Source: a virus (Duplodnaviria > Caudoviricetes). Taken from it: a DNA stretch of 64,000 nucleotides. Position 1 is the stretch's first letter. Each line of letters starts with the position of its first letter. A model generated the notes under the pieces. The model did no database searches, was not told the origin of the DNA, and saw only the letters and a list, made by a program, of their open reading frames with translations. Positions 1 to 64,000 of the stretch are shown one piece after another. Location: positions 20,528 to 84,527 of the IMG/VR virus record IMGVR_UViG_2708742532_000007; one strand, 5' to 3'. The position numbers and the translations under genes were made by a program.

Positions 1-678
1 ATACTTACTATCATGTAAAATAAGAGTTTTATCGGTTTCCCATTTATATAACCCTTTTTTAAGAATTCGCTCATAATCACTAATAGAACCAATAGTGTTT
101 CCACCTTTATCCCAATCTGACTGACTTGTGGAATATCCACTTGTGAAATAGCCCATTGAATCGTAAACAGAGATAGTTGAAGAGTTTTTTCTTAGAAAAC
201 TTGTTGTGCTTGTTAGTTTGACACAATTTCTTATTGTCATAGAGGTAGCGGAAGAAAAAACAGAATATGAATTGTTTGGGGTATATTCAAATAGAACATT
301 ATAAAAATTCCAACTCCAATTAAATCCCATTAAATTATGACTAGTTAAATCTGTTAGAATATTATATCGACATTTTGTGATGTTTAATGTGAAATTAGCG
401 TGCCCTCCAACAGTGTTAATATACATTCCTGTTTTCTGTAGTATCTCTGTTTTTTTTCCTAGTCCAACAAAAGTTAGACTTCCACTCACAAATTGACCAA
501 ATATATTATTGCTAGTAATTTCATACGTGCCTTTTTTGAGATAAACAGTATAATCTCCATTATTTTTAATTGCTATATTATTACAGAAATATTCTAATGT
601 TTTATATGGATTGCTCGAACTTCCATTTCCTTGAGAGTCATTTCCTTTTAAAGCATCAATATAGATGTCTATTGTCAT
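1..678 (-). CDS. Tail-associated beta-helix (pectin-lyase-like) protein, runs off the window edge
   Basis: Read by hand (not in ORF track): GAGGTG RBS at 685-690, ATG 678, MTIDIYIDALKGNDSQGNGSSSNPYKTL...VYLKKGTY, a typical N-terminus of right-handed beta-helix proteins; open to position 1. Confidence 0.65.
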   Translation of the reverse strand, partial: MTIDIYIDALKGNDSQGNGSSSNPYKTLEYFCNNIAIKNNGDYTVYLKKGTYEITSNNIFGQFVSGSLTFVGLGKKTEILQKTGMYINTVGGHANFTLNITKCRYNILTDLTSHNLMGFNWSWNFYNVLFEYTPNNSYSVFSSATSMTIRNCVKLTSTTSFLRKNSSTISVYDSMGYFTSGYSTSQSDWDKGGNTIGSISDYERILKKGLYKWETDKTLILHDSKY

Positions 679-689
679 TTATTTCACCT

Positions 690-1558
690 CTAATATCAAT
701 CTTCACCCAATCATTACGAGTAATCTTCTTTCTATGAAGACTTCCTGTATCTGACCATGTATCATTCATTGTCATGCAAGAGAAATCTTCTCTTCAAACA
801 GCATGTCAACAGCTGGAGGCAGTCGAGCAGGCTAATACACAGCTCCTACCAAAGAAAGCGGCACTTCAAAAAGCGCATCCAACTCTTAGGGGAGGTATCT
901 ATAGTATATGCACTTCTCACTCTATACCTATAAATTTTTGCTTTGCTTCTGAAATAGAATCCTAAAAATCCTACTTTTGTTTTTGCATTATAATACCCTG
1001 AATCTGAGTTATCAAAGGCTCTCCAAGCAGGGTAGCTTGAGCTAAACTCATTGAGAACAAAAGCAAAACCTTGTGGAGAATATGTATTCGATGTTAAAGT
1101 AGGGGGGTATAGAGCTACCATCAGCAATTTTTCTATGTTCAACAAAATTATTTTTCTCAAAATCGCTTTTTGCAATAAAAAATTCATCTGTTACAAACCC
1201 TGCAAATAAATCAATTCTCACTTGAATATACTGCTTAGTTTCAGATTGGATAGCTCCATCTTCCGCAATAGCAATCCAGTCAGACCAATCGCTACCGTTG
1301 TCTGACACTCTTGTTAATACTGCGAATGAGCTTCCACCGTTCACTTTGTTTTCTGCAAATAATTTTTCAAAATCCTGAAAAATTTCTCCTAAATCAATTA
1401 CATCAGAAGTCCAAGAGCCTTGCTCAACATAAATAGGTCTTCCTTGACCATCAACATCAACTAGCTCTTTTATTGATTTTTGTTTTATCATGAGTTCCTG
1501 AAACACCAATGGATAGACCTATTTCTTTCTTCTCTGTATTACCACTTATAAGAGCCAT
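690..1558 (-). pseudogene. Frameshifted tail fibre/receptor-binding protein with discoidin (F5/8)-like domain
   Basis: ATG 1558 (MALISGNTEKKEIGLSIG...) hits a stop early; ORF 1048-1509 continues (GSWTSDVIDLG...WSDW...YIQVRIDL); ORF 846-1187 carries PTLTSNT...SSSYPAWRAFD; at least two frameshifts. Confidence 0.7.
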
Positions 1559-1583
1559 ATGAGTATTTTCCTATCTTAGTGAG

Positions 1584-2198
1584 TTATTTTATTGTCCAAT
1601 TAATCTGACCTGTTCTATTTGCTTCTAAAGGGGCATAGAAGCGTTCTATTTCAATCCCTCTTGATTTGAATACTAAATGACCATTCATTGATTTATTGGA
1701 AGTTAACTTGAGCTCAATAAAAGGACTTTCATTTTCTAAAGGAAGTGAAACAACAGATTGAAAGAAAAATTGAGTATCATCTTTCTTGTAAGTTGTTTTA
1801 TAGCCAAAATTAATTGACTTAATATTTGATTTCTGAATACCTTGAACGTTATTGTAGTCAGCGTAGGCTTCTTTATATGTTATAAGGTCTTTGTCCTCGA
1901 AGTTTGTTGTTAAATGATAAACCTCTGAATTTTCATCAATGTATTCAATTTCAATTCTTCTACCGTTTAGGTTGAAAGAACCATCACACATTTCAAAAAA
2001 CAGTTTCATTCCTTGACCAAACAAACCAAAACGAATGACCTGATTTTTCTGAATTAAATAAAAATCGTTTTTCTTATGCGTAAGTAGGTCATACTCTGCA
2101 TAATTTTTACCGTTTGCATAATCAGCGTTCCAGTTAAATGGAATACCGATTGCTTGATTGCTTCTTGCGTTTGCGAACATTTTATCAATCTCCTTCAT
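1584..2198 (-). CDS. Hypothetical phage tail-region protein
   Basis: 204-aa ORF in the tail operon, phage-like composition. Confidence 0.7.
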   Translation of the reverse strand: MKEIDKMFANARSNQAIGIPFNWNADYANGKNYAEYDLLTHKKNDFYLIQKNQVIRFGLFGQGMKLFFEMCDGSFNLNGRRIEIEYIDENSEVYHLTTNFEDKDLITYKEAYADYNNVQGIQKSNIKSINFGYKTTYKKDDTQFFFQSVVSLPLENESPFIELKLTSNKSMNGHLVFKSRGIEIERFYAPLEANRTGQINWTIK

Positions 2199-2232
2199 TG
2201 CATTGAAGTATTTTTCTTTTATAAATTACATA

Positions 2233-2266
2233 AAAATAGGGTAGGGGAGAAAGACCCTTACCCTAT
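2233..2266 (-). terminator. Probable rho-independent terminator
   Basis: ATAGGGTAGGGG...CCCTTACCCTAT inverted repeat with a flanking A-run (U-tract on minus). Confidence 0.55.
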
Positions 2267-2306
2267 AAAATCAATGTTTTATTTCTTAAATATCATTATC
2301 TTACTT

Positions 2307-3068
2307 TTACACATAACGGTATGAAACACGTTGCATTAACAGGTTTTTACCTGCTGACGCTGTGATAGGTACATCTGCGTACACAGAAATCTTAACAAAG
2401 TTACCGCCTGCTAGGTGAGCATTTGTTCCGTTAACATCAGTGTTGTTAGCAAAACCTAATATCTCTTTAGCATTAGGTGTTTTTTCAATTTTGATAGCTA
2501 CATATTCTACAGTACCATCAAATACAGGATTTCCTTCAACAGTTACCCATGATGAAGGCTCTGTGCCATCTGTTTCTCCTGCTTTTGTTACTTTGTAAAT
2601 AAAGTCATTTGCTTTGGTTGGTTGAACGTAAGTATCTAATGTTAATGTTTTTTTAGCAGACCAAACTTGAGCAGTAGAAGCGTTCACGTTTGTAGTAGTA
2701 CCTGTTGTACCTAAATCTTTCGTACCACTAGGGTTAGGTGTTCCTACGCCACCTTTACCAACAGGAACGAATGCATTTGCTCCTGTTTCTCCTAAACTAT
2801 CTACACGAACTTTGAACCAGTTGTCTTTAACGGCTTCAACGATATTACCTGTTGAAGTACCATCTCCACCTTTGCGGTCACGAGTTGTGAAAACTACTTC
2901 TTCCATTTTAGAGCAATCTTCTGTTTCTCCACGATTATTCCAAATGTAGAAGACCTTAGTTGCTGACGCAGAGTCAGCGTCAACAGTACCGTAGTTTACT
3001 GTGCTTTTTACTTCGTTTGCCTTTGCGTTTGTTCCTTCGTACCATGATACTCTAGGTGCTAATGCCAT
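2307..3068 (-). CDS. Tail/baseplate structural protein with Trp-rich carbohydrate-binding-like module
   Basis: 253 aa, G/T/N-rich; WSAKK..Y.V.KAG.T.GTEP.W...DG.V module shared with ORF 9402-10061. Confidence 0.65.
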   Translation of the reverse strand: MALAPRVSWYEGTNAKANEVKSTVNYGTVDADSASATKVFYIWNNRGETEDCSKMEEVVFTTRDRKGGDGTSTGNIVEAVKDNWFKVRVDSLGETGANAFVPVGKGGVGTPNPSGTKDLGTTGTTTNVNASTAQVWSAKKTLTLDTYVQPTKANDFIYKVTKAGETDGTEPSSWVTVEGNPVFDGTVEYVAIKIEKTPNAKEILGFANNTDVNGTNAHLAGGNFVKISVYADVPITASAGKNLLMQRVSYRYV

Positions 3069-3085
3069 AATTAAATTCCTTCTTC

Positions 3086-4243
3086 CTAGTTAATTTTAAT
3101 CTTTATATTTACTGTCAGGTTGTATGTGTCATTATCAAAAGTAGTCACATTCAACCTGAAAATATCATTTTTGTTAACTTTTGATTTTGTTAACTTGTGT
3201 AGTCTACTATCTTTGTGATTTCCTGCTTTGATGTTTACAGGGCTATTGATAATAGTAGACCAATTGACGAAATCTTTAGAAATTTCGACGTCTATTACTG
3301 TATCAACAGTTCCTTTTTTTGAGACAAATGCTTCAATATCTAAGATTTCTCCATTATGAGGGAATACTACATGAGGGTCTTGAACACCTTGTAGAACTTC
3401 TTGAGGACAAATGAAAACAATAGTTCTGTAATCTGTTTCAGAACTAATGCCTTCCATTTTAACATAATGTTCTTTTGACATAAGACCATCATATTTTTCT
3501 GTAGCATTTGGAACGTTACCGCCTAAAGAATCTATCGGGATCCAATCCTTACCATTCCAACGATAACGAATACCTGTGTCATAAACTTGAACAGTCCAAC
3601 CAACATGTGGGTTAGGATACTTCTTCGCTATATCAGCCTGTGTTTGTACAAAAGGTTGATAGATTAATACAGTAGTTTCATAGGCATCTTTGATAAGCTC
3701 AATGTGTTGTAGAGCTTTATCATTTGTTTCAAGAACAATATCAGTAGCTTCTTTTGTTAGGTTTGTAGCGACAATCATATTATCTAAAACTTCTTCAAAA
3801 TTAGCAGTTTGACCGATTAACTCCTGAACCTGAGTTTTAGCTTCCTCAATGATTTTAAATAGTGTTTCTGTGCTATCTGTGCCATCGTAGTGAATAATCC
3901 TATTGGAAGGGTACAGAATAACGCCTCTACCTTTATACATGATAGAAATTGTTTCAGCTTCTCTATCAGCATTAAAGTAGATGAAACCATTTGTATAGTC
4001 ACAATAAAACTCATTTTTTCCTAGACTGCTCTTAATAAACTTTTCATAGTTTACTTCAAACATGTTTGCAATCCTTACTCGATATAGTTCATCAGGAATC
4101 TCTAATAGAGCCACACGTTGATTAACTACACGAGTAATGTCTAATCTATCAACAAATGGGTCGCTAGGTGTTCCTTTACGCCAAACTATATGAATAGGAT
4201 TATTAAATTCTAAATAATTTATTGGTTGTTTTGTTACTGCCAA
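3086..4243 (-). CDS. Baseplate/tail fibre protein
   Basis: 385 aa; GWTVQV...YRWNGKDW and ATEKYDGLMSKE motifs typical of phage fibre proteins; downstream of spike. Confidence 0.65.
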   Translation of the reverse strand: MAVTKQPINYLEFNNPIHIVWRKGTPSDPFVDRLDITRVVNQRVALLEIPDELYRVRIANMFEVNYEKFIKSSLGKNEFYCDYTNGFIYFNADREAETISIMYKGRGVILYPSNRIIHYDGTDSTETLFKIIEEAKTQVQELIGQTANFEEVLDNMIVATNLTKEATDIVLETNDKALQHIELIKDAYETTVLIYQPFVQTQADIAKKYPNPHVGWTVQVYDTGIRYRWNGKDWIPIDSLGGNVPNATEKYDGLMSKEHYVKMEGISSETDYRTIVFICPQEVLQGVQDPHVVFPHNGEILDIEAFVSKKGTVDTVIDVEISKDFVNWSTIINSPVNIKAGNHKDSRLHKLTKSKVNKNDIFRLNVTTFDNDTYNLTVNIKIKIN

Positions 4244-4256
4244 ATTCTCACCTTCT

Positions 4257-4721
4257 TTATGAACCTATTGTTACAGTAGAACTAGCTCCACCATTAATCT
4301 TAGAACTAGTTCCTGCATGTGTAGTAACAGTAGAGTTGTCAGTAGCAACAGACTTACCATTAATAAATACATTGTTACTATTGCCAACTGTTACTGAGCC
4401 TTGAGCATTAGTGTGAGAACCACTAACATATACGCCACCGCTAGGTAGCGAATATGAGTCATTCTCTGTGGTTTTGTCACCTTGGACAATTGGAGCTTTA
4501 CCTTCAATCGTTACGTTTGATACTGTCGATACTGCTTTCCCCTTTACTGTTGCAGATGTTGGATATTGAACCCAATCATTGATAGGGTAGGTTGGTACAT
4601 AATCACCCCATTGGTCATAATATCCTCCACCTGTGTCTACTTGCTCAAGCACCTTATAAATAATATGGTTAGATGCAGTAGTATCAGATATTGTTGCGTC
4701 TTTGAGTGCTATCTTTGCCAT
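4257..4721 (-). CDS. PAAR-like spike tip protein
   Basis: SNVTIEGKAPIVQGD...GSVTVGNSNNVFINGKSVAT...H...SSTVTIG repeats resemble PAAR/gp5.4; immediately follows the spike gene. Confidence 0.7.
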   Translation of the reverse strand: MAKIALKDATISDTTASNHIIYKVLEQVDTGGGYYDQWGDYVPTYPINDWVQYPTSATVKGKAVSTVSNVTIEGKAPIVQGDKTTENDSYSLPSGGVYVSGSHTNAQGSVTVGNSNNVFINGKSVATDNSTVTTHAGTSSKINGGASSTVTIGS

Positions 4722-4732
4722 ATAGAATCCTC

Positions 4733-7700
4733 CTAGTTTAAGCTAATCTTAGTTCCTTTAACTTCTACGCCACTTGCTGAAATTTTGATGTAGTTATTAG
4801 TGTCAAAACGAATCATCAGATTATCCTTTTCAAGAGAAATCCATGAATATTGACCAAATTGCATTTTAGCATCTTGCCCTTTAACAACTCTGAAAAACTC
4901 ATACAGGTCAGTCTTAGCAACGAATTTTTTATCAGAGTGGAATCGAACTCCACCTTTAGACTCGAAGTAAACTGCTTGTCCTGCATCATCTGTATCTGAC
5001 TCATTGAAGTAGAACTTAGTCATAACTCCATTAGGTGCGTCATACTCAATAGCAAACTTTTTATTGTCCTTATAGACTTTTGCTTGCTCAGAACCACTAC
5101 CATATCCTCTGCCATTTCCTGAACCGAAAATCATAACAGGGAAGGAAGTATCGCCTGTACCTTCGTAAGTGAACTCTAACTTTGTTTTTTCACTACCTGA
5201 GAAGAAAGTATTAAATCTCATGAAGTTTTTAGCAATATGGATAATATCTTGTTTTGTATTTCCTTTTCCAAGTGTTTTCAGACTATTAACTGTTAAGTCA
5301 GAGATGTATGAGCCATCAATATCCTCAATCATTTTATCATCATCACCCATGATATATAGCTTTTTAGCAAATAGTGAGCCATCAGTATCAACCCAAAATC
5401 TATCTTCGCCACTTTTTGTTTTAATTCTTATAGCGTCATTGGCATTTAAGAATATATCAGCGTTTTCGCCATAGATTGAAATACCTTTTTCATGGTCAAA
5501 AACAATTCTCTCACCTAAGTCACCATCAACAATTTTTAAGTTGTGAGTAGTAATGTCTTTTGCATAAAGTCTTCCATCCAAACCAACCCAAAACTTTCTA
5601 TCTCCATCGACTTCGATTTTAATAGCGTCATTGGCATTTAGATAGATTACAGCACCGTTGTTATCACCGGAAATTGTGATTCCATCATACCAATCAAAGG
5701 TGATTTTCTCGTTCATGTGAGCGTCTACAATGCGTAGGTTCTTTGTTACAAGACCTTCTGCAAACAATGTACCATCTTCCCACATAGGGTCGCCTAGAGT
5801 GGCAAATAGCTTACTAACCCATCTTCCTTTTTCCCATTTTTGAAGGGCAAGACCATTTGTAGCATTTAGGTAAGCTCTGTATCTACCATCATTACGAACA
5901 GCAATAAAGCCAAAGTCATTCATAATTAGGTTGTTGTAGTATTTACCCATATTAATACCTGAGTAGAAGATTGAGTCTTCAATTGCTTGCTTTAGCTTTT
6001 GTGATTGGTCGTGGTATTCCCTAGACACCTGAATGAAATAACCTCTATCAGTAACTTCACTTGTTTTTTCCATAAGAGGATGTTGTTGGTCTATATCCAA
6101 TGACTTATCTCTATCTATACCTTTTTCTGTGATAGGGATGAATTGAATGAGGTAGTCTACAAGCGCTGTATAAGCGTTTATAAGGGGGTGTGTATCAAAT
6201 CTCTCGATATTTGACTCAATTGTTGGGAAACTGCCTTTAAGGGCATCCCACTGTCCGTTAATGTCTGTTAGATTGTCTCTATCACTCTTGTTGTATTTCT
6301 CAGCGTGAGTGAGAAGGGCTTTGTAGTCAGCATGTATGCGGTGTAAATCTGTAACAATTTGTAGCTTTTCTAAAGTTGTTAATTTTCCATCAGCAACGAT
6401 TTTGTCTAATTTAGCTATGTTAAAGATATTATTCTCTGCATCTAGAATAAGGTCGCCAATATCATTGACTATCTTAATTCCTTCTGCAACCATATGTTTT
6501 GTATAAAGTGTGCCATCAGTATTAGCCCACATGACTTTTTGCCAATCATTATCTTTCCATCTTGAAATTGCAAAACCAACACAGTCAGTTACTTCAACTT
6601 TCGTGACAGTATTCCATGATTTAAGACCGAAACATTCGCCTTCTTCTTGACGGATTATATTATCAAATTCATCTCTTAGGTTATCTGAAACAAGACCTAG
6701 CCACATAACTTCTTTACCGTCTGCATTGTAGATAGTAGTTCGTGAGCCTTGAGTTTTCCATGCTCCTAATTCATCTTCGATATACAGGTTAACACCTGAG
6801 ATAAGTTTACCGAAAATGTATTCTCCCCAAATACCATCTTTTGAGATAGCGTGTTTCCATGTGTTACCTCGGTCATTTGTAATAGCCAAGAAACCATTTT
6901 GTATAACTAGCCAACTATCAGGGTCTTCAAGTGACTTTACGATAATACCACGCTCTGAAATAGTAATTTGTTGGTCATAACCTGCTAGTACAGCATTCTT
7001 TAGTGAATCCCACTTACTATTAATAAGGTCATTGATTTTACCGTTGTTTTCTTTTGATAGATTCCAACCATCTTTGTCCATTGAAACAATAGTAGAAGTG
7101 AGGTCTGCTTTGTTAAGCAAGTCCATCAGTAATTCACTACCATCTTTGAGGTCTTTCTCATTAGCAATAGTCAATGTGATTTCAAAATTCTCAAAGTCAT
7201 AGTTAATCTCAATGATTTTTGCTAGGATATTAACTTTGAGCCTATCGTATCGTATTCTGATACTGTCACCTAAGCCTAGTTTGTCCCAATCATTTTGACA
7301 TTCTATAATAGATAGGAAGTCAATAAGACTTACAGTTAGCTTGATTTTTGGCTCTTGGTTTTGCTTGAATACAGTCTTAGCTTCTTTCATTAAAGCTTCA
7401 GGGTGGGTGATAGAGTCATTTGTGTATTCTTGGACAATGATGAATTCTTGTAACTCAGCCCATTCTTCATTAGTGAAGTTAGCAGATGGTTTAAGCTTAT
7501 CTAAGTGAGCTTGTTTTTCTCGCTCTGCGTCTTCTACATCAAATCTAGCGTTGTCAACAACTGTCTTTTGATTAGATTCTTCAATCTCTTTTGCTCTAAG
7601 TTTCTCAATTATCTCAGCATGTTTTTCTGTGCCATCTTTTGTACCTCTGTCATTGTATCCATCAGTACCCCAAAGGCTTTTATCAGTCTGAAAGTCAGCT

Positions 7701-8746
7701 AAAAGAACATCTCTTTCATCTTCTAATAGCATTCTCTCTACTGTGATTGTTGAAAGTCTATCAGACTCGATTGTAAGGATATCTTGTAGTGCCTCTATTT
7801 TCTTAGAGATGATTTCAAAGTCGCTGTCTAAGCTTTTAATTAAGTCCTCATACTTTGTTAGAGCAACACATAAGTTATCACTCATGTAGTCTGAGCTTTT
7901 AATTACTTTTTCTAATTCTTTATCATATTCAAATGGGTACATATAAAAAGAGAAGTCCTGAATATAGTCTTCTCCTAGTGGGTTTATTTTTCTGAAAGTT
8001 AATCCTTCTGAACCAAAGGCTCTTAGGCGTGTAACCGTTGAGCTACTATCAACTGATAAGTCAAAGCTTTCTAAGTATTTTCCATCTCGAATATAAAATC
8101 CTTTGTTTAGTCCTACATTCTCAGCTCTGTGAAACTCGATTTTTAAGTCCTCAGTGTTCCACTTAATGACAGCATTCCACTTAGTAGCAATGTCATACAT
8201 GACTTCTAAAATAGACATAGAGCTTACGGTATACTTTCTTTCTGCTGTTTCAGAAGTAGTGAAGTAGCTGTCAACATAACCAATCGTCCAACGCTTAATA
8301 GGGACTTCTAACAAGCTACCGTAAACATCTTCAAGTACACCATCTGCAACATCTTTTAAGTTACCAATTTTTTCGTATTCTCGAATGTTTTTGTCACCTA
8401 ATTGAACACCTAGCGAATATGCTCTGTATTCAATATAATCTTCATCACCATAAGTTTTGTTAGATTCATTGAAAAGAAAATACTCAGTTGTGTTGCCAAC
8501 AACATATTTAAAAATATATCTGTGCTTAATACGCTCGATATTTGGATTGTCCATAGGAACTTCATCTTTAATAATGATTGTTGGAATCTTGAATGATAGC
8601 TCATTAACTGTACTTAACTTTGTGTAGTATTGTACATCATAGGCTTCATTAATTTTTGCTATAGTGTCTTTGTTTGGTTTACATAGAAAAAGACTTTTCT
8701 TAGGTAGTTTTAGGTTATAATCAATTTCACCTATCTTCACTGTCAT
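4733..8746 (-). CDS. Tal/hub protein fused to long tail spike (YomG-like)
   Basis: 1337 aa; N-terminal prophage-tail/Tal domain (LFLCKPNK..I..NELSFKIP, VTRLRAFGSEGL), coiled coil, internal repeats, beta-strand C-terminus IKISASGVEVKGTKISLN. Confidence 0.8.
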   Translation of the reverse strand: MTVKIGEIDYNLKLPKKSLFLCKPNKDTIAKINEAYDVQYYTKLSTVNELSFKIPTIIIKDEVPMDNPNIERIKHRYIFKYVVGNTTEYFLFNESNKTYGDEDYIEYRAYSLGVQLGDKNIREYEKIGNLKDVADGVLEDVYGSLLEVPIKRWTIGYVDSYFTTSETAERKYTVSSMSILEVMYDIATKWNAVIKWNTEDLKIEFHRAENVGLNKGFYIRDGKYLESFDLSVDSSSTVTRLRAFGSEGLTFRKINPLGEDYIQDFSFYMYPFEYDKELEKVIKSSDYMSDNLCVALTKYEDLIKSLDSDFEIISKKIEALQDILTIESDRLSTITVERMLLEDERDVLLADFQTDKSLWGTDGYNDRGTKDGTEKHAEIIEKLRAKEIEESNQKTVVDNARFDVEDAEREKQAHLDKLKPSANFTNEEWAELQEFIIVQEYTNDSITHPEALMKEAKTVFKQNQEPKIKLTVSLIDFLSIIECQNDWDKLGLGDSIRIRYDRLKVNILAKIIEINYDFENFEITLTIANEKDLKDGSELLMDLLNKADLTSTIVSMDKDGWNLSKENNGKINDLINSKWDSLKNAVLAGYDQQITISERGIIVKSLEDPDSWLVIQNGFLAITNDRGNTWKHAISKDGIWGEYIFGKLISGVNLYIEDELGAWKTQGSRTTIYNADGKEVMWLGLVSDNLRDEFDNIIRQEEGECFGLKSWNTVTKVEVTDCVGFAISRWKDNDWQKVMWANTDGTLYTKHMVAEGIKIVNDIGDLILDAENNIFNIAKLDKIVADGKLTTLEKLQIVTDLHRIHADYKALLTHAEKYNKSDRDNLTDINGQWDALKGSFPTIESNIERFDTHPLINAYTALVDYLIQFIPITEKGIDRDKSLDIDQQHPLMEKTSEVTDRGYFIQVSREYHDQSQKLKQAIEDSIFYSGINMGKYYNNLIMNDFGFIAVRNDGRYRAYLNATNGLALQKWEKGRWVSKLFATLGDPMWEDGTLFAEGLVTKNLRIVDAHMNEKITFDWYDGITISGDNNGAVIYLNANDAIKIEVDGDRKFWVGLDGRLYAKDITTHNLKIVDGDLGERIVFDHEKGISIYGENADIFLNANDAIRIKTKSGEDRFWVDTDGSLFAKKLYIMGDDDKMIEDIDGSYISDLTVNSLKTLGKGNTKQDIIHIAKNFMRFNTFFSGSEKTKLEFTYEGTGDTSFPVMIFGSGNGRGYGSGSEQAKVYKDNKKFAIEYDAPNGVMTKFYFNESDTDDAGQAVYFESKGGVRFHSDKKFVAKTDLYEFFRVVKGQDAKMQFGQYSWISLEKDNLMIRFDTNNYIKISASGVEVKGTKISLN

Positions 8747-8755
8747 TCCTCCTGA

Positions 8756-9409
8756 TTATTCTTGTAGTAGTATTGCTTTGTGTCTAAAATCAAGGTCAAA
8801 ATCACCCTCAGATGTGATATAGTTGCTTCCTCGAATTAGCTCAAGGTATTCATCATTGTGTGAATCATACCTGTAAACACCGTTAACTTGATTGCTTGAT
8901 ACAATCTCTTCATTCTCACAATCAATGTAAACTTCTTCATTGTTATTAAGGTCTTTGAACTCAACTCTCTGACCTGTGGTAAAGTTAATGATTGCAATAT
9001 CACCTTTACCGTTTTTCTTTCTCATCCAAATTTTAGGTTTAATAGGGAAGTCACCTGTGTTCTCAATAAATCCATATGGCTTTAATTCAATTTCTAAGGA
9101 TTGTAGATAAGGTTTTATAGCTTCATTATCTGCAACCATGACTATCTGAAATTGGATATATAATCCTGTCAAAACATATTCATCTAAGAGGTCATAAGAA
9201 GTTATAAACAATCTCTTCCAATCAGTCCAATCAACCTGATTATAGGAAACTCTAAAATTGTATTCTACTGTTTGGTTGTGAATGTTGATTAATGTTTCTT
9301 TGATGTTTGCAATATATCTATCTAAGTTATTTGAGATAAAGAAGGTAGGGGAAGTATAGACCCCTCTAGGAACGCTTAATCTTGACCAAGTAGTCATAAT
9401 ATCACTCAA
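8756..9409 (-). CDS. Distal tail protein (Dit) C-terminal part with N-terminal extra domain
   Basis: IENTGDFPIKPKIW...NNEEVYIDCENEEI...HNDEYLELIRGSN resembles the C-half of YomH-type Dit. Confidence 0.65.
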   Translation of the reverse strand: MSDIMTTWSRLSVPRGVYTSPTFFISNNLDRYIANIKETLINIHNQTVEYNFRVSYNQVDWTDWKRLFITSYDLLDEYVLTGLYIQFQIVMVADNEAIKPYLQSLEIELKPYGFIENTGDFPIKPKIWMRKKNGKGDIAIINFTTGQRVEFKDLNNNEEVYIDCENEEIVSSNQVNGVYRYDSHNDEYLELIRGSNYITSEGDFDLDFRHKAILLQE

Positions 9410-10061
9410 CCTTACCGAATGGTCTAAATTCAGAGGAAATCCCTACTTGCTTCCACTTAACTGTTGCTTCTTTTCGCCATACTACAGAGCCATCAACTAC
9501 TGTACTACTAGGTAAAACGCTTGACCAAATAGGCTCTGATGTTCCTGTGATACCTGCTGTCTCACAGATGTAGTAATACAATTTACTGCCGTTTACTGCA
9601 AATATAACATCGTTTACTTGGTAGTTATAGTTAGGAAACCACTTGTTACCATTAGCGTCATAAAATTCAACACCTTCACCAACAAGGAAAGTAGGGGAAT
9701 GTACCATACTTTTTCCTGCTGTCACACAGCGATAAATATTACCATTGTCAGGCTTTGCTTTAATTTCTTGACCTACAGTGTAGTTTACTTTTGGTTTCCA
9801 AGAAGGGGCATTTAATCCTTCACGAATGTTGACCCAACCAACATATCCACCAATAACAGGATTTTTATTCCAAATAATTTTTCCACCCTCTATTACTTGA
9901 CCTGTAGGTAAGTCCTCAGGTTTTTCAATTGCTTCTGTTAAGTATTTTTCAATTGTTGAAAAGTTTTTGCCATATCCAACAATAGTTTCTTTTATATCAT
10001 CATTATCAAAAGTGTTATTAGTAACAATATCTAGTTCTAATCCACCGTTAGATTTTTCCAT
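9402..10061 (-). CDS. Tail protein with two Trp-rich carbohydrate-binding-like repeats
   Basis: Probable ATG 10061 overlapping the upstream stop (TAATG) after a GGGGAGG RBS; WKPKVNYTVG...Y.C..AG and WFPNYNYQVND...Y.C.TAG repeats. Confidence 0.65.
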   Translation of the reverse strand: MEKSNGGLELDIVTNNTFDNDDIKETIVGYGKNFSTIEKYLTEAIEKPEDLPTGQVIEGGKIIWNKNPVIGGYVGWVNIREGLNAPSWKPKVNYTVGQEIKAKPDNGNIYRCVTAGKSMVHSPTFLVGEGVEFYDANGNKWFPNYNYQVNDVIFAVNGSKLYYYICETAGITGTSEPIWSSVLPSSTVVDGSVVWRKEATVKWKQVGISSEFRPFGKVE

Positions 10062-10660
10062 TAAGTTATTCCTCCCCAATTACTAGTAGTTGCATAGACA
10101 TTTCCCCATGTTGATACGGTAGTGTCTATTGTTAAACCATTAGATGTATTTTGCATGTTTATCTTTTCTCCTAAAGAAAAGCTTTCATCATCTAATAGAA
10201 CATTTGAACCAACGTTAGTCTCACGAAGCTCAATGTTTTCTTTTGTTTGTTCGAATGAGTAGCTGTATGGGGAATCACATCTAATATTTAATTCGATATA
10301 TCCCTCATTTAAACCATTGTGGAATAGTTGACTATCACCCTCGAACATTGCATAAAACACTCTATTTGGGTTAGAGTCAAACACCAATGGCTTATAATGT
10401 GGTTGGAAGAACCAACGAGCTAATTTCCTTAGCGTGTCCTTGTTTTCCCAATCTGCAATAGCAAAAGACAAACTAAAAGAGAGTGGCTCATGTTCCACTC
10501 TCTGAAAGTAAGGTTTTTCACGATTTGCTATTTTTTTCTCAATGATTTGTCTGTTAGGGAGGAAGTTTTCTTCGAATAGACCATCGTTACTCCATGCTAT
10601 GAAAACTCCCATATCCTCAGACGAAATACCATCATACATAAACTGTATTGATTGTTTCAT
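10061..10660 (-). CDS. Distal tail protein (Dit) N-terminal part, YomH-like
   Basis: FMYDGISSEDMGV...PYFQRVEHEPLSF...GYIELNIRCDSPYSYS; directly after the tape measure. Confidence 0.75.
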   Translation of the reverse strand: MKQSIQFMYDGISSEDMGVFIAWSNDGLFEENFLPNRQIIEKKIANREKPYFQRVEHEPLSFSLSFAIADWENKDTLRKLARWFFQPHYKPLVFDSNPNRVFYAMFEGDSQLFHNGLNEGYIELNIRCDSPYSYSFEQTKENIELRETNVGSNVLLDDESFSLGEKINMQNTSNGLTIDTTVSTWGNVYATTSNWGGIT

Positions 10661-13600
10661 TTATCGTTTTCCTTTCTCTCTTAGTAGTCTGTTTTGAATT
10701 TGTTTTGCAAGGTAGTCAATATCATTTTTAGTTCCATTGAACTTATCAATATTAATATTCACAACAGTTGATTTCTCTGTTTCTGTTGGTGTGCTAACTG
10801 AATTTACTTTTGGTGAGGCAGGGAGAGCGATTACACCATTGATAGTTCGCATTACATTATCCATAATAGAAGAAATGCGTAACATGCGTTCTGTGTCAAG
10901 AGGGTTGCTCACCAGTTCATTTTGGTGAAGTAGTGCTAATCTTCCACCTTTACCATCTGTACCACCTGTAGAACCAAATCCTGTAGTCATACCACCAGTA
11001 TCTGCACCAACAAAGTCATTGGAAGCATTGCGTCTTAAGTTATCAGCATAATTGATTAACTTGTTTTTAAGGTCGTCAAAGCTAACAACAGTTGAGTTAT
11101 CCAACATGTATTGCCCAAGCTCTGCCTGTTGTTTACCTGATAACTTGCTAAGTGATTGTTCGTAGGAAACGGTAGGGGAGATAAGAGAAGTATGCATCCT
11201 TCCTGAATCAGCAATTTTTGTAGCTGTCCCATTAAGGGCATCTTTTTTGGCTTTGGTGTTAGCTAAAGGCATTAGATATTCTTTCATGTATTTTGCAAGC
11301 ATAACTTGCTTATCTCCATGAGTCATAACTTTCCCTTTGCTTGCTGTTTGACCAAACTCCTTGATGTAATCTAAATACTCTTGTGTCATGAAGCCACTAG
11401 CATCAGAGTTATTTTGGAAGTAGCTACCGAGTTCACTGATTTGACTACTTGACATTGAATCAAAAATAGAGCCTAGTGATTGGTTAGCGTTGTATTTAGA
11501 ACCTTCTGCTCTACCTTCTTTAGCAAGTTTATCAGCTTTGTCTTTGATGTTTTTAATTCTAACTGCATCTTTTTTAGGGTCAAGAGAGCCTGCGATTTTT
11601 TCATTCATGAACTTAGCTAAAATAACTTTCATATCAGCTTCGGTAAGTGGGTCTGTTTTACCTGCATTTTCAACTGTTTGGTTAGCATCAGTAGAGAAGT
11701 CATGTTCGCCTGTTACATTTTTTGCTAAGTTTTGAACCTTTTCAATTTCTTCCTCAACCTTTTCTATTTCCTTTAAGAGTCTTTCCATTTCGTTGATTAC
11801 ATTCTCACGAATGGAAGTACCTACAGCTTCCCATGTACCATCGAATCTATCTTCAAGGTCAGGTAAACTAGCTTTAAGTTCACCAATGTATTTATTATAT
11901 AGTTCTTGAACTTTTCCGTAATGACCTTGTGCCATTTCTTCTCTAAGTTCATTAAACTTAGCTTCATCGTTAAGTAAGTCTTCATAATGTTTTTCCCAAT
12001 ATTTTTTCTGCTTATTGAGAGAGTCTAAAACTTCCTTAGAATATTCATCCTCTTTATCTTTTAGGTCTTCAATATGCTCAGTTTTATCGTCAAGCATATC
12101 ATCAAGCTGTTGCTCACGAAGGCCTTTCTCGTATTGATATTTTTCTTCATTAATCTGTTTTTCAATCTCTGCAATTTGTTTTTGAAGTTCTTCTTTCTCT
12201 TTAATACCTTCATAAGTATTTACGTTAGAAAGAAGATTTAATTTGTTTTGTAGCTCTTGTTTTTGAGTGTTAAGTTCATCTAATTTATTGCCATAAGTTC
12301 TATCTCTATCAGCATCTTGAATCTCTCTACGTTTAGCATCAATGATTTTAGTATAAGCTTCAAGCTCTTTGTCATACTGTTTCATCACTTTTTCGTGACG
12401 CTCTTCCTCAGCTTCAATTAACTTATCAATAGCACTAAGTTGAATGTCCTTAGCTTCTCTATAAGCGTCTTTTAAGGCATTTATAATATCTTCTGCAAGT
12501 TTATTACGCATTTCTTCAACTTTATCATCAACTGCTTTTGCAAAGTTATCAATAGCATCTTGAGTGTCTTTAACAGCATTTTGGACATCAAGGTATGATA
12601 AAGCAAGTTCTTCAAGTTGCTCTTCAAGGTCTTGAAGCTTTTGTGAGCCTAAGTCCAAGCCTTGCATTTCTGCCTTCATGTCTATTTCTTTTTGCGCAAT
12701 CTCTATAAGTTTCTTTTGATAAAGCTCCATATCAGATTCAAGAGTTTTTAAGTAGTCTCCTGAGCCTTCATCAAGCAATCCTCTTAATGACTGATTGTAG
12801 CTAAGTTCGAAGTCAATATCATCTATTTTAATATCATGAGAGGTAGCGACAGCTTGAACCTTTTCATAATTTAATTGATGGAAAGCCTCATTAAGTTCAA
12901 CAAGTTCTTTTTTTAGTTCACCTGCTCTAGAAGTAAGTTCCTCATACATTTCAATTGTAAGATTCCCTTTGCTTAGCATTTGGTTTATATAGTCAATTTC
13001 TTGTTTAGCAGTAGTTAATTGGCTTTTACGAGTGTTAGCCATAATTTCAAGAGTTTTTCTGTATCGTTCACTTGTGTTATCAAGCGATTGAATCTTAACT
13101 TCTTCCCATTCAAGTACCTTTTGGTGCTTTTCCATATGATAATCGAATTTAGAAAGTTTGCTTGATATTATTTCATTGTAGTAAGCTTTGATTTGATTTT
13201 GAGATTGTAACATTACCTGTTGTAGCTCGTATCTTCTATCAAGCAATTGGTCTTGTTGGTTTAAATCTAGACCTCCTGCATCATACATTTTTTGGATATA
13301 TGCATATTCAGCTTGGTAGCTTTTCAACTTACGTTGTTCGGCAGTATATTGTTTATTAACGCTATCTTCATACGCTTTTGAGTATTCAAGCATATTTTTT
13401 TGAAGTTCTGCTTGTTTTGCAATAGCATTGTCTTCCATATCTCTATTACGTTTATAAGCATCCATTTGTGACTTGATAGTGTTGAAGTTATTTTCTGATA
13501 TTTTATCATTATTAGCCATGATAGCTTGTATCATAGATTGTGATTCAGAATGCACTCTTGCATAATCATCATCGCCTGAGCCACTACCTGCTGTAGCTCC

Positions 13601-16600
13601 TGAACCTGCATAAGTGTTATAAGCGTTGTTTGCATAATTAACTCTGTTGTTGTGCCCTTTGCTACCTGCTTTTTCTCCACTACGCTCATAAAGAGTATTG
13701 AAGTTTGAAGCATGTTCTGTCGCAGTTAGTGTTCTGTTTAATGAATGTAGAGCTTGTTTTTCTTTGCCTTGAAGCTCTTTCCACATGAAATCAAGCTGTG
13801 TTCCTAAATCGTTTGCACTAGTTCCTTTGCTCTTTGCGAAAGAGTTTAGTTCTGATAGTCTACTACCTCGCCACTGTGCAATACCAAAGGCGCTACCTTG
13901 AGCGTTTTTACCTGCTGTAGAGCTAAAGCTAGATTCTTGTTGAATATTCCCCATAATCCCTGCAACAGCACTATCGCTAAGTCCTTTAGATTTAAAGAAG
14001 TTCCAAACTGTGGCTTGAGTTGAATTTCCATTTGCCTTAGAACTACCACCTGAGGTTACACCTTGTCTAGCGCTAGCAATATATGAACTAGGATTGATAG
14101 TTTGGTTACTAGAATTTCTAATTTCATAATGAAGGTGAGAACCATCTCCACCACTACCACTTCTAACAGTTCCAGTGTTACCAATTGTACCTAGTTTAGT
14201 TCCAGCTGTAATCTGTTGACCTTTAACAACAGATACATCATTCATGTGAGCATAGTAGTGTTTATTGTTGTTAGCATCTTGAATAATAACTAAATTACCA
14301 TATGACTTATCTTCACCAATCTTAGTAGCGTCACCTGCTTTTAAAACTTTACCGTTGATGTTTGACTCAAGAACATCACCGATTTTACCATCTATATCAG
14401 TACCTCTGTGATTATCAGAACGAGTACCATATTGCGAAGTAATTTGTCCTGACCAACCTTTCGGTCTAACTGTACCACCTGTGCCTGAGACAGTTGTTGA
14501 ACTTGAATTAGTTACTCCATTGAGGTCTTTTAGTTTTTGATTATATATGTCGTTTTGCTGTTGAAGTAATTTGTTTTCATCTGCAAGAGCTTGTCTATAC
14601 TGTTTAGAGTAAGTAGGGTATTTCTTTTGTCTACTTTCAACCTCTTTTAAAGAAGTGTTAAGCTTATCAAGTGTTAAAGTATACTTATTAGTAATTTTCT
14701 CTAATTCTGATAGCTCTTTTTTTGCATCTTTTGTTGATTCACTGGCTTTATCACTAGATTTAGAGTAATTATCTGTTGATTCACTGGCTTTATCACTAGA
14801 TTTAGAGTATTTATCATTAGAGGTACTTAAAGAATTGATTCCTGTGTTCAATTTTGCTAATTCTTGATCTAGTTTAGCTTTTGTTGTATCATATCTAGAT
14901 TGGTATGCTATTGCAGTAGCCTTCATAGCCAATCCTGCAACACCGCTAAAACCAGACATAAGCAATGCATTTTTTTCATGGAAGTTTTTGGCTTTTTCTA
15001 ATGCCTCTAGCTCTACTTGAAGATTTTCAACACGAGCTTTTGCACCAACGGCAGAATAGTAAGTTTGCTCTTCTTCTGAGTTGTACTTACCATCTGTTAA
15101 GTTTTTGTAAGATTCAGTAAGAATCTTATTCATCTTATTCTCAGCCTCTATGCTTTCAATTCTAATCTCACCATTTTTAACAAGGTGAGGGTAGAGAGCC
15201 TTTAGCTTTTTCATAGCGTCTTCTAGTTTAGCCTGTTCATCTGTTGTTTTATTAGTTACGCTCGAAAGGTATTTATAAATACCTGTCAACTCGTTTGTCT
15301 CTGATATTTGTTTACCAGTGACACCTAGCATTTCCTCTCCTAGAGAGCTGAAACTTTTGATTTTCTGTGCGTACTCCACCAAAGGGTCTATAACATCGGC
15401 AAGACCTTCTGCGCCTTCGTTATGAGTTTTGAAATATTCCTCAGCTTCTTTGCGCCCTTTACCTTGAGTTTCCATGATTTCTTTAATTGCTTTTTCTTCG
15501 TTAAGTTTAGATTCTATGAAATTATCAAGAGTATTTTCATATGTTTCATAAAGAGCAGTACCTTCTTTAATACCTGAGTCTTTTAGTGCTTTTAGGATAC
15601 TTCCCTTTATAGTATTAAATGATTCACCATACTTTTTCTCAAATTCATCAACATCAGTAATACCACTTTTTTTCATTTCAGAAATAGTATCCGCTAATTC
15701 AGTAAAGTTTTTCTCAATATCAGCGTCTTTTTTACCTAACGCCATTGTTATAGCTTCATTGAAATCATCTAAATCAGACTCAGTTTCAGCTAAGTTGATA
15801 ACACTGTTAGCAACATCTTCAAATACTTCTTGACCTTCTGTAGAGAAGTCTCCCGTCAATTTAATGGTATCTTCTAGGTCTTTTGTATATCCTGTTTTTA
15901 AGACATTTAAACCTGACATAACATCTTTTTGACTTTGTAAAAGCTCAAAGTAGATTTGCTCTAAATGTTTTTGAGAAGACTCTAAGTCAAAAATAGCACC
16001 TTCACCAAGGTTTAACTCAGTCTTTTTAGCTAAAGCTTCTTTTACTCTTTCAATTGCAAGTGCTACATCATCAATACTTTTTAAAGAGTTGCCACTCCAT
16101 AGGTCTTCATTGATACCTATACCCTTAGTAAGTTTATCTTTAAGTTCATCGTAGTTATGACTTACAAGTTCCATTTTATGAACATAGGCATATGCACTTT
16201 CTAGATTAAGCTCTGTGTCTCTATTTGCACCTTTAATAGTGTCTCTGGCTGTCTCTTCTGCTTCTTCTTGCTCTTTTTTTCCCTTTTCAGCATTAAGTAG
16301 TTTTTGAACCTCAAGCTCTTGTTTTAGAATGTCAACTTTAGTTTCTGCTTGCATAGAAGAAACTAGAATTTTATTACCATATTCATCTTCACCTTTAACT
16401 AAGTTAGGAAGTAGTTTACCTAGTTCATTTTGAGTATCAAGTAATTCTTTATACTTTTGAGAATCTAGTTGTTGTCCTTTGCTTTCTGCTGAAAGTGTAC
16501 TATATTTAGATAATAAGCTATCAATAGCTTTTTCATTGTCTGCAAATGACTTTACCTCTTGCTCATTTTTAGCGATAAGTTCTTCCTTAGCTTTTTGAGC

Positions 16601-17695
16601 TTCTTCATACCTAGCAGTAACAAATTGAATAGCAGCGCCTGCTATCGAACCAACAACACCAACAGCCCCTAAGGCATTAGATAACATATTAGCACCTTTG
16701 GAAAATTTAGATGTGCTATTCGATGCTGCATCCGATGCTTCTGCAATTGAAGAAATTGTTTGGCCAAACTCTATAGCTTTAGCTGAATAGTCTGAGACTT
16801 GCTTTCCAAGACTGGTATCTTCAGACGTATTTTTTTTCAAGTCAGTCATTTTAGTATTAATATCTATAAGAATAGAGCGGAGTTCTTTAAGTGCTCCAAT
16901 AGTTTCATTAAAGTCAGTAGGAGGTGAGGGTATTTCTTTTACATGAGAAGGTGCTTCTTTAACAGTAGCTTGTACTGTTTCTGAGCTAACGACAGGTGTA
17001 ACATTTGCGACAACATCAATTTTGAACTTCGGTAAAGACATTTTATTAATCTGTTCTGAAATGCGTAGCTTCGTTTTTTCAACATCAAGCTCCATAACAG
17101 TTTTAAGACCTTGTAGTTCTTTCGTTTCAACAGTGTCTTTAATATGATTAAATGCGCCTTTAGCAAGTTCTAGTTTTACTTTTGCCTTAGCGAAAATAAT
17201 TTTTTCTAGGCTTTTATTAATGTTTTCGACACTAGCCTTTTTTTCTAAAATAAGCTCAATTGGTTTTTGGTTTACTTTAACAGTCTCTATAAATTCGTTA
17301 ATATTTGCTTTAGATTGTTGATAGTTCACACCAAAAGAAATCTGAAGTGGTTGTACCTCAATTTTCTTTAAAGCACTCTTGACTGTAGTTTGTGTTGCTT
17401 GTTCATTAACATAGAAAATCAAAGATTTCTTAGCTTGTTTTTGGTTGTTTAGGAAAGTTTGAATGTTTGCTTTACTTTGTCCAACTGCAACATCAAAACT
17501 AAGGTTAATGTTTTTATTTTTATGCTTGTCTAAAAATGTTTTGATGTTTTTATTAGATGCACCAACATTTACACCAAAAGTTAGTTTTTTATCTTTCATT
17601 TCTTTAGATAAGAATGTATCAATCCTTTTTTTGGATTTATCTTTATCAATATCTAACGAAACCAAAAACTTTACTTCGTTATTTGTAATACTCAA
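10661..17695 (-). CDS. Tape measure protein with M23 peptidase and phage-tail lysozyme domains (YomI/CwlP-like)
   Basis: Long coiled coil; HRGTD...HYYAHM...HLHYEIR (M23); WNFFKSKGLSDSAVAGIMGNIQQES...GIAQW (lysozyme); likely TTG start at 17695 after AAGGAG rather than 17815. Confidence 0.9.
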   Translation of the reverse strand: MSITNNEVKFLVSLDIDKDKSKKRIDTFLSKEMKDKKLTFGVNVGASNKNIKTFLDKHKNKNINLSFDVAVGQSKANIQTFLNNQKQAKKSLIFYVNEQATQTTVKSALKKIEVQPLQISFGVNYQQSKANINEFIETVKVNQKPIELILEKKASVENINKSLEKIIFAKAKVKLELAKGAFNHIKDTVETKELQGLKTVMELDVEKTKLRISEQINKMSLPKFKIDVVANVTPVVSSETVQATVKEAPSHVKEIPSPPTDFNETIGALKELRSILIDINTKMTDLKKNTSEDTSLGKQVSDYSAKAIEFGQTISSIAEASDAASNSTSKFSKGANMLSNALGAVGVVGSIAGAAIQFVTARYEEAQKAKEELIAKNEQEVKSFADNEKAIDSLLSKYSTLSAESKGQQLDSQKYKELLDTQNELGKLLPNLVKGEDEYGNKILVSSMQAETKVDILKQELEVQKLLNAEKGKKEQEEAEETARDTIKGANRDTELNLESAYAYVHKMELVSHNYDELKDKLTKGIGINEDLWSGNSLKSIDDVALAIERVKEALAKKTELNLGEGAIFDLESSQKHLEQIYFELLQSQKDVMSGLNVLKTGYTKDLEDTIKLTGDFSTEGQEVFEDVANSVINLAETESDLDDFNEAITMALGKKDADIEKNFTELADTISEMKKSGITDVDEFEKKYGESFNTIKGSILKALKDSGIKEGTALYETYENTLDNFIESKLNEEKAIKEIMETQGKGRKEAEEYFKTHNEGAEGLADVIDPLVEYAQKIKSFSSLGEEMLGVTGKQISETNELTGIYKYLSSVTNKTTDEQAKLEDAMKKLKALYPHLVKNGEIRIESIEAENKMNKILTESYKNLTDGKYNSEEEQTYYSAVGAKARVENLQVELEALEKAKNFHEKNALLMSGFSGVAGLAMKATAIAYQSRYDTTKAKLDQELAKLNTGINSLSTSNDKYSKSSDKASESTDNYSKSSDKASESTKDAKKELSELEKITNKYTLTLDKLNTSLKEVESRQKKYPTYSKQYRQALADENKLLQQQNDIYNQKLKDLNGVTNSSSTTVSGTGGTVRPKGWSGQITSQYGTRSDNHRGTDIDGKIGDVLESNINGKVLKAGDATKIGEDKSYGNLVIIQDANNNKHYYAHMNDVSVVKGQQITAGTKLGTIGNTGTVRSGSGGDGSHLHYEIRNSSNQTINPSSYIASARQGVTSGGSSKANGNSTQATVWNFFKSKGLSDSAVAGIMGNIQQESSFSSTAGKNAQGSAFGIAQWRGSRLSELNSFAKSKGTSANDLGTQLDFMWKELQGKEKQALHSLNRTLTATEHASNFNTLYERSGEKAGSKGHNNRVNYANNAYNTYAGSGATAGSGSGDDDYARVHSESQSMIQAIMANNDKISENNFNTIKSQMDAYKRNRDMEDNAIAKQAELQKNMLEYSKAYEDSVNKQYTAEQRKLKSYQAEYAYIQKMYDAGGLDLNQQDQLLDRRYELQQVMLQSQNQIKAYYNEIISSKLSKFDYHMEKHQKVLEWEEVKIQSLDNTSERYRKTLEIMANTRKSQLTTAKQEIDYINQMLSKGNLTIEMYEELTSRAGELKKELVELNEAFHQLNYEKVQAVATSHDIKIDDIDFELSYNQSLRGLLDEGSGDYLKTLESDMELYQKKLIEIAQKEIDMKAEMQGLDLGSQKLQDLEEQLEELALSYLDVQNAVKDTQDAIDNFAKAVDDKVEEMRNKLAEDIINALKDAYREAKDIQLSAIDKLIEAEEERHEKVMKQYDKELEAYTKIIDAKRREIQDADRDRTYGNKLDELNTQKQELQNKLNLLSNVNTYEGIKEKEELQKQIAEIEKQINEEKYQYEKGLREQQLDDMLDDKTEHIEDLKDKEDEYSKEVLDSLNKQKKYWEKHYEDLLNDEAKFNELREEMAQGHYGKVQELYNKYIGELKASLPDLEDRFDGTWEAVGTSIRENVINEMERLLKEIEKVEEEIEKVQNLAKNVTGEHDFSTDANQTVENAGKTDPLTEADMKVILAKFMNEKIAGSLDPKKDAVRIKNIKDKADKLAKEGRAEGSKYNANQSLGSIFDSMSSSQISELGSYFQNNSDASGFMTQEYLDYIKEFGQTASKGKVMTHGDKQVMLAKYMKEYLMPLANTKAKKDALNGTATKIADSGRMHTSLISPTVSYEQSLSKLSGKQQAELGQYMLDNSTVVSFDDLKNKLINYADNLRRNASNDFVGADTGGMTTGFGSTGGTDGKGGRLALLHQNELVSNPLDTERMLRISSIMDNVMRTINGVIALPASPKVNSVSTPTETEKSTVVNINIDKFNGTKNDIDYLAKQIQNRLLREKGKR
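14732..14815. repeat. 42-bp tandem duplication inside the tape measure
   Basis: TGTTGATTCACTGGCTTTATCACTAGATTTAGAGTA(A/T)TTATC twice, one mismatch; encodes YSKSSDKASEST twice. Confidence 0.9.
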
Positions 17696-17801
17696 AATGT
17701 TTAGCTCCTTCTTTATTCGTCGTTGTGCAACTATTTTGTTGCAGTCTAAAACCCTCAAGTAAACCCCTAACCGAAATAGGGTAGGGATGTAATTCAAAGT
17801 A

Positions 17802-18761
17802 TTAGAAAATATCATCTAGTTCATCTGAATCATCTTTTATAACATAGATAGATGTTGTTTCAGTAGAGATGTGATTTAAAAGCACCTTAGCTTTATTAAT
17901 GTCTTTTCCTTCTTCAACTACTAAGTGTGTCGCTCTTGAGCGTCTAAGTGCGTGGGGTGTTAGTTTATATCCTAAGATATAATTGAACTTATTAGTAAAC
18001 CACGCATTGAAAGCGTCAGGACTAAGTTCTTTTGTTTCACCATTCTTAAACTTACGAACGAAAACATATGGGTTATCGTCTTCACCACGAATTTCAAGCC
18101 ATTTTAAAATAGCTTGTCTAGCTTCTTCGCTATACATCAGTTTGATCGGTTTACCAACCTTACCTTTACCTTTACCACGAACATGAGGTGTTGCGTAGAA
18201 GTCTTTGTTCTTTACCTTAGGCATATCAAAGAACTCTTTTTTCATCTGAGCAATTTCTGCTCTACGTGCGCCTGTGCTGTAGCTTAATAAGAAGTAAGCA
18301 ATCATTTGATACTCACCTTCTTTTTCAAGCTCTGCAATAAGCCTGTCAATATCTTCTTTCGCTACAATATTCTTTTCTCTCACAAGCTGTTTAGGAGGGG
18401 AGGGAATAGCCTTGTTGAAGATATTTCTAAATTCAGGGTAGTCTTCGCCATAGTAAAGTTCAATATAGTTACAAAGTGAACTTACTGCTGAGCGTTTGAA
18501 CTTAACAGCATTAGAAGATAACTCTAATGACATCAAGTGATTCTGATAATCTAAAGCGTGTCTTGCTTTTAATTTGTGGATAGGGCTGTTGTCAAATTCA
18601 TCTTTAACATATCTCACAAAGATTTTTAATGCGCTTGTATATTGTTTAAGTGTTTTATCTGATAGATGTTGTTGTTTCAAGAACTTATTAACAATCTTTC
18701 TATTCCACTCATTACATTCAAGCCATTCTTCATTAGTTACAGGAGGTATTTTAATTGCCAT
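17802..18761 (-). CDS. Tyrosine recombinase (YomM-like) within the tail operon
   Basis: STGARRAE, K, PHALRRSRAT, LLNH, TSIY: full R-K-H-R-H-Y catalytic set. Confidence 0.9.
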   Translation of the reverse strand: MAIKIPPVTNEEWLECNEWNRKIVNKFLKQQHLSDKTLKQYTSALKIFVRYVKDEFDNSPIHKLKARHALDYQNHLMSLELSSNAVKFKRSAVSSLCNYIELYYGEDYPEFRNIFNKAIPSPPKQLVREKNIVAKEDIDRLIAELEKEGEYQMIAYFLLSYSTGARRAEIAQMKKEFFDMPKVKNKDFYATPHVRGKGKGKVGKPIKLMYSEEARQAILKWLEIRGEDDNPYVFVRKFKNGETKELSPDAFNAWFTNKFNYILGYKLTPHALRRSRATHLVVEEGKDINKAKVLLNHISTETTSIYVIKDDSDELDDIF

Positions 18762-18774
18762 TTTCTCACCTCCT

Positions 18775-19233
18775 TCAATTGTTGATACCTTGCTCTAAAG
18801 CTTTTTTAAGGTGTTTGTTATAAGTAGTTTTATCTAGCTTTTCTGCTGTTGCTTTTGCAAATGGTCTAGGTTCAGCCCATTTTTCATCAGGGTTATACCA
18901 ACCATTCTCAGAATTGCTAGAGGTGTGCTGTACATCACTACCATTTTCAATTAGCTCTGAAAAAAAATAGCCATCCATTGAATCACTAGTGAGGTTTTCA
19001 AAGTCAGAAGCGAAGGTATTTCCATTAAGCTTATGTTTTGTAAATACCATATTTCTAGCGTCAGAAAGACTGCCAGCATCATAACTACGCTCATAATAGT
19101 CATAGACTTCTGTGTAAACAGAATCTACCATTGCGTGTCTAAACACGTTTAGAACTTGTGGGCTTTTAATGGTGTCTTTCACTTTACCTTGAACATATTT
19201 TTCTAAATCCTTGATATTACTGAATGTAGGCAA
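18775..19233 (-). CDS. Tail-region protein (YomN/HK97 gp10-like)
   Basis: MPTFSNIKDLEKY...VYDYY...PRPF..AT...L pattern; synteny. Confidence 0.55.
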   Translation of the reverse strand: MPTFSNIKDLEKYVQGKVKDTIKSPQVLNVFRHAMVDSVYTEVYDYYERSYDAGSLSDARNMVFTKHKLNGNTFASDFENLTSDSMDGYFFSELIENGSDVQHTSSNSENGWYNPDEKWAEPRPFAKATAEKLDKTTYNKHLKKALEQGINN

Positions 19234-19248
19234 TTACATCACCCTAAC

Positions 19249-19731
19249 TTATTTAAAGTCTCCTTTTGTTTCTAATGCTTCATTAATTGCTTCTTGAGCC
19301 AATACAGCTTTTTCAGCAACCTTGTTTACACGTTCGATTACTTCTCCAACTTGATTTTGGTCAAAAATTTCATCGAAGAATAGGTCAAATAAACCAATCT
19401 TCATTAATGCTTCCATTGCCATAATCTTTTCTTCGAACGTGTCACCGATTTCATTTTTAAAGTGAGAGAAGTATTTAATAATAAGCAATAGCTCATATTT
19501 AATTAGTTGTTCTTCACTTTCAAAGAAACTGTATTCTTTTTCGATTGCGTACTGCATATCGTTGAATAGCTCAAGAGTTAGCTTCTCAACTTGAGTGCGG
19601 TCAAAGTATTCGTTATACTTAACTGTTTTTTTAGTCTCAGGGTCAACTACGAACGTAGACATTACATCTACTTTCTTAGATTCTGCTAGAATATCTTTTA
19701 ATTTAATTGGTGACTGTCTTTTTGCTGTCAT
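19249..19731 (-). CDS. Probable tail assembly chaperone
   Basis: Acidic helical 160 aa between tail tube and tape measure. Confidence 0.55.
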   Translation of the reverse strand: MTAKRQSPIKLKDILAESKKVDVMSTFVVDPETKKTVKYNEYFDRTQVEKLTLELFNDMQYAIEKEYSFFESEEQLIKYELLLIIKYFSHFKNEIGDTFEEKIMAMEALMKIGLFDLFFDEIFDQNQVGEVIERVNKVAEKAVLAQEAINEALETKGDFK

Positions 19732-19768
19732 GGTAAAATCTCCTTTTTATCGGTTAATAGTTTAGAAA

Positions 19769-19800
19769 TAAAAAGGGGAGAGGTTGACCTCTCGCCCTGG
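19769..19800 (-). terminator. Terminator after major tail protein
   Basis: AGGGGAGAGGTTGACCTCTCGCCCT hairpin with adjacent A-run. Confidence 0.55.
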
Positions 19801-19825
19801 TTTTTATAACATATTATTATTTTTC

Positions 19826-20593
19826 TTATTTACGTGGTTTAAGCAGGATTGAACCCATTTCATCAGCACCCTTAGGGTTAATTACTGCGAAATTGATTTC
19901 AGGTGTGTAAACATTGCCGTTCTCTAATGAAATGTCAAACTCACCACTAGGGATTGTTTCAGGGAAATCAAATAGAATATCTGCTTTTACTTTTGCAGTG
20001 TCTAAGTCATAAGCAATTGTTTTCATTTCTACTCTGTATTTTCCTGCGAACTTAGTAGAATCAATAGAAATCCTTTGACCTTCTACTTCCTCTTGATAGA
20101 ATACATGTAACTCTTGTCCTGCTTTGAAAGTGCCTTTAGCTCCTGCTAATTCAACAGCTTTCTTAGTTTTGTCTGTTAAAGAAACAACAACATTTAAAGT
20201 CTCTTGCGTACCATCAGGTAGTTCAACTTGTGCTTTAGTTCCTACGATAGCACCATCAGGTAATACGATTTCGTTTGTAGAAGTGGCGCTGTCTACAACA
20301 ACAATACCTTTAGTATTTGCTGTGAATTGACCTTTACCGTTTTCTTCTACAGCTACACCTTGAGTCATTGCCCAATACTCAATATCAGCTACTGCTGAAC
20401 GCATTGCTAAATCAATTGCTTTGTCAGTACGAATTTTGTAAAGTTTTTTGTTACCGATACCGCCTTTAAGGTCTTCTTCTGAGATAGAGCCTTTGATACC
20501 TGCTAACTGCGCTTCCGCGTTTAGTACCACTTTACCTGTTTCTAGGTCAGTGATTGTTACATCTGCTGTGTCTTGAATTACGATTTTACCCAT
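19826..20593 (-). CDS. Major tail tube protein (YomU-like)
   Basis: KIVIQDTADV...AEAQLAGI...EEDLKGGIGNK...PSGEFDISLENG; strong RBS, highly expressed codon usage. Confidence 0.8.
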   Translation of the reverse strand: MGKIVIQDTADVTITDLETGKVVLNAEAQLAGIKGSISEEDLKGGIGNKKLYKIRTDKAIDLAMRSAVADIEYWAMTQGVAVEENGKGQFTANTKGIVVVDSATSTNEIVLPDGAIVGTKAQVELPDGTQETLNVVVSLTDKTKKAVELAGAKGTFKAGQELHVFYQEEVEGQRISIDSTKFAGKYRVEMKTIAYDLDTAKVKADILFDFPETIPSGEFDISLENGNVYTPEINFAVINPKGADEMGSILLKPRK

Positions 20594-20630
20594 TGAGTAA
20601 ATTCCTCCATTTATTTATATTGTGTATGAG

Positions 20631-21386
20631 CTACATTTGAAGTAGCCCACCAAATTTCTTGTCAAATTCATTCTTAGATATTACATCATCTTCTAATTTG
20701 AATAAGTCAATATGCTTATTCCAAGATTCAATGTTTACCTTCTCTGCAACTGTGGCAAATAGGGTAGATGTCTGATAGTTATAGATAGCTCCAACACGAG
20801 CATAAATAGCGTAAACTTGAAAAATGTTCATTCTACATACATCATCAAAACTGTTACTTGTACTTGCGACAATAGAAGTAACAATATCAACAAATGTCTG
20901 CTCCTGTGAGGATTGTTGTTTAAATCTTCTAGAGCGTTCAATAGCTCTTTGAATTTCTTCGTTAGGAGAAACCTTGTCTTCTGTGATTACATTCATATCC
21001 ATAATTAATCTTCTGACAAAGTGAAAACTCTCACTAGATTCAAAGATTATTTCGTATTGTATTTCTTCATTTCCATCAAACACTAATTGAAAAATCTTCA
21101 AATAAGCATTTAACAACTGTCGTGTACTAAGAACAATCTCTAATAGGTCTGCTTCCTTGATTTCCGTTAAGGCTTTTAGACTTGATTCATCTGCCATAGC
21201 TTCTTTTAGTTGATTTCTATAGTTGTAGTAGATGTGTAGAGAGTTTTGAGCGATAAGATTTATCTCAGCAGCATGACTAAGATATTCTCGATAGGTTAAA
21301 AATCTGATAGAACCAAATTTCGTATCTACTGTTTCACCGAAAATAAATAAATTCTTATCGTAGTCTAGATTTTCAATGTGGTGCAT
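20631..21386 (-). CDS. YomV-like virion morphogenesis protein
   Basis: 251 aa; LFATV...IESWNKHIDLF C-terminal motif; synteny. Confidence 0.6.
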   Translation of the reverse strand: MHHIENLDYDKNLFIFGETVDTKFGSIRFLTYREYLSHAAEINLIAQNSLHIYYNYRNQLKEAMADESSLKALTEIKEADLLEIVLSTRQLLNAYLKIFQLVFDGNEEIQYEIIFESSESFHFVRRLIMDMNVITEDKVSPNEEIQRAIERSRRFKQQSSQEQTFVDIVTSIVASTSNSFDDVCRMNIFQVYAIYARVGAIYNYQTSTLFATVAEKVNIESWNKHIDLFKLEDDVISKNEFDKKFGGLLQM

Positions 21387-21907
21387 TATTTCTTACTCAC
21401 ATTCATTGTGTATTGATGTAAGAAGCGTCTATAATGTGTTGGGGCTTCACGAGGGTTGCCTGATTTGTATTCGAGCTTACCAAAGCCTGCAATACGCTCT
21501 AACGCTATCAGCTCATTAATCCTGTCAGATATTCGTGATATTCTTAAATCTCTGTCAAATGATTCATGAATAAAAATGTCAATGTTAACCTCTTGTTGTG
21601 CTACTAGATAGCTTTCAATTACAGGTCTACGTCTACCTTCGTAAATGTAAATCTTGCATAGTTTATTTTCTATTAGGTCAGAGGTTTTTTCGCCTAAAAC
21701 AACTCTCTCGTCAACTAGTTTCCAATAATCATCACTTTCAATGTTTACTAAGTTTGGTAACTTAGGGTCAAGTGGGTCGGGATGATAGTTTTCTTGAGTG
21801 TCATATCCTTTAGGCTCATATTTTAATAATCTCATTAGTTCTTCATCAGTGATTAAAATTTGATATATGTTTGAGAAGAACTCTACTGTTGAACTTTGTT
21901 TAATCAT
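21386..21907 (-). CDS. Tail terminator/completion protein (YomW-like)
   Basis: DEELMRLLKY.P...DPLDP..P...QEVNIDIFIH...RI.DRINEL; synteny. Confidence 0.65.
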   Translation of the reverse strand: MIKQSSTVEFFSNIYQILITDEELMRLLKYEPKGYDTQENYHPDPLDPKLPNLVNIESDDYWKLVDERVVLGEKTSDLIENKLCKIYIYEGRRRPVIESYLVAQQEVNIDIFIHESFDRDLRISRISDRINELIALERIAGFGKLEYKSGNPREAPTHYRRFLHQYTMNVSKK

Positions 21908-22500
21908 GTTATTGGAATCCTTTACAGTTGGATTTCAATGTAACCAATACCGTTCATTACATGTTCCATTGATACGGTAACTTGATACTGATTCTGATAT
22001 ATGGTTACAGTTGAGTTAATTTCAGGAATGTGATTTGCTAAGGTAGTTTTAAAATAACTGAACCATTAGGAAAGGGAATAGAGAGTTATCATCCTGAGAG
22101 TAAATCTTGTCAGTCATTATACAAGGCTTTTTAATATTTATTTTTTCTGTTTTATAGATTGGTCTAACCAACAGTGTTAGTAACCACCTTGATTTTTCTT
22201 TCGTTTTAATAGGGAACTCAGTGTTATAAAGTTCACCGATTAACTGAGGATATATTTCATCATCAACCATGTTTGTAACAAGGTAAGTGAAGTCTCTCCA
22301 AATCAGGCAAAAACAAGAATTTACGCCCATAAAAAGATCTAATGTCATTTACGATACTAGGGATTGGTAATGTTTCCTGCATATCAATAAAAACATAAGA
22401 TAGGGAAGGAGAATCTAAGATATAGTTCACCATTTGTCTTTTTGTGGAATTTTACAAGTCTTTAATTGTGTTATCATTAGCTCGAACCCTTTTTCTACAA
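21904..22500 (-). pseudogene. Decayed head-closure/head-tail connector gene (YomX-like)
   Basis: ORF 22049-22348 is an internal fragment; another frame gives ...HIPEINSTVTIYQNQYQV...GIGYIEIQL* just before the next gene; frameshifts and stops; family inferred from position. Confidence 0.55.
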
Positions 22501-22515
22501 GCGCTAAACATTACA

Positions 22516-22824
22516 TCATTCCTGTTCTAGTTTTTGTATTTGTTTTTCAATCGTGTCAATAGTTCCAAACACTTTGCTTTTAATGAATGGTTTATTGTCC
22601 TCTTTAATACACTCTTTAAGCAATCCATTAAGAATAGCATGAGTTTGAACAATCCATGCGCCATCATATTCAGGTGTGATTTCTTTTACGTTATGAACCT
22701 CAAAAATAACTGAATTAATGTGGTCAGGTAGCGTAGAAACACCTTCCTCATATAGTGGCAAAATCTTAAAGATAGAGCCTTTTAATGAGTGCATATAGTT
22801 TAAATAATCTAATTTTGCAATCAT
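22516..22824 (-). CDS. Hypothetical protein (YomY-like position)
   Basis: 102 aa; LKGSIFKILPLYEE motif. Confidence 0.6.
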   Translation of the reverse strand: MIAKLDYLNYMHSLKGSIFKILPLYEEGVSTLPDHINSVIFEVHNVKEITPEYDGAWIVQTHAILNGLLKECIKEDNKPFIKSKVFGTIDTIEKQIQKLEQE

Positions 22825-23084
22825 TGTGTGTTATCCTTTGATATTAAATAATTCTTTTACATAAGCAACGCTATATGAGCCCTTAAGAAGCGGGGTGAGT
22901 TGATTTCATTAAAATTAGCTCAGCTAAAGTAATGTATTGAACAACGCTAAATTTAGCCCATTCAAACTTTTCGCTAGTGCGACTGGGAAATTAAAACTAA
23001 ATTGGTGTTGCTAATCGAAAAACGATTAAATCATTACGATTAATTTCTAGTCGTTTTTTTAGATCTAGCAGTAGTTTTTGTAAC

Positions 23085-23330
23085 TTACGCTTCTTTTACA
23101 GCTTTCGCATATGAACCAACGATTTCAGCTATATCATTAGAAGCTTCTTTGAAGCCTACTTCATAACCTTCGTCATATGCTTCTTCAATAGCTGTTTCTA
23201 ACGTGCTAGCAATTAACTGTGATACGGCAATATGAAAGGCTTGCTTAGGTTCAGTGCCGATTTCAATTAAATTTTCGAAAGCATCATATGTTGTACATAC
23301 TTGACATTTTGTTTCTTCCATTGTTTTCAT
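23085..23330 (-). CDS. Hypothetical phage protein
   Basis: 81 aa with AAGGAG RBS; AYDEGYEVGF motif. Confidence 0.65.
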   Translation of the reverse strand: MKTMEETKCQVCTTYDAFENLIEIGTEPKQAFHIAVSQLIASTLETAIEEAYDEGYEVGFKEASNDIAEIVGSYAKAVKEA

Positions 23331-23335
23331 GCTCC

Positions 23336-24520
23336 TTAATACTTGATATAGAATGTAGCTTTACGACCATTTCTATCAAGCCATAGTAGTTTTTGGTGTG
23401 CCTTAGAAAGTAGGCGACTGTCTTTTGAATAGTTGTTCGTTCCCGCGAAACCACCATTTACTATTAGGTCTACGCCATGAATCTCATTCTCAAAATTCTT
23501 GTGAATATGACCTGCGAAAATAGCAGTAGGGAACTTTTGAATCATCATTGTTAGGTCTTGAATCACTTTGCTATAGTTGTCTAAGTGACCATGAACACCG
23601 AAGTAAGTTCTACCTAAGATTGTTGCTACTATGATTTCGCTGTCATACTTGTTGTCCATCATAGTAACATTCGGCAAGTTTTCTAAACGAGCTCCCATAT
23701 ACCATGTGACAAAATCATGGAAACTCTCAGTCTTAATTTCCTCCTCTTTGCGAGAAGAAATTCTGTCATGATTACCTTTGACACTGTAAACTTTAACTTT
23801 TTCAAAGTAGTTTGCTAGAATAGCGACAAGTCTAGCCAAAGCTTCAGCTACTGACTTAGTTTGCTCAACTGCGGTTTCTGTTTCACCAATCTTAGTAAGG
23901 CGGTGTAGATTGCCCTCAATTAAATCACCTAATTGCATGATATGAAGCTCTCTAGCTCCTGTTAACTCTTGATAAGCTATTATTTCATTAATTGTTTGTT
24001 CAATGCGTTCATAGAACACTTCTTCATTAAATGTGTTCCAATGGTTATCTGTTACCATTCCTTTGTGAAGGTCTGATAACATTAAAGTAAGAGATGTGTC
24101 ACCATTATATTTAACATCTGCTTTCTTGTAGTTAAGTGGTCTAGCGTTGTTGATTTCATCTTTAATAGAGTCAATCAGCTTTTTAAGCAAGTTATCCAAC
24201 CTTGCTTCGTGGCGTAAGAATTGTTTGTACTCACGCTTTTGGTCTTGAACTTGCATTTTAGCAATCTCAAGCTCTTTAATTTTGTCGTTTAATTCTTCTA
24301 GTTCTCCAGAGGTATTAGCGTTCTGCTTAATAGCGTAATCTCTACCTTGTTTGAAAGCTTTATACCATTTGCGATAATATGATTCACCGAAATTAAGTTT
24401 AAGCTCTTTGTTAAGAAGTTCACAAATACCTTCCCATGTAAGACCAAGAATCTTTTTGTTCTCACAGATTCGATACTTGTATTCTTCAACGATTTCATTA
24501 GGAAGTTGTTTAGTGTTCAT
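23336..24520 (-). CDS. Calcineurin-like metallophosphoesterase (YonJ-like)
   Basis: SDLH, GDLIEG, GNHD, HGH and GHIH motifs; next to the YonK-like gene. Confidence 0.85.
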   Translation of the reverse strand: MNTKQLPNEIVEEYKYRICENKKILGLTWEGICELLNKELKLNFGESYYRKWYKAFKQGRDYAIKQNANTSGELEELNDKIKELEIAKMQVQDQKREYKQFLRHEARLDNLLKKLIDSIKDEINNARPLNYKKADVKYNGDTSLTLMLSDLHKGMVTDNHWNTFNEEVFYERIEQTINEIIAYQELTGARELHIMQLGDLIEGNLHRLTKIGETETAVEQTKSVAEALARLVAILANYFEKVKVYSVKGNHDRISSRKEEEIKTESFHDFVTWYMGARLENLPNVTMMDNKYDSEIIVATILGRTYFGVHGHLDNYSKVIQDLTMMIQKFPTAIFAGHIHKNFENEIHGVDLIVNGGFAGTNNYSKDSRLLSKAHQKLLWLDRNGRKATFYIKY

Positions 24521-24523
24521 CTA

Positions 24524-24778
24524 TTAATCTTCCTTAAATAAGTCTTCTTCTTGTTCTGCATCTGTTTCAGAAGATACATTGAACTCGTTAATAATTGCGA
24601 TTGAATCTTCTTCTTTGATAGAAAGAGTGATGTTTTTACCATTAAATTCTTCCAGTAATTTATTTAGGCTATACTTGAAATCGCCATCTTTAACAGATTC
24701 AGTTACGATTAACTCTCCTAAAGTCCAATCAATATCAAGTTTACCTTTTAGTTGTATTGAATTAGTGCGCTTTGCCAT
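24524..24778 (-). CDS. yonK: YonK-family protein
   Basis: KG.LD.....E..K....Y....LLEEFNGKNITLSIKEE matches YonK. Confidence 0.75.
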   Translation of the reverse strand: MAKRTNSIQLKGKLDIDWTLGELIVTESVKDGDFKYSLNKLLEEFNGKNITLSIKEEDSIAIINEFNVSSETDAEQEEDLFKED

Positions 24779-25032
24779 TATTTTTTAGCACCTGCTTTAA
24801 CTGACTTTTGAACAGCTTTCGCTTGTAATAAGCCATTTGGTGTAACAGGGAAGATAGCAACGCCACCACTGTAATCTACAGCGTGATAAGTTTGCTTTTT
24901 ATCGTATTCAACTTTTCCATTTTTCTTCACAGATTTGCCAAGTTTATCAAGCTTTACTGCGTAATGTGTGTATAAGTCAACTACTGCATATCTAAGACCA
25001 TACATAGTCTTAATTTTTCTAATGTGTAACAT
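24778..25032 (-). CDS. Small basic hypothetical protein
   Basis: 84 aa; stop overlaps the yonK start. Confidence 0.65.
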   Translation of the reverse strand: MLHIRKIKTMYGLRYAVVDLYTHYAVKLDKLGKSVKKNGKVEYDKKQTYHAVDYSGGVAIFPVTPNGLLQAKAVQKSVKAGAKK

Positions 25033-25072
25033 TTCTCATTTCTCCTTTACTCTAGTAAATTCAATATTTTAT

Positions 25073-25145
25073 TGTAGGGGCTAGTGGGATTGAACCAATG
25101 ACTTTGGGTTAGGAATCTAACGTTTTATCACTAAACTAAGCCCCA
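25073..25145 (-). pseudogene. Degenerate tRNA (anticodon CCT, Arg-like)
   Basis: GGGGCT/AGCCCC acceptor, TAGTTTAG D-arm, GGTTCAATCC T-loop; anticodon stem has two mismatches; no CCA. Confidence 0.55.
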
Positions 25146-25159
25146 ATTACAACAAAAAA

Positions 25160-25191
25160 CACTATTAGAATAGTACGTCTTTCTAATAGTG
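25160..25191 (-). terminator. Hairpin terminator
   Basis: CACTATTAGAA...TTCTAATAGTG perfect inverted repeat with preceding A6. Confidence 0.55.
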
Positions 25192-25375
25192 AATTGATTG
25201 TCTTAATATTCAGTTATGTAGTAGACACATTCACCTTACAGAATAATAATGATTCTTTAGCTTGTTTTAAGATTACTGTGTCTGAATCACACCCTATATT
25301 AAAGAAACAAAGAGAAAGGAGAGTAAATGAAAAATTTTATTCACTTTGCTTTGTTTCCTGAATATAAGATGTAAT

Positions 25376-25692
25376 ATGAGGGGGGAGACGATTCGAATCT
25401 ACTCCGCTTTTGCAATAGATTGACATTCTGCGCAACTCCCATAGAGCAACCTACAGGATTTTACCCTGCGAATAATATAATTGCTGTCAATTCTCTTAAG
25501 CAATTAGTAGCTTCATAAGATTAAGCTCAGGAACAGAATCGAACTGTTGTTTCTTGATTAAAAAGCAGATGTAATGTAACTATCTAATCGAGCGCATAGT
25601 GGAGGAGAGCGTTGAACTCACAGAGGCTTGCTTATTAGACAAGGTGAAATACGGATTCACTCCTGTTGGCTGACTAGGCAGTGGTCGAACAT
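25376..25692 (-). pseudogene. Several tRNA remnants (Cys-like GCA, Lys-like TTT and truncated 3' halves)
   Basis: Repeated T-loop relics on plus (GATTCGAAT, AATCGAAC, GTTGAAC, GTCGAAC) and TGG ends, with broken D and anticodon arms. Confidence 0.45.
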
Positions 25693-25712
25693 GCAATGAT
25701 ACGATAAACTTT

Positions 25713-26003
25713 TTATAGATACTCTAATTTTATTAAACCATCTATTCTATACATTGTGTAATCATCTTTCGATATTGCTGTGTTTGAAGCAAAAATCTCA
25801 AGATTCTCTGCTTCTTCATCATAAATATCGAAATACCTATCCAACGCTATCTCAAATGCTCTTTCCTTCCAACGGTTATCTATACTATCGTCAGATTCTT
25901 TAGAATACAAGTAAGATTCATTAACTAGTTCGTTGTTAGTTTCATATGTTAAAATATAGTAATTCATAGTTATATCCTTTTTAGTAGGGCATAGGGTATT
26001 CAA
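25713..26003 (-). CDS. Acidic hypothetical protein inside the tRNA cluster
   Basis: 96-aa ORF; likely start at the second Met after AAAGGA. Confidence 0.5.
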   Translation of the reverse strand: MNTLCPTKKDITMNYYILTYETNNELVNESYLYSKESDDSIDNRWKERAFEIALDRYFDIYDEEAENLEIFASNTAISKDDYTMYRIDGLIKLEYL

Positions 26004-26056
26004 AACTCTAAATACTCGAAAGAAAATCGAGTGCCGTAGTCCACGTCAAATGCCCC
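25983..26056 (-). pseudogene. Degenerate tRNA-Glu(TTC)
   Basis: GGGGCAT/ATGCCCT acceptor, CTCGA-TTTTCTT-TCGAG anticodon arm; corrupted D and T arms. Confidence 0.5.
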
Positions 26057-26066
26057 CAAATTTTAT

Positions 26067-26143
26067 TGGCGCGCCATGAGAGATTCGAACTCCCAACCGA
26101 CAGGGTAGAAACCTGTTGCTCTAATCCATTGAGCTAATGACGC
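26067..26143 (-). tRNA. tRNA-Arg(UCU)
   Basis: GCGTCAT-TAGCTCAATGGATTAGAGC-A-ACAGG-TTTCTAC-CCTGT...GGGAGTTCGAATCTCTC-ATGGCGC-GCCA: full cloverleaf with encoded CCA. Confidence 0.92.
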
Positions 26144-26659
26144 ATATTTGATTTTCAGCATTGAGCGTAGTTAAGGGAAGAACTACGCTCAAACTTTGAT
26201 TCTGAGGAGGTTTAAGTTATGAAATCAAAAAGAACTTCTCACTTTATCTTGCGAAGGGTAGGTAGCACCCAAAGTTCTTTTAGTTGTTTTTGTAGTACTT
26301 GATTAGGTGTAACGCTCTCTAAGATTGCTTTGCACAAGTTTTGAGTTAACCCACTTACTAATTATGTCTCAGATGTTTACTTAATCCTAATTTATGTATT
26401 TGTCTTGTTTGTGAGTTTAGTTATTATCTTACTCATGTGTTCGCAAGATGTTAAAGAGGTAGGAATAACACCTTGCGTTCAATAAGTTTATTAGCAGTAG
26501 CTTAAATAGGTAAGTGACTCACCTTGTATATTTCATATTATATTATTATCTTACTTTAACAAACGATTTTATCAAAATAATTTGAAAATAGTGGTTTTTT
26601 TAATAAAATCCGAATAAAAAGGTGAAATTCACACAGTATCACACCGATCATTTCCTGAA

Positions 26660-27043
26660 TTAGTTAATAACTGTTTTTTCTAATACTTCCTTGAAAGTTT
26701 TTGAAACAGCAAACTTTGTAGCCAAGTGAGTTGGTTTAACCACTGGTGAACCATCTTGAGGGTTACGGTAAGTACGCTCAGGTTTTACTTCAACCTTGAA
26801 CTGACCTAAAGTACCAAAACCAATATTAACTTGACTTTCAACGATAGCACGTACATACGCTTTTTCTACTGAATCAAGAACTGCTGTTCCGAAGTCTTTT
26901 GTTATTTGGATTTCTACGCTATCTGTGTCACCTTCTAAGATTTCTTTAGCTAACGCTTTTGATACACGCATCGTTGGTAGTGTATCTTGTAGTTCCTCAG
27001 CTAAGATTCCTGTAATAAAATCTGTACGACCTAATTTAGCCAT
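26660..27043 (-). CDS. HU/IHF-family DNA-binding protein (YonN-like) with insertion
   Basis: GFGTLGQFKVEVKPERTYRNPQDG...KFAVSKTFKE arm motif. Confidence 0.85.
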   Translation of the reverse strand: MAKLGRTDFITGILAEELQDTLPTMRVSKALAKEILEGDTDSVEIQITKDFGTAVLDSVEKAYVRAIVESQVNIGFGTLGQFKVEVKPERTYRNPQDGSPVVKPTHLATKFAVSKTFKEVLEKTVIN

Positions 27044-27145
27044 TTTGATATAAGCTCCTTTTTCTCTGAAAAATAAAATGGATTTTATCGCCTTTGGGAA
27101 GCGAACTAATAATCCGATATATTATTATGTTATTTTTAACGTAAG

Positions 27146-27511
27146 TTAATCTTCACTACTATTAATAGTGATTCCTAGTTGTTCCTTATCTTCTTCTGAT
27201 AGACAAGAGAAATTACTATAGCGTTCTGAGCCTTTGCTAATTTCCTTTACTTTCTTATGAGATAAGACTTCTAGGTTCTTTTCCTCTTTAGTGAGGTAGT
27301 AAGCGAACATATCCAAAATTACTTTAGTTTTTTGCTTTTCCCAAGTAAACAATAGATATTCTTCCAATGTCATTGTCTGAGCTAGAAATTCAATTTCTTC
27401 TATAAGAAGGTGTTCAATGACTTGCTTGCGTTGTGCAAAATTTAGCGAACTATCTAAGTTCACTGTTAGGTGTGGTAGTAAAATTTTCATTTTATTAATT
27501 AACCCTCTCAT
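27146..27511 (-). CDS. Hypothetical protein (YonP-like position)
   Basis: 121-aa ORF; LD.FAYYL...VLS.KK pattern; synteny. Confidence 0.55.
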   Translation of the reverse strand: MRGLINKMKILLPHLTVNLDSSLNFAQRKQVIEHLLIEEIEFLAQTMTLEEYLLFTWEKQKTKVILDMFAYYLTKEEKNLEVLSHKKVKEISKGSERYSNFSCLSEEDKEQLGITINSSED

Positions 27512-27563
27512 TCTTTAAGGCGGTGGGAAGTGACATTTGCAATACTTTTTTGTACAAGCTGAT

Positions 27564-28076
27564 TTAGCGACATGTTTTACAAATGGAAAGTAAACGATCT
27601 TTTGCTGATTTATTGTCACTATAGAACTCGTTTGTTGCAGGTAGGTGTTCACCGCACTTATTACATTGTTTTGTTTTTAAACCTAGAGTGCTTGTGTAAA
27701 TTACTCTACGCCATTGACGCTCATTCTCTTTCACGACTGCTTTGTAAACGGTCTTGAGCGCTTTCTTGACATTCTGATTCTCAATGCCTATAGCTTCACC
27801 GATTTCTCTATGGGTGTAGCCTTTTTCAACCATTTTAATAAGAAGTAACTGTTGATTCGTGAAGTTACATTGATTGATTAGTCTGTCCAATGAAGCATAA
27901 GTCGCTATCACTTCTTGATTAACAGCTTTAACCCCTGTAACGTCACGTGTGCTACCGCCGCCTAAGAAAAGGTTATCATCATATTTGTATCTAAACTCTA
28001 TTAAAAGCTCAACCACGCCAATGTCATTCATGACGAAGGGTTGAAACATTAAGTCCTTACTAGTAATGTGTGCCAT
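27564..28076 (-). CDS. Sigma region-4-like HTH regulator with C-terminal Cys4 zinc ribbon
   Basis: FTNQQ...GYTHREIGEAIGIENQNVKKAL HTH; CNKC...CKTC; first gene of the leftward arm. Confidence 0.7.
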   Translation of the reverse strand: MAHITSKDLMFQPFVMNDIGVVELLIEFRYKYDDNLFLGGGSTRDVTGVKAVNQEVIATYASLDRLINQCNFTNQQLLLIKMVEKGYTHREIGEAIGIENQNVKKALKTVYKAVVKENERQWRRVIYTSTLGLKTKQCNKCGEHLPATNEFYSDNKSAKDRLLSICKTCR

Positions 28077-28311
28077 GCTAAATCTTCCTTCCTATATAAT
28101 GTAACTTTCACCAACCTTTTGTAGTTGATTTTGACTTTAGTTATTATATATTATTTCGTAATTTTTGGATGTGTTTTTTGAAAAATATTATTTTTTAATT
28201 ATATATGTTTTTAATATAAATATATTTATAAAAGTAATGTAATGATATAAAATAAGAGAGTGACATGAAAAGGTTGCGTTTAAGTATATTCAGGAGAAAG
28301 CAGGGATAAAA
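28077..28311. promoter_or_regulatory. Divergent AT-rich control region between the two arms; contains a 19-bp motif copy (28230-28248)
   Basis: Strand switch, very high AT content, AAAAGTAATGTAATGATAT. Confidence 0.6.
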
Positions 28312-30756
28312 TTGCCAAACATATTACACCAAAATACTAACCGCCTAAAAGTCAAGGTTGCAAAGGTGCTGTACTATAAGGAAGAAAGTATGTGGGGCAT
28401 TGTGAGCGTTGCACCAACTAAGATAGAGGGTGACTTCGAACCTGAGCTGAATCGCTATAACAACTTTGTTATTAGAGGTAACATTCCAATGGCTATGAAT
28501 GTGGGGCAAGAGTATGACATTGAAGTAACGGATTTGCAGACAGACGCTAAGTATGGTGAGTTCTATGAGATTATTCGTATTCATATAGAAGCACTTGACA
28601 CAGTAGAAGCACAACAGCGCTTCTTACAAGCTGTTCTATCAGAGTATCAATCAAAGCTGATTCTTGAAGCATTTCCTAACAATATGATTGTAGATGATAT
28701 TAGAGATAATATAATTGATATAACTACAATAAAGGGTTTCGGGGAAGCTACAGCTCTAAAGATTAAGAGAGAAATCAAGAGAAACAAAGACCTAGGAGCT
28801 TTAATTTCGGAACTTGCTGACTTGAACCCATCAGGGAGAATGTTGAATAAGATTGTTGAGAAGTTTGGAAATTCTACAATTGCGCTATTCAAAGCAAAAG
28901 AATCTTTATATTATCTATGTATAGTTTCAGGTCTAAGCTTCAAAAGAATTGACAACATAGCTCTTATGCGTGGGGAAGATAAGTTTGGTCCAAAACGCAT
29001 TAAGGCTTACTCAGAATACTACTTTGATGAAATTGCTAATCAAGGGCATTCATGGGTCAATGAGCGGGAGTTCCTAGAACAGGCTATCAAGGAACTTGAT
29101 GTTAATGGCACATATATTCGCGACTATATGAATTCAGAGGATGGTAAGAAAAACTTCTATTGGCAACAGGGGGATAAGAGAATTTCTTCTATTTTTATGT
29201 ACAACAATGAGCGCAACACATTACGAAATTTACTGAGACTTGCTACTAGATATGAAGCACCAATTGGCTTTAATGTTGATGAAGCAATCAAAGACGCTGA
29301 GGCGGCGCTAGATGTAAAATATACTGACGAGCAAAAAAATGCTATTCGTGAGAGTGTTCTGCACGGTGTGTTTATTATAAATGGTAAAGGTGGTACAGGT
29401 AAGACCACTGTAGTCAAAGGGATTGTCGAGGTATTAAACTCTTTAGGCCTTACTTATAAAGCATGTGCATTGAGTGGTAAAGCTTCACAGGTTCTTTTAT
29501 CGAAAGATATTGACTCTGCAACAATTCACCGCACGTTTGGAATTGGTGTTAAGAAGTCAGATGATGAAGAAATCGGTGGTGGTAAATCATTCTATGATGT
29601 AATAATCATTGATGAAAGTTCAATGGTAGATGCAGGCCTGTTTAACCAAATGTTATCTAAAGTTCAAGATGGTGCTAAGGTAATTTTAGTAGGGGACAGT
29701 GGTCAGCTTTCAGGTATTGGGCATGGGGATGTGCTTCGTGATTTACTTCAAACACAATACTTCAAAACTATTGAGTTAAATCAAGTTCACCGTCAAGCCC
29801 AAGATTCTGGAATCATTGAATTAGCTACAAAGATTCGTGAAGGTGTTCAAGTTTACTCTGCTAACCAAGAGGGCATGATAAAGTTTGGAAAGAACAAAGA
29901 CATGATTATGGTCAACTATCAAAACAAAGAGGATATGCCCGAAAACGTTGAGAGAGTTTTAAGAGGTCAAGCAAAGAATATCAAAACACCTCAAGACCTA
30001 ATGGACTTCCAAGTAGTTGTAGCTATGAAAGAACGTGGTGCTATGTCAGCAAAAGCAATTAATAACCTAGCTCAATCAGTCTTTAATGACCTAGAGAAGC
30101 CGTTTGTGTCTTACAATGGATATGACTTCCGGGAGGGTGACAAGGTTATTGTAAAGGGCAATAGCTACGAAATCAGCTACTATGATGATTTAGAGCATTA
30201 TTATAATGTGCGAGACAATGAGTTAACTGAAAATGAGATTCAGGAACACTTATTAACATTGGAAACTGACGAGGAAAGAGTTGAGTTTTGTGATAGTATT
30301 CCAACATCAAACACTGGTGATTTATTCAATGGTACCATGGGAATAGTTGTAGATGTGTTTGAGAAAATAGACTATAACACAAACAAAATAGTTCAATGCT
30401 TGATGATTAACTTCGAGGGACTAGGAATTAAAGTTTACCAACAGTCAGAACTCGATAGTTTGGAACTAGCTTATACTGTAACTTGTCACCGGATACAAGG
30501 TTCAACTATCAAAAACGTAGTAGTTATATTAGATTACTCTGCATATTCACTTTTATGTAGACAGTGGGTATATACAGCAATCACTCGAGCTTCAAAGAAA
30601 TGTGTATTACTTGTACAATCATCTGCTTTAGTTAAAGCAATCGGAACAGACGCTAGTGGAAACCGTCAAACATTTTTAGGTGATATGATTAGAGAATTAC
30701 ACAAAGCTAAAGGAGATTTAGAAATGGTAATTAAGCAAGTCGCTAAGTTGCAATAA
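28312..30756 (+). CDS. recD2: RecD2-like SF1B helicase
   Basis: N-terminal OB/HhH (IKGFGEATA), GKGGTGKT, IIDESSM, VGDSGQL, HRQAQDSGI, AYTVTCHRIQGS, YTAITRA. Confidence 0.9.
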   Translation: MPNILHQNTNRLKVKVAKVLYYKEESMWGIVSVAPTKIEGDFEPELNRYNNFVIRGNIPMAMNVGQEYDIEVTDLQTDAKYGEFYEIIRIHIEALDTVEAQQRFLQAVLSEYQSKLILEAFPNNMIVDDIRDNIIDITTIKGFGEATALKIKREIKRNKDLGALISELADLNPSGRMLNKIVEKFGNSTIALFKAKESLYYLCIVSGLSFKRIDNIALMRGEDKFGPKRIKAYSEYYFDEIANQGHSWVNEREFLEQAIKELDVNGTYIRDYMNSEDGKKNFYWQQGDKRISSIFMYNNERNTLRNLLRLATRYEAPIGFNVDEAIKDAEAALDVKYTDEQKNAIRESVLHGVFIINGKGGTGKTTVVKGIVEVLNSLGLTYKACALSGKASQVLLSKDIDSATIHRTFGIGVKKSDDEEIGGGKSFYDVIIIDESSMVDAGLFNQMLSKVQDGAKVILVGDSGQLSGIGHGDVLRDLLQTQYFKTIELNQVHRQAQDSGIIELATKIREGVQVYSANQEGMIKFGKNKDMIMVNYQNKEDMPENVERVLRGQAKNIKTPQDLMDFQVVVAMKERGAMSAKAINNLAQSVFNDLEKPFVSYNGYDFREGDKVIVKGNSYEISYYDDLEHYYNVRDNELTENEIQEHLLTLETDEERVEFCDSIPTSNTGDLFNGTMGIVVDVFEKIDYNTNKIVQCLMINFEGLGIKVYQQSELDSLELAYTVTCHRIQGSTIKNVVVILDYSAYSLLCRQWVYTAITRASKKCVLLVQSSALVKAIGTDASGNRQTFLGDMIRELHKAKGDLEMVIKQVAKLQ

Positions 30757-30888
30757 GGTTACGCACAGTTGCATCATCTGCTTAGGTTATTAATAGTAAT
30801 ATTACAAAGGTGATATAATTATATATAAAAAATAAGTATAACACAGTACCAAAACGTCACTTTTTGTGTTTTAAGGAGAGAATGATTT

Positions 30889-31280
30889 ATGCTAATAGAT
30901 AAAGTCTTGTTTAACAACTTCTTCAAGAAGGACAACAAAGACAACTTCATAAACCTAGATATTAACACTTTTGAATTGTTTGGTGAACTTCTAGCAGCAG
31001 GGAAGTTGAAAGGAAATAGGCATAAGAAATTTGCCTTTAGTTGTAAATCAAACAGAGAAGCGGATGGATTATATAAGCAAGAAAAAGGGGTTATTAGATT
31101 CTATTGGTTTAACATCTACTACTCGTGATTTTCTAATCAGCAACATGAGGGGAGCGAAGTTACAACTTTGTCATACCTTGGCTATGAAGTAGCACAAGAT
31201 TTTTTAGCTAAGTTTAATAGTCGCTATGTGTGTAAGGGACCGCTTTTAAATATATTCGTGAGGGTAAGGCCCGATTAGAA
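30889..31280 (+). pseudogene. Truncated hypothetical gene
   Basis: AAGGAG RBS and a 79-aa ORF; coding-like sequence continues past the stop. Confidence 0.4.
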
Positions 31281-31482
31281 ATTTATATAGAAGGTGATGG
31301 AAATTGCGAATGTGGTTGAAACTCAGATTTTAAGGAACGAATCAAAAAAAATTTGAAGAAACAACATTATTAAATAACGCTCATAATCAAAAATATAGTA
31401 TATTTTAAAGTTATATAATAATATTTTCGATAGTGTGTATATATGGTTGTTGCAAATATTATTAGAATGACTAATAGTAGCA

Positions 31483-31722
31483 TTGGAATTTCAATTGAAC
31501 AATTTCTTAAAGCAACAGGAGCACAGAAATGAAAATACTTATAGATACAATTTAATAGACATATCAAATTTCTTTGATACTGTTTTTGGTAGACATTATT
31601 CAATCATAACAGCTACTGTATATTACAGCGATAAAACAAGTTTCCTAAAAGGTTTGACAGAATTAGCGTTTAAAACTAAACTTCCTAAAGATACGGTAAA
31701 TATAGAAAAAATAGGTTTTTAG
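31483..31722 (+). pseudogene. Remnant of a YopP-like integrase-fold gene (N-terminal fragment)
   Basis: LNNFLKQQEHRNENTYRYNLIDISNFF resembles an integrase N-terminal SAM-like domain; occupies the yopP position upstream of the yopQ-like gene. Confidence 0.45.
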
Positions 31723-32028
31723 CTACTGTTATACTGAAAGGTTTATGTTGAATAAAAAAATCAAAATTGTATTAAAGTTATATATTTACATTGGTGGTAA
31801 TGACGTCAGAGGAGTGCGACTGAGATGTTGTTAATCTGGATATATTTTAGTAAGTGGAATGGGGAAAGGTGATTAAAAACGGACTGGAAAAATGAGTTAA
31901 AAAGATTCGGAATAAGCGTAATCCAGCCCATTCTAATTAGAAAAAGTTATTGTGAGTAACTTAATAATATGTTATGATATAATAGTTTTTAGAAATGCAT
32001 TATATAGCATGAAGGGAGACATATTGTT

Positions 32029-33342
32029 GTGAGTACTTACAATGACTTCATCCAATCAGTTAAAGATAACATTCATAAAATACATGAAAACAATAAAACT
32101 AGAAGGGAAGTAGAAAATCAATTAGCGATATATGGTATTAATAAAGGGGAACTTCAAAGATACTTTAATGATATTGACACACTTGATGAAATAGATATAA
32201 GAGCAATAGCACTAATAGGTGAACAAATATATATAAAATTTGGTATCGAAAGTCTTGACCTTAAAAAAACATTTAATAAAAATGAATTGAACGATATTAG
32301 AGTTTTTTATAACACAAAGCAAAATGATTATATAGATTATCCAATTGTGATACATGATGTAACAATGATTGGTCAAGGTAGTTATGTTTTTCCAATTGAT
32401 TATAAATTCATAGCAAGGCTGTATAATAGTAATAAACTGAATTATAATTTTGAAGTTCAAAGGCAACCGAAATTTGTCAAAAGGAAAGACAGAGTTATCA
32501 AAGCCCCTTTTATCAATCAGAATAGTGTCAAAGAAATTACTAAGCACTTATTAAACGGTACGTTAGTTCCTACAAATATTGTGTATAATGCCAGTCTAGG
32601 TAGTTCTAATGAGAGTGAAGAATTAATCTACAATAGCAAAGAAAGAACTCTAACAATAACAGACGGAACACGTTTGGATATATTAGATGGTATGCACAGA
32701 ACGATTTCCTGTTTAAGAGCTTACTCAGTGAATAAAGATTTGGATTTTAATTTTATTGGACTTCTTTTTAATTTCACAACGAAACAGGCTCAGAACTATC
32801 AGAGCCAACTAGCAAAAGCTAACCCTATTCCTAAGAGCAGAATACAGGAACTTGAAGCAAGTAGATACGCTGACTTTGTAGTTCAACAATTGCGCATAGA
32901 TAGTGAATTGAAGGATAGAATAACGTCTAGAGACAGACTAGGAAAAGGCACAAATGAACTAGTGAGCTACGCTGTAATATCCAATGCAATTGACAGTACT
33001 TTTGAAATGAAAAATAAACTCGAAGCGCTTGGAAATTATAATTATTTATCAGAGTACTTTACTTACTTATTTGGTTACTTCCAAGAAGATTTAGAACAAC
33101 TAGACAATGGTAACTTAATGTTTTATAACAAGATGTTCATAGGACACATAAAATTAGCAAAGCGAATGAAAGAACACAACATACCTTTAAGCAACCTCAA
33201 TCATATTTTGAGTGGTATAGACTTCAATAGGGAAAATAAGATTTTTAAAGACTATGGAATAGTTGTAAACGGTAAGGTAGCTAATAAAATTGAAAAATCC
33301 ATAATAAAACTATTTGATGATATTGAGCTAAAGGGGAAATAG
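32029..33342 (+). CDS. DGQHR/DndB-family protein (SPbeta YopQ-like)
   Basis: YNFEVQR, LDILDGMHR (DGQHR variant); adjacent to the MrpR-like gene. Confidence 0.8.
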   Translation: MSTYNDFIQSVKDNIHKIHENNKTRREVENQLAIYGINKGELQRYFNDIDTLDEIDIRAIALIGEQIYIKFGIESLDLKKTFNKNELNDIRVFYNTKQNDYIDYPIVIHDVTMIGQGSYVFPIDYKFIARLYNSNKLNYNFEVQRQPKFVKRKDRVIKAPFINQNSVKEITKHLLNGTLVPTNIVYNASLGSSNESEELIYNSKERTLTITDGTRLDILDGMHRTISCLRAYSVNKDLDFNFIGLLFNFTTKQAQNYQSQLAKANPIPKSRIQELEASRYADFVVQQLRIDSELKDRITSRDRLGKGTNELVSYAVISNAIDSTFEMKNKLEALGNYNYLSEYFTYLFGYFQEDLEQLDNGNLMFYNKMFIGHIKLAKRMKEHNIPLSNLNHILSGIDFNRENKIFKDYGIVVNGKVANKIEKSIIKLFDDIELKGK

Positions 33343-33345
33343 ATA

Positions 33346-34368
33346 ATGACAATTCAAAACAATGTTTTAAAATTTGATAAATTATATAACGGTGAAGAAA
33401 AAAAGGCTTTTATTAATCAATATGAATCAGTTGATAGTCAGTTAACAATTTATTGGCAATTCCTAAAAGTAGCACCTTTTGAATTTCAAGCAAATAAAGA
33501 TATGTCAGAAATGACAGGCGCAGAAATAAAAGAAATGTTATTAAGCGCTGAGTGTTCAACAATAACAAGTGCTATCAATCATATTAATACTTATAAACGA
33601 TATATTGATTACATGACAACTACAAGCCCATTCTATGAGTTTGAAAGCTATTCAGAGCTTGCAAGTGAGATAGTAGCAAAGGAGAAAAACAAGCGCTACA
33701 GCAAAGAGGAATTAATGTTCATGTTAGATGAATTAAATAACTACACTGACCAAGCATTGTTACTAGCTTTATTTGAGGGAATCAAAGGTAAATCATTTAG
33801 TGAATTATTAACATTAAAAAGAGAAAATCTTCATGTGATAGAGGAAAAAGGCTTCGAAGACTACTATGTTGCAGATGTATATGACGAAGGAACTAAAGAA
33901 ATTAGACGAGTAAGAATAAGCGAAGATCTTTATAAATTACTTATTTTGGCAGATAAACAAACAGCATATAGAACAAACAATCAAGATGAAATCATAGAGA
34001 CCCCTTTTAATGAATATGAATATATTTTTAAGAAAGCAAAAAAAGGAAGACAGGGCGGTAATGTATTAGACAGACATTTCATCACTAGAAAGTTTGTATT
34101 CTTTAAAGAGTTCTTTGGTAACATCTATTTAACTGCGGAAGACATTGTTCAAAGTGGTATGATGTATATGGCATATACTTTGTTCAAACAAAGTGGAAAA
34201 CTAGGAAAAACGGAGCTTTTAACTATTGGAGAGCATTACGATACTATTATGGCAACATCAAATGGAAAAGACTATTATAGAAATATAACCGACTTAAAAA
34301 GAAAAATATTTAATGAGCAATTAGGGAAACTATATAGTGAGCTAGAAGGTGTTGAATATTCTGATTGA
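33346..34368 (+). CDS. MrpR/YopR-like phage lytic-cycle master repressor (inactive recombinase fold)
   Basis: DQALLLALFEGIKGKSFSELLTLK, LTAEDIVQSGMMY; lacks recombinase catalytic R/HxxR; yopQ-yopR synteny. Confidence 0.75.
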   Translation: MTIQNNVLKFDKLYNGEEKKAFINQYESVDSQLTIYWQFLKVAPFEFQANKDMSEMTGAEIKEMLLSAECSTITSAINHINTYKRYIDYMTTTSPFYEFESYSELASEIVAKEKNKRYSKEELMFMLDELNNYTDQALLLALFEGIKGKSFSELLTLKRENLHVIEEKGFEDYYVADVYDEGTKEIRRVRISEDLYKLLILADKQTAYRTNNQDEIIETPFNEYEYIFKKAKKGRQGGNVLDRHFITRKFVFFKEFFGNIYLTAEDIVQSGMMYMAYTLFKQSGKLGKTELLTIGEHYDTIMATSNGKDYYRNITDLKRKIFNEQLGKLYSELEGVEYSD

Positions 34369-34377
34369 TACATTCTT

Positions 34378-34412
34378 TTTAGTGGCATTGTGCTTCCACA
34401 GTGTCACTAAAA
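34378..34412 (+). terminator. Hairpin after the repressor gene
   Basis: TTTAGTGGCATTGTG-CTTC-CACAGTGTCACTAAA. Confidence 0.6.
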
Positions 34413-34586
34413 CATAGGTATTAAATTATCACTACACCTTAAAAACGACAATTAGTTGTTAATTTCAACATATTTGGTTGTCGGTTGTTAAATGTTTCTA
34501 TAAGTAATATAATAATATTTAAGAATCGACAAGCGTATATGTGATAAAATGACTACTGCTAGTATAGCTTTTTGACACGGAAGCCC

Positions 34587-34615
34587 TTGTTTATGTTCTA
34601 TCAAGATGTTATAAT
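34587..34615 (+). promoter_or_regulatory. Putative sigma-A promoter
   Basis: TTGTTT-17 bp-TATAAT with extended TG. Confidence 0.45.
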
Positions 34616-34720
34616 TGACTATGTTGTCAAAAGTAACTAATAGGGCAAGCGTTTCTAGTAATAGTTACATATACCTTCAAAAGAGAAAATAAAACATATC
34701 GTTGGGGGAAAAACTAAACA

Positions 34721-35098
34721 ATGGCACATCCTATTAGTATTCGATTAATGATGAAAACACATGCAAGTAAGAAATTTGACGAGTTGATTGAGCAATTTGA
34801 ATATGCTCAAATGCTTATTTTATTAACTAAAGAGGGAAACTTCCATAGTTATCCAATTGAGGATAGAGAACAAGACGATGACGAGTTCTATGTTGATTTG
34901 ATTTTTGGAGACATGAAAGCTTTTAAAAAAGAAAAAGAAGTATTTGAAAAATTACAAAGTGTTCATTTTGAAAGTGATAATGGCGAACTATTTGAGTTTA
35001 AGTTTCTTGAGTCATTGAGTGTTATTGAAGTAGTAGAACTGTCTGACATCGACACTATCTTATACAATCCAAAAACACTTGAAGCGTTGCTCGATTAA
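34721..35098 (+). CDS. Acidic hypothetical protein
   Basis: 125 aa, GGGGG RBS, upstream promoter. Confidence 0.65.
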   Translation: MAHPISIRLMMKTHASKKFDELIEQFEYAQMLILLTKEGNFHSYPIEDREQDDDEFYVDLIFGDMKAFKKEKEVFEKLQSVHFESDNGELFEFKFLESLSVIEVVELSDIDTILYNPKTLEALLD

Positions 35099-36148
35099 GC
35101 TTTACAAAAAAAGTAGCAAAATGACTAATAAACCTTTATAGTAAGTCGATTATTTTATGATTTATGAAAGTGGTTAGTGTTTATAACACTAATCGTGTAT
35201 CACAGAAAAATTTTATTATAGCCGATACAATCGTTTTGTATACAAGCGGTGCATGGGTACTAGAATAGTACTAAAGAATCATATGATTAAGAGCTTTAAA
35301 TCAGTTATTTTTGAGTTGGTTGCCATTATGATAAACAAAATATCGATAAACATTTAGACAATCTAAAATTCAATCTAAGTGGTATGTTTCGTACTATGCT
35401 TATGTACATTGGTTGCAAATTGAAATTAAACAGCACCTCAAACTGAAGTGAATAAAATATCTTAAAGTAATCCTTATGTAATACCGAACTCATTTCATTT
35501 TAAGACGGGGCTTTTTAAAAGTTGGAGTGGAAGTACACCTACATAAGTTGAGGGTGTTGAAATCAAACAAACACACCAATGTAACATCGAGAAAGTTTTT
35601 CAGACGTTATTCATATCAATTTCATATTGGCCAAAACATAGTACAAGGTATTGTAACAGATGTGTGTTTATCTTATTTTCTAAAAATACCTTGCACTAAC
35701 AGAAATGTTGTGTGAGGTATTTTTTGTTTTCACAAAACTCGGTTTAAACTACTCAGAAGTGCTGACTACATTTCTGATAAAATAGCAATTTTACTTGCGA
35801 AGGATAGGACAACAAACAAAAAACAACGTAATAAAAAGAAACTAGAAACTGCTATTATCAACGACTTATCTGTAAGCTACACAGTTGAAGTTAAAGGTAA
35901 TGGCAAAAAAATTGCTTTAAATAGAACATACATTCGGTTTTGTGTATATTAGTAATGATTAGATTCTTAAAATATCCGTTTCAGATCGGAAATATTAGTT
36001 TCTATCAATCATATGACCTATAGCAACACAACACAAGCAGTGAGCTAAAAGTCATAAGCTATATAGGTGTTACTAGGGATAGACAGACATGTGAACGCAC
36101 TACCACGTCTATGCCTAGAACCCTTATATAAGAAAGAAATGAAAGGTA

Positions 36149-36616
36149 ATGGATAAGATGATGTTTTTATATGAAAGTCTTCATAGCTATCAGAAAGACT
36201 TGATAGATGAAGAAATTGAAGAATATATTAAAAAAATGATAATAACTAATCGTGGTTTTAATTACACTGAAAGTCAATTTCAATCTTTAATAAATGAAAT
36301 AGTGATATATGGAAAACAAGTCAACAGCTTTTTAGGAGAAGCAGTCAATTGCTTTAATTTAAAACAACTAGTAGTCAAGTCAAGGGCAATAAAGATAGCC
36401 TATGAACTAGAGCAGAGCAATCTAAGAAGTAAAACAAAAAGAGCTCTAGCAAATAAAAGAGAAGAGATTGTAAATCAACTTCAAGAAAGCTACGATATAA
36501 GTAATGATATAATATCTTATAAGTATTTATTTAAAGATTTTTATATGAATACTGAAAAAATTTCAGAACCACATATGGAAGATGAAACAGTGTTTGTGTT
36601 TTTTGGAGAGCATTGA
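36149..36616 (+). CDS. Hypothetical protein
   Basis: 155-aa ORF with RBS. Confidence 0.55.
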   Translation: MDKMMFLYESLHSYQKDLIDEEIEEYIKKMIITNRGFNYTESQFQSLINEIVIYGKQVNSFLGEAVNCFNLKQLVVKSRAIKIAYELEQSNLRSKTKRALANKREEIVNQLQESYDISNDIISYKYLFKDFYMNTEKISEPHMEDETVFVFFGEH

Positions 36617-37529
36617 TAGGTATAGCTATAGATGTTCTTTTGGATTATTCAATACCAACAGAAGATGATGTATATAACTAGTTAAAAATATTAAGAAAAT
36701 CATAAGTGCTATTAATCGTAAATCCACAATGACCAGTTGGGAATTAGACAAGTAGAGGAAGATTGGTTCGAATAAACTATTAAAAATTTCTTGATTTCTC
36801 GTTATATAAGAAATATAATGACATGTAATATTCTTATTTGATTTTCAAAAACAACATAATAACATTATGGTGAATTTAGAATAATGCGTGACAAGGAAAA
36901 AGATGAAGTATGCATGCATAGCAGAGCAGGGTTTTTGACAATGGGCCTTGTTAGCTTACGAGTGAACCTGATACAACTTAAATATTAGGCGACCAGTGAA
37001 TCAAAGTGGGTTGCGGAAGATTGAATACAGTCCTTTAACTAACAAGTATAAGGAAAGAAAATGATCTTCAGAGAGATGGTTCATTTAAATGTGAATGTAA
37101 AGGAGGCGGTAGCTCAAAAAAGTGATACAAGCTTTGTTCCTTTTCTTGAATGACTATACATATAGCTCTCATAACGCTATGACTAGCTCAACTGATTACA
37201 AGTCAAACAATACAACCAATACTAGCTTTAAAACTAACGCAAGTTCATAGAAGGGTGGTAGCTAAGTATTAAGAGCGTAGAAAGTTGTTCTTTTAGAGCA
37301 TTCCGGTTTCTTCATTGAGATACCTGAACTTGAGTATGGCAGCATATATAAAGCTTTAACTATGCCAAAGGAACGTATTGAGGAAATCAAATACGTTTCA
37401 GAGAAGCTATAGGTTAAGGTGTATGTTCCAACACTAAATCAAGATGAAATAGTAAAGTAGGTTATTCTAGTATGCTAGTTCCTTTCCTTAAATTAGATTA
37501 CTTGAGATTTGATACAGTGTTAAGTCCCT

Positions 37530-37943
37530 ATGACGTCATTGTTACTAATATTAATCAAAGAAATTGAATTAAACAACGTTACACCACTCTTAGTATTGGA
37601 AGCACTCTCTATGAATAATGAAAGTCTTTCAAAACAAAAGCTAGTTTCAATTATCAGTCAAGACGTTTGGGGATACGCCCAAGTTGACTTCATTAAAAAG
37701 ATGATTTCAATTATAGATGTATTGACTATCGAAGTGAGTGGAGGTACTTATGAACCTAGCGATTATAAGATAGATATTCTTAACATGCCTACTTATCCTT
37801 ATAAGTTCTTGATATTTACGAGAATGAAAAGGGTAAAAGTAGGAGTTGAACTATTAAGACTTGTGGCACATTTGCTGTCCTATGGAAATTACATAAGTAG
37901 TGATCGAACACCTGAGGAAGTAGAAATTGTTTCTAGATTGTAA
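37530..37943 (+). CDS. Hypothetical protein, possibly a degenerate ImmA/IrrE-like remnant
   Basis: LVAHLLSY resembles AHELGH but lacks the catalytic residues. Confidence 0.35.
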   Translation: MTSLLLILIKEIELNNVTPLLVLEALSMNNESLSKQKLVSIISQDVWGYAQVDFIKKMISIIDVLTIEVSGGTYEPSDYKIDILNMPTYPYKFLIFTRMKRVKVGVELLRLVAHLLSYGNYISSDRTPEEVEIVSRL

Positions 37944-38622
37944 CACCAACATACAACGCACCAATTCCCATTCAACTTAGATAATAGCTCATACGTTAAA
38001 AAACCTTTTCTTAGTAGCGGAGGCTAAAGTGTTGGGATTATTAGAGAGCATGGAACAGTGAATATGATTATGTTTATCAAAATTTATTGAGCCACCTAAA
38101 CGACAGGTAATTATTAATGGATTCCAAGAAAAGAGCTATATCATTGGCTCTTTTATCTGTAATGACAAGGATGTCGGTCTTTCATGTAGATAAGGTGGGG
38201 AGATTACCGAATGGGATTCTCAATAGCTAGCAATTGTTCATTTAGAGGAAAAATGAAAGAGGCAATATGATAATTACAGCATGGGTATTATTAATATTCT
38301 TTTGAGCATTTGGTTTTTGGACTACTGCTCAATACTACTTTGGTAAAAGGACTTTAGGTTATCGAGCTCGTTTAGGACGAACCTAACTTTATCAGAAACT
38401 TGTGGTGGCTACTCAAATGAATCAATGCAGATGTTAACTTGTGTAATCACTAGAATGGAAGAGACTAAAATTAAAACAGTAATCAAAGAGTTTGATAGTC
38501 ATTCTTTATAAGAATCACAGTCGTTGCAGAAGTAAAAGGTGGTACTTTCACTAAAAGAGATATTCATTAAAGGTGGGCTTTTCCTACCCTTTTAATTAAT
38601 AGATGATTAGGGGCTATTCAAC

Positions 38623-39408
38623 ATGACAATAATTACACTACAACACACACAAGATACATATGAGTCTTTACAATTATTCCGATCCATAGAAGAAATGAAT
38701 AAAGCCGTAATGGCGCATAAACGCTTAAATAAGGAGCAATTAACTAAATCAACATATGCTGTCCTAGACTTCATTTCACAGTGGTCTTGCAAGTATGTAG
38801 GGGTGAGCTACCTTTGTCAGAAAAGAATCGCGGAGAGCCTAGAAATAAGCTATAAAACGGTTCAAAGATCTATTTCTAAATTAGTAGAATTGAACGTTGT
38901 GAAGAAGTTTAAAACAAAACGAGCTACAGGTGACAAGCGACAAAGCAGTAATATCATTGTAATTCAACCAGCTAAAGAAAATGTCCAACCCAAATGTCCA
39001 CCCGAAGATACTCTTATCAATACTCAAAATATTAATAAAACAAATGATACAGAAAAAGAGGGTCTTTCTTTAAAAGAAGCTGATAAGGAATCTTTAATTA
39101 AAAAAGGATTAGTAAAGAAATTACCTGAAACATTACAACGTGTATTAGCCCCTTTCTTTGACGCAGATGAAATTTATAAATTAGCAGGAACTATTTATAA
39201 AGCTAAATCTAAGGTTGATAAAGCTATTCAAATTGAAGATTATTCAAATGAATACTACCAATGTATTCTAAGTGTTATAAATGCCTATAAACGAGGTAAA
39301 GCCGATTCATTACATGGTCTGTTGTTCCATGCTATTAAGGCTACAACAAAGACTATATGGCTTAAACAACGTGCTACAGGTGGTATTTGGTCTTCATTTT
39401 TAAGTTGA
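38623..39408 (+). CDS. Winged-HTH DNA-binding protein (replication-initiator-like)
   Basis: GVSYLCQKRIAESLEISYKTVQRSISKLVELNVV HTH; RQSSNIIVIQP wing. Confidence 0.7.
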   Translation: MTIITLQHTQDTYESLQLFRSIEEMNKAVMAHKRLNKEQLTKSTYAVLDFISQWSCKYVGVSYLCQKRIAESLEISYKTVQRSISKLVELNVVKKFKTKRATGDKRQSSNIIVIQPAKENVQPKCPPEDTLINTQNINKTNDTEKEGLSLKEADKESLIKKGLVKKLPETLQRVLAPFFDADEIYKLAGTIYKAKSKVDKAIQIEDYSNEYYQCILSVINAYKRGKADSLHGLLFHAIKATTKTIWLKQRATGGIWSSFLS

Positions 39409-39909
39409 TTTAAAAGTGATATAATAATAACAGATATGAATTTCGAGCTTGTGATGATTGTTGTTCTAACCATGAAAAAAGATATGTTTATAGTATTGTC
39501 TCCTAAAACGAGTAGACAATTTATTTGAACTTGAATAATCTAGAAATTTAAAATTTTAGACATTTCATTTGGTAAAACCATAAAATAATATATAATGACA
39601 AATGTATTTTTCGTATCTATGATATGAACTATAAAGGTATCACTTGAGAAGTAGTAAAAGAACTATTGGAGTTTTAGAACGCCACTATCAAGCAATATTG
39701 CAGGTTGGCGATAACGTTAAAGAGTGTTTTACAGTGTCAAAATCACTAGATAAGCATATTGAAACTGTCTGAACACATCTTGAGTCATATGAAATCATGT
39801 ATGACATAGTAATTAGCATAAGAGAGGTTTGCTCAAAAGTTATGAAGTCAGAGGAACTTGTAACGATCGAAGGGAAATGAAGGTCTTAAATGACACATTT
39901 TGGAATTGA

Positions 39910-40440
39910 TTGGAGAAAAGGAATTTGACTAAAGAAAGTATCAGGTTCGTGGGCATTGACCCATCAACTAAAACAGGTTTTGTTATTCTTGATTCTAACG
40001 GTGAGGTAGTTGTAGAAGAAGAAATTCGAGCAACAGCTACAAAAGACCCTGCTAGAATGATTGGAATAGCAAAACAAATTAAATCGTACTTGCAACCAAA
40101 TGACAAAGTTGTTATTGAAGGTTTCGCTTACGGTGCTAAGGGTAAAGCAGTAGACTTCCAATATGGACTAGGTTGGTTAATCAGAGCTATGCTTTTTACT
40201 GAAAAGTTCGGTTATTCTGACGCTACACCAAGTCAGGTGAAGAAGTTTGCCAGCAACAAAGGGAACGCAAAGAAGGAAGATTTAGTGCTACCACTGTATA
40301 AGAAGTGGGGTTATGAACACCACTCAGATAATGTGCGTGACGCATACATTATGGCTCGTATGGCGTACAACATGTATAATCACGCTGGATTGCAGAAATA
40401 CGAGCAAGAGGTACTGAGTAAAATGATAAAGCCAAAATAA
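39910..40440 (+). CDS. RuvC-like Holliday junction resolvase
   Basis: FVGIDPSTKTG, VVIEGF, GNAKKE, DNVRDA. Confidence 0.85.
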   Translation: MEKRNLTKESIRFVGIDPSTKTGFVILDSNGEVVVEEEIRATATKDPARMIGIAKQIKSYLQPNDKVVIEGFAYGAKGKAVDFQYGLGWLIRAMLFTEKFGYSDATPSQVKKFASNKGNAKKEDLVLPLYKKWGYEHHSDNVRDAYIMARMAYNMYNHAGLQKYEQEVLSKMIKPK

Positions 40441-40591
40441 TAATAAATTGTAAAAAATAATAATTTATAAAAGGGTTATTAAAATCACTTTACAAAAATA
40501 ACATAATAATATAATCTGAAAATTATATATTGGTGGCTTGTTAGTTACTTAACAAAAAGCATAATAAGATTTGAAAGGTAGGGATTGTAAA

Positions 40592-41572
40592 ATGGCAGAA
40601 CAATTATTACGAGAAGCATTAAATAAAATTGAGATAGTTGGTTTCGCTCAAGAATCAACACTCGAAAAGAAAGAGTTCAAAGACAACATAGGTAAACCTT
40701 ACACATGTATAAGCGGTGACATTACTGTTAAAATCAGTGAGGAAGAAACTCAGGTTGTGTCTTACTTCGCAAAAGAGCTTACACAAAAAGGCGAAGTAAA
40801 TAAAAACTACAAAGCCTTAACTACTATCATGAATGAACTAGTTACTGTTGCTGACGTTGCTCAAGGAGTATCAGAAGGTGAGCCTTCCCGTATTGAATGT
40901 CAAGGTAAATTAACTCTAAATGAGTACAAAGGCAATGATGGAGAAGTTAAATCATTCCCTAAAATTAGTGGTCAATACGCACCTATTCGCTACAAAGGCG
41001 AAGCAAAAGATTTCAATCCAAAAGCTAAGTTTGATATTGAGGGAATCGTGAAATCACTTAAAGCAGAAACAGATAAAGATGAAAATGAAACAGGTCGATT
41101 AAAAATTCAGCTTTACGTTCCTTTGTATGGTGGGAAAACAATTCCATTAACATTTGTAACAGGTGAAACATTGCCACAAGGCGGTAAAGACTACTTAACT
41201 GACAACTTCCAATCTCGTGCTTCTGTGCGTATTTACGGTGATTTAGTTAACAAGTCTAAAAAAATCGAACGTGTAATTGAATCAGGTTTCGGTGAAAACA
41301 AAACTGACGTAACTTATGAGCGTACTCGTGAGTTTATCGCAACAGGCGGTACATTATACGAGGAAGGTGTTCACAAAGAAGTATTCGACATTTCACTTCT
41401 TAAAGAAGCATTAGCTAATCGTGAGCGTCATTTATCAGCACTAAAAGAGAAAGAAAAAACTGATGATAAACCAAAACCAACAGCAGGTTTTGGTAATGGT
41501 TCTCAACAAACAAATGCTAAAACAAATGAAAAACAAGATGATGGTTTAGATGATTTATTTGGTGAAGATTAA
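40592..41572 (+). CDS. Tandem OB-fold ssDNA-binding protein (YorF-like)
   Basis: ATG 40592 after GGTAGGG; beta-rich with acidic C-tail DDGLDDLFGED; precedes the AAA recombinase. Confidence 0.65.
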   Translation: MAEQLLREALNKIEIVGFAQESTLEKKEFKDNIGKPYTCISGDITVKISEEETQVVSYFAKELTQKGEVNKNYKALTTIMNELVTVADVAQGVSEGEPSRIECQGKLTLNEYKGNDGEVKSFPKISGQYAPIRYKGEAKDFNPKAKFDIEGIVKSLKAETDKDENETGRLKIQLYVPLYGGKTIPLTFVTGETLPQGGKDYLTDNFQSRASVRIYGDLVNKSKKIERVIESGFGENKTDVTYERTREFIATGGTLYEEGVHKEVFDISLLKEALANRERHLSALKEKEKTDDKPKPTAGFGNGSQQTNAKTNEKQDDGLDDLFGED

Positions 41573-41616
41573 TTCTTCTAAGTAATGAAATAATATCGTA
41601 GATTTCGATAATTAAA

Positions 41617-41672
41617 AAGAAGGTTGACAATCACCACTTTCTTTTCTGAATAGGCGGTTGTCAACCTTCTTC
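41617..41672 (+). terminator. Long hairpin after the SSB-like gene
   Basis: AGAAGGTTGACAATCACC...GGCGGTTGTCAACCTTCT. Confidence 0.6.
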
Positions 41673-41710
41673 TATTGAATAAATTTTAACAGAAAATGGA
41701 GAGTTAAACA

Positions 41711-42691
41711 ATGACAATCGACTTATTAGCTATTCAACCACATCAAATTTCTCGTGATCTTCGTGAAAAAATCGTAGTAATCTACGGTGAGCCAAAGGTT
41801 GGTAAAACAACTATAGCTTCACAATTTCCCAAAGCTTTATTACTAGCGTTTGAAAAAGGCTATAACGCTCTTGCGGGTGTTATGGCACAAAACGTTACTA
41901 AGTGGGCTGACTTCAAGAAGGTATTACGACAACTTGAAAACGCTCAAGTTAAAGAAAAATTTGAAACTATTATTGTAGATACAGCAGACTTATCTTATGC
42001 TTCATGCGAGAAGTTCATTCTTCAACGTGAAGGCGTAGATAAAATCGGTGATATTCCTTACGGTGGGGGCTATAAATTAGTTCGTGACGAGTTCGATACA
42101 GTGTTACGGTCAATCCCAATGATGGGTTATGGTCTTGTAATGATTTCACATGCTCAAGTACAAACGATTACAGCAGAAGATGGAGCAGAGTATTCAAAAA
42201 CAGTACCGACATTAACAAAACAGCCTCGTGGTATCGTGCTGTCAATGGCTGACATTATCGGTTACGCTAAGTCAATCGAACGTGAAGGTGAATCTAAAAC
42301 AGCATTATTCTTACGTGGTACACAACAATTTGAAGCGGGTTCACGTTTTAAACATACACCACCTGTTATCAAATTTGAATATGAAGCCCTAGTGAAAGCA
42401 ATCGCTGACGCTATTGAAAAAGAAGAAGTTGAAAAAGGTCAAACAACAGTAGTTGAAAAAGGAGTTAACTTATACGCTGAGGAAGAACTACTATCGTTTG
42501 AAGATTTAAAAACTGAAATCAAAGACCTTACAGCTAAATTAGTTGAAAAACAAGGTGCTAACGTTGCGAAAAAAACAATGAACAACCTTGTGGAACTACA
42601 CTTAGGAAAAAGTCGAACTCTAAAAGATGTGACAGAATCGCAAATAGAACAACTGTCTTTAATTGCTTATGATTTAAAACAAATGTTGTAA
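41711..42691 (+). CDS. AAA_24/Sak4-like ATPase (YorG-like)
   Basis: YGEPKVGKTT, LAFEKG, IIVDT, GDIPYGGGY, AGSRF. Confidence 0.85.
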   Translation: MTIDLLAIQPHQISRDLREKIVVIYGEPKVGKTTIASQFPKALLLAFEKGYNALAGVMAQNVTKWADFKKVLRQLENAQVKEKFETIIVDTADLSYASCEKFILQREGVDKIGDIPYGGGYKLVRDEFDTVLRSIPMMGYGLVMISHAQVQTITAEDGAEYSKTVPTLTKQPRGIVLSMADIIGYAKSIEREGESKTALFLRGTQQFEAGSRFKHTPPVIKFEYEALVKAIADAIEKEEVEKGQTTVVEKGVNLYAEEELLSFEDLKTEIKDLTAKLVEKQGANVAKKTMNNLVELHLGKSRTLKDVTESQIEQLSLIAYDLKQML

Positions 42692-42767
42692 AAATAGTGT
42701 AATGATATGTGAGCGGGGAGTGTTAGAGATAGCGCTCTCTATTGTCGCTTGTAAAGGGTGGTAAGTT

Positions 42768-43499
42768 GTGGCAAGAGCATTACCAAAGTGCAAAATTTGT
42801 AAAGAAGAAATCAACAAGAATGATGTATCTAGTTTTATTAAAAAGAGTAGTGGTTATTTCCATGTTGACTGTGAATCAGAAAAGGGAGATAAGGAAAAGA
42901 AGACATGTAGTTTCTGTAATGGAGAGTTCGAAAGCGAAAAGGATATTGTGAAGCGTGGTAGCTTAACAGTCCATCAAAGTTGCTTAGAGCAATATCATCA
43001 ATCTAGTGAGAAGGTTGAAGTGAAGGTTAGGGTGAGAACCTGTCCTAAGTGTAAAGAGAAGGTCAATCCCCTTGACGTAGACGCTCTTGATACTGACACA
43101 GCAACTTATCACAAAGCTTGCTATGAGAGCATACAAAGACAAAAGAAAAACCGAGAGGAACTACTTGATTACATTGCATTGAAATACAATGTTGAGTTTC
43201 CAACCGGCTTTATGTTAAAGCAAATAACTGATTATCACAATAAACGAGGTTACTCATACAAAGCAATGCTAGTGACCTTAAAGTATATGTTTGATGTTGA
43301 AAAAGTTCCTACTAAGGAGGGTGTAGGATTAGGTCTTATACCTTTCTATTTCGAGAAAGCCAAAAGCTATCACCAAAAACTAAGAAAAGCAGGAAACTCA
43401 GCTAACAACGTTACTATAAACAACAAGACAGTGAAAATCAAAGCTGTTGCCCCTGTTAAGGCAAATAGAGTAAGTCGCTATGATTTAAGCAGCATGTAA
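42768..43499 (+). CDS. Zinc-finger protein, probable helicase loader (YorH-like)
   Basis: Three CxxC...HxxC units; GLGLIPFYFE; directly before the helicase. Confidence 0.7.
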   Translation: MARALPKCKICKEEINKNDVSSFIKKSSGYFHVDCESEKGDKEKKTCSFCNGEFESEKDIVKRGSLTVHQSCLEQYHQSSEKVEVKVRVRTCPKCKEKVNPLDVDALDTDTATYHKACYESIQRQKKNREELLDYIALKYNVEFPTGFMLKQITDYHNKRGYSYKAMLVTLKYMFDVEKVPTKEGVGLGLIPFYFEKAKSYHQKLRKAGNSANNVTINNKTVKIKAVAPVKANRVSRYDLSSM

Positions 43500-43511
43500 G
43501 GAGAATGGGAA

Positions 43512-45176
43512 ATGAGTAATAAAACACTCTTAGCTCTACAAGATAAATTTGCTTATATTCCAATATTCGCTAGACTTCTGAATGAACCTGATGAAGTGTT
43601 GAGTTTATCTAGTGGATATAAGCTAACACCGAATGATTTCCCTGAGAGATTTCATAAGATTTTATTCACAACAATAAATGAGCTTTATCATGAAGGTGTC
43701 TCAAAGATTGGTAAGTTTGAGATTAACGCCTATTTACTAAAAGGATTTACTAACCAACACCGAATATATAAGGACAATGGCGGTGATGAATATGTTGACA
43801 GAGTGATGGAACTAAATGAGCCTGATAACTTCGATTATCACTATAACAGAGTTAAAAAGTTTTCATTGCTTAGACACTATACTGAGGTTGGTATTGATAT
43901 TTCAGACATTTATGATGTTGATGTTTTTGAGCTTAAAGATGAAGAAGAACAGTCAGAACGCTTCAATAAATTGACTATAGTTGACATAGTGAAACACATT
44001 GACAGCAAAATCATTGATATTAAGTCTGAATTTTTGATTGAAAAAGAAGGTGTCGGTAGTCACTTATCTGAGAACATTCGAGATATTTTCTTCAAGAAAA
44101 CACTAGCTCTAAGTTATGGCGCTAACTTAACAAGTGGCTATCTTAACACAGCTTCTCGTGGCGCACGATTGCGAAAGCTTTACTGTATTTCAGGTAACTC
44201 AGGCTCGGGTAAAACTCGTTCGCTATTAGCCCACATCTTAAATATGTGTGTAACTGATATTTATACTGATGGTAAGTGGGTTAAAACCAACAACAAAGGG
44301 CGTGGATTATTTATCTCAACGGAGTTAGAGGAAGAAGAAATTAAGATTCCTGCGGTATGTTTCATTGCTGATGTTGAAGAAGAGAAGGTTCATAACAATG
44401 ACCTAACGGACGATGAAATTAAGCGTTTAAAACACGCTTTTAAAGTTTTAGAACAAACACCTGTATGGTTCGAAGAATTATTTGACTTTGATGATGATGA
44501 TATTGAACATGAAATCGAGAAACATGTAAACAAAAATGGTGTACAATATATTGGTTTTGACTATATGCATTCAACATTAAAGATGTTTGATAGCCTAGCA
44601 AAACAAGGCGCACGTAACCTTCAAGAGCACCAAGTATTGCGTATCATGTCAATACGTTTAAAGAACATCTGTAATCGCTACAATGTTTGGATTGGTACAT
44701 CTACTCAGCTTAATGACACATGGAAACAAGGTGCATTAGACCAATCGGCATTAGAAGGCTCTAAATCTATAGTCAACAAACTGGACTTAGGGGCAATTCA
44801 AATTCCTCTTACAACTCAAGATGAGGCGTTGTTTGATGAAATTAAAAAGACCGCTAACTTAGGTTTCCATTTGCAACCTACTCACACAATCAACATCTAT
44901 AAAAATCGTGGTAACAAGTGGAAGTTAATTCGCATTTGGGTACATTTCAATTTAGGTACTCTACGAATGACCGACTTATTTGTAACTAACTATAAAGGTG
45001 AAGTTATCTCTGATATTACACCAACTATGGTTGAACAGTTCCTAGAAGTTGATGAAAATGAAGAAACAGTTGTTTTCAACATCTATGCAGAAGATAAAGA
45101 AGAAATCATGGCTATCATAAAAGAAGCTAATAGCTATCAAGATGAAGGTTGCATTGGAGATTTATTTGGGGGCTAG
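43512..45176 (+). CDS. dnaB: Replicative DnaB-family helicase (YorI-like)
   Basis: SGNSGSGKTR, FISTE, FDYMH, STQLN, GSKSIVNKLD, YKNRG. Confidence 0.88.
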   Translation: MSNKTLLALQDKFAYIPIFARLLNEPDEVLSLSSGYKLTPNDFPERFHKILFTTINELYHEGVSKIGKFEINAYLLKGFTNQHRIYKDNGGDEYVDRVMELNEPDNFDYHYNRVKKFSLLRHYTEVGIDISDIYDVDVFELKDEEEQSERFNKLTIVDIVKHIDSKIIDIKSEFLIEKEGVGSHLSENIRDIFFKKTLALSYGANLTSGYLNTASRGARLRKLYCISGNSGSGKTRSLLAHILNMCVTDIYTDGKWVKTNNKGRGLFISTELEEEEIKIPAVCFIADVEEEKVHNNDLTDDEIKRLKHAFKVLEQTPVWFEELFDFDDDDIEHEIEKHVNKNGVQYIGFDYMHSTLKMFDSLAKQGARNLQEHQVLRIMSIRLKNICNRYNVWIGTSTQLNDTWKQGALDQSALEGSKSIVNKLDLGAIQIPLTTQDEALFDEIKKTANLGFHLQPTHTINIYKNRGNKWKLIRIWVHFNLGTLRMTDLFVTNYKGEVISDITPTMVEQFLEVDENEETVVFNIYAEDKEEIMAIIKEANSYQDEGCIGDLFGG

Positions 45177-46298
45177 GTGATTGAAATGTATGACAAAGAT
45201 AAGTTGAAAAGTGAGCTAACAATTGAAGATATTAAGACAATTCTGACAGAGTTAGGGGTTCAACACATTGAATCACACCTAGAAAAAGGTCACATTATAA
45301 CTAACACCATTTGTCATAACATTTCAGATGGAAAGATGAAGTTATACTACTACATAGATGATATGATTTTTCGTTGTTATACAGATTGCGGTAGTAATTT
45401 TGATGTATTTGACCTAGTGATTAAAAGCTATGCTTTAAAAGGCGTGGAAATTAATCTGATAGGTGCTATTAATTGGATTCTAAGAACTCTTGGAAAGACA
45501 AATGATTACACAACTAGACCAGAGGGTTTTGGGCATTCCTATGTTAGTAGACGAGAAGAATTAGATTGGCTTGATAGCTTAATAGTTAAGAAGCCTGTCA
45601 ATATTGAAATGAAAGTGCATAGAGAATACACTTTGAAATTGTTTTCTAGAAAGCCTCACCCATTGTTCTTATTTGACAATATCAGTGAGGAAACAATGAA
45701 AAAATATGAGATTATGTACTATGAGAAATCAAATAGAATTGTCATTCCTCACAGAAGACATGACACAGGTGAGTTGATTGGACTTAAATCTAGGTCATTA
45801 AACTTCGAGGACATTGATAATGGATATAAATACATTCCACTAAAGATACAGAATGTACAGTATTCTTACCCAACTTTCCAAAACCTCTATGGATTGTATC
45901 AAAACAAAAACTTCATTAAAAAGATTCGAAAAGTAGTTATTTTTGAATCTGAGAAGTCAGTAATGCAGTTTGAAACCTACTTTCCTAATCAGAACTTTAG
46001 TGTAGCTCTATGTGGTAGTAATATTAGTAAACAACAGGTGGAAATGCTAATTAACTTAGGCGTACAGGAAGTTATTATTGCGCTAGATAAAGAGTTCACA
46101 GTTCTCAACACAAAAGAGGCTAACATATATGAAGAAAAACTACAGCGACTTTGCTCAATGTTTAGTAGCTACGCTAAGGTAAGTATGATATGGGACAGGT
46201 GGAATCTGCTAGATTTAAAGGATTCACCTTCTGATAAAGGTAGAGAGGTTTTTGTTGAGTTATTCAAAATGAGAAGAACTATTAACACAAAGCAATGA
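45177..46298 (+). CDS. dnaG: DNA primase (YorJ-like)
   Basis: TICH...CYTDC zinc finger, RIVIPH, NLYGL, FESEKS, IIALD, KDSPSD TOPRIM. Confidence 0.85.
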   Translation: MIEMYDKDKLKSELTIEDIKTILTELGVQHIESHLEKGHIITNTICHNISDGKMKLYYYIDDMIFRCYTDCGSNFDVFDLVIKSYALKGVEINLIGAINWILRTLGKTNDYTTRPEGFGHSYVSRREELDWLDSLIVKKPVNIEMKVHREYTLKLFSRKPHPLFLFDNISEETMKKYEIMYYEKSNRIVIPHRRHDTGELIGLKSRSLNFEDIDNGYKYIPLKIQNVQYSYPTFQNLYGLYQNKNFIKKIRKVVIFESEKSVMQFETYFPNQNFSVALCGSNISKQQVEMLINLGVQEVIIALDKEFTVLNTKEANIYEEKLQRLCSMFSSYAKVSMIWDRWNLLDLKDSPSDKGREVFVELFKMRRTINTKQ

Positions 46299-46513
46299 AT
46301 AACGCAATGGAAGAGCAATTAAAATATTAGAAGAATCAGTAGAAATTGCGATGTAGATTGCTTACTTAGATGAAGATACAAAAATCAATTTTGGCTTAAC
46401 ACCTGAAAAAGAAAAGAAGCAAAGGAAAATACCGAAAATATTGAATTTGCAATGTTATTTCTAGGTGCATAAAACTTTAAATTTAGGAAAATAAGAAACG
46501 GCAAAGATTATTT

Positions 46514-46532
46514 AAAAGTAATATAATGATAT
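46514..46532 (+). promoter_or_regulatory. Consensus copy of dispersed 19-bp motif AAAAGTAATATAATGATAT (exact copies also at 54631 and 55084)
   Basis: About 20 near-identical intergenic copies, always oriented with transcription. Confidence 0.75.
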
Positions 46533-46541
46533 TATCGGAGA

Positions 46542-48326
46542 GTGAATTTGTTGTACAGGTTAATTAGCACATCCAATATTGTCACGGATGATTTCCTGGA
46601 AGTGATTCTAGGGAATCGTGGCATTACAGACAAAGAGCGGTTCTTAGAACCAAAAGCAAGTGATGAAATTCACTACTCAAACTTACACAACATAAAGGAA
46701 GCTGTAGCGCTGTTCAAAGAGATTGAGAACAGAGGGCGAGTAGAAGTGAGAAAGATAAGAGTTGCATTAATTATTGATAGTGATATTGATGGAAACACAA
46801 GTTCAGCTATTCTCGCTTCATATATCGAGAATCTATTCCCTCATATTGAACTTATCTTCTTATTCCATGAAGGTAAACAACATGGTATTACAGAGGATAA
46901 AGTGAAAGAGATTGTAGAGTTGAATAAGGAAACAGCTCTTGACTTATTAATCGTAGCTGACGCAGGAACAAGCGATTATAGACAACAGTATCTCATTAGT
47001 GAAAAACATGAAATACCTATCCTAATCCTTGACCACCACGAAGCTGAGAATGGTGAATCAGAGTTTGCTCTGGTAGTCAACAACCAACTATCAGATAACT
47101 ATCCTAACAAGGCCTTATCAGGTGTAGGGATCGTATACAAGTTTTTACAGGCGCTTGACGATGAATATGGCTACATGGAAGCGGAGGAGTATTTAGACCT
47201 TGTAGCGCTTGGCAATATCGCTGACAGCATGGACTTAACAAGTCCTGAGACACGCTACTTAGTGTATGAAGGACTAAAAGATATACGCAATGGGTTCTTA
47301 AAGGAAATCATCTTAAAACAGATTGGTGACTTTAAGCGTGTATATCCCCACACCTTGGCTTTCGGTGTTATCCCTAAAATGAACGGTATTATCCGAGTAG
47401 GGAAACCGGAGGAAAAGATTGACTTATTCAATGCTTTTAGAGGGTTTGAGCAAGCTACAGTGAATCCTCGCTCTAAGAAAAGTGAGACACTTCCACAAAA
47501 GGTAACTCGACAATGTGTCAACGCTCATAAGCGTCAGAAGACAATGCGTGAAAAATGGGTTGTCAAAATCAGGGAGCAGATTGTAGAAAAGAATCTTCAC
47601 GAAAATGCGTTTCTTTTGATTGAGCTAGAGGAATCATTTGACCGAGACTTAAGTGGCTACCTTGCTGGAGCGTTAGCAGGAGAGTATAGAAAGCCTGTTC
47701 TAATGTTAGTGTGGGATAGCAAGATAGAGCGCTTCTCAGGCTCTCTACGTGGTTATGATGGCACTATGAAGAACACTAAGGACTTTCTAGAGGGATTGAA
47801 TTTGTTTGATTATCTAGGTGGACACCAAAATGCTTGCGGATTCAAGATTTCAAGAGATTCATTATTCAGTTTGAATGGTGCCATTAATAGCGCTTTAGAG
47901 GAACAGAATCTAACAGGTCATCAGAAGATTGATGTTGATTTCTATTTAGAAGATGGTCAATTAACTACTGAGCTAGTTAATAAAGTTTTTGAATATGAGT
48001 ACCTGTGGGGCAAGGGAGCAAGGAAGCCATTGTTTGCAATTGATATTGAAGTAGACACTAACAGGATTAAAAAGTCTTCAAGCTCAAACATGATTGAGTG
48101 GTATCACAACAATATCAAATTTTTACAATTCACATGCGATAGACGCTTACTTGACCTGATGGAAGACGGTCATATCGTTAACCTAACAATCGTTGGAAGC
48201 TTAAGTGTGAACTATTTCTTGGGAAAAAGCACACCACAGTTCATAATTGAAGATATAGCAATAGGTGAAAAAACAGAATTAACACCAATTGAAGAAGTCA
48301 AAGTAGATGATTTATTTAATTGGTAA
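46542..48326 (+). CDS. recJ: RecJ-like ssDNA exonuclease (YorK-like)
   Basis: DSDIDG, ILDHH, LSGVG, DLVALGNIAD, GSLRG, GGHQNACG. Confidence 0.9.
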   Translation: MNLLYRLISTSNIVTDDFLEVILGNRGITDKERFLEPKASDEIHYSNLHNIKEAVALFKEIENRGRVEVRKIRVALIIDSDIDGNTSSAILASYIENLFPHIELIFLFHEGKQHGITEDKVKEIVELNKETALDLLIVADAGTSDYRQQYLISEKHEIPILILDHHEAENGESEFALVVNNQLSDNYPNKALSGVGIVYKFLQALDDEYGYMEAEEYLDLVALGNIADSMDLTSPETRYLVYEGLKDIRNGFLKEIILKQIGDFKRVYPHTLAFGVIPKMNGIIRVGKPEEKIDLFNAFRGFEQATVNPRSKKSETLPQKVTRQCVNAHKRQKTMREKWVVKIREQIVEKNLHENAFLLIELEESFDRDLSGYLAGALAGEYRKPVLMLVWDSKIERFSGSLRGYDGTMKNTKDFLEGLNLFDYLGGHQNACGFKISRDSLFSLNGAINSALEEQNLTGHQKIDVDFYLEDGQLTTELVNKVFEYEYLWGKGARKPLFAIDIEVDTNRIKKSSSSNMIEWYHNNIKFLQFTCDRRLLDLMEDGHIVNLTIVGSLSVNYFLGKSTPQFIIEDIAIGEKTELTPIEEVKVDDLFNW

Positions 48327-48748
48327 AAATAACAAAATTGAATGTTTTATTATTGTGATGATGGCGATTTTATTAATATTTAGTAGAGGAAAATCTAGAT
48401 GAAAAGGAGAGTAGCAATTATTAAAAAACACAATGAATTTTTTAATAATAATGAAAGCTATTGCCTTGTAGGTGAAGACAGGGCTATTTAGTTTACAATG
48501 TTGGCGACCTTGTTTCTTGATGCTTTTAGCTTAGGAATCATAGATTGAAAACGAGTCTTTCGTGATGGGTTGGTAAGCTGCTGATCTAATAGGCTTTATC
48601 AATTTTAAAGTCCCAATAGGTGAGTAATCAAATGAGATTTTGGAAGAAAAAGAAGAAAGCAAAACACGCAAAGAAGAAAGAGAAAGGTGACATACTTGAT
48701 TAGTTCTCAGATAGTGTAGACTATTATTGTTGCTTGTTTGAAATCTTT

Positions 48749-48778
48749 AAAAAGAGTAGGAAAAACTACTCTTTTTTT
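48749..48778. terminator. Bidirectional terminator
   Basis: AAAAAGAGTAG-GAAAAA-CTACTCTTTTTTT. Confidence 0.65.
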
Positions 48779-49034
48779 ATTTACAAAAATAACAATATTA
48801 TATATGATTTTGATTATTGGAACTATGTTTATTTAAAGAGGAAAAATAAGAATGAAAAACAAGAGTAAATACGACTTACAAAATGTTTGGTCAAAAAAAT
48901 AAATTGAATTTATTACGAAAAAAATTTCCTGTGAGTCAGTAGTATAGAGTAAATGCAAAAAAAATGAATAGTGATGAAATGCCTGTTAGAAAACAAATTG
49001 CTTTATTAATGAGTGAATTAGCGGCAAAGGGGAG

Positions 49035-49643
49035 ATGGAAATGACAAATAAAATACATAAAAATGAGAATAAGCATTGGACTGATTCTCATTTAGATTAT
49101 ATTGAAACCAATTATGGTGTAAAAGACATTGAAGAAATGTCGAAATATTTAGGTAGGAGTGTTGAGGCTATTAAATGTTCCGCAACTAAACTTGCTCAAA
49201 GATTAATGACAACAAAAGAGCTTGCGAACTATGGACTACCTGCTAAAAAGTTTAAGAAACATGGAACTTCATACAATGACTATAGTTTTGGTGTTGAACA
49301 AGATAAGTTTTGGGATTGGCTCGAAAAACATAGAGAAAAAGTAAGTTTAGACCCTAATAAATTTGAGCGAAATGAAATATTGCCTGAGCCTGTTTGGTTG
49401 CAAGAGGTCATGGTAAATGGTGTTGCCTATGCCAGAAGAAAATGGTCGAAAAAGTTAGAAAAAACTGTTTGGGACATGTAGTACTTCAATCAAAAAAACA
49501 TCACTGAAATATCAAAAGAGGTCGGAGTGACTTTCGGGAGTGTGCGAAGAAAGCTTGAGCGTGTGCAAAAACAAAAGACAAAAGAAGCTAAACAGAAGAA
49601 TATCAAAAATGATATAATAATATATGGATTAGAAATAGGTTAA
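49035..49643 (+). pseudogene. HTH protein interrupted by a premature TAG
   Basis: Reading past TAG 49479-49481 gives YFNQKNITEISKEVGVTFGSVRRKLERV (HTH) to TAA 49643. Confidence 0.6.
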
Positions 49644-49679
49644 TTCCTAAGGATATTTTTATTGATTGGAGAAGATGAT

Positions 49680-52600
49680 ATGTGCAAAACTTGTGAACTA
49701 CACAAAGGAGACGTTTGGATATGCACATGCGAAGGTGAATGTACTTGTCGTATCGAGCTTCACGCACATACAGACGTTAGTAATATACGATTATTAGATA
49801 GTATCAACTCTGTTAAGGAGCTGATACAGACAGCGTGGGATATTGGTCTTAAAGGTTTAGCTATCACTGACCACGAAGCCCTTTCAGCACACGTAAAAGC
49901 CATTCAGACGGTTCGTGAGCTAAAGGAAAAGGGTAAGATAGGGAAAGACTTTAAATTGATTCTAGGCAATGAGATATACCTTGTAAATAGCTTAGAAGAA
50001 GTTAGAGATAATTATCAATCAGGTGTAACTAAATTCCCTCACTATCTCCTTTTAGCTAAGAACAAAGAAGGTCATGAAGCTCTCCGTATTTTATCCTCAA
50101 AAGCATGGGAGAACTCATTTTACACAGGTACTATGGAGCGAGTACCAACAGTCAAAAAAGACCTTGAAGCGATTGTAAAGCAGTTCCCTAATACACTGAT
50201 TGCTACAACTGCTTGCTTAGGCTCTGAAAGCTCTTACTATATCCTAGAAGCTGATAAGGCTCGTTTAGAAGGGGATGTACAAAAGAAACAATATAATATA
50301 AAAAAATTAATGTATTTTATTGAGTGGAACATTGAGCTACATGGTAAAGATAACTTTTATCTTGAACTACAACCAAGTGCTGATTATGAGCAATCAACAG
50401 TAAACAAAGTGCTTATCAAGTTAGCACGAAAATATGGTTTAAAACTAATTATCACCAATGACGCTCACTATCTACGACCTGAGGACATGCCTATTCATGG
50501 AGCATACCTAAACTCAAAACAAGATGAACGTGAGACTGTTTCATTCTATGCTCATACTTACTTGCACAAGGCTAGTGAGATTTATGCGAAAATGAGCTAT
50601 TTAGATAAAGATGTTGTCAAAGAAGCTTTGAAAAATACAATGGCTATAGGAAAAATGATTTGTGACTACACAATTGAGGGTGACACTATCATTCCTGTAG
50701 CTAAGTTACCTGAGTTTGAGGTGGCTCACCTATTTAAAGGTGGCTATAAGAAATATGGCTACATTGAAAAAATGGCACACTCTGATAATGAACAAGATAG
50801 ATACTTGCTTCATTTAATCGAGAAGGGCTTCAAAGAGAAAATTCCTTATCGTGAAATGTCAAAAGAAGCATTTCATGAAGTAATGGCTCGAATAAACATA
50901 GAGCTAGAAGAACTTTGGGAAATGTCGATTATCCTAAATCAATCAATGGCTAGTTATTATGTTACAGTCGCTAAAATCATTGAGCTAATTTGGGGTGATG
51001 ATTGCGGTGAAGCTTCACGAGAAGAAGGTTCAATTGTGGGTGCAGGGCGAGGTTCTGCTGTAGCTTTTTTAATCAACTATTTAACTGATGTTACTCAAGT
51101 AAACCCAATGCTTTATGGTATTGAAGTTCCCCATTGGCGACACTTACACAAGTCTAAGCCTGATATTTCCGCGTTGGATATTGATATTGATGTAACTTCA
51201 ACTAAAAAAGGCTTCCTCTTTGACCGAATGAGAGATTTCTTTGGTAAGAAACAAGTTATCCAAGTATGTACTTTCGGTACTGAGAAAGCAAAATCTGCGG
51301 TTCAAACAGCCTGTCGTGGTTTAAGTATTGATAGAGATGTAGGTTTATATATTGCTTCACTTATTCCTGTAGAACGTGGCGATATGTGGCCACTGAAAGA
51401 TTGTCTTTATGGAAATGAAGAAAAAGGTAGGAAACCTATCAAACAACTTATTGATGAAATCGACATGTATCCAAGACTACGTGAAACAGCTTTAAAGATT
51501 GAGGGATTAATCAACAAGCGCTCAATCCATGCAGGCGGTGTACTTGTTCTTAATGAAGAATACACCAAGATGAATGCAATGATGAAAGCACCGAATGGAA
51601 CACCTATCACACAGTTTAACTTAAATGATAGTCAGGCATGTGGAGCTATCAAGTTCGATATTCTTACAATTGAGGGTAACGATAAGATTCAAGAGTGTAT
51701 GGAACTTCTATTAAAATATGGTGAGATTGAGTGGCAAGGGACACTTCGAAAAACATTCCATAAATACTTCCATCCTGAAATCATTGACAAGAGTAACCCT
51801 GGGTTATTTAAGATGATTGGTGAAGATAAGATTGTTGACTTATTCCAGTTTTCAACACAATTAGGCCAGGCTGTTATCAAGAAAGCTCAACCTAGAAGCC
51901 TTATTGAGCTTGTATCATTGAACTCTATCATGCGACTTATGTCAGAGGGTGAAGAACAACCAATTGATACATTCATTCGATACAAGAATGATATTAACCT
52001 TTGGTATGAAGAAATGCGCCAACATGGTTTAACTAAAAAAGAAGTCGCTATTTTTGAGAAGTACCTAAAAGCTTTAAACGGTGTAGCTGATACACAAGAA
52101 GCTGTAATGCTTATGGCTATGGATAAAAACATAGCAGGATTCACCGTTAAAGAAGCTAACTACCTTCGTAAAGGTATAGCCAAGAAAAAGGCAGATGTAC
52201 AGGAAGAAGTAAAACAAAAGCTATTCTTATGGGGGAGAGAACGAGGAACCCGTGATGAAGTAATAGATTATTTATGGTTACAGATTTCACGAATGTTAGG
52301 TTACGCTTTCTCGATTCCTCACACTTTAGCGTATACTCTTATAGCTATGGTTGAAGCGAATCTATCATACAATTACAATCCTCTGTATTGGCAAACAGCA
52401 TGCCTAACGGTTAACTCGGGCTCTTTGGAGGTAGAAGAAGACGCGAAACAGAAGTCAACCAACTATGGCAAAGTAGCAGAAGCCATAGGAAAGATGAAAG
52501 GTCGTGGTATTAATATATCACAACCATTCATCAATCGAGCTGAGTTCGGCTTTGTACCTGATATTGCAAATGACCGTATTATCTTCTCGATTAAAGGTAT

Positions 52601-53717
52601 TGTAGGAATTGGAGATGAAGTAGCTCATACAATTCTTGCTAATCGCCCTTTCGCTTCGTTTGAAGACTTCTATGAGCGTATGTATGTTGAGAAGCGAATA
52701 CAGAAAAAGCACGTTATCCAACTCATTAAAGCAGGTGCATTTAACGAGTTTGGTCAACCAAGATATATTATGAGAGATTTCTTATTAAAAGAAATCGGCA
52801 TAAAAGAGAGCCTGAATATGCAGAACATGAAGTCTATCATTGATTTAGGATTGTTAGATAATCCTGATTTGCATATCTATAAAGAGCTATTCAACTTTAA
52901 AGAGTATATCTCAAAGAGTGTTGTTCGAGTGGAAAAAGCATCAAACAAATGCAGTAAGACAGGGTTTTCTAAAGATAAGATTCTAGGGCTAGATGAAATT
53001 GCAAAGCAATTTTATGAGAAAACGTTTGACGGTAGTTCTGTTCGTGGATATAATTATGTTACTCTTGAAATATCGGAGAAACAATTCACTAAAGAGTATA
53101 ATGAAAAGATAAAGCCTTTCAAAGAGCTAATAACTACGAAAGAGTTCATCAAACTTTATAATGAAGCCATGTTTAAGAGAGAGTGGTACAAAACAGCTAA
53201 AGGCTCAGTATCTAAATGGGAAATGGATTCTATCTCATATTATGAGAATGATCATGAGTTAATCAATGTGAACATGGAGAAATACAACATTGTTAACTTC
53301 TTTGAACTTAATGAAAAACCTGTAGTAGTAGGATATTCGCATTTCAAAGATAACAACATTCCTAAGCAGAAGGTCTTTACTATTGTTGGTACTGTACTTG
53401 ACAGAAACAAAGCAAGACATACAATTACTGTATTAACACCTCATGGTGTAGTTACTGTGAAAACATATGCAGGAGCTTTTGCTCACTATGATAAACAGAT
53501 TTCACGCAAAAAAGGCGAGAAAAAAGAAGTGATTGAGAAGTCGTGGTTCACTCGCGGTAATCTAGTGTTGCTCAATGGTTTCCGCAGAGAAGAACAATTT
53601 GTATTGAAAACTTACAAAGTCAAAGGTGAAGAAGTTCAACACACTGTAAACCTAATACTAGGTGTTGAGAAAAATGGTGACTTAATTCTTCAAGATGAAA
53701 GAGCAAGAGCTTACTAG
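49680..53717 (+). CDS. dnaE: DNA polymerase III alpha subunit (YorL-like)
   Basis: PHP (ELHAHT, AITDH, TNDAHY), GAGRGSA, DIDID, SIHAGG, KFDIL, GYAFS..H, C-terminal OB. Confidence 0.95.
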   Translation: MCKTCELHKGDVWICTCEGECTCRIELHAHTDVSNIRLLDSINSVKELIQTAWDIGLKGLAITDHEALSAHVKAIQTVRELKEKGKIGKDFKLILGNEIYLVNSLEEVRDNYQSGVTKFPHYLLLAKNKEGHEALRILSSKAWENSFYTGTMERVPTVKKDLEAIVKQFPNTLIATTACLGSESSYYILEADKARLEGDVQKKQYNIKKLMYFIEWNIELHGKDNFYLELQPSADYEQSTVNKVLIKLARKYGLKLIITNDAHYLRPEDMPIHGAYLNSKQDERETVSFYAHTYLHKASEIYAKMSYLDKDVVKEALKNTMAIGKMICDYTIEGDTIIPVAKLPEFEVAHLFKGGYKKYGYIEKMAHSDNEQDRYLLHLIEKGFKEKIPYREMSKEAFHEVMARINIELEELWEMSIILNQSMASYYVTVAKIIELIWGDDCGEASREEGSIVGAGRGSAVAFLINYLTDVTQVNPMLYGIEVPHWRHLHKSKPDISALDIDIDVTSTKKGFLFDRMRDFFGKKQVIQVCTFGTEKAKSAVQTACRGLSIDRDVGLYIASLIPVERGDMWPLKDCLYGNEEKGRKPIKQLIDEIDMYPRLRETALKIEGLINKRSIHAGGVLVLNEEYTKMNAMMKAPNGTPITQFNLNDSQACGAIKFDILTIEGNDKIQECMELLLKYGEIEWQGTLRKTFHKYFHPEIIDKSNPGLFKMIGEDKIVDLFQFSTQLGQAVIKKAQPRSLIELVSLNSIMRLMSEGEEQPIDTFIRYKNDINLWYEEMRQHGLTKKEVAIFEKYLKALNGVADTQEAVMLMAMDKNIAGFTVKEANYLRKGIAKKKADVQEEVKQKLFLWGRERGTRDEVIDYLWLQISRMLGYAFSIPHTLAYTLIAMVEANLSYNYNPLYWQTACLTVNSGSLEVEEDAKQKSTNYGKVAEAIGKMKGRGINISQPFINRAEFGFVPDIANDRIIFSIKGIVGIGDEVAHTILANRPFASFEDFYERMYVEKRIQKKHVIQLIKAGAFNEFGQPRYIMRDFLLKEIGIKESLNMQNMKSIIDLGLLDNPDLHIYKELFNFKEYISKSVVRVEKASNKCSKTGFSKDKILGLDEIAKQFYEKTFDGSSVRGYNYVTLEISEKQFTKEYNEKIKPFKELITTKEFIKLYNEAMFKREWYKTAKGSVSKWEMDSISYYENDHELINVNMEKYNIVNFFELNEKPVVVGYSHFKDNNIPKQKVFTIVGTVLDRNKARHTITVLTPHGVVTVKTYAGAFAHYDKQISRKKGEKKEVIEKSWFTRGNLVLLNGFRREEQFVLKTYKVKGEEVQHTVNLILGVEKNGDLILQDERARAY

Positions 53718-53834
53718 GCTCATATTCTTACTACAGGAAGGAAGGAAGTTATATTCTATAAATGAAATTCAAGACATATGTCTATGTTTCAAATGTGACA
53801 AAGTAAGATTTCGTAGAATTTAGCGACAAGTTTA

Positions 53835-54614
53835 ATGAAAAACACTAAGGTATCAAAAGTAATGTTATCAACTCTAGTGACAGGAGGGTTAGTTTCTATT
53901 TCATTAGTTTTTAATGTAACAGGCTATGAAGTAGAAGCACCGAATATAACAAAAGGAGAAACACAAATTGAGCTACCTTCAAGTGCTTTAGTTCCAACGT
54001 TTAAATCACCTGAACAGTCAGCAAAAGAAATCAAAGCTGAGGGCGAAAAACTCCAATATGAACGAGAAGAAAGAGTACGAATCGAGCATGAAAAAGCAAG
54101 ATTAGCAGAAGAAGCTCGTTTAGCAAAGATTGAAGCAGAACGCAAAGCCAAAGAAGAAGCAGAGCGTAAAGCACGTGAGGAAGCTGAATGCAAGCGTCAA
54201 GCAATGCTACAGCGACGAAGAGAAATAGCGAGGCAAAAGCAAATAGCATACCAAAAGCAACAAACAAATGCGCAACCTCAAAAACAAGCGCTAGCAACAA
54301 ATGGTGTAGAGTTCAATGGTAGCTACTACACACCATATTGTAACGGTTGCTCAGGTGTTACAGCAACAGGCTATGATGTTCGTAGTTCGATTTATGTTGA
54401 TGGTATGCGAGTAATTGCTGTAGATCCCCGTGTTATCCCTTTGTACTCTATTGTTGAGGTTTCAACACCTAACGAGAAATTTAGGGCAATTGCTTTGGAC
54501 ACTGGTGGAGCAATCAAAGGTCACAAGGTTGATATTCTTGTAGCTGACAAACAAACAGCTTATAACTTAGGTAGACATACTGTTTACGTTAAAGTGATAA
54601 GAAACGGCAAATAG
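53835..54614 (+). CDS. Secreted 3D-domain (MltA-like/Sps) protein with coiled-coil stalk (YorM-like)
   Basis: Signal/TM N-terminus; CNGCSGVTATG, IAVDPRVIPL, ALDTGGAIKGHKVDILV. Confidence 0.88.
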   Translation: MKNTKVSKVMLSTLVTGGLVSISLVFNVTGYEVEAPNITKGETQIELPSSALVPTFKSPEQSAKEIKAEGEKLQYEREERVRIEHEKARLAEEARLAKIEAERKAKEEAERKAREEAECKRQAMLQRRREIARQKQIAYQKQQTNAQPQKQALATNGVEFNGSYYTPYCNGCSGVTATGYDVRSSIYVDGMRVIAVDPRVIPLYSIVEVSTPNEKFRAIALDTGGAIKGHKVDILVADKQTAYNLGRHTVYVKVIRNGK

Positions 54615-54766
54615 TTTCTTCAAAACTTTAAAAAGTAATATAATGATATAAAATAGGGTATGGAGTTATGGTTGCGGTTTTCCTCTATACCCATTTTTGT
54701 TTAAGGAGAAACACTATGGTGAATAAAGAGAAACTTATTTAATAAATAATTGATGAACTGACTAGC

Positions 54767-54970
54767 GTGGATTATAAGGGCTATCCATTGGGTGTAAATG
54801 GATTCACTGACGAAGTACGAACCAGGCTTGAAACAACTAAAATAAATAATGTTGAAGTACAGTATTTCCGAGATTCACAATATGCTGACGGTGAACCATC
54901 TGTAATCGTTCCCTCAATTCAAAGGGGGTTCGCCATGATGAAACTGAGCTTAGCTACTACTGAACTATAA
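54767..54970 (+). pseudogene. Probable fragment of a small phage gene
   Basis: Upstream AAGGAG/ATG at about 54716 is interrupted by a stop; 67-aa remnant. Confidence 0.35.
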
Positions 54971-55095
54971 AAATATTAGGGGGAAGCATTTACTTTATAA
55001 AGGTAACATGATAATATGTTTATAACTTATAGTGGTTAATGTAAACTCATTTGTACAGATGAGAATTCTCGTTCAATCAACAAAAAAGTAATATA

Positions 55096-55652
55096 ATGAT
55101 ATATATAAGTGAAGCGAGAGATATGGTAGATGAAACAATTGAAGAAAACGAAATGCAACAATGGGAATCACTTAATCCAATAAGTTCAATGCAAGAAATT
55201 TTAGGTTTAATGCAAACTTTAGAACAAAACTTTTTCATAGCCAAAAAAATGGAGGAAGGCTTAAATAATCGACAAGGCGATTTATTACATGCACTTGAAC
55301 TTGACCTAGATAGAAAAGAAATTAATGCTGTTTACAGGGCGAAACGCGAAATACGATTTAAGCGCAGAGATATAAAAGACATACTGATTAATTTAGTAGA
55401 AGCTCAAAACTTTATCAAAGCAAATTACAAATTTATTAATGAGTGTAATGAAGCCATAAAAAAAATGCAACGCACATCTCAGAAGGTTTCTAATCGCAAG
55501 TACTCTTATGCAATTGTGAAGCACTAGCAAAGGTCATTGATTTGGAAAATCACCCTGATATTATTCCTTTTATCCCACAAGAAGAAAGACAAAGTACAGA
55601 ATTAATGTCACAAGTTGAAAAGTTCAGTCAAAGATGGGGTAAACAAAAGTGA
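55096..55652 (+). pseudogene. Coiled-coil hypothetical gene with a 3' frameshift
   Basis: After RKYSY another frame continues NCEALAKVIDLENHPD...WGKQK* to about 55652. Confidence 0.5.
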
Positions 55653-56234
55653 TAGACATTATTTTTGGGAGGAGGTGAAACCTATGAAACGTAATAGATT
55701 CAGAGTTTCACGCTTAATAAAAAGGATGAAAAATAATGTGATGACATAAGCTGAAGGTGATGCATCTACCTCAATATGTTATGAATAAATTACACAATGG
55801 AGAACAAGAGATTGTTATTCCAATTTGTAGGCAACTGCATGATAAATGTCTAGTTGATTATCTAAAAGAGTATCATAACAAGTTTAACTATTGGTAACTG
55901 GGAATAAAGGGAAAGATAATGACAGAAATAATTGAACAAAAGAAGTATAAGGGTAAACTCAAGGAAGAATACGCATTGAAGATATGTACAAAGGTGTAGC
56001 ACTTGCGCTTTATGTAGCAGGTTATCAATTGTTCTTCATGGGAGCTGTTGACATGAGTTATGTCGATAATTGAAATGTTCCAATCAGGTGCTACTAAAGT
56101 ATTGGAAATATAAGGAGTTTGAGGCTTTGTTAAAATTTGTTCCAACTCATATAGCATGGGCTATCTTAATAACCATAACAGCAATATCAGTAATATTGGG
56201 AGAGTACAAATAGGGTTGGTTAGGAGCATAAGAA

Positions 56235-56564
56235 ATGACTAGAACAACAGCTAGACAAAAAGTACTTGAAGCACTACAAAACACACCAAGCGGTTTAACA
56301 AACAATGAATTGATTAAAATATCACCTAGTTTTAGAGCAAGGTTATCAGAGCTTTATGAGGAAGGTCATATTATTGAAAAAACACCACTACAAAATGGGG
56401 TGAATCTGTACCGATACAAAGGCTTTGAGAAAAAAAAGCTAAAAGATGCTTATAGTTCTTTGGTTCATGTTCTTTACGAAAATGGTCACAAAGATGTTGT
56501 GGAAAAGCTATCTACAATTTTAGGAGAAGCTAATGTAGTCCTTCACAGAAAAACACTGAAATAA
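56235..56564 (+). CDS. Winged-HTH hypothetical protein
   Basis: AGGAG RBS; GLTNNELIKI...RARLSELYEEGHII. Confidence 0.7.
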   Translation: MTRTTARQKVLEALQNTPSGLTNNELIKISPSFRARLSELYEEGHIIEKTPLQNGVNLYRYKGFEKKKLKDAYSSLVHVLYENGHKDVVEKLSTILGEANVVLHRKTLK

Positions 56565-57074
56565 GTTATTAAATCAATAAGAATCACAGTTAAAGCTGTT
56601 GACATAGATAAGTAACTAATGGAGAGGGTTGTTTAAAATGGAATCAGTTGAAATGGTGACATTATAAAAGCAGAACATGTACATCTGCTAGAAAAAAATG
56701 TGCTTCTTAATTATTAACAAGCTTGTGGTATAGATAATTGGAGTGGCTATGGTGAAGCAATGAATGATGGAGGAGAAGAATAATGTTATTACTAAATAAT
56801 TATGACTTTACTATCAATCGCTTTCCTAATGGAGAGTAGAATCTCCTTAATATCTAGGAAGCAATCGTATTTTCAAAGCATAAAAGGTACATCACTTCAT
56901 ATTAAAATATCGAAGTGAAAGATTAGTTAAGGTTAATCAAATATATATATAAGGTGCATAATGGTATGTTAAATTACGATCAAGAGCAAGTTATGATAAA
57001 CTCAATCCTTGATAGAAGGAGCAAACACTTAGCACAATTAGAGCGTGATTCTGCTTCTTCCGAGGTGAAATATT

Positions 57075-57221
57075 ATGGCTAAACTAACGGACGAAACATT
57101 GGATTGGTTAGGTGATATGTTTGTTGAGAATGAGATTCTTGATAGGCATGGTGTTACTTTCGAGACGTTTGTGAATTGGTGGAAGATAGGTTTGCTAGAA
57201 AAATATGATTTAGTATTTTAA
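57075..57221 (+). CDS. Small hypothetical phage protein (48 aa)
   Basis: Read by hand: GAGGTG RBS, MAKLTDETLDWLGDMFVENEILDRHGVTFETFVNWWKIGLLEKYDLVF. Confidence 0.55.
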   Translation: MAKLTDETLDWLGDMFVENEILDRHGVTFETFVNWWKIGLLEKYDLVF

Positions 57222-57278
57222 AAAACTTATTAAAAGCAATATAATAATATCAAATGTTATTAATTTAATTTAGAGGCG

Positions 57279-57698
57279 GTGAGAAACATGACAAACTATA
57301 ACACTCAAAGGTTCGCAATAGAAGTTGAAATTATCACTACTAAATTAGTGGAAACACTTAAAAGTAAGAATGCTGATTATGGCAACAATGTTGACAAAAA
57401 CATTGACGAATGGGGATTATCTTCATTAGCTATTCGCTTAGATGATAAACTCAGTCGATTCAAAAATCTAATCAAAGAAAGTAAAACTCGCCAAGTGTCA
57501 GATGAAGCTATCGAAGATACTTTATTAGACCTAGCAGGGTACGCGATCTTAGGTTATCGCAAAATGCAAGAAATGAACCATAAAGTTGTAGATAAGATTG
57601 ACAAAGAGGTTGCAACAGTAATCGAAAAAGCATTAAAAGAAGCTACAACTCAAGATAAACGAACATTAGGATCAACAACTTTTACGTTCAACTGTTAA
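57279..57698 (+). CDS. Nucleotide-modification-associated domain 1 (DUF1599-like, all-alpha NTP-PPase fold) protein
   Basis: KNADYG...IRLDDKLSR...DEAIEDTLLDLAGYAIL. Confidence 0.8.
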   Translation: MRNMTNYNTQRFAIEVEIITTKLVETLKSKNADYGNNVDKNIDEWGLSSLAIRLDDKLSRFKNLIKESKTRQVSDEAIEDTLLDLAGYAILGYRKMQEMNHKVVDKIDKEVATVIEKALKEATTQDKRTLGSTTFTFNC

Positions 57699-57739
57699 AA
57701 GTTATATAATGATGTATTTAAAAGGGGGATGTTTTTAAC

Positions 57740-57964
57740 GTGGTTATTCTTTATACACGCACAGTATGCCCAAAGTGTACTTTAATCAAAACACTTCTTG
57801 ATTCAGCAGAGGTGGCATACGAACAAGTCAACTTAGACTTTGATGAAAAAGCAGAAGTGGAGCTAAAGGAAAAAGGATTCATGGGCCTACCTATCGCACT
57901 TGATGAAGGTCAATATTATGCTGACGTTCCTTCAATTCAGGCTTTCATTGCTCAAAAGGCATGA
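57740..57964 (+). CDS. nrdH: Glutaredoxin-like NrdH redoxin
   Basis: LYTRTVCPKC, GFMGLP; heads the nrd cluster. Confidence 0.85.
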   Translation: MVILYTRTVCPKCTLIKTLLDSAEVAYEQVNLDFDEKAEVELKEKGFMGLPIALDEGQYYADVPSIQAFIAQKA

Positions 57965-58344
57965 TAGCCTACGCTAGTAGAACAGGTAACGTGAGAGATA
58001 TTGTGGGAAGACTAGATAAGTCTATTCCTATAAGGGAGATTACAGCTAGTACTATTGTTCAAGACCCCTATTACTTACTAACTTATACAGATAAGCTAGG
58101 GGAAGCGCCTGAGGTAGTAAGACAATTCCTATCTTCACATGAAGAAAATAGGGAAAATCTTAGAGGTGTAATCGCAAGTGGTAACACAAATTTTGGAAAG
58201 CGGAATTTTTGTGGCTCTGCTATTGAGATCTCTCAGTGGTTAAGAGTTCCAATAATACGCATGATTGATCTGCGAGGTAATCAGGATGATATAGCAACTA
58301 TTAGCAGTAGCTATAGAAAAATGATTGCAGGTGAACAAGTTTGA
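57961..58344 (+). CDS. nrdI: Flavodoxin NrdI
   Basis: YASRTGNV, LTYT, RGVIASGNTNFG..FC. Confidence 0.93.
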   Translation: MIAYASRTGNVRDIVGRLDKSIPIREITASTIVQDPYYLLTYTDKLGEAPEVVRQFLSSHEENRENLRGVIASGNTNFGKRNFCGSAIEISQWLRVPIIRMIDLRGNQDDIATISSSYRKMIAGEQV

Positions 58345-60434
58345 AAAATTATTTAATGTTAAACAACGAGGTTCTTAATACTTACAAAACATTGGGTATT
58401 ATTGACCGAAAGAAGGACAGAGAAGCTACAAGTGACTTCTTCTTTGAAGAGATCAATCGTAAAACAATGTTCTTCCATACGCTTGAAGAAAAGATTAACT
58501 ACATAAAGCGTGAGAATTATTATGAAAAGGAATTCTTAGACAAATATTCATTTAAGTTTGTCAAGAAAATCTTCAAACTAGCTTATGATTATAAGTTTAG
58601 ATTCCCAACGTTTATGAGTGCTAGTAAGTTCTACAGCTCATATGCACTAAAAACTCGTGATGGAAACAATTTCTTAGAGCGGTATGAAGATAGAATGGCT
58701 ATAGTTGCCTTATATCTAGCTCAAGGTAAGCGTAAAGACGCTGAGGATTGGATTCATTACTTAATGCGTAGTTACCAACCTGCAACACCAACTTTCATTA
58801 ATGTTGGTAAGAAAGCTCGCGGTGAGTTTGTGTCATGTTTCAAGATTGCTATGGCAGACAACATGAACTCAATCGCTCACAATATCGGAAATGCTCTACA
58901 GCTGTCGAAGCTAGGTGGTGGGGTTGGTATTTCACTAACTGATTTACGTTGTGCAAAGGACCCAATCAAAGGCATTGAAAACCGAGCGTCAGGTGTTATA
59001 CCTGTTGCTAAGTTGCTAGAGAACTCATTCTCATATGCAAATCAATTAGGTCAACGAGCAGGTTCAGGCGTTATTTGGCTCAATGTGTTTCATGGTGATA
59101 TTGAGGACTTTATCTCAGCTAAGAAACCAAATGCAGATGAAAAGATTCGCCTTGCTACTTTAAGTACAGGTATCATTTTCCCTGATATTTTCTTCGAGTT
59201 AGCTCGTCAGGATAAGGATATTGTTCTATTCTCTCCTTATGATATTAAGAATGAGTATGGTAAAACTATGTCTGAAATCTCGATTACTGACATGTACTAC
59301 GAGTTACTTGATAACCCTAACATTCGAAAACTGAAACGCATTAATGCACGTAAGTTATACACTGACATTAAGAAATCTCAAATTGAGAGTGGTTATCCAT
59401 TCGAAATGTTTGATGATAATGTCAACAAAGCACACCCATTGAAAAAGATTGGGCGAGTGAAAATCACTAACCTATGTACAGAAATCATGCAATTAATGGA
59501 AACCTCTGAAATCAATGATTATGATGAAGTAGATATTATTGGTCTTGATGTAAGTTGTAACTTAGGCTCACTTGATATTCACAATGCAGTTAAAGAAGAA
59601 GACTTCGATAAGTTAGTTAACGCTTCAATGCGGATGCTTACACAAGTTTCTCTATTAACTAACATTAACAATGTGCCTGCGGTTGCTCGTGCTAACCAAG
59701 AAATGCACTCAGTAGGATTAGGTGTTATGAACCTCCATGGTCACTTTGTTTCTCAGGGTATCATGTATGGAAGCGAGGAAGCCAACGAGTTCATTGACGC
59801 TTTCTTCACTGCATTAAACTACTACTCTATTAAGGCTTCTGTAGAGATTGCAAAGGAACGTAAGAACAAATTCTATCGTTTCGAAGATTCTGAGTACGCA
59901 AGTGGTGAATACTTCGAGCATTACTACAGAAAAGAACTAGTAATTACTTCTGAAAAAGCTAAACAGGCGCTAGGCAATGTTCCAATCATCACTATAGCCA
60001 TGTGGAAAAAATTAGCTCAAGAAGTTAAAAAGCATGGTATGTTCCATGCATACAGATTGGCAATTGCACCTACAGGTTCAATTAGTTACATTAGAAGCTC
60101 AAGTGCTTCAATGTCACCAATCACAGAGCGTGTAGAAGTGCGAGACTACGCTGATTCGAGAACAATTTACCCCATGCCTTACCTTGATAATAACAACAAA
60201 CATCTTTATGTTGAAGCATACGATATGGATATGTTTAAGATGATTGATTCCTACGCAATCGCTCAGAAACACGTTGATCAAGCTATTTCAATGACATTGT
60301 ACATTAAAGATAATTGGACAACAGAACAGTTAGCTAAAGTGTATATTTACGCATGGCTAAAAGGGATTAAATCAGTCTACTATGTGCGACAACGTATGCA
60401 AACAATTGAAGAATGTGAAAGTTGTTCAGTATAA
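58341..60434 (+). CDS. nrdE: Class Ib ribonucleotide reductase alpha
   Basis: YQPATPTF, VSCF, LSKLGGGVG, TNLCTEI, SCNLGS, APTGSISY, C-terminal CESC. Confidence 0.97.
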   Translation: MKNYLMLNNEVLNTYKTLGIIDRKKDREATSDFFFEEINRKTMFFHTLEEKINYIKRENYYEKEFLDKYSFKFVKKIFKLAYDYKFRFPTFMSASKFYSSYALKTRDGNNFLERYEDRMAIVALYLAQGKRKDAEDWIHYLMRSYQPATPTFINVGKKARGEFVSCFKIAMADNMNSIAHNIGNALQLSKLGGGVGISLTDLRCAKDPIKGIENRASGVIPVAKLLENSFSYANQLGQRAGSGVIWLNVFHGDIEDFISAKKPNADEKIRLATLSTGIIFPDIFFELARQDKDIVLFSPYDIKNEYGKTMSEISITDMYYELLDNPNIRKLKRINARKLYTDIKKSQIESGYPFEMFDDNVNKAHPLKKIGRVKITNLCTEIMQLMETSEINDYDEVDIIGLDVSCNLGSLDIHNAVKEEDFDKLVNASMRMLTQVSLLTNINNVPAVARANQEMHSVGLGVMNLHGHFVSQGIMYGSEEANEFIDAFFTALNYYSIKASVEIAKERKNKFYRFEDSEYASGEYFEHYYRKELVITSEKAKQALGNVPIITIAMWKKLAQEVKKHGMFHAYRLAIAPTGSISYIRSSSASMSPITERVEVRDYADSRTIYPMPYLDNNNKHLYVEAYDMDMFKMIDSYAIAQKHVDQAISMTLYIKDNWTTEQLAKVYIYAWLKGIKSVYYVRQRMQTIEECESCSV

Positions 60435-60453
60435 AAGAAGGTGTTATAGATAA

Positions 60454-61464
60454 ATGGAAGTATTATCAGAAAGAGCGTATATACAAAAAAGATTTGAAAA
60501 AGTCTTTGAAGCTGTCAATTGGAATAAACAATTAGGCTTACATGAGGTCTTTTGGAAACAACAGGTCAAGCAGTTTTGGTTGCCTGAGGAAGTAGCTGTA
60601 TCTAAAGATCTTTTAGGTTGGAAGCAATTTGAGTTTCAAGTAACCTATATGCGAGTTTTAGCAGGGCTTACTTTACTAGATACAATTCAAACTAACGTAG
60701 GTATGAATGAGCTTTCACGCTTTGTTAAGAAACTACAGCAGAAAGCATTGTACTCTTTGTTTGGGGCGTTTGAAGCAATTCATGCTAAATCATACAGCTA
60801 TATCTTTACAACACTTGCAACGAACTCTCAGATTGATGAAGTATTCGAATGGGTTAAGACCAATCCATATCTTCAATATAAAGCGAGTAAGATTGAAGCA
60901 ATTTACTCAGCTATTAAAGAAGATGATGATGTTTCACTATGGAAAGCGCATTTTTCTTCTGTGATGTTAGAATCATTCCTGTTTTACTCAGGGTTCTTCT
61001 ATCCACTTTACTTAGGGGGACATGGGATACTTAAAAATAGTGCTGAGGTTATCTCATTAATCGTCCGTGATGAATCAATTCATGGGGTTGCAGTAGGTTA
61101 CGAAGCTCAGGAAATGTTTAAGACGTTTGATAAAGCAACTCAGGATGAATTAAAGATTTGGGGCTATGAGCTTTTAGCAGACCTTTATATCAATGAGTTA
61201 AAGTACACAGATGATGTGTACGCTGAAACAGGGGTAGGTGGTAAGGTTAAGGCTTATGTGCGCTACAACGCAAACAAAGCTCTAATGAACTTAGGCTTAG
61301 ATACTATGTTCCCTGACGAAGAAGTAGACCCAATTGTTTTGAACGGTATTCGTACTGATTCAGTGACACATGATTTCTTCTCACAAAAGGGCAATAGTTA
61401 TACAATGGCTAATGTTGCACCTATCACTGACGAAACATTCAACTTTAAAGGGTACAATATTTAA
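60454..61464 (+). CDS. nrdF: Class Ib ribonucleotide reductase beta
   Basis: FWLPEE, LTLLDT, EAIHAKSY, LESFLFYSGF, RDESIHG, HDFFS. Confidence 0.97.
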   Translation: MEVLSERAYIQKRFEKVFEAVNWNKQLGLHEVFWKQQVKQFWLPEEVAVSKDLLGWKQFEFQVTYMRVLAGLTLLDTIQTNVGMNELSRFVKKLQQKALYSLFGAFEAIHAKSYSYIFTTLATNSQIDEVFEWVKTNPYLQYKASKIEAIYSAIKEDDDVSLWKAHFSSVMLESFLFYSGFFYPLYLGGHGILKNSAEVISLIVRDESIHGVAVGYEAQEMFKTFDKATQDELKIWGYELLADLYINELKYTDDVYAETGVGGKVKAYVRYNANKALMNLGLDTMFPDEEVDPIVLNGIRTDSVTHDFFSQKGNSYTMANVAPITDETFNFKGYNI

Positions 61465-61617
61465 TTGGCGCTATCAAAAAATAATATAATGATATTAAAT
61501 AGAAAAATATTATTGGCGTTCAATCAAAACGCTGATAACACTAATGCAGAGCTCGAAGCCAACAAAAAGCTTCAAGATAAAATAAAACAACTCATCAAAG
61601 GAGATACAGAATAATCT

Positions 61618-62346
61618 ATGCAGAAGCAATTTGTAAAACCACAGGTTAAAGATATTGTCTTTGACCGTAAGCAAAAATTTGAAGGGCGAGTATCTTATAT
61701 CAACTTCCAAAATAAAACAGCAAAAATTGAAGTCATTGTTGATACAAATAAAGAGCTTCAACAACGTACAACAGAGCTTGTTGAATCCAAGCTGTACGAC
61801 TTAATCGTGTTGGAGAAACATCCTCGTAAAGAGTTTGACAAAAATCGCCATTTTACACTCGTAAAAGAGTTCCAAAGTGCTTTTAATCACCCTGTAGCTG
61901 AGAAGCCAACAGCAATTGGAGCAGAAAGAGGTTTAAAACGTACAATTTGGGTAGGTGAGGAATTAGTTGAGTTCCTACACGCTTGCTCAAAAGACAAAGA
62001 ACAGTTCGCTAAACTTTATTATGCTTTCCTCGAAGGGCTAGGTGAAGCATACAAGAAGTCACTAGCAACTAATTTCATCCAAGATAATACTGAGCGTATT
62101 GTCGCAATGGCAGACGCTCTAATAGACTCAGACTACTTCCTTAAAGGCTCGTTTGTGGAATTAGGTGTACTACCACAACAACTATTCGAAATTGTCCATG
62201 CTTCTAACATGAGCAAGTTGTTTACTGACGAAAATGGTAAAAAGCACCCTAAATATCGCGAGGATGGGAAAGTTCTTAAATCACCTGAGTTCTTCCCACC
62301 TGAACAAAAATTGAAAGAAGAAGTTTTACGTCAAGCTCAAGCTTAA
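61618..62346 (+). CDS. MazG-like all-alpha NTP pyrophosphohydrolase with N-terminal SH3-like domain
   Basis: VKEFQSAF.HP, EELVEF, ADALID, VHASNMSK, REDGKVLKS. Confidence 0.8.
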   Translation: MQKQFVKPQVKDIVFDRKQKFEGRVSYINFQNKTAKIEVIVDTNKELQQRTTELVESKLYDLIVLEKHPRKEFDKNRHFTLVKEFQSAFNHPVAEKPTAIGAERGLKRTIWVGEELVEFLHACSKDKEQFAKLYYAFLEGLGEAYKKSLATNFIQDNTERIVAMADALIDSDYFLKGSFVELGVLPQQLFEIVHASNMSKLFTDENGKKHPKYREDGKVLKSPEFFPPEQKLKEEVLRQAQA

Positions 62347-62393
62347 TGTATTAGCAGGGGGGTACCCTGCAATTTCTCTAAGAGGTAAACGAT

Positions 62394-63041
62394 ATGCAAA
62401 ATTTCTCTAATACAGAGTGGGAAGGCCTAACAGAAGAAGAGGTTTTTCTGTTAAATCGAAGACTAGTTATTACTACAGTTAGAAGAAAGTTTCCTAATAA
62501 TCAATACTTTTGTAAAGCTCATATGCTTGATCTAGATGATTTAGTGCAACTTGGGAACATAGGGTTACTAAATGCAATCAGAACTTTTGAGCCTATTAGA
62601 AAGAGTTCATTTCGAACGTATGCAATCAACTGTATATCATGGTCTATTTCTACCAATGCAAAGAAAGAATCTCTACGCACAGTTAATACTCAATCATATG
62701 ATTTAGCTAATGTTATGAGTGTAGATACACCACTTAATATGAATGGCAATGAGGAAGAAGCGGTAATTTTCCTCAACACCATAGAAGCAAATGAAAATAC
62801 TAGCGAAACTGCAGAAGGTAACTTGTTTCAGCAGCAGGTTATTGAGTTCTTAAAAGCAGATAAAGATATAGATGATGAATTGTTATATATTCTTATTGCT
62901 AGAACAAAAGAGAAAACAATGAGGGAGATTGCCAAACATTTTGACAAGCACCCTAACGCAATCAGTCAACGATTAAAAACTCAGAAAGCTATTCGAGTTA
63001 AAAATCGCTTGAGGAAATTTTTGAAGAATAGAGATTATTAA
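62394..63041 (+). CDS. Phage sigma-70 family sigma factor
   Basis: Region 2 DDLVQLGNIGLLNAIRTF...SFRTYA; region 4 TMREIAKHFDKHPNAISQR. Confidence 0.85.
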   Translation: MQNFSNTEWEGLTEEEVFLLNRRLVITTVRRKFPNNQYFCKAHMLDLDDLVQLGNIGLLNAIRTFEPIRKSSFRTYAINCISWSISTNAKKESLRTVNTQSYDLANVMSVDTPLNMNGNEEEAVIFLNTIEANENTSETAEGNLFQQQVIEFLKADKDIDDELLYILIARTKEKTMREIAKHFDKHPNAISQRLKTQKAIRVKNRLRKFLKNRDY

Positions 63042-64000
63042 TGTACCAAACAGCAGATAAGCAATACAACACAATTATTCAACAAATTCTAGATAATGGT
63101 ATTATGGATAGTCCTGAGCATGTGCGAACTGTCTATGAAGATGGAGAGAAAGCACCTACAAAAGCGATTATCAATGTACAGATGAAATTTGACAATAGTA
63201 TAGATGCTATTGTGTTAACAACAAAACGAGTGCCATTGAAAGACCCAATCAAAGAACTATTTTGGATTTGGCAGAAAATGTCTAACAAAGTCTTTGACCT
63301 ACAGCAAATGGGCTGTCACGTTTGGGATGAATGGGAGCTTAAAGATGGAACAGTCGGAAATGCTTACGGTTGGCAACTTCGCAACAAATACCAGCGAATT
63401 ATAGCTGACAGAACATTCCTAGAGATGGTTCGAAATGGAGAGTTATCTGAGAAGCCTGATGAAGTTCTTTCGGATGAAGAATTTGAGAACGCTGTGGCTT
63501 ACTGTGAGGAATACATAGAGTATGTTGACTTAAATCAAGTGGATTACTTATTGTACATACTTAAAAAGAACCCTCACTCACGTAGAATTAAGACTACTCT
63601 GTGGTGTGTAGAAGACTTACAAGAAATGGCTTTACAACCATGTGTGTATGAAACACATTGGCAACTGTTTGATGGAAAGTTGGCACTTACTGTAAATATC
63701 CGTTCTAATGATATGGCATTAGGTAACCCTTATAACATCTATCAATACTCAATTTTGCACCGATTAATCGCACAGGTGACAGGTCATGAAGTTGGTGAGT
63801 TGTGTATCAACATTGATAACGCACATATCTATGACAGACACTTAGAGACTATCGAGAAGCAGATTAAGGGAGAGTTGCATGAGCCTCCTACAATTTGGAT
63901 TAACCCTGAAGTAAAAAGCTTCTATGACTTCACAGTGAATGATATTAAGGTTCAAGATTACAAACATAATGGTACATTCTCTTACGAAATTGCTATATAA
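63041..64000 (+). CDS. thyA: Thymidylate synthase
   Basis: TTKRV, ELFW, VWDEW, AYGWQ, SRR, ALQPC, RSND, GNPYN, HIYDRH; TAA at 63998-64000. Confidence 0.96.
   Translation: MYQTADKQYNTIIQQILDNGIMDSPEHVRTVYEDGEKAPTKAIINVQMKFDNSIDAIVLTTKRVPLKDPIKELFWIWQKMSNKVFDLQQMGCHVWDEWELKDGTVGNAYGWQLRNKYQRIIADRTFLEMVRNGELSEKPDEVLSDEEFENAVAYCEEYIEYVDLNQVDYLLYILKKNPHSRRIKTTLWCVEDLQEMALQPCVYETHWQLFDGKLALTVNIRSNDMALGNPYNIYQYSILHRLIAQVTGHEVGELCINIDNAHIYDRHLETIEKQIKGELHEPPTIWINPEVKSFYDFTVNDIKVQDYKHNGTFSYEIAI

Follow-up and report, generated by a model that had tools for sequence, protein, structure and literature searches.

The 64,000-nucleotide stretch analysed here (hereafter the window) covers the core of an SPbeta-like element in a Lysinibacillus chromosome, which has lost its head and packaging genes while its tail, regulatory and replication genes are retained. 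We put at about even chances the reading of this element as what is left of an SPbeta-like temperate siphophage, now headless and grounded, which would replicate in place and give rise to free tails resembling F-type tailocins.

In the genome that carries it (G000), the element lies between yfkB on one side and a HAD-hydrolase gene on the other, and its inferred size is about 127 kb. The initial annotation had described it within the window; it is not confined to it, reaching leftward to the beginning of contig C53 and ending on the right about 330 bp past the window, and from C53 its leftward course probably runs via contigs C36-C39 to yfkB on C1. By tblastn, 21 of 67 SPbeta proteins matched C53, in SPbeta order. 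The insertion site is empty in G039, and it is occupied in the closed genome G001, in the same orientation (HAD gene to yfkB), by a head-bearing SPbeta-like prophage. In this prophage, the interval separating the HAD gene from a thyA-like gene encodes a serine recombinase of 607 aa, whereas only ~330-455 bp are found there in G000 and in G048, a second genome with the headless element; in G000, just 330 bp separate thyA from host DNA, with no serine recombinase at the element end. SPbeta YokA (SprA) had matches in the G000 genome on C33 and C14 only, none at the element, the C33 gene adjoining the LexA-like repressor of another prophage. The headless elements of G000 and G048 have the same flanking genes and no integrase. 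Because the integrase is lost the element is fixed in place: a chromosomal, non-mobile locus, known from four genomes only.

At the head-tail boundary, a 260-bp scar stands in place of a head and packaging region of ~10 kb (YonG-like, TerL, portal, YonD-like, scaffold, capsid and two connectors), the features there being:

22041 (approximate) to 22508, minus strand: YomX-like connector pseudogene, split over two to three reading frames (dN/dS 1.1; found in the 49-ORF search described below)
22516 to 22824, minus strand: YomY-like gene, 102 aa, intact (phrog_5523)
22825 to 23084, no strand: ORF-free spacer, the scar of the ~10-kb head/packaging deletion (comparison with relatives)

Five head-bearing relatives (G048:C107, G001, G243, G259 and G192) carry their head and packaging genes, ~9-11 kb in all, exactly at the scar position. 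The initial annotation had seen no terminase, portal or capsid gene and had proposed a whole-genome search; this was borne out for the window and for C53, and no cognate (SPbeta-type) head gene was found anywhere in the G000 genome. None of the 11 SPbeta proteins YonH to YomX matched by tblastn, and phrog_2739 (the YonE portal family) had no match in G000 at E≤0.1, against one in G048, on a contig other than that of the headless element. When 49 head-region ORFs of four head-bearing relatives were compared with G000, only the YomX-like and YomY-like ones matched, at 22041-22827, and no YonG-like or TerL remnant able to direct packaging was left. These searches covered G000 with one 4878-base contig present as N only. 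Non-cognate terminase and capsid matches were located within contigs C44, C56, C57, C20, C30, C10 and C15, not in the element.

It is scarcely probable that the element is a complete phage with its head genes in unassembled or unplaced sequence. Both assemblies (G000 and G048) do break left of the endolysin, but the contigs joining the break, C36-C39, hold receptor-binding protein (RBP) paralogues only and the yfkB-side host flank on C1 runs straight into the RBP cassette repeat; the 4878-base contig is too short for a ~10-kb module, and neither the family searches nor those with the 49 and 11 head proteins gave anything cognate, the relatives having these genes precisely where the scar is.

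The deletion junction is common to four genomes: it is present in G000 and G048, and single contigs bridge it in each of runs X2 and X9. In G048:C20 it is collinear with G000 at 92.3% identity, with indels confined to the YomX-like pseudogene, whose erosion differs in each of the four genomes (22073-22317 is absent from X2 and 22023-22492 from X9). Since the junction is the same in all four and the pseudogene was eroded independently afterwards, the head loss is a real, old and shared deletion and not a strain-specific accident; the comparison of related strains suggested at the outset thus yielded both the same deletion and, in G000 and G048, the same flanks. The head-closure gene reported as broken corresponds to the YomX-like gene just upstream of the terminator, which carries frameshifts; in relatives, the YomY-like gene lies just upstream of YomX. 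The boundary of the loss is the head-tail interface, the first intact gene being a tail terminator of the lambda gpU fold. The tail block and the receptor-binding genes next to it comprise:

1 to 678, minus strand: 3' part of a receptor-binding-like paralogue (465 aa, LamG/discoidin-type), continuing left of the window
1048 to 2198, minus strand: gene pair opening each RBP cassette (153 aa; 204 aa, phrog_11178)
2307 to 4243, minus strand: 253-aa protein and 385-aa YomF-like distal tail protein
4257 to 4721, minus strand: PAAR-motif protein, 154 aa (28.7 bits against a cut-off of 27)
4733 to 8746, minus strand: Tal/YomG-like minor tail protein, 1337 aa (phrog_6211, E 4e-208)
8756 to 10660, minus strand: three baseplate genes (Dit-like at 10061-10660 and 8756-9409; phrog_20658 protein at 9402-10079)
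10661 to 17815, minus strand: tape-measure protein, 2384 aa, with Peptidase_M23 and phage tail lysozyme domains
17802 to 18761, minus strand: YomM-like tyrosine-recombinase-fold protein within the tail module (31.6% identical to SPbeta YomM)
18775 to 19731, minus strand: small genes for 152-aa and 160-aa proteins, located between those of the tape measure and the tube
19826 to 20593, minus strand: YomU-like tail tube protein (structure match)
20631 to 21386, minus strand: YomV-like, all-helical protein (SPbeta YomV match; model pLDDT 83)
21386 to 21907, minus strand: YomW-like tail terminator, lambda gpU fold (AlphaFold and Foldseek)

The tail genes are uninterrupted, as first described, from 21907 to 1584, including the 7155-nt ORF at 10661-17815 and the 4014-nt ORF at 4733-8746, and this 21-kb block is 97% coding (ORFs ≥60 aa). 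The terminator model has a mean pLDDT of 77 and matched lambda gpU in Foldseek (E 3e-4, probability 1.00), the tube protein matched solved tail tube chains (e.g., 8k98, E 3.5e-43) and the YomV-like model had no PDB fold match at E≤0.001. The 152-aa and 160-aa proteins are, by position, candidate tail-assembly chaperones, and the YomM-like protein is 99.1% identical in G048. A complete non-contractile tail set is thus present (terminator, tube, tape measure, Dit, Tal and RBP), as in F-type tailocins, and no sheath family appeared in any profile scan of the block.

The receptor-binding genes of G000 are amplified into at least five cassettes, the paralogue at 1-678 belonging to the first of them; degenerate copies of the cassette-opening genes are found in C36, C37 and C39. 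The element also has its own lysis cassette, with a putative holin-like gene and an intact amidase endolysin (C53:7274-8029; phrog_3088, E 6e-82; dN/dS 0.146) preceded by small genes.

On the other side of the scar lie the middle region, the regulators, the replisome and the nucleotide genes:

23085 to 24778, minus strand: 81-aa ORF, YonJ-like exonuclease (23336-24520, phrog_284) and YonK-like gene (24524-24778)
25075 to 25145, minus strand: degenerate tRNA-like sequence (Rfam 48.7 bits, several mismatched pairs)
26067 to 26143, minus strand: intact tRNA-Arg (TCT)
27564 to 28076, minus strand: sigma-factor-like protein, heading the late (minus-strand) genes
28312 to 30756, plus strand: RecD/exonuclease V-like helicase, 814 aa (phrog_4412)
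32029 to 33342, plus strand: YopQ-like protein (phrog_5732; 26% identity, E 7e-38)
33346 to 34368, plus strand: YopR/MrpR-like protein (phrog_5830; 26% identity, E 2e-16)
38623 to 40440, plus strand: HTH/replication-initiator-like protein and RuvC-like resolvase
40571 to 54614, plus strand: replisome (YorF-, YorG(Sak4)-, YorH-, YorI(helicase)-, YorJ-, YorK(RecJ-like)-, YorL- and YorM-like)
57740 to 64000, plus strand: NrdH, NrdI, NrdE, NrdF, MazG-like protein, second sigma-like factor and ThyA

The YopQ/YopR-like pair, the YorF-YorL-like genes, NrdHIEF and ThyA are all intact, in agreement with the first description, while its statement on broken tRNAs applies to the sequence at 25075-25145, which received no ARAGORN call, and not to the tRNA-Arg. 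The replisome from YorF to YorL (40571-53717) follows the SPbeta order, with tblastn E values of 7e-32 to 0, its DNA polymerase III alpha being 53% identical to SPbeta YorL over 1323 aa. In SPbeta, late genes are transcribed by YonO, a single-subunit RNA polymerase. No YonO homologue was found by tblastn, and the 814-aa ORF encodes a RecD-like helicase.

The kinship with SPbeta (SPBc2, NC_001884)/Spbetavirus covers the order and homology of the replisome, the YopQ/YopR and YonK/YonJ pairs, the tail module (YomW, V, U, M, I, H, G and F at 24-33% identity), the divergent early and late arms, the phage-borne nrd genes and the lysin ending the late arm. YopQ and YopR (MrpR) are described as a lysogeny-control pair in the accounts of PMC10516654 and PMC8612738. 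Unlike SPbeta, the element lacks the YonG to YomX block, an SprA-type serine integrase and YonO, in whose place it has two sigma-like factors; in addition it carries thyA, has amplified RBP genes of a different type, and resides in Lysinibacillus.

Selection was measured on the single pair G000 versus G048, in ORFs that are unbroken in both genomes (of 95 G000 ORFs, 72 formed reciprocal pairs). The dN/dS was 0.206 in the proximal tail (bootstrap 0.113-0.367), 0.150 in the replisome, 0.149 in the nucleotide genes and 0.159 in the host flank, against 1.11 (0.62-3.08) in the YomX remnant. The retained tail-proximal, replisome and nucleotide genes are hence constrained by purifying selection as strongly as the host flank, and the YomX-like pseudogene evolves neutrally. 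Neutral evolution of the 11,259 codons of retained genes predicts 45-127 new stop codons. The values below 1 predicted for tail and replisome genes were thus obtained, and domestication is supported; the argument first offered for it, that decay should strike the longest genes first, has been replaced by the dN/dS and stop-codon tests.

The same comparison points to exchange. The dS was 0.035 in the proximal tail (only 49 nucleotide differences), 0.054 in the nucleotide genes, 0.16 in the host flank and 0.86 in the distal tail; since the proximal-tail and nucleotide-gene values fall below that of the host flank, some parts may have moved recently between the two species and not been vertically inherited. 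Through recombination, head-bearing relatives have supplied the distal tail: the 204-aa protein is 73% identical to G048:C107 versus 58% to G048:C20, and the 769-aa protein 72% versus 40%. As it was swapped in, its intactness says little on selection in the headless state. The G001 prophage and that of G048:C107 resemble the element in the distal tail, in the 769-aa and 726-aa proteins and in the 148-aa protein (all 42-74% identical), and in the order of tail, one RBP cassette, lysis genes and yfkB, but they keep integrase, YonG, TerL, portal, YonD, capsid and connectors, have a single RBP cassette each and carry a distant replisome (the G001 DNA polymerase is 23% identical).

These exchanges bear on an unlikely, though by no means negligible, explanation, namely that the element is an inactive relic, either a dead prophage still undecayed or one refreshed by functional SPbeta-like phages, yielding no particle and no benefit. 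Loss of head and integrase are classic first steps of inactivation, and recombination from relatives, evident in the distal tail, could refresh genes even without selection in the headless state; yet for the proximal tail and YonJ, identity to the nearest head-bearing relatives is just 45-59%, so that no refreshing donor is in sight. The small proximal-tail dS would also suit a relic, as would the low coding density of 22000-40500 (65-66%, although small real genes would look alike), but constraint at host-flank level beside a neutral pseudogene, the stop codons predicted by neutrality and the keeping of the same intact genes in four genomes, where that pseudogene eroded differently in each, all speak against it. 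Inactivation is not scattered across modules, only the YomX-like gene and one tRNA-like sequence being degenerate.

Purifying selection on the replisome, nrdHIEF, thyA and MazG-like genes could alternatively reflect non-particle functions (replication/repair, nucleotide supply, regulation or exclusion), the tail genes being passengers, which is highly improbable. Such genes are able to serve the host directly, but the host encodes thyA and RNR itself, elsewhere, so that host need does not explain the keeping of these extra copies of thyA and nrdEF; moreover, passengers would decay like YomX, whereas the tail block is unbroken and its proximal part similarly constrained, even at the upper bound of 0.367.

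Dependence on a helper, with the tails or DNA of the element being used with heads from a co-resident SPbeta-like phage, is considered very unlikely. The kept replisome and the intact YomY-like connector gene would suit it, and G048 does harbour a complete SPbeta-like prophage on C107 (TerL, portal, capsid), with distal tail genes 42-73% identical to those of the window, but this candidate has a full tail module itself, SPbeta-type portal and terminase are absent from G000, the YomX-like connector is decaying in all four genomes, and nothing able to direct packaging is left. Satellites have their own integrase or excision gene and a matching helper in the cell; the element end has neither gene, and the only possible helper is that of G048.

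The favoured reading, a headless derivative making free tails, can be viewed as a pathway. A single ancestral deletion took the whole packaging and head module, the serine integrase being lost as well, so that the element can neither make virions nor leave the chromosome. Upon induction, YopR-type repression would be lifted and the early genes would copy the locus in situ, in place because the element cannot excise. Its own sigma-like factors would then switch on the late operon, free tails would build up to the terminator and be released by the lysis genes, and the released tails would attack related cells as F-type tailocin-like particles. Tail-particle production is a reasonable expectation from the gene content; that the retained replisome amplifies the locus is speculation. 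The still intact YomY-like connector gene, and a YomV-like protein of no recognised fold, are points against.

In Bacillus, a spore-former, PBSX-type defective prophages are domesticated phage derivatives that are non-infective and, when induced, yield killing particles; they keep small heads and a contractile tail and lack their own replisome. The element is likewise domesticated, non-infective, phage-derived and in a spore-former, its particles being putative, but it is headless, with a non-contractile tail and a replisome.

With the F-type tailocins (Listeria monocin, F-pyocin, rhizoviticin), as these are presented in PMC11830787, PMC10811719 and PMC12090994, the element shares tail genes of siphophage type in the absence of head and packaging genes, as well as a lysis cassette, a chromosomal locus that is fixed, and receptor-binding genes that have diversified. 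Their loci are described as small tail clusters, whereas the element retains the lysogeny switch of the phage along with early, replisome and dNTP genes totalling ~35 kb. The definition given in PMC12090994 has tailocins without nucleic-acid replication genes, which matches what was initially stated of F-type tailocins and makes the intact replisome an anomaly. Because such published definitions exclude replication genes, the element is classed, on sequence grounds, as probably an intermediate between virus and bacterial tail-shaped weapon.

The efagins of Enterococcus faecalis are, according to the preprint describing them (bioRxiv 10.64898/2025.12.13.693970), chromosomal phage-tail-like particles of a Gram-positive host, species-wide and with head genes completely absent. 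The element is similar in its Gram-positive host, chromosomal tail genes and missing head genes, but differs in having been found in only four genomes so far. The same preprint states a paucity of evolutionary intermediates, and the element looks like the kind of intermediate whose paucity is noted there.

The window occupies C53:20530-84529 in the Lysinibacillus genome G000 (5.16 Mb, 57 contigs) and is organized in two divergent arms, every large ORF in 1-28076 being on the minus strand and every large one in 28312-64000 on the plus strand, with the GC skew changing sign at about 28 kb, between the two arms. A 1351-aa ORF (49662-53717) shares 53% identity with YorL, the DNA polymerase encoded by Bacillus phage SPbeta and by related phages. 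When 67 proteins of SPBc2 (NC_001884) were used as tblastn queries against the whole genome, 21 matched C53, in the order found in SPbeta. The minus-arm matches were YonK, YonJ, YomW, YomV, YomU, YomM, YomI (tape measure), YomH, YomG and YomF, followed by a YomC-like lysin to the left of the window, and those of the plus arm were YopQ, YopR and YorF through YorM. Megablast of positions 17000-32000 against phage records gave no match. The repressors, replisome, nrdHIEF and thyA, which the initial annotation had described as uninterrupted, were all recovered: the YopQ-like gene (97.5% identical to its counterpart in G048, a genome of another species of the genus) and the YopR/MrpR-like gene (97.6%) are both intact, YorF-YorM were matched as described, and the nucleotide genes were recognized by Pfam:

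57740-64000, plus strand: NrdH, NrdI, NrdE, NrdF, MazG-like protein, sigma-like factor and ThyA

The tail block of the minus arm has a coding density of 97%, and its description as a run of unbroken genes from terminator to PAAR protein was upheld by identification of the individual components:

21386-21907, minus strand: YomW-like gene, tail terminator
downstream of the terminator, minus strand: YomV-like gene
19826-20593, minus strand: tail tube protein (E 3.5e-43 against solved tail-tube chains)
between the tube protein and the YomM-like gene: two small genes
17802-18761, minus strand: YomM-like gene with a tyrosine-recombinase fold (phrog_1), overlapping the start of the tape-measure gene
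minus strand: tape measure, 2384 aa, with M23 peptidase and tail-lysozyme domains
downstream of the tape measure, minus strand: Dit-like proteins, a 1337-aa Tal and a PAAR-motif protein

The first intact gene after the YomX-like pseudogene described below is the tail terminator: the AlphaFold model of its YomW-like product (6-sequence alignment, mean pLDDT 77) matches not only lambda gpU and terminators from T5 and further siphophages but also diffocin and R2 pyocin collar proteins (Foldseek E 3e-4, probability 1.00). The YomV-like protein has closer relatives, one of them 87% identical, and gave a helical model for which Foldseek returned no match at E≤0.001. Sequence searches of the PDB with the YomV- and YomW-like proteins found nothing at E≤1, and Pfam likewise gave no match for the YomV-, YomW- and YomY-like proteins or for the 81-aa and 160-aa ORFs. 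No sheath family appeared in any scan of the tail block. At about 0.15 nm of tail per tape-measure residue, the 2384-aa protein corresponds to an estimated SPbeta-type tail of about 350 nm. The PAAR-motif protein, encoded directly after the Tal gene of this sheath-less tail (the two genes spanning 4257-8746), scored 28.7 bits (cut-off 27); PAAR tips are better known in contractile systems. The YomM-like gene is 99.1% identical to that of G048 and keeps the same place in SPbeta and in the related prophage of genome G001; a part of its product in rearranging the repeated cassettes nearby is conceivable.

In SPbeta, the genes yonH, yonG, yonF (terminase), yonE (portal), yonD, yonC, yonB, yonA, yomZ, yomY and yomX occupy about 10 kb between YonJ and YomW, and in the window the gap between the YonJ-like gene (23336-24520) and the YomW-like gene is of only 1.4 kb. 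None of these 11 SPbeta proteins matched anywhere in G000 at E≤1e-3 (tblastn), nor did the SPbeta portal family phrog_2739 at E≤0.1. Matches to Terminase_6N, Phage_capsid and phrog_2 were found in G000 only inside contigs C44, C56, C57, C20, C30, C10 and C15, where the terminase and capsid genes belong to other prophages. Five head-bearing relatives were available for comparison, namely a second element of G048 (contig C107), a prophage of the closed genome G001, and prophages of G243, G259 and G192, which represent other genera of the same family. All five carry between YonJ and YomW a series consisting of a YonG-like gene, TerL, portal, a YonD-like gene, scaffold-sized and capsid-sized genes, two to three small genes, a gene of about 105 aa and a YomX-like gene. 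Among 49 head-region ORFs from four of them, used as queries against the whole G000 genome, the sole matches came from the last two genes of the series: the first corresponds to an intact 102-aa ORF (22516-22824) and the YomX-like gene to about 22041-22508, spread over two or three reading frames. The TerL, portal, YonD and capsid homologues among these ORFs matched nowhere in G000. The initial annotation had reported a window devoid of terminase, portal and capsid genes, and the family search that it proposed, together with the two query sets, found nothing cognate in the whole genome apart from one masked contig of 4878 bases. Since only the 102-aa ORF and the broken YomX-like gene are left, the ORF-free stretch 22825-23084 marks the deletion scar. 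Inactivation of the YomX-like gene, the head-closure gene initially noted as broken, was an event separate from the head deletion. A location of the head genes to the right of the window was considered and rejected, as the ORFs there carry no phage families and correspond to collinear host genes in G048.

The headless state is not confined to G000. In G048 the element lies on contig C20, with gene order preserved between the lysin and the host flank, and is bordered by the same yfkB and HAD-hydrolase genes. The two genomes are 92.3% identical over 21880-23400, with five indels (1-26 bases) all falling within 21953-22374, that is, in the YomX-like remnant and a short stretch on its YomW side, and with one 1-base indel in the spacer 22825-23084. 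Four public sequencing runs were also compared. A 75-kb contig of run X2 spans 16790-30000 and lacks exactly 22073-22317, and an 8.6-kb contig of run X9 spans 17547-26554 with 39 other letters in place of 22023-22492; both join YomW to YonJ without head genes. Run X3 had no matching piece, and the 43 short pieces of run X13 included none bridging the junction. As the same headless junction is found in G000, G048, X2 and X9, the head deletion is ancestral to all four, and the YomX-like pseudogene has been eroded independently in each of them since then. The comparison of orthologous loci in related strains, suggested at the outset, revealed the same head deletion in four genomes and the same flanking genes in G000 and G048. 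A YonJ-like query matched 3/49 genomes of the genus at E≤1e-20 (G000, G048 and, at 27% identity, G022) and a YomV-like query 5/370 genomes of the family, G000 included; a search for related loci in genome contigs retrieved a single one, that of G048:C20, and no further independent genome. Complete head-bearing SPbeta-like prophages also occur in the genus, at G048:C107 (loci L039-L042) and G001:C1:3243000-3400700 (loci L044-L051), the latter occupying exactly the same site (HAD gene to yfkB) in the same orientation and having a single cassette of receptor-binding protein (RBP) genes.

Selection was assessed on reciprocal best hits between C53:1-100000 of G000 and G048:C20 (ORFs of at least 60 aa). 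This paired 72 of 95 ORFs, the remaining 23 being mostly RBP paralogues or small ORFs; those unpaired inside the window are at 30889-31128, 31483-31722, 35527-35715, 49035-49481 and 55096-55527.

Table. dN/dS for the single genome pair G000/G048 (Nei-Gojobori, concatenated codons of ORFs intact in both genomes, bootstrap intervals).
Proximal tail, 17802-21907: dN/dS 0.206 (0.113-0.367), dS 0.035, few substitutions
Genes of 22516-28076: dN/dS 0.176
Early and regulatory genes: dN/dS 0.192
Replisome: dN/dS 0.150 (0.120-0.187), dS 0.119
Nucleotide genes: dN/dS 0.149, dS 0.054
Lysis genes: dN/dS 0.171
Host flank: dN/dS 0.159, dS 0.162
ORF of the YomX-like remnant: dN/dS 1.11 (0.62-3.08)

The values below 1 that had been anticipated for tail and replisome genes were thus obtained for this pair (0.206 for the proximal tail and 0.150 for the replisome), and random substitution at 3-9% per site would be expected to introduce 45-127 stop codons into the low-divergence part, which comprises 11,259 codons. 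The element might be regarded as a plain decaying relic; this does not fit tail-proximal, lysis, regulatory, replication and nucleotide genes under a constraint equal to that on host genes, next to a connector that decays. The distal tail (1584-10660) has a dN/dS of 0.148 at a dS of 0.86, the tape measure has a dS of 0.48, and for several distal-tail proteins the nearest kin are found in G048:C107 and G001, both head-bearing, and not in G048:C20. The high dS and the closer kin in head-bearing elements indicate that the distal tail has recombined with theirs, and the constraint measured on it reflects how other elements evolved.

The minus-strand genes continue to the left of the window with seven RBP-like paralogues (LamG and discoidin-type domains; phrog_17517), a 769-aa and a 726-aa protein, small genes and an amidase endolysin (C53:7274-8029), beyond which a second set of RBP paralogues reaches the start of C53. 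Contigs C36, C37, C38 and C39 (9-11 kb each; loci L035-L038) contain RBP paralogues and nothing else, and end in repeats shared with C53, one of 300 bp resembling C53:11398-11703 and another left over from the 3' end of the lysin gene. The RBP-like genes of G000 are massively amplified: a single-linkage blastp family unites 52 ORFs from C53:1-22038 (window 1-1509 and leftwards) and C36-C39, and phrog_17517 matches at 35 places in G000, 4 in G048, 4 in G001 and 0 in G022. In G000 these genes are grouped into at least five unidirectional cassettes, each with 7-10 members, separated by scars (remnants of the endolysin 3' end, the 3' end of the 769-aa gene and degenerate copies of a 204-aa gene); the extra cassettes are downstream of the lysis genes, on the yfkB side. 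They could serve as a stock from which cassettes are exchanged, or as an arsenal of several specificities. At the right end of contig C1, the lysin remnant and the 300-bp repeat come immediately after host genes (gerA operon, tauE, luciferase-like, yfkB), which identifies yfkB as the left host flank. Judging from the shared repeats rather than from a closed assembly, the RBP cassettes most probably sit between yfkB and C53, and the element would measure about 127 kb (84.9 kb on C53 and 42.2 kb in C36-C39). On the right, homology to G001 host DNA starts about 330 bp past thyA. At this border G001 encodes a serine recombinase of 607 aa beside the HAD gene, and no such gene is present there in G000 or G048; in genome G039 the site is empty, with yfkB and a homologue of C53:87120-88412 only 4 kb apart. 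A large serine recombinase and a LexA-like repressor (HTH and S24 peptidase) are encoded 2-4 kb from the end of contig C33 (C33:373598-375779; L034:11598-13779), and this pair is the border of another prophage, unrelated to the headless element. The C33 enzyme was rejected as the element's integrase because of that neighbouring repressor and because the left flank is on C1 and not on C33.

Head, packaging and integrase genes are absent, the loss is old and shared, and the locus is fixed. The possibility that heads are provided in trans by a co-resident head-bearing relative draws its remaining support from G048, where such a relative accompanies the headless copy; this helper dependence is weakened by the lack of a helper in G000, by the missing integrase and packaging gene, and by the decay of the YomX-like connector.

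Two sigma-like genes are present, one at the head of the late arm and the other near thyA. No YonO homologue was found in G000, and an 814-aa ORF considered for this role was rejected as a RecD-like helicase. A k-mer screen at k=9 (k=12 gave nothing) yielded the promoter-like motif AAAAGTAAnnTAATGATAT, located just upstream of genes in both arms and oriented with transcription (2290, 28240, 42700, 46524, 54641, 55094 and 61487), with weaker copies at 23131, 32166, 36502 and 63706. The motif is probably the promoter of a transcription programme of the element's own, involving the two sigma-like genes. ThyA and ribonucleotide reductases are also encoded by the host's own genes. Of the tRNAs initially reported as broken, one (tRNA-Arg) is in fact intact, and only the other, tRNA-like sequence is degenerate. 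Between the latter and a 96-aa ORF there is a long AT-rich hairpin (25286-25375), whose sub-threshold matches to plant microRNA precursor models are a chance stem-loop resemblance.

The most fitting description of the element is a headless, grounded SPbeta-like prophage that has come part of the way to domestication. The main observations of the initial annotation were confirmed and its interpretation is partly supported, the proposal of host domestication gaining from the old shared loss, the purifying selection and the fixed locus. For a tail operon that is complete, sheath-less and under constraint and that comes with lysis genes of its own, the most economical function is the release of free tails, as an F-type tailocin-like particle, to which we give about even chances. 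As the element cannot excise, in situ amplification of the operon is an attractive, if speculative, reason for keeping the replisome. Upon induction, the integrase-less element would be copied in place by its own replisome and dNTP enzymes, providing more template of the 21-kb tail operon, and free tails armed from some 50 RBP paralogues in at least five recombining cassettes would kill competitors over a wide and changing range. Taken jointly, this picture of a self-amplifying, multi-specific tailocin in mid-domestication, combining in-place replication with the RBP arsenal, is rather unlikely.

Prophages that lose their head, packaging and replication genes are thought to be the source of tailocins. 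Convincing intermediates on this path are rare, as the efagin preprint states (bioRxiv 10.64898/2025.12.13.693970). The definition in PMC12090994 has tailocins without replication genes, so that the headless element, which keeps its replisome, is not a canonical tailocin. The papers found on tailocins and SPbeta (including PMC13492144) contained no headless SPbeta-like element, titles and abstracts on Lysinibacillus tailocins revealed none relevant, a search on SPbeta prophages in Lysinibacillus was likewise without relevant results, and no paper among the matches listed combined a tailocin with in situ or escape replication. In a large and well-understood phage type, the element shows an order of loss in which the head module and integrase go first and connector decay comes next, with the replisome still kept; purifying selection after head loss is visible in the same element, and relatives that still carry the head module, inserted at an identical place in the chromosome, allow direct comparison. 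It also offers a testable system for asking whether a kept replisome gives a gene-dosage boost to a particle weapon, how RBP gene amplification arises, and whether DNA-free SPbeta-type tails can kill Gram-positive cells. If the self-amplifying, multi-specific reading is true, no earlier tailocin would be known to have retained a phage replisome and put it to use, and the element would be a living stage in the passage from prophage to tailocin.
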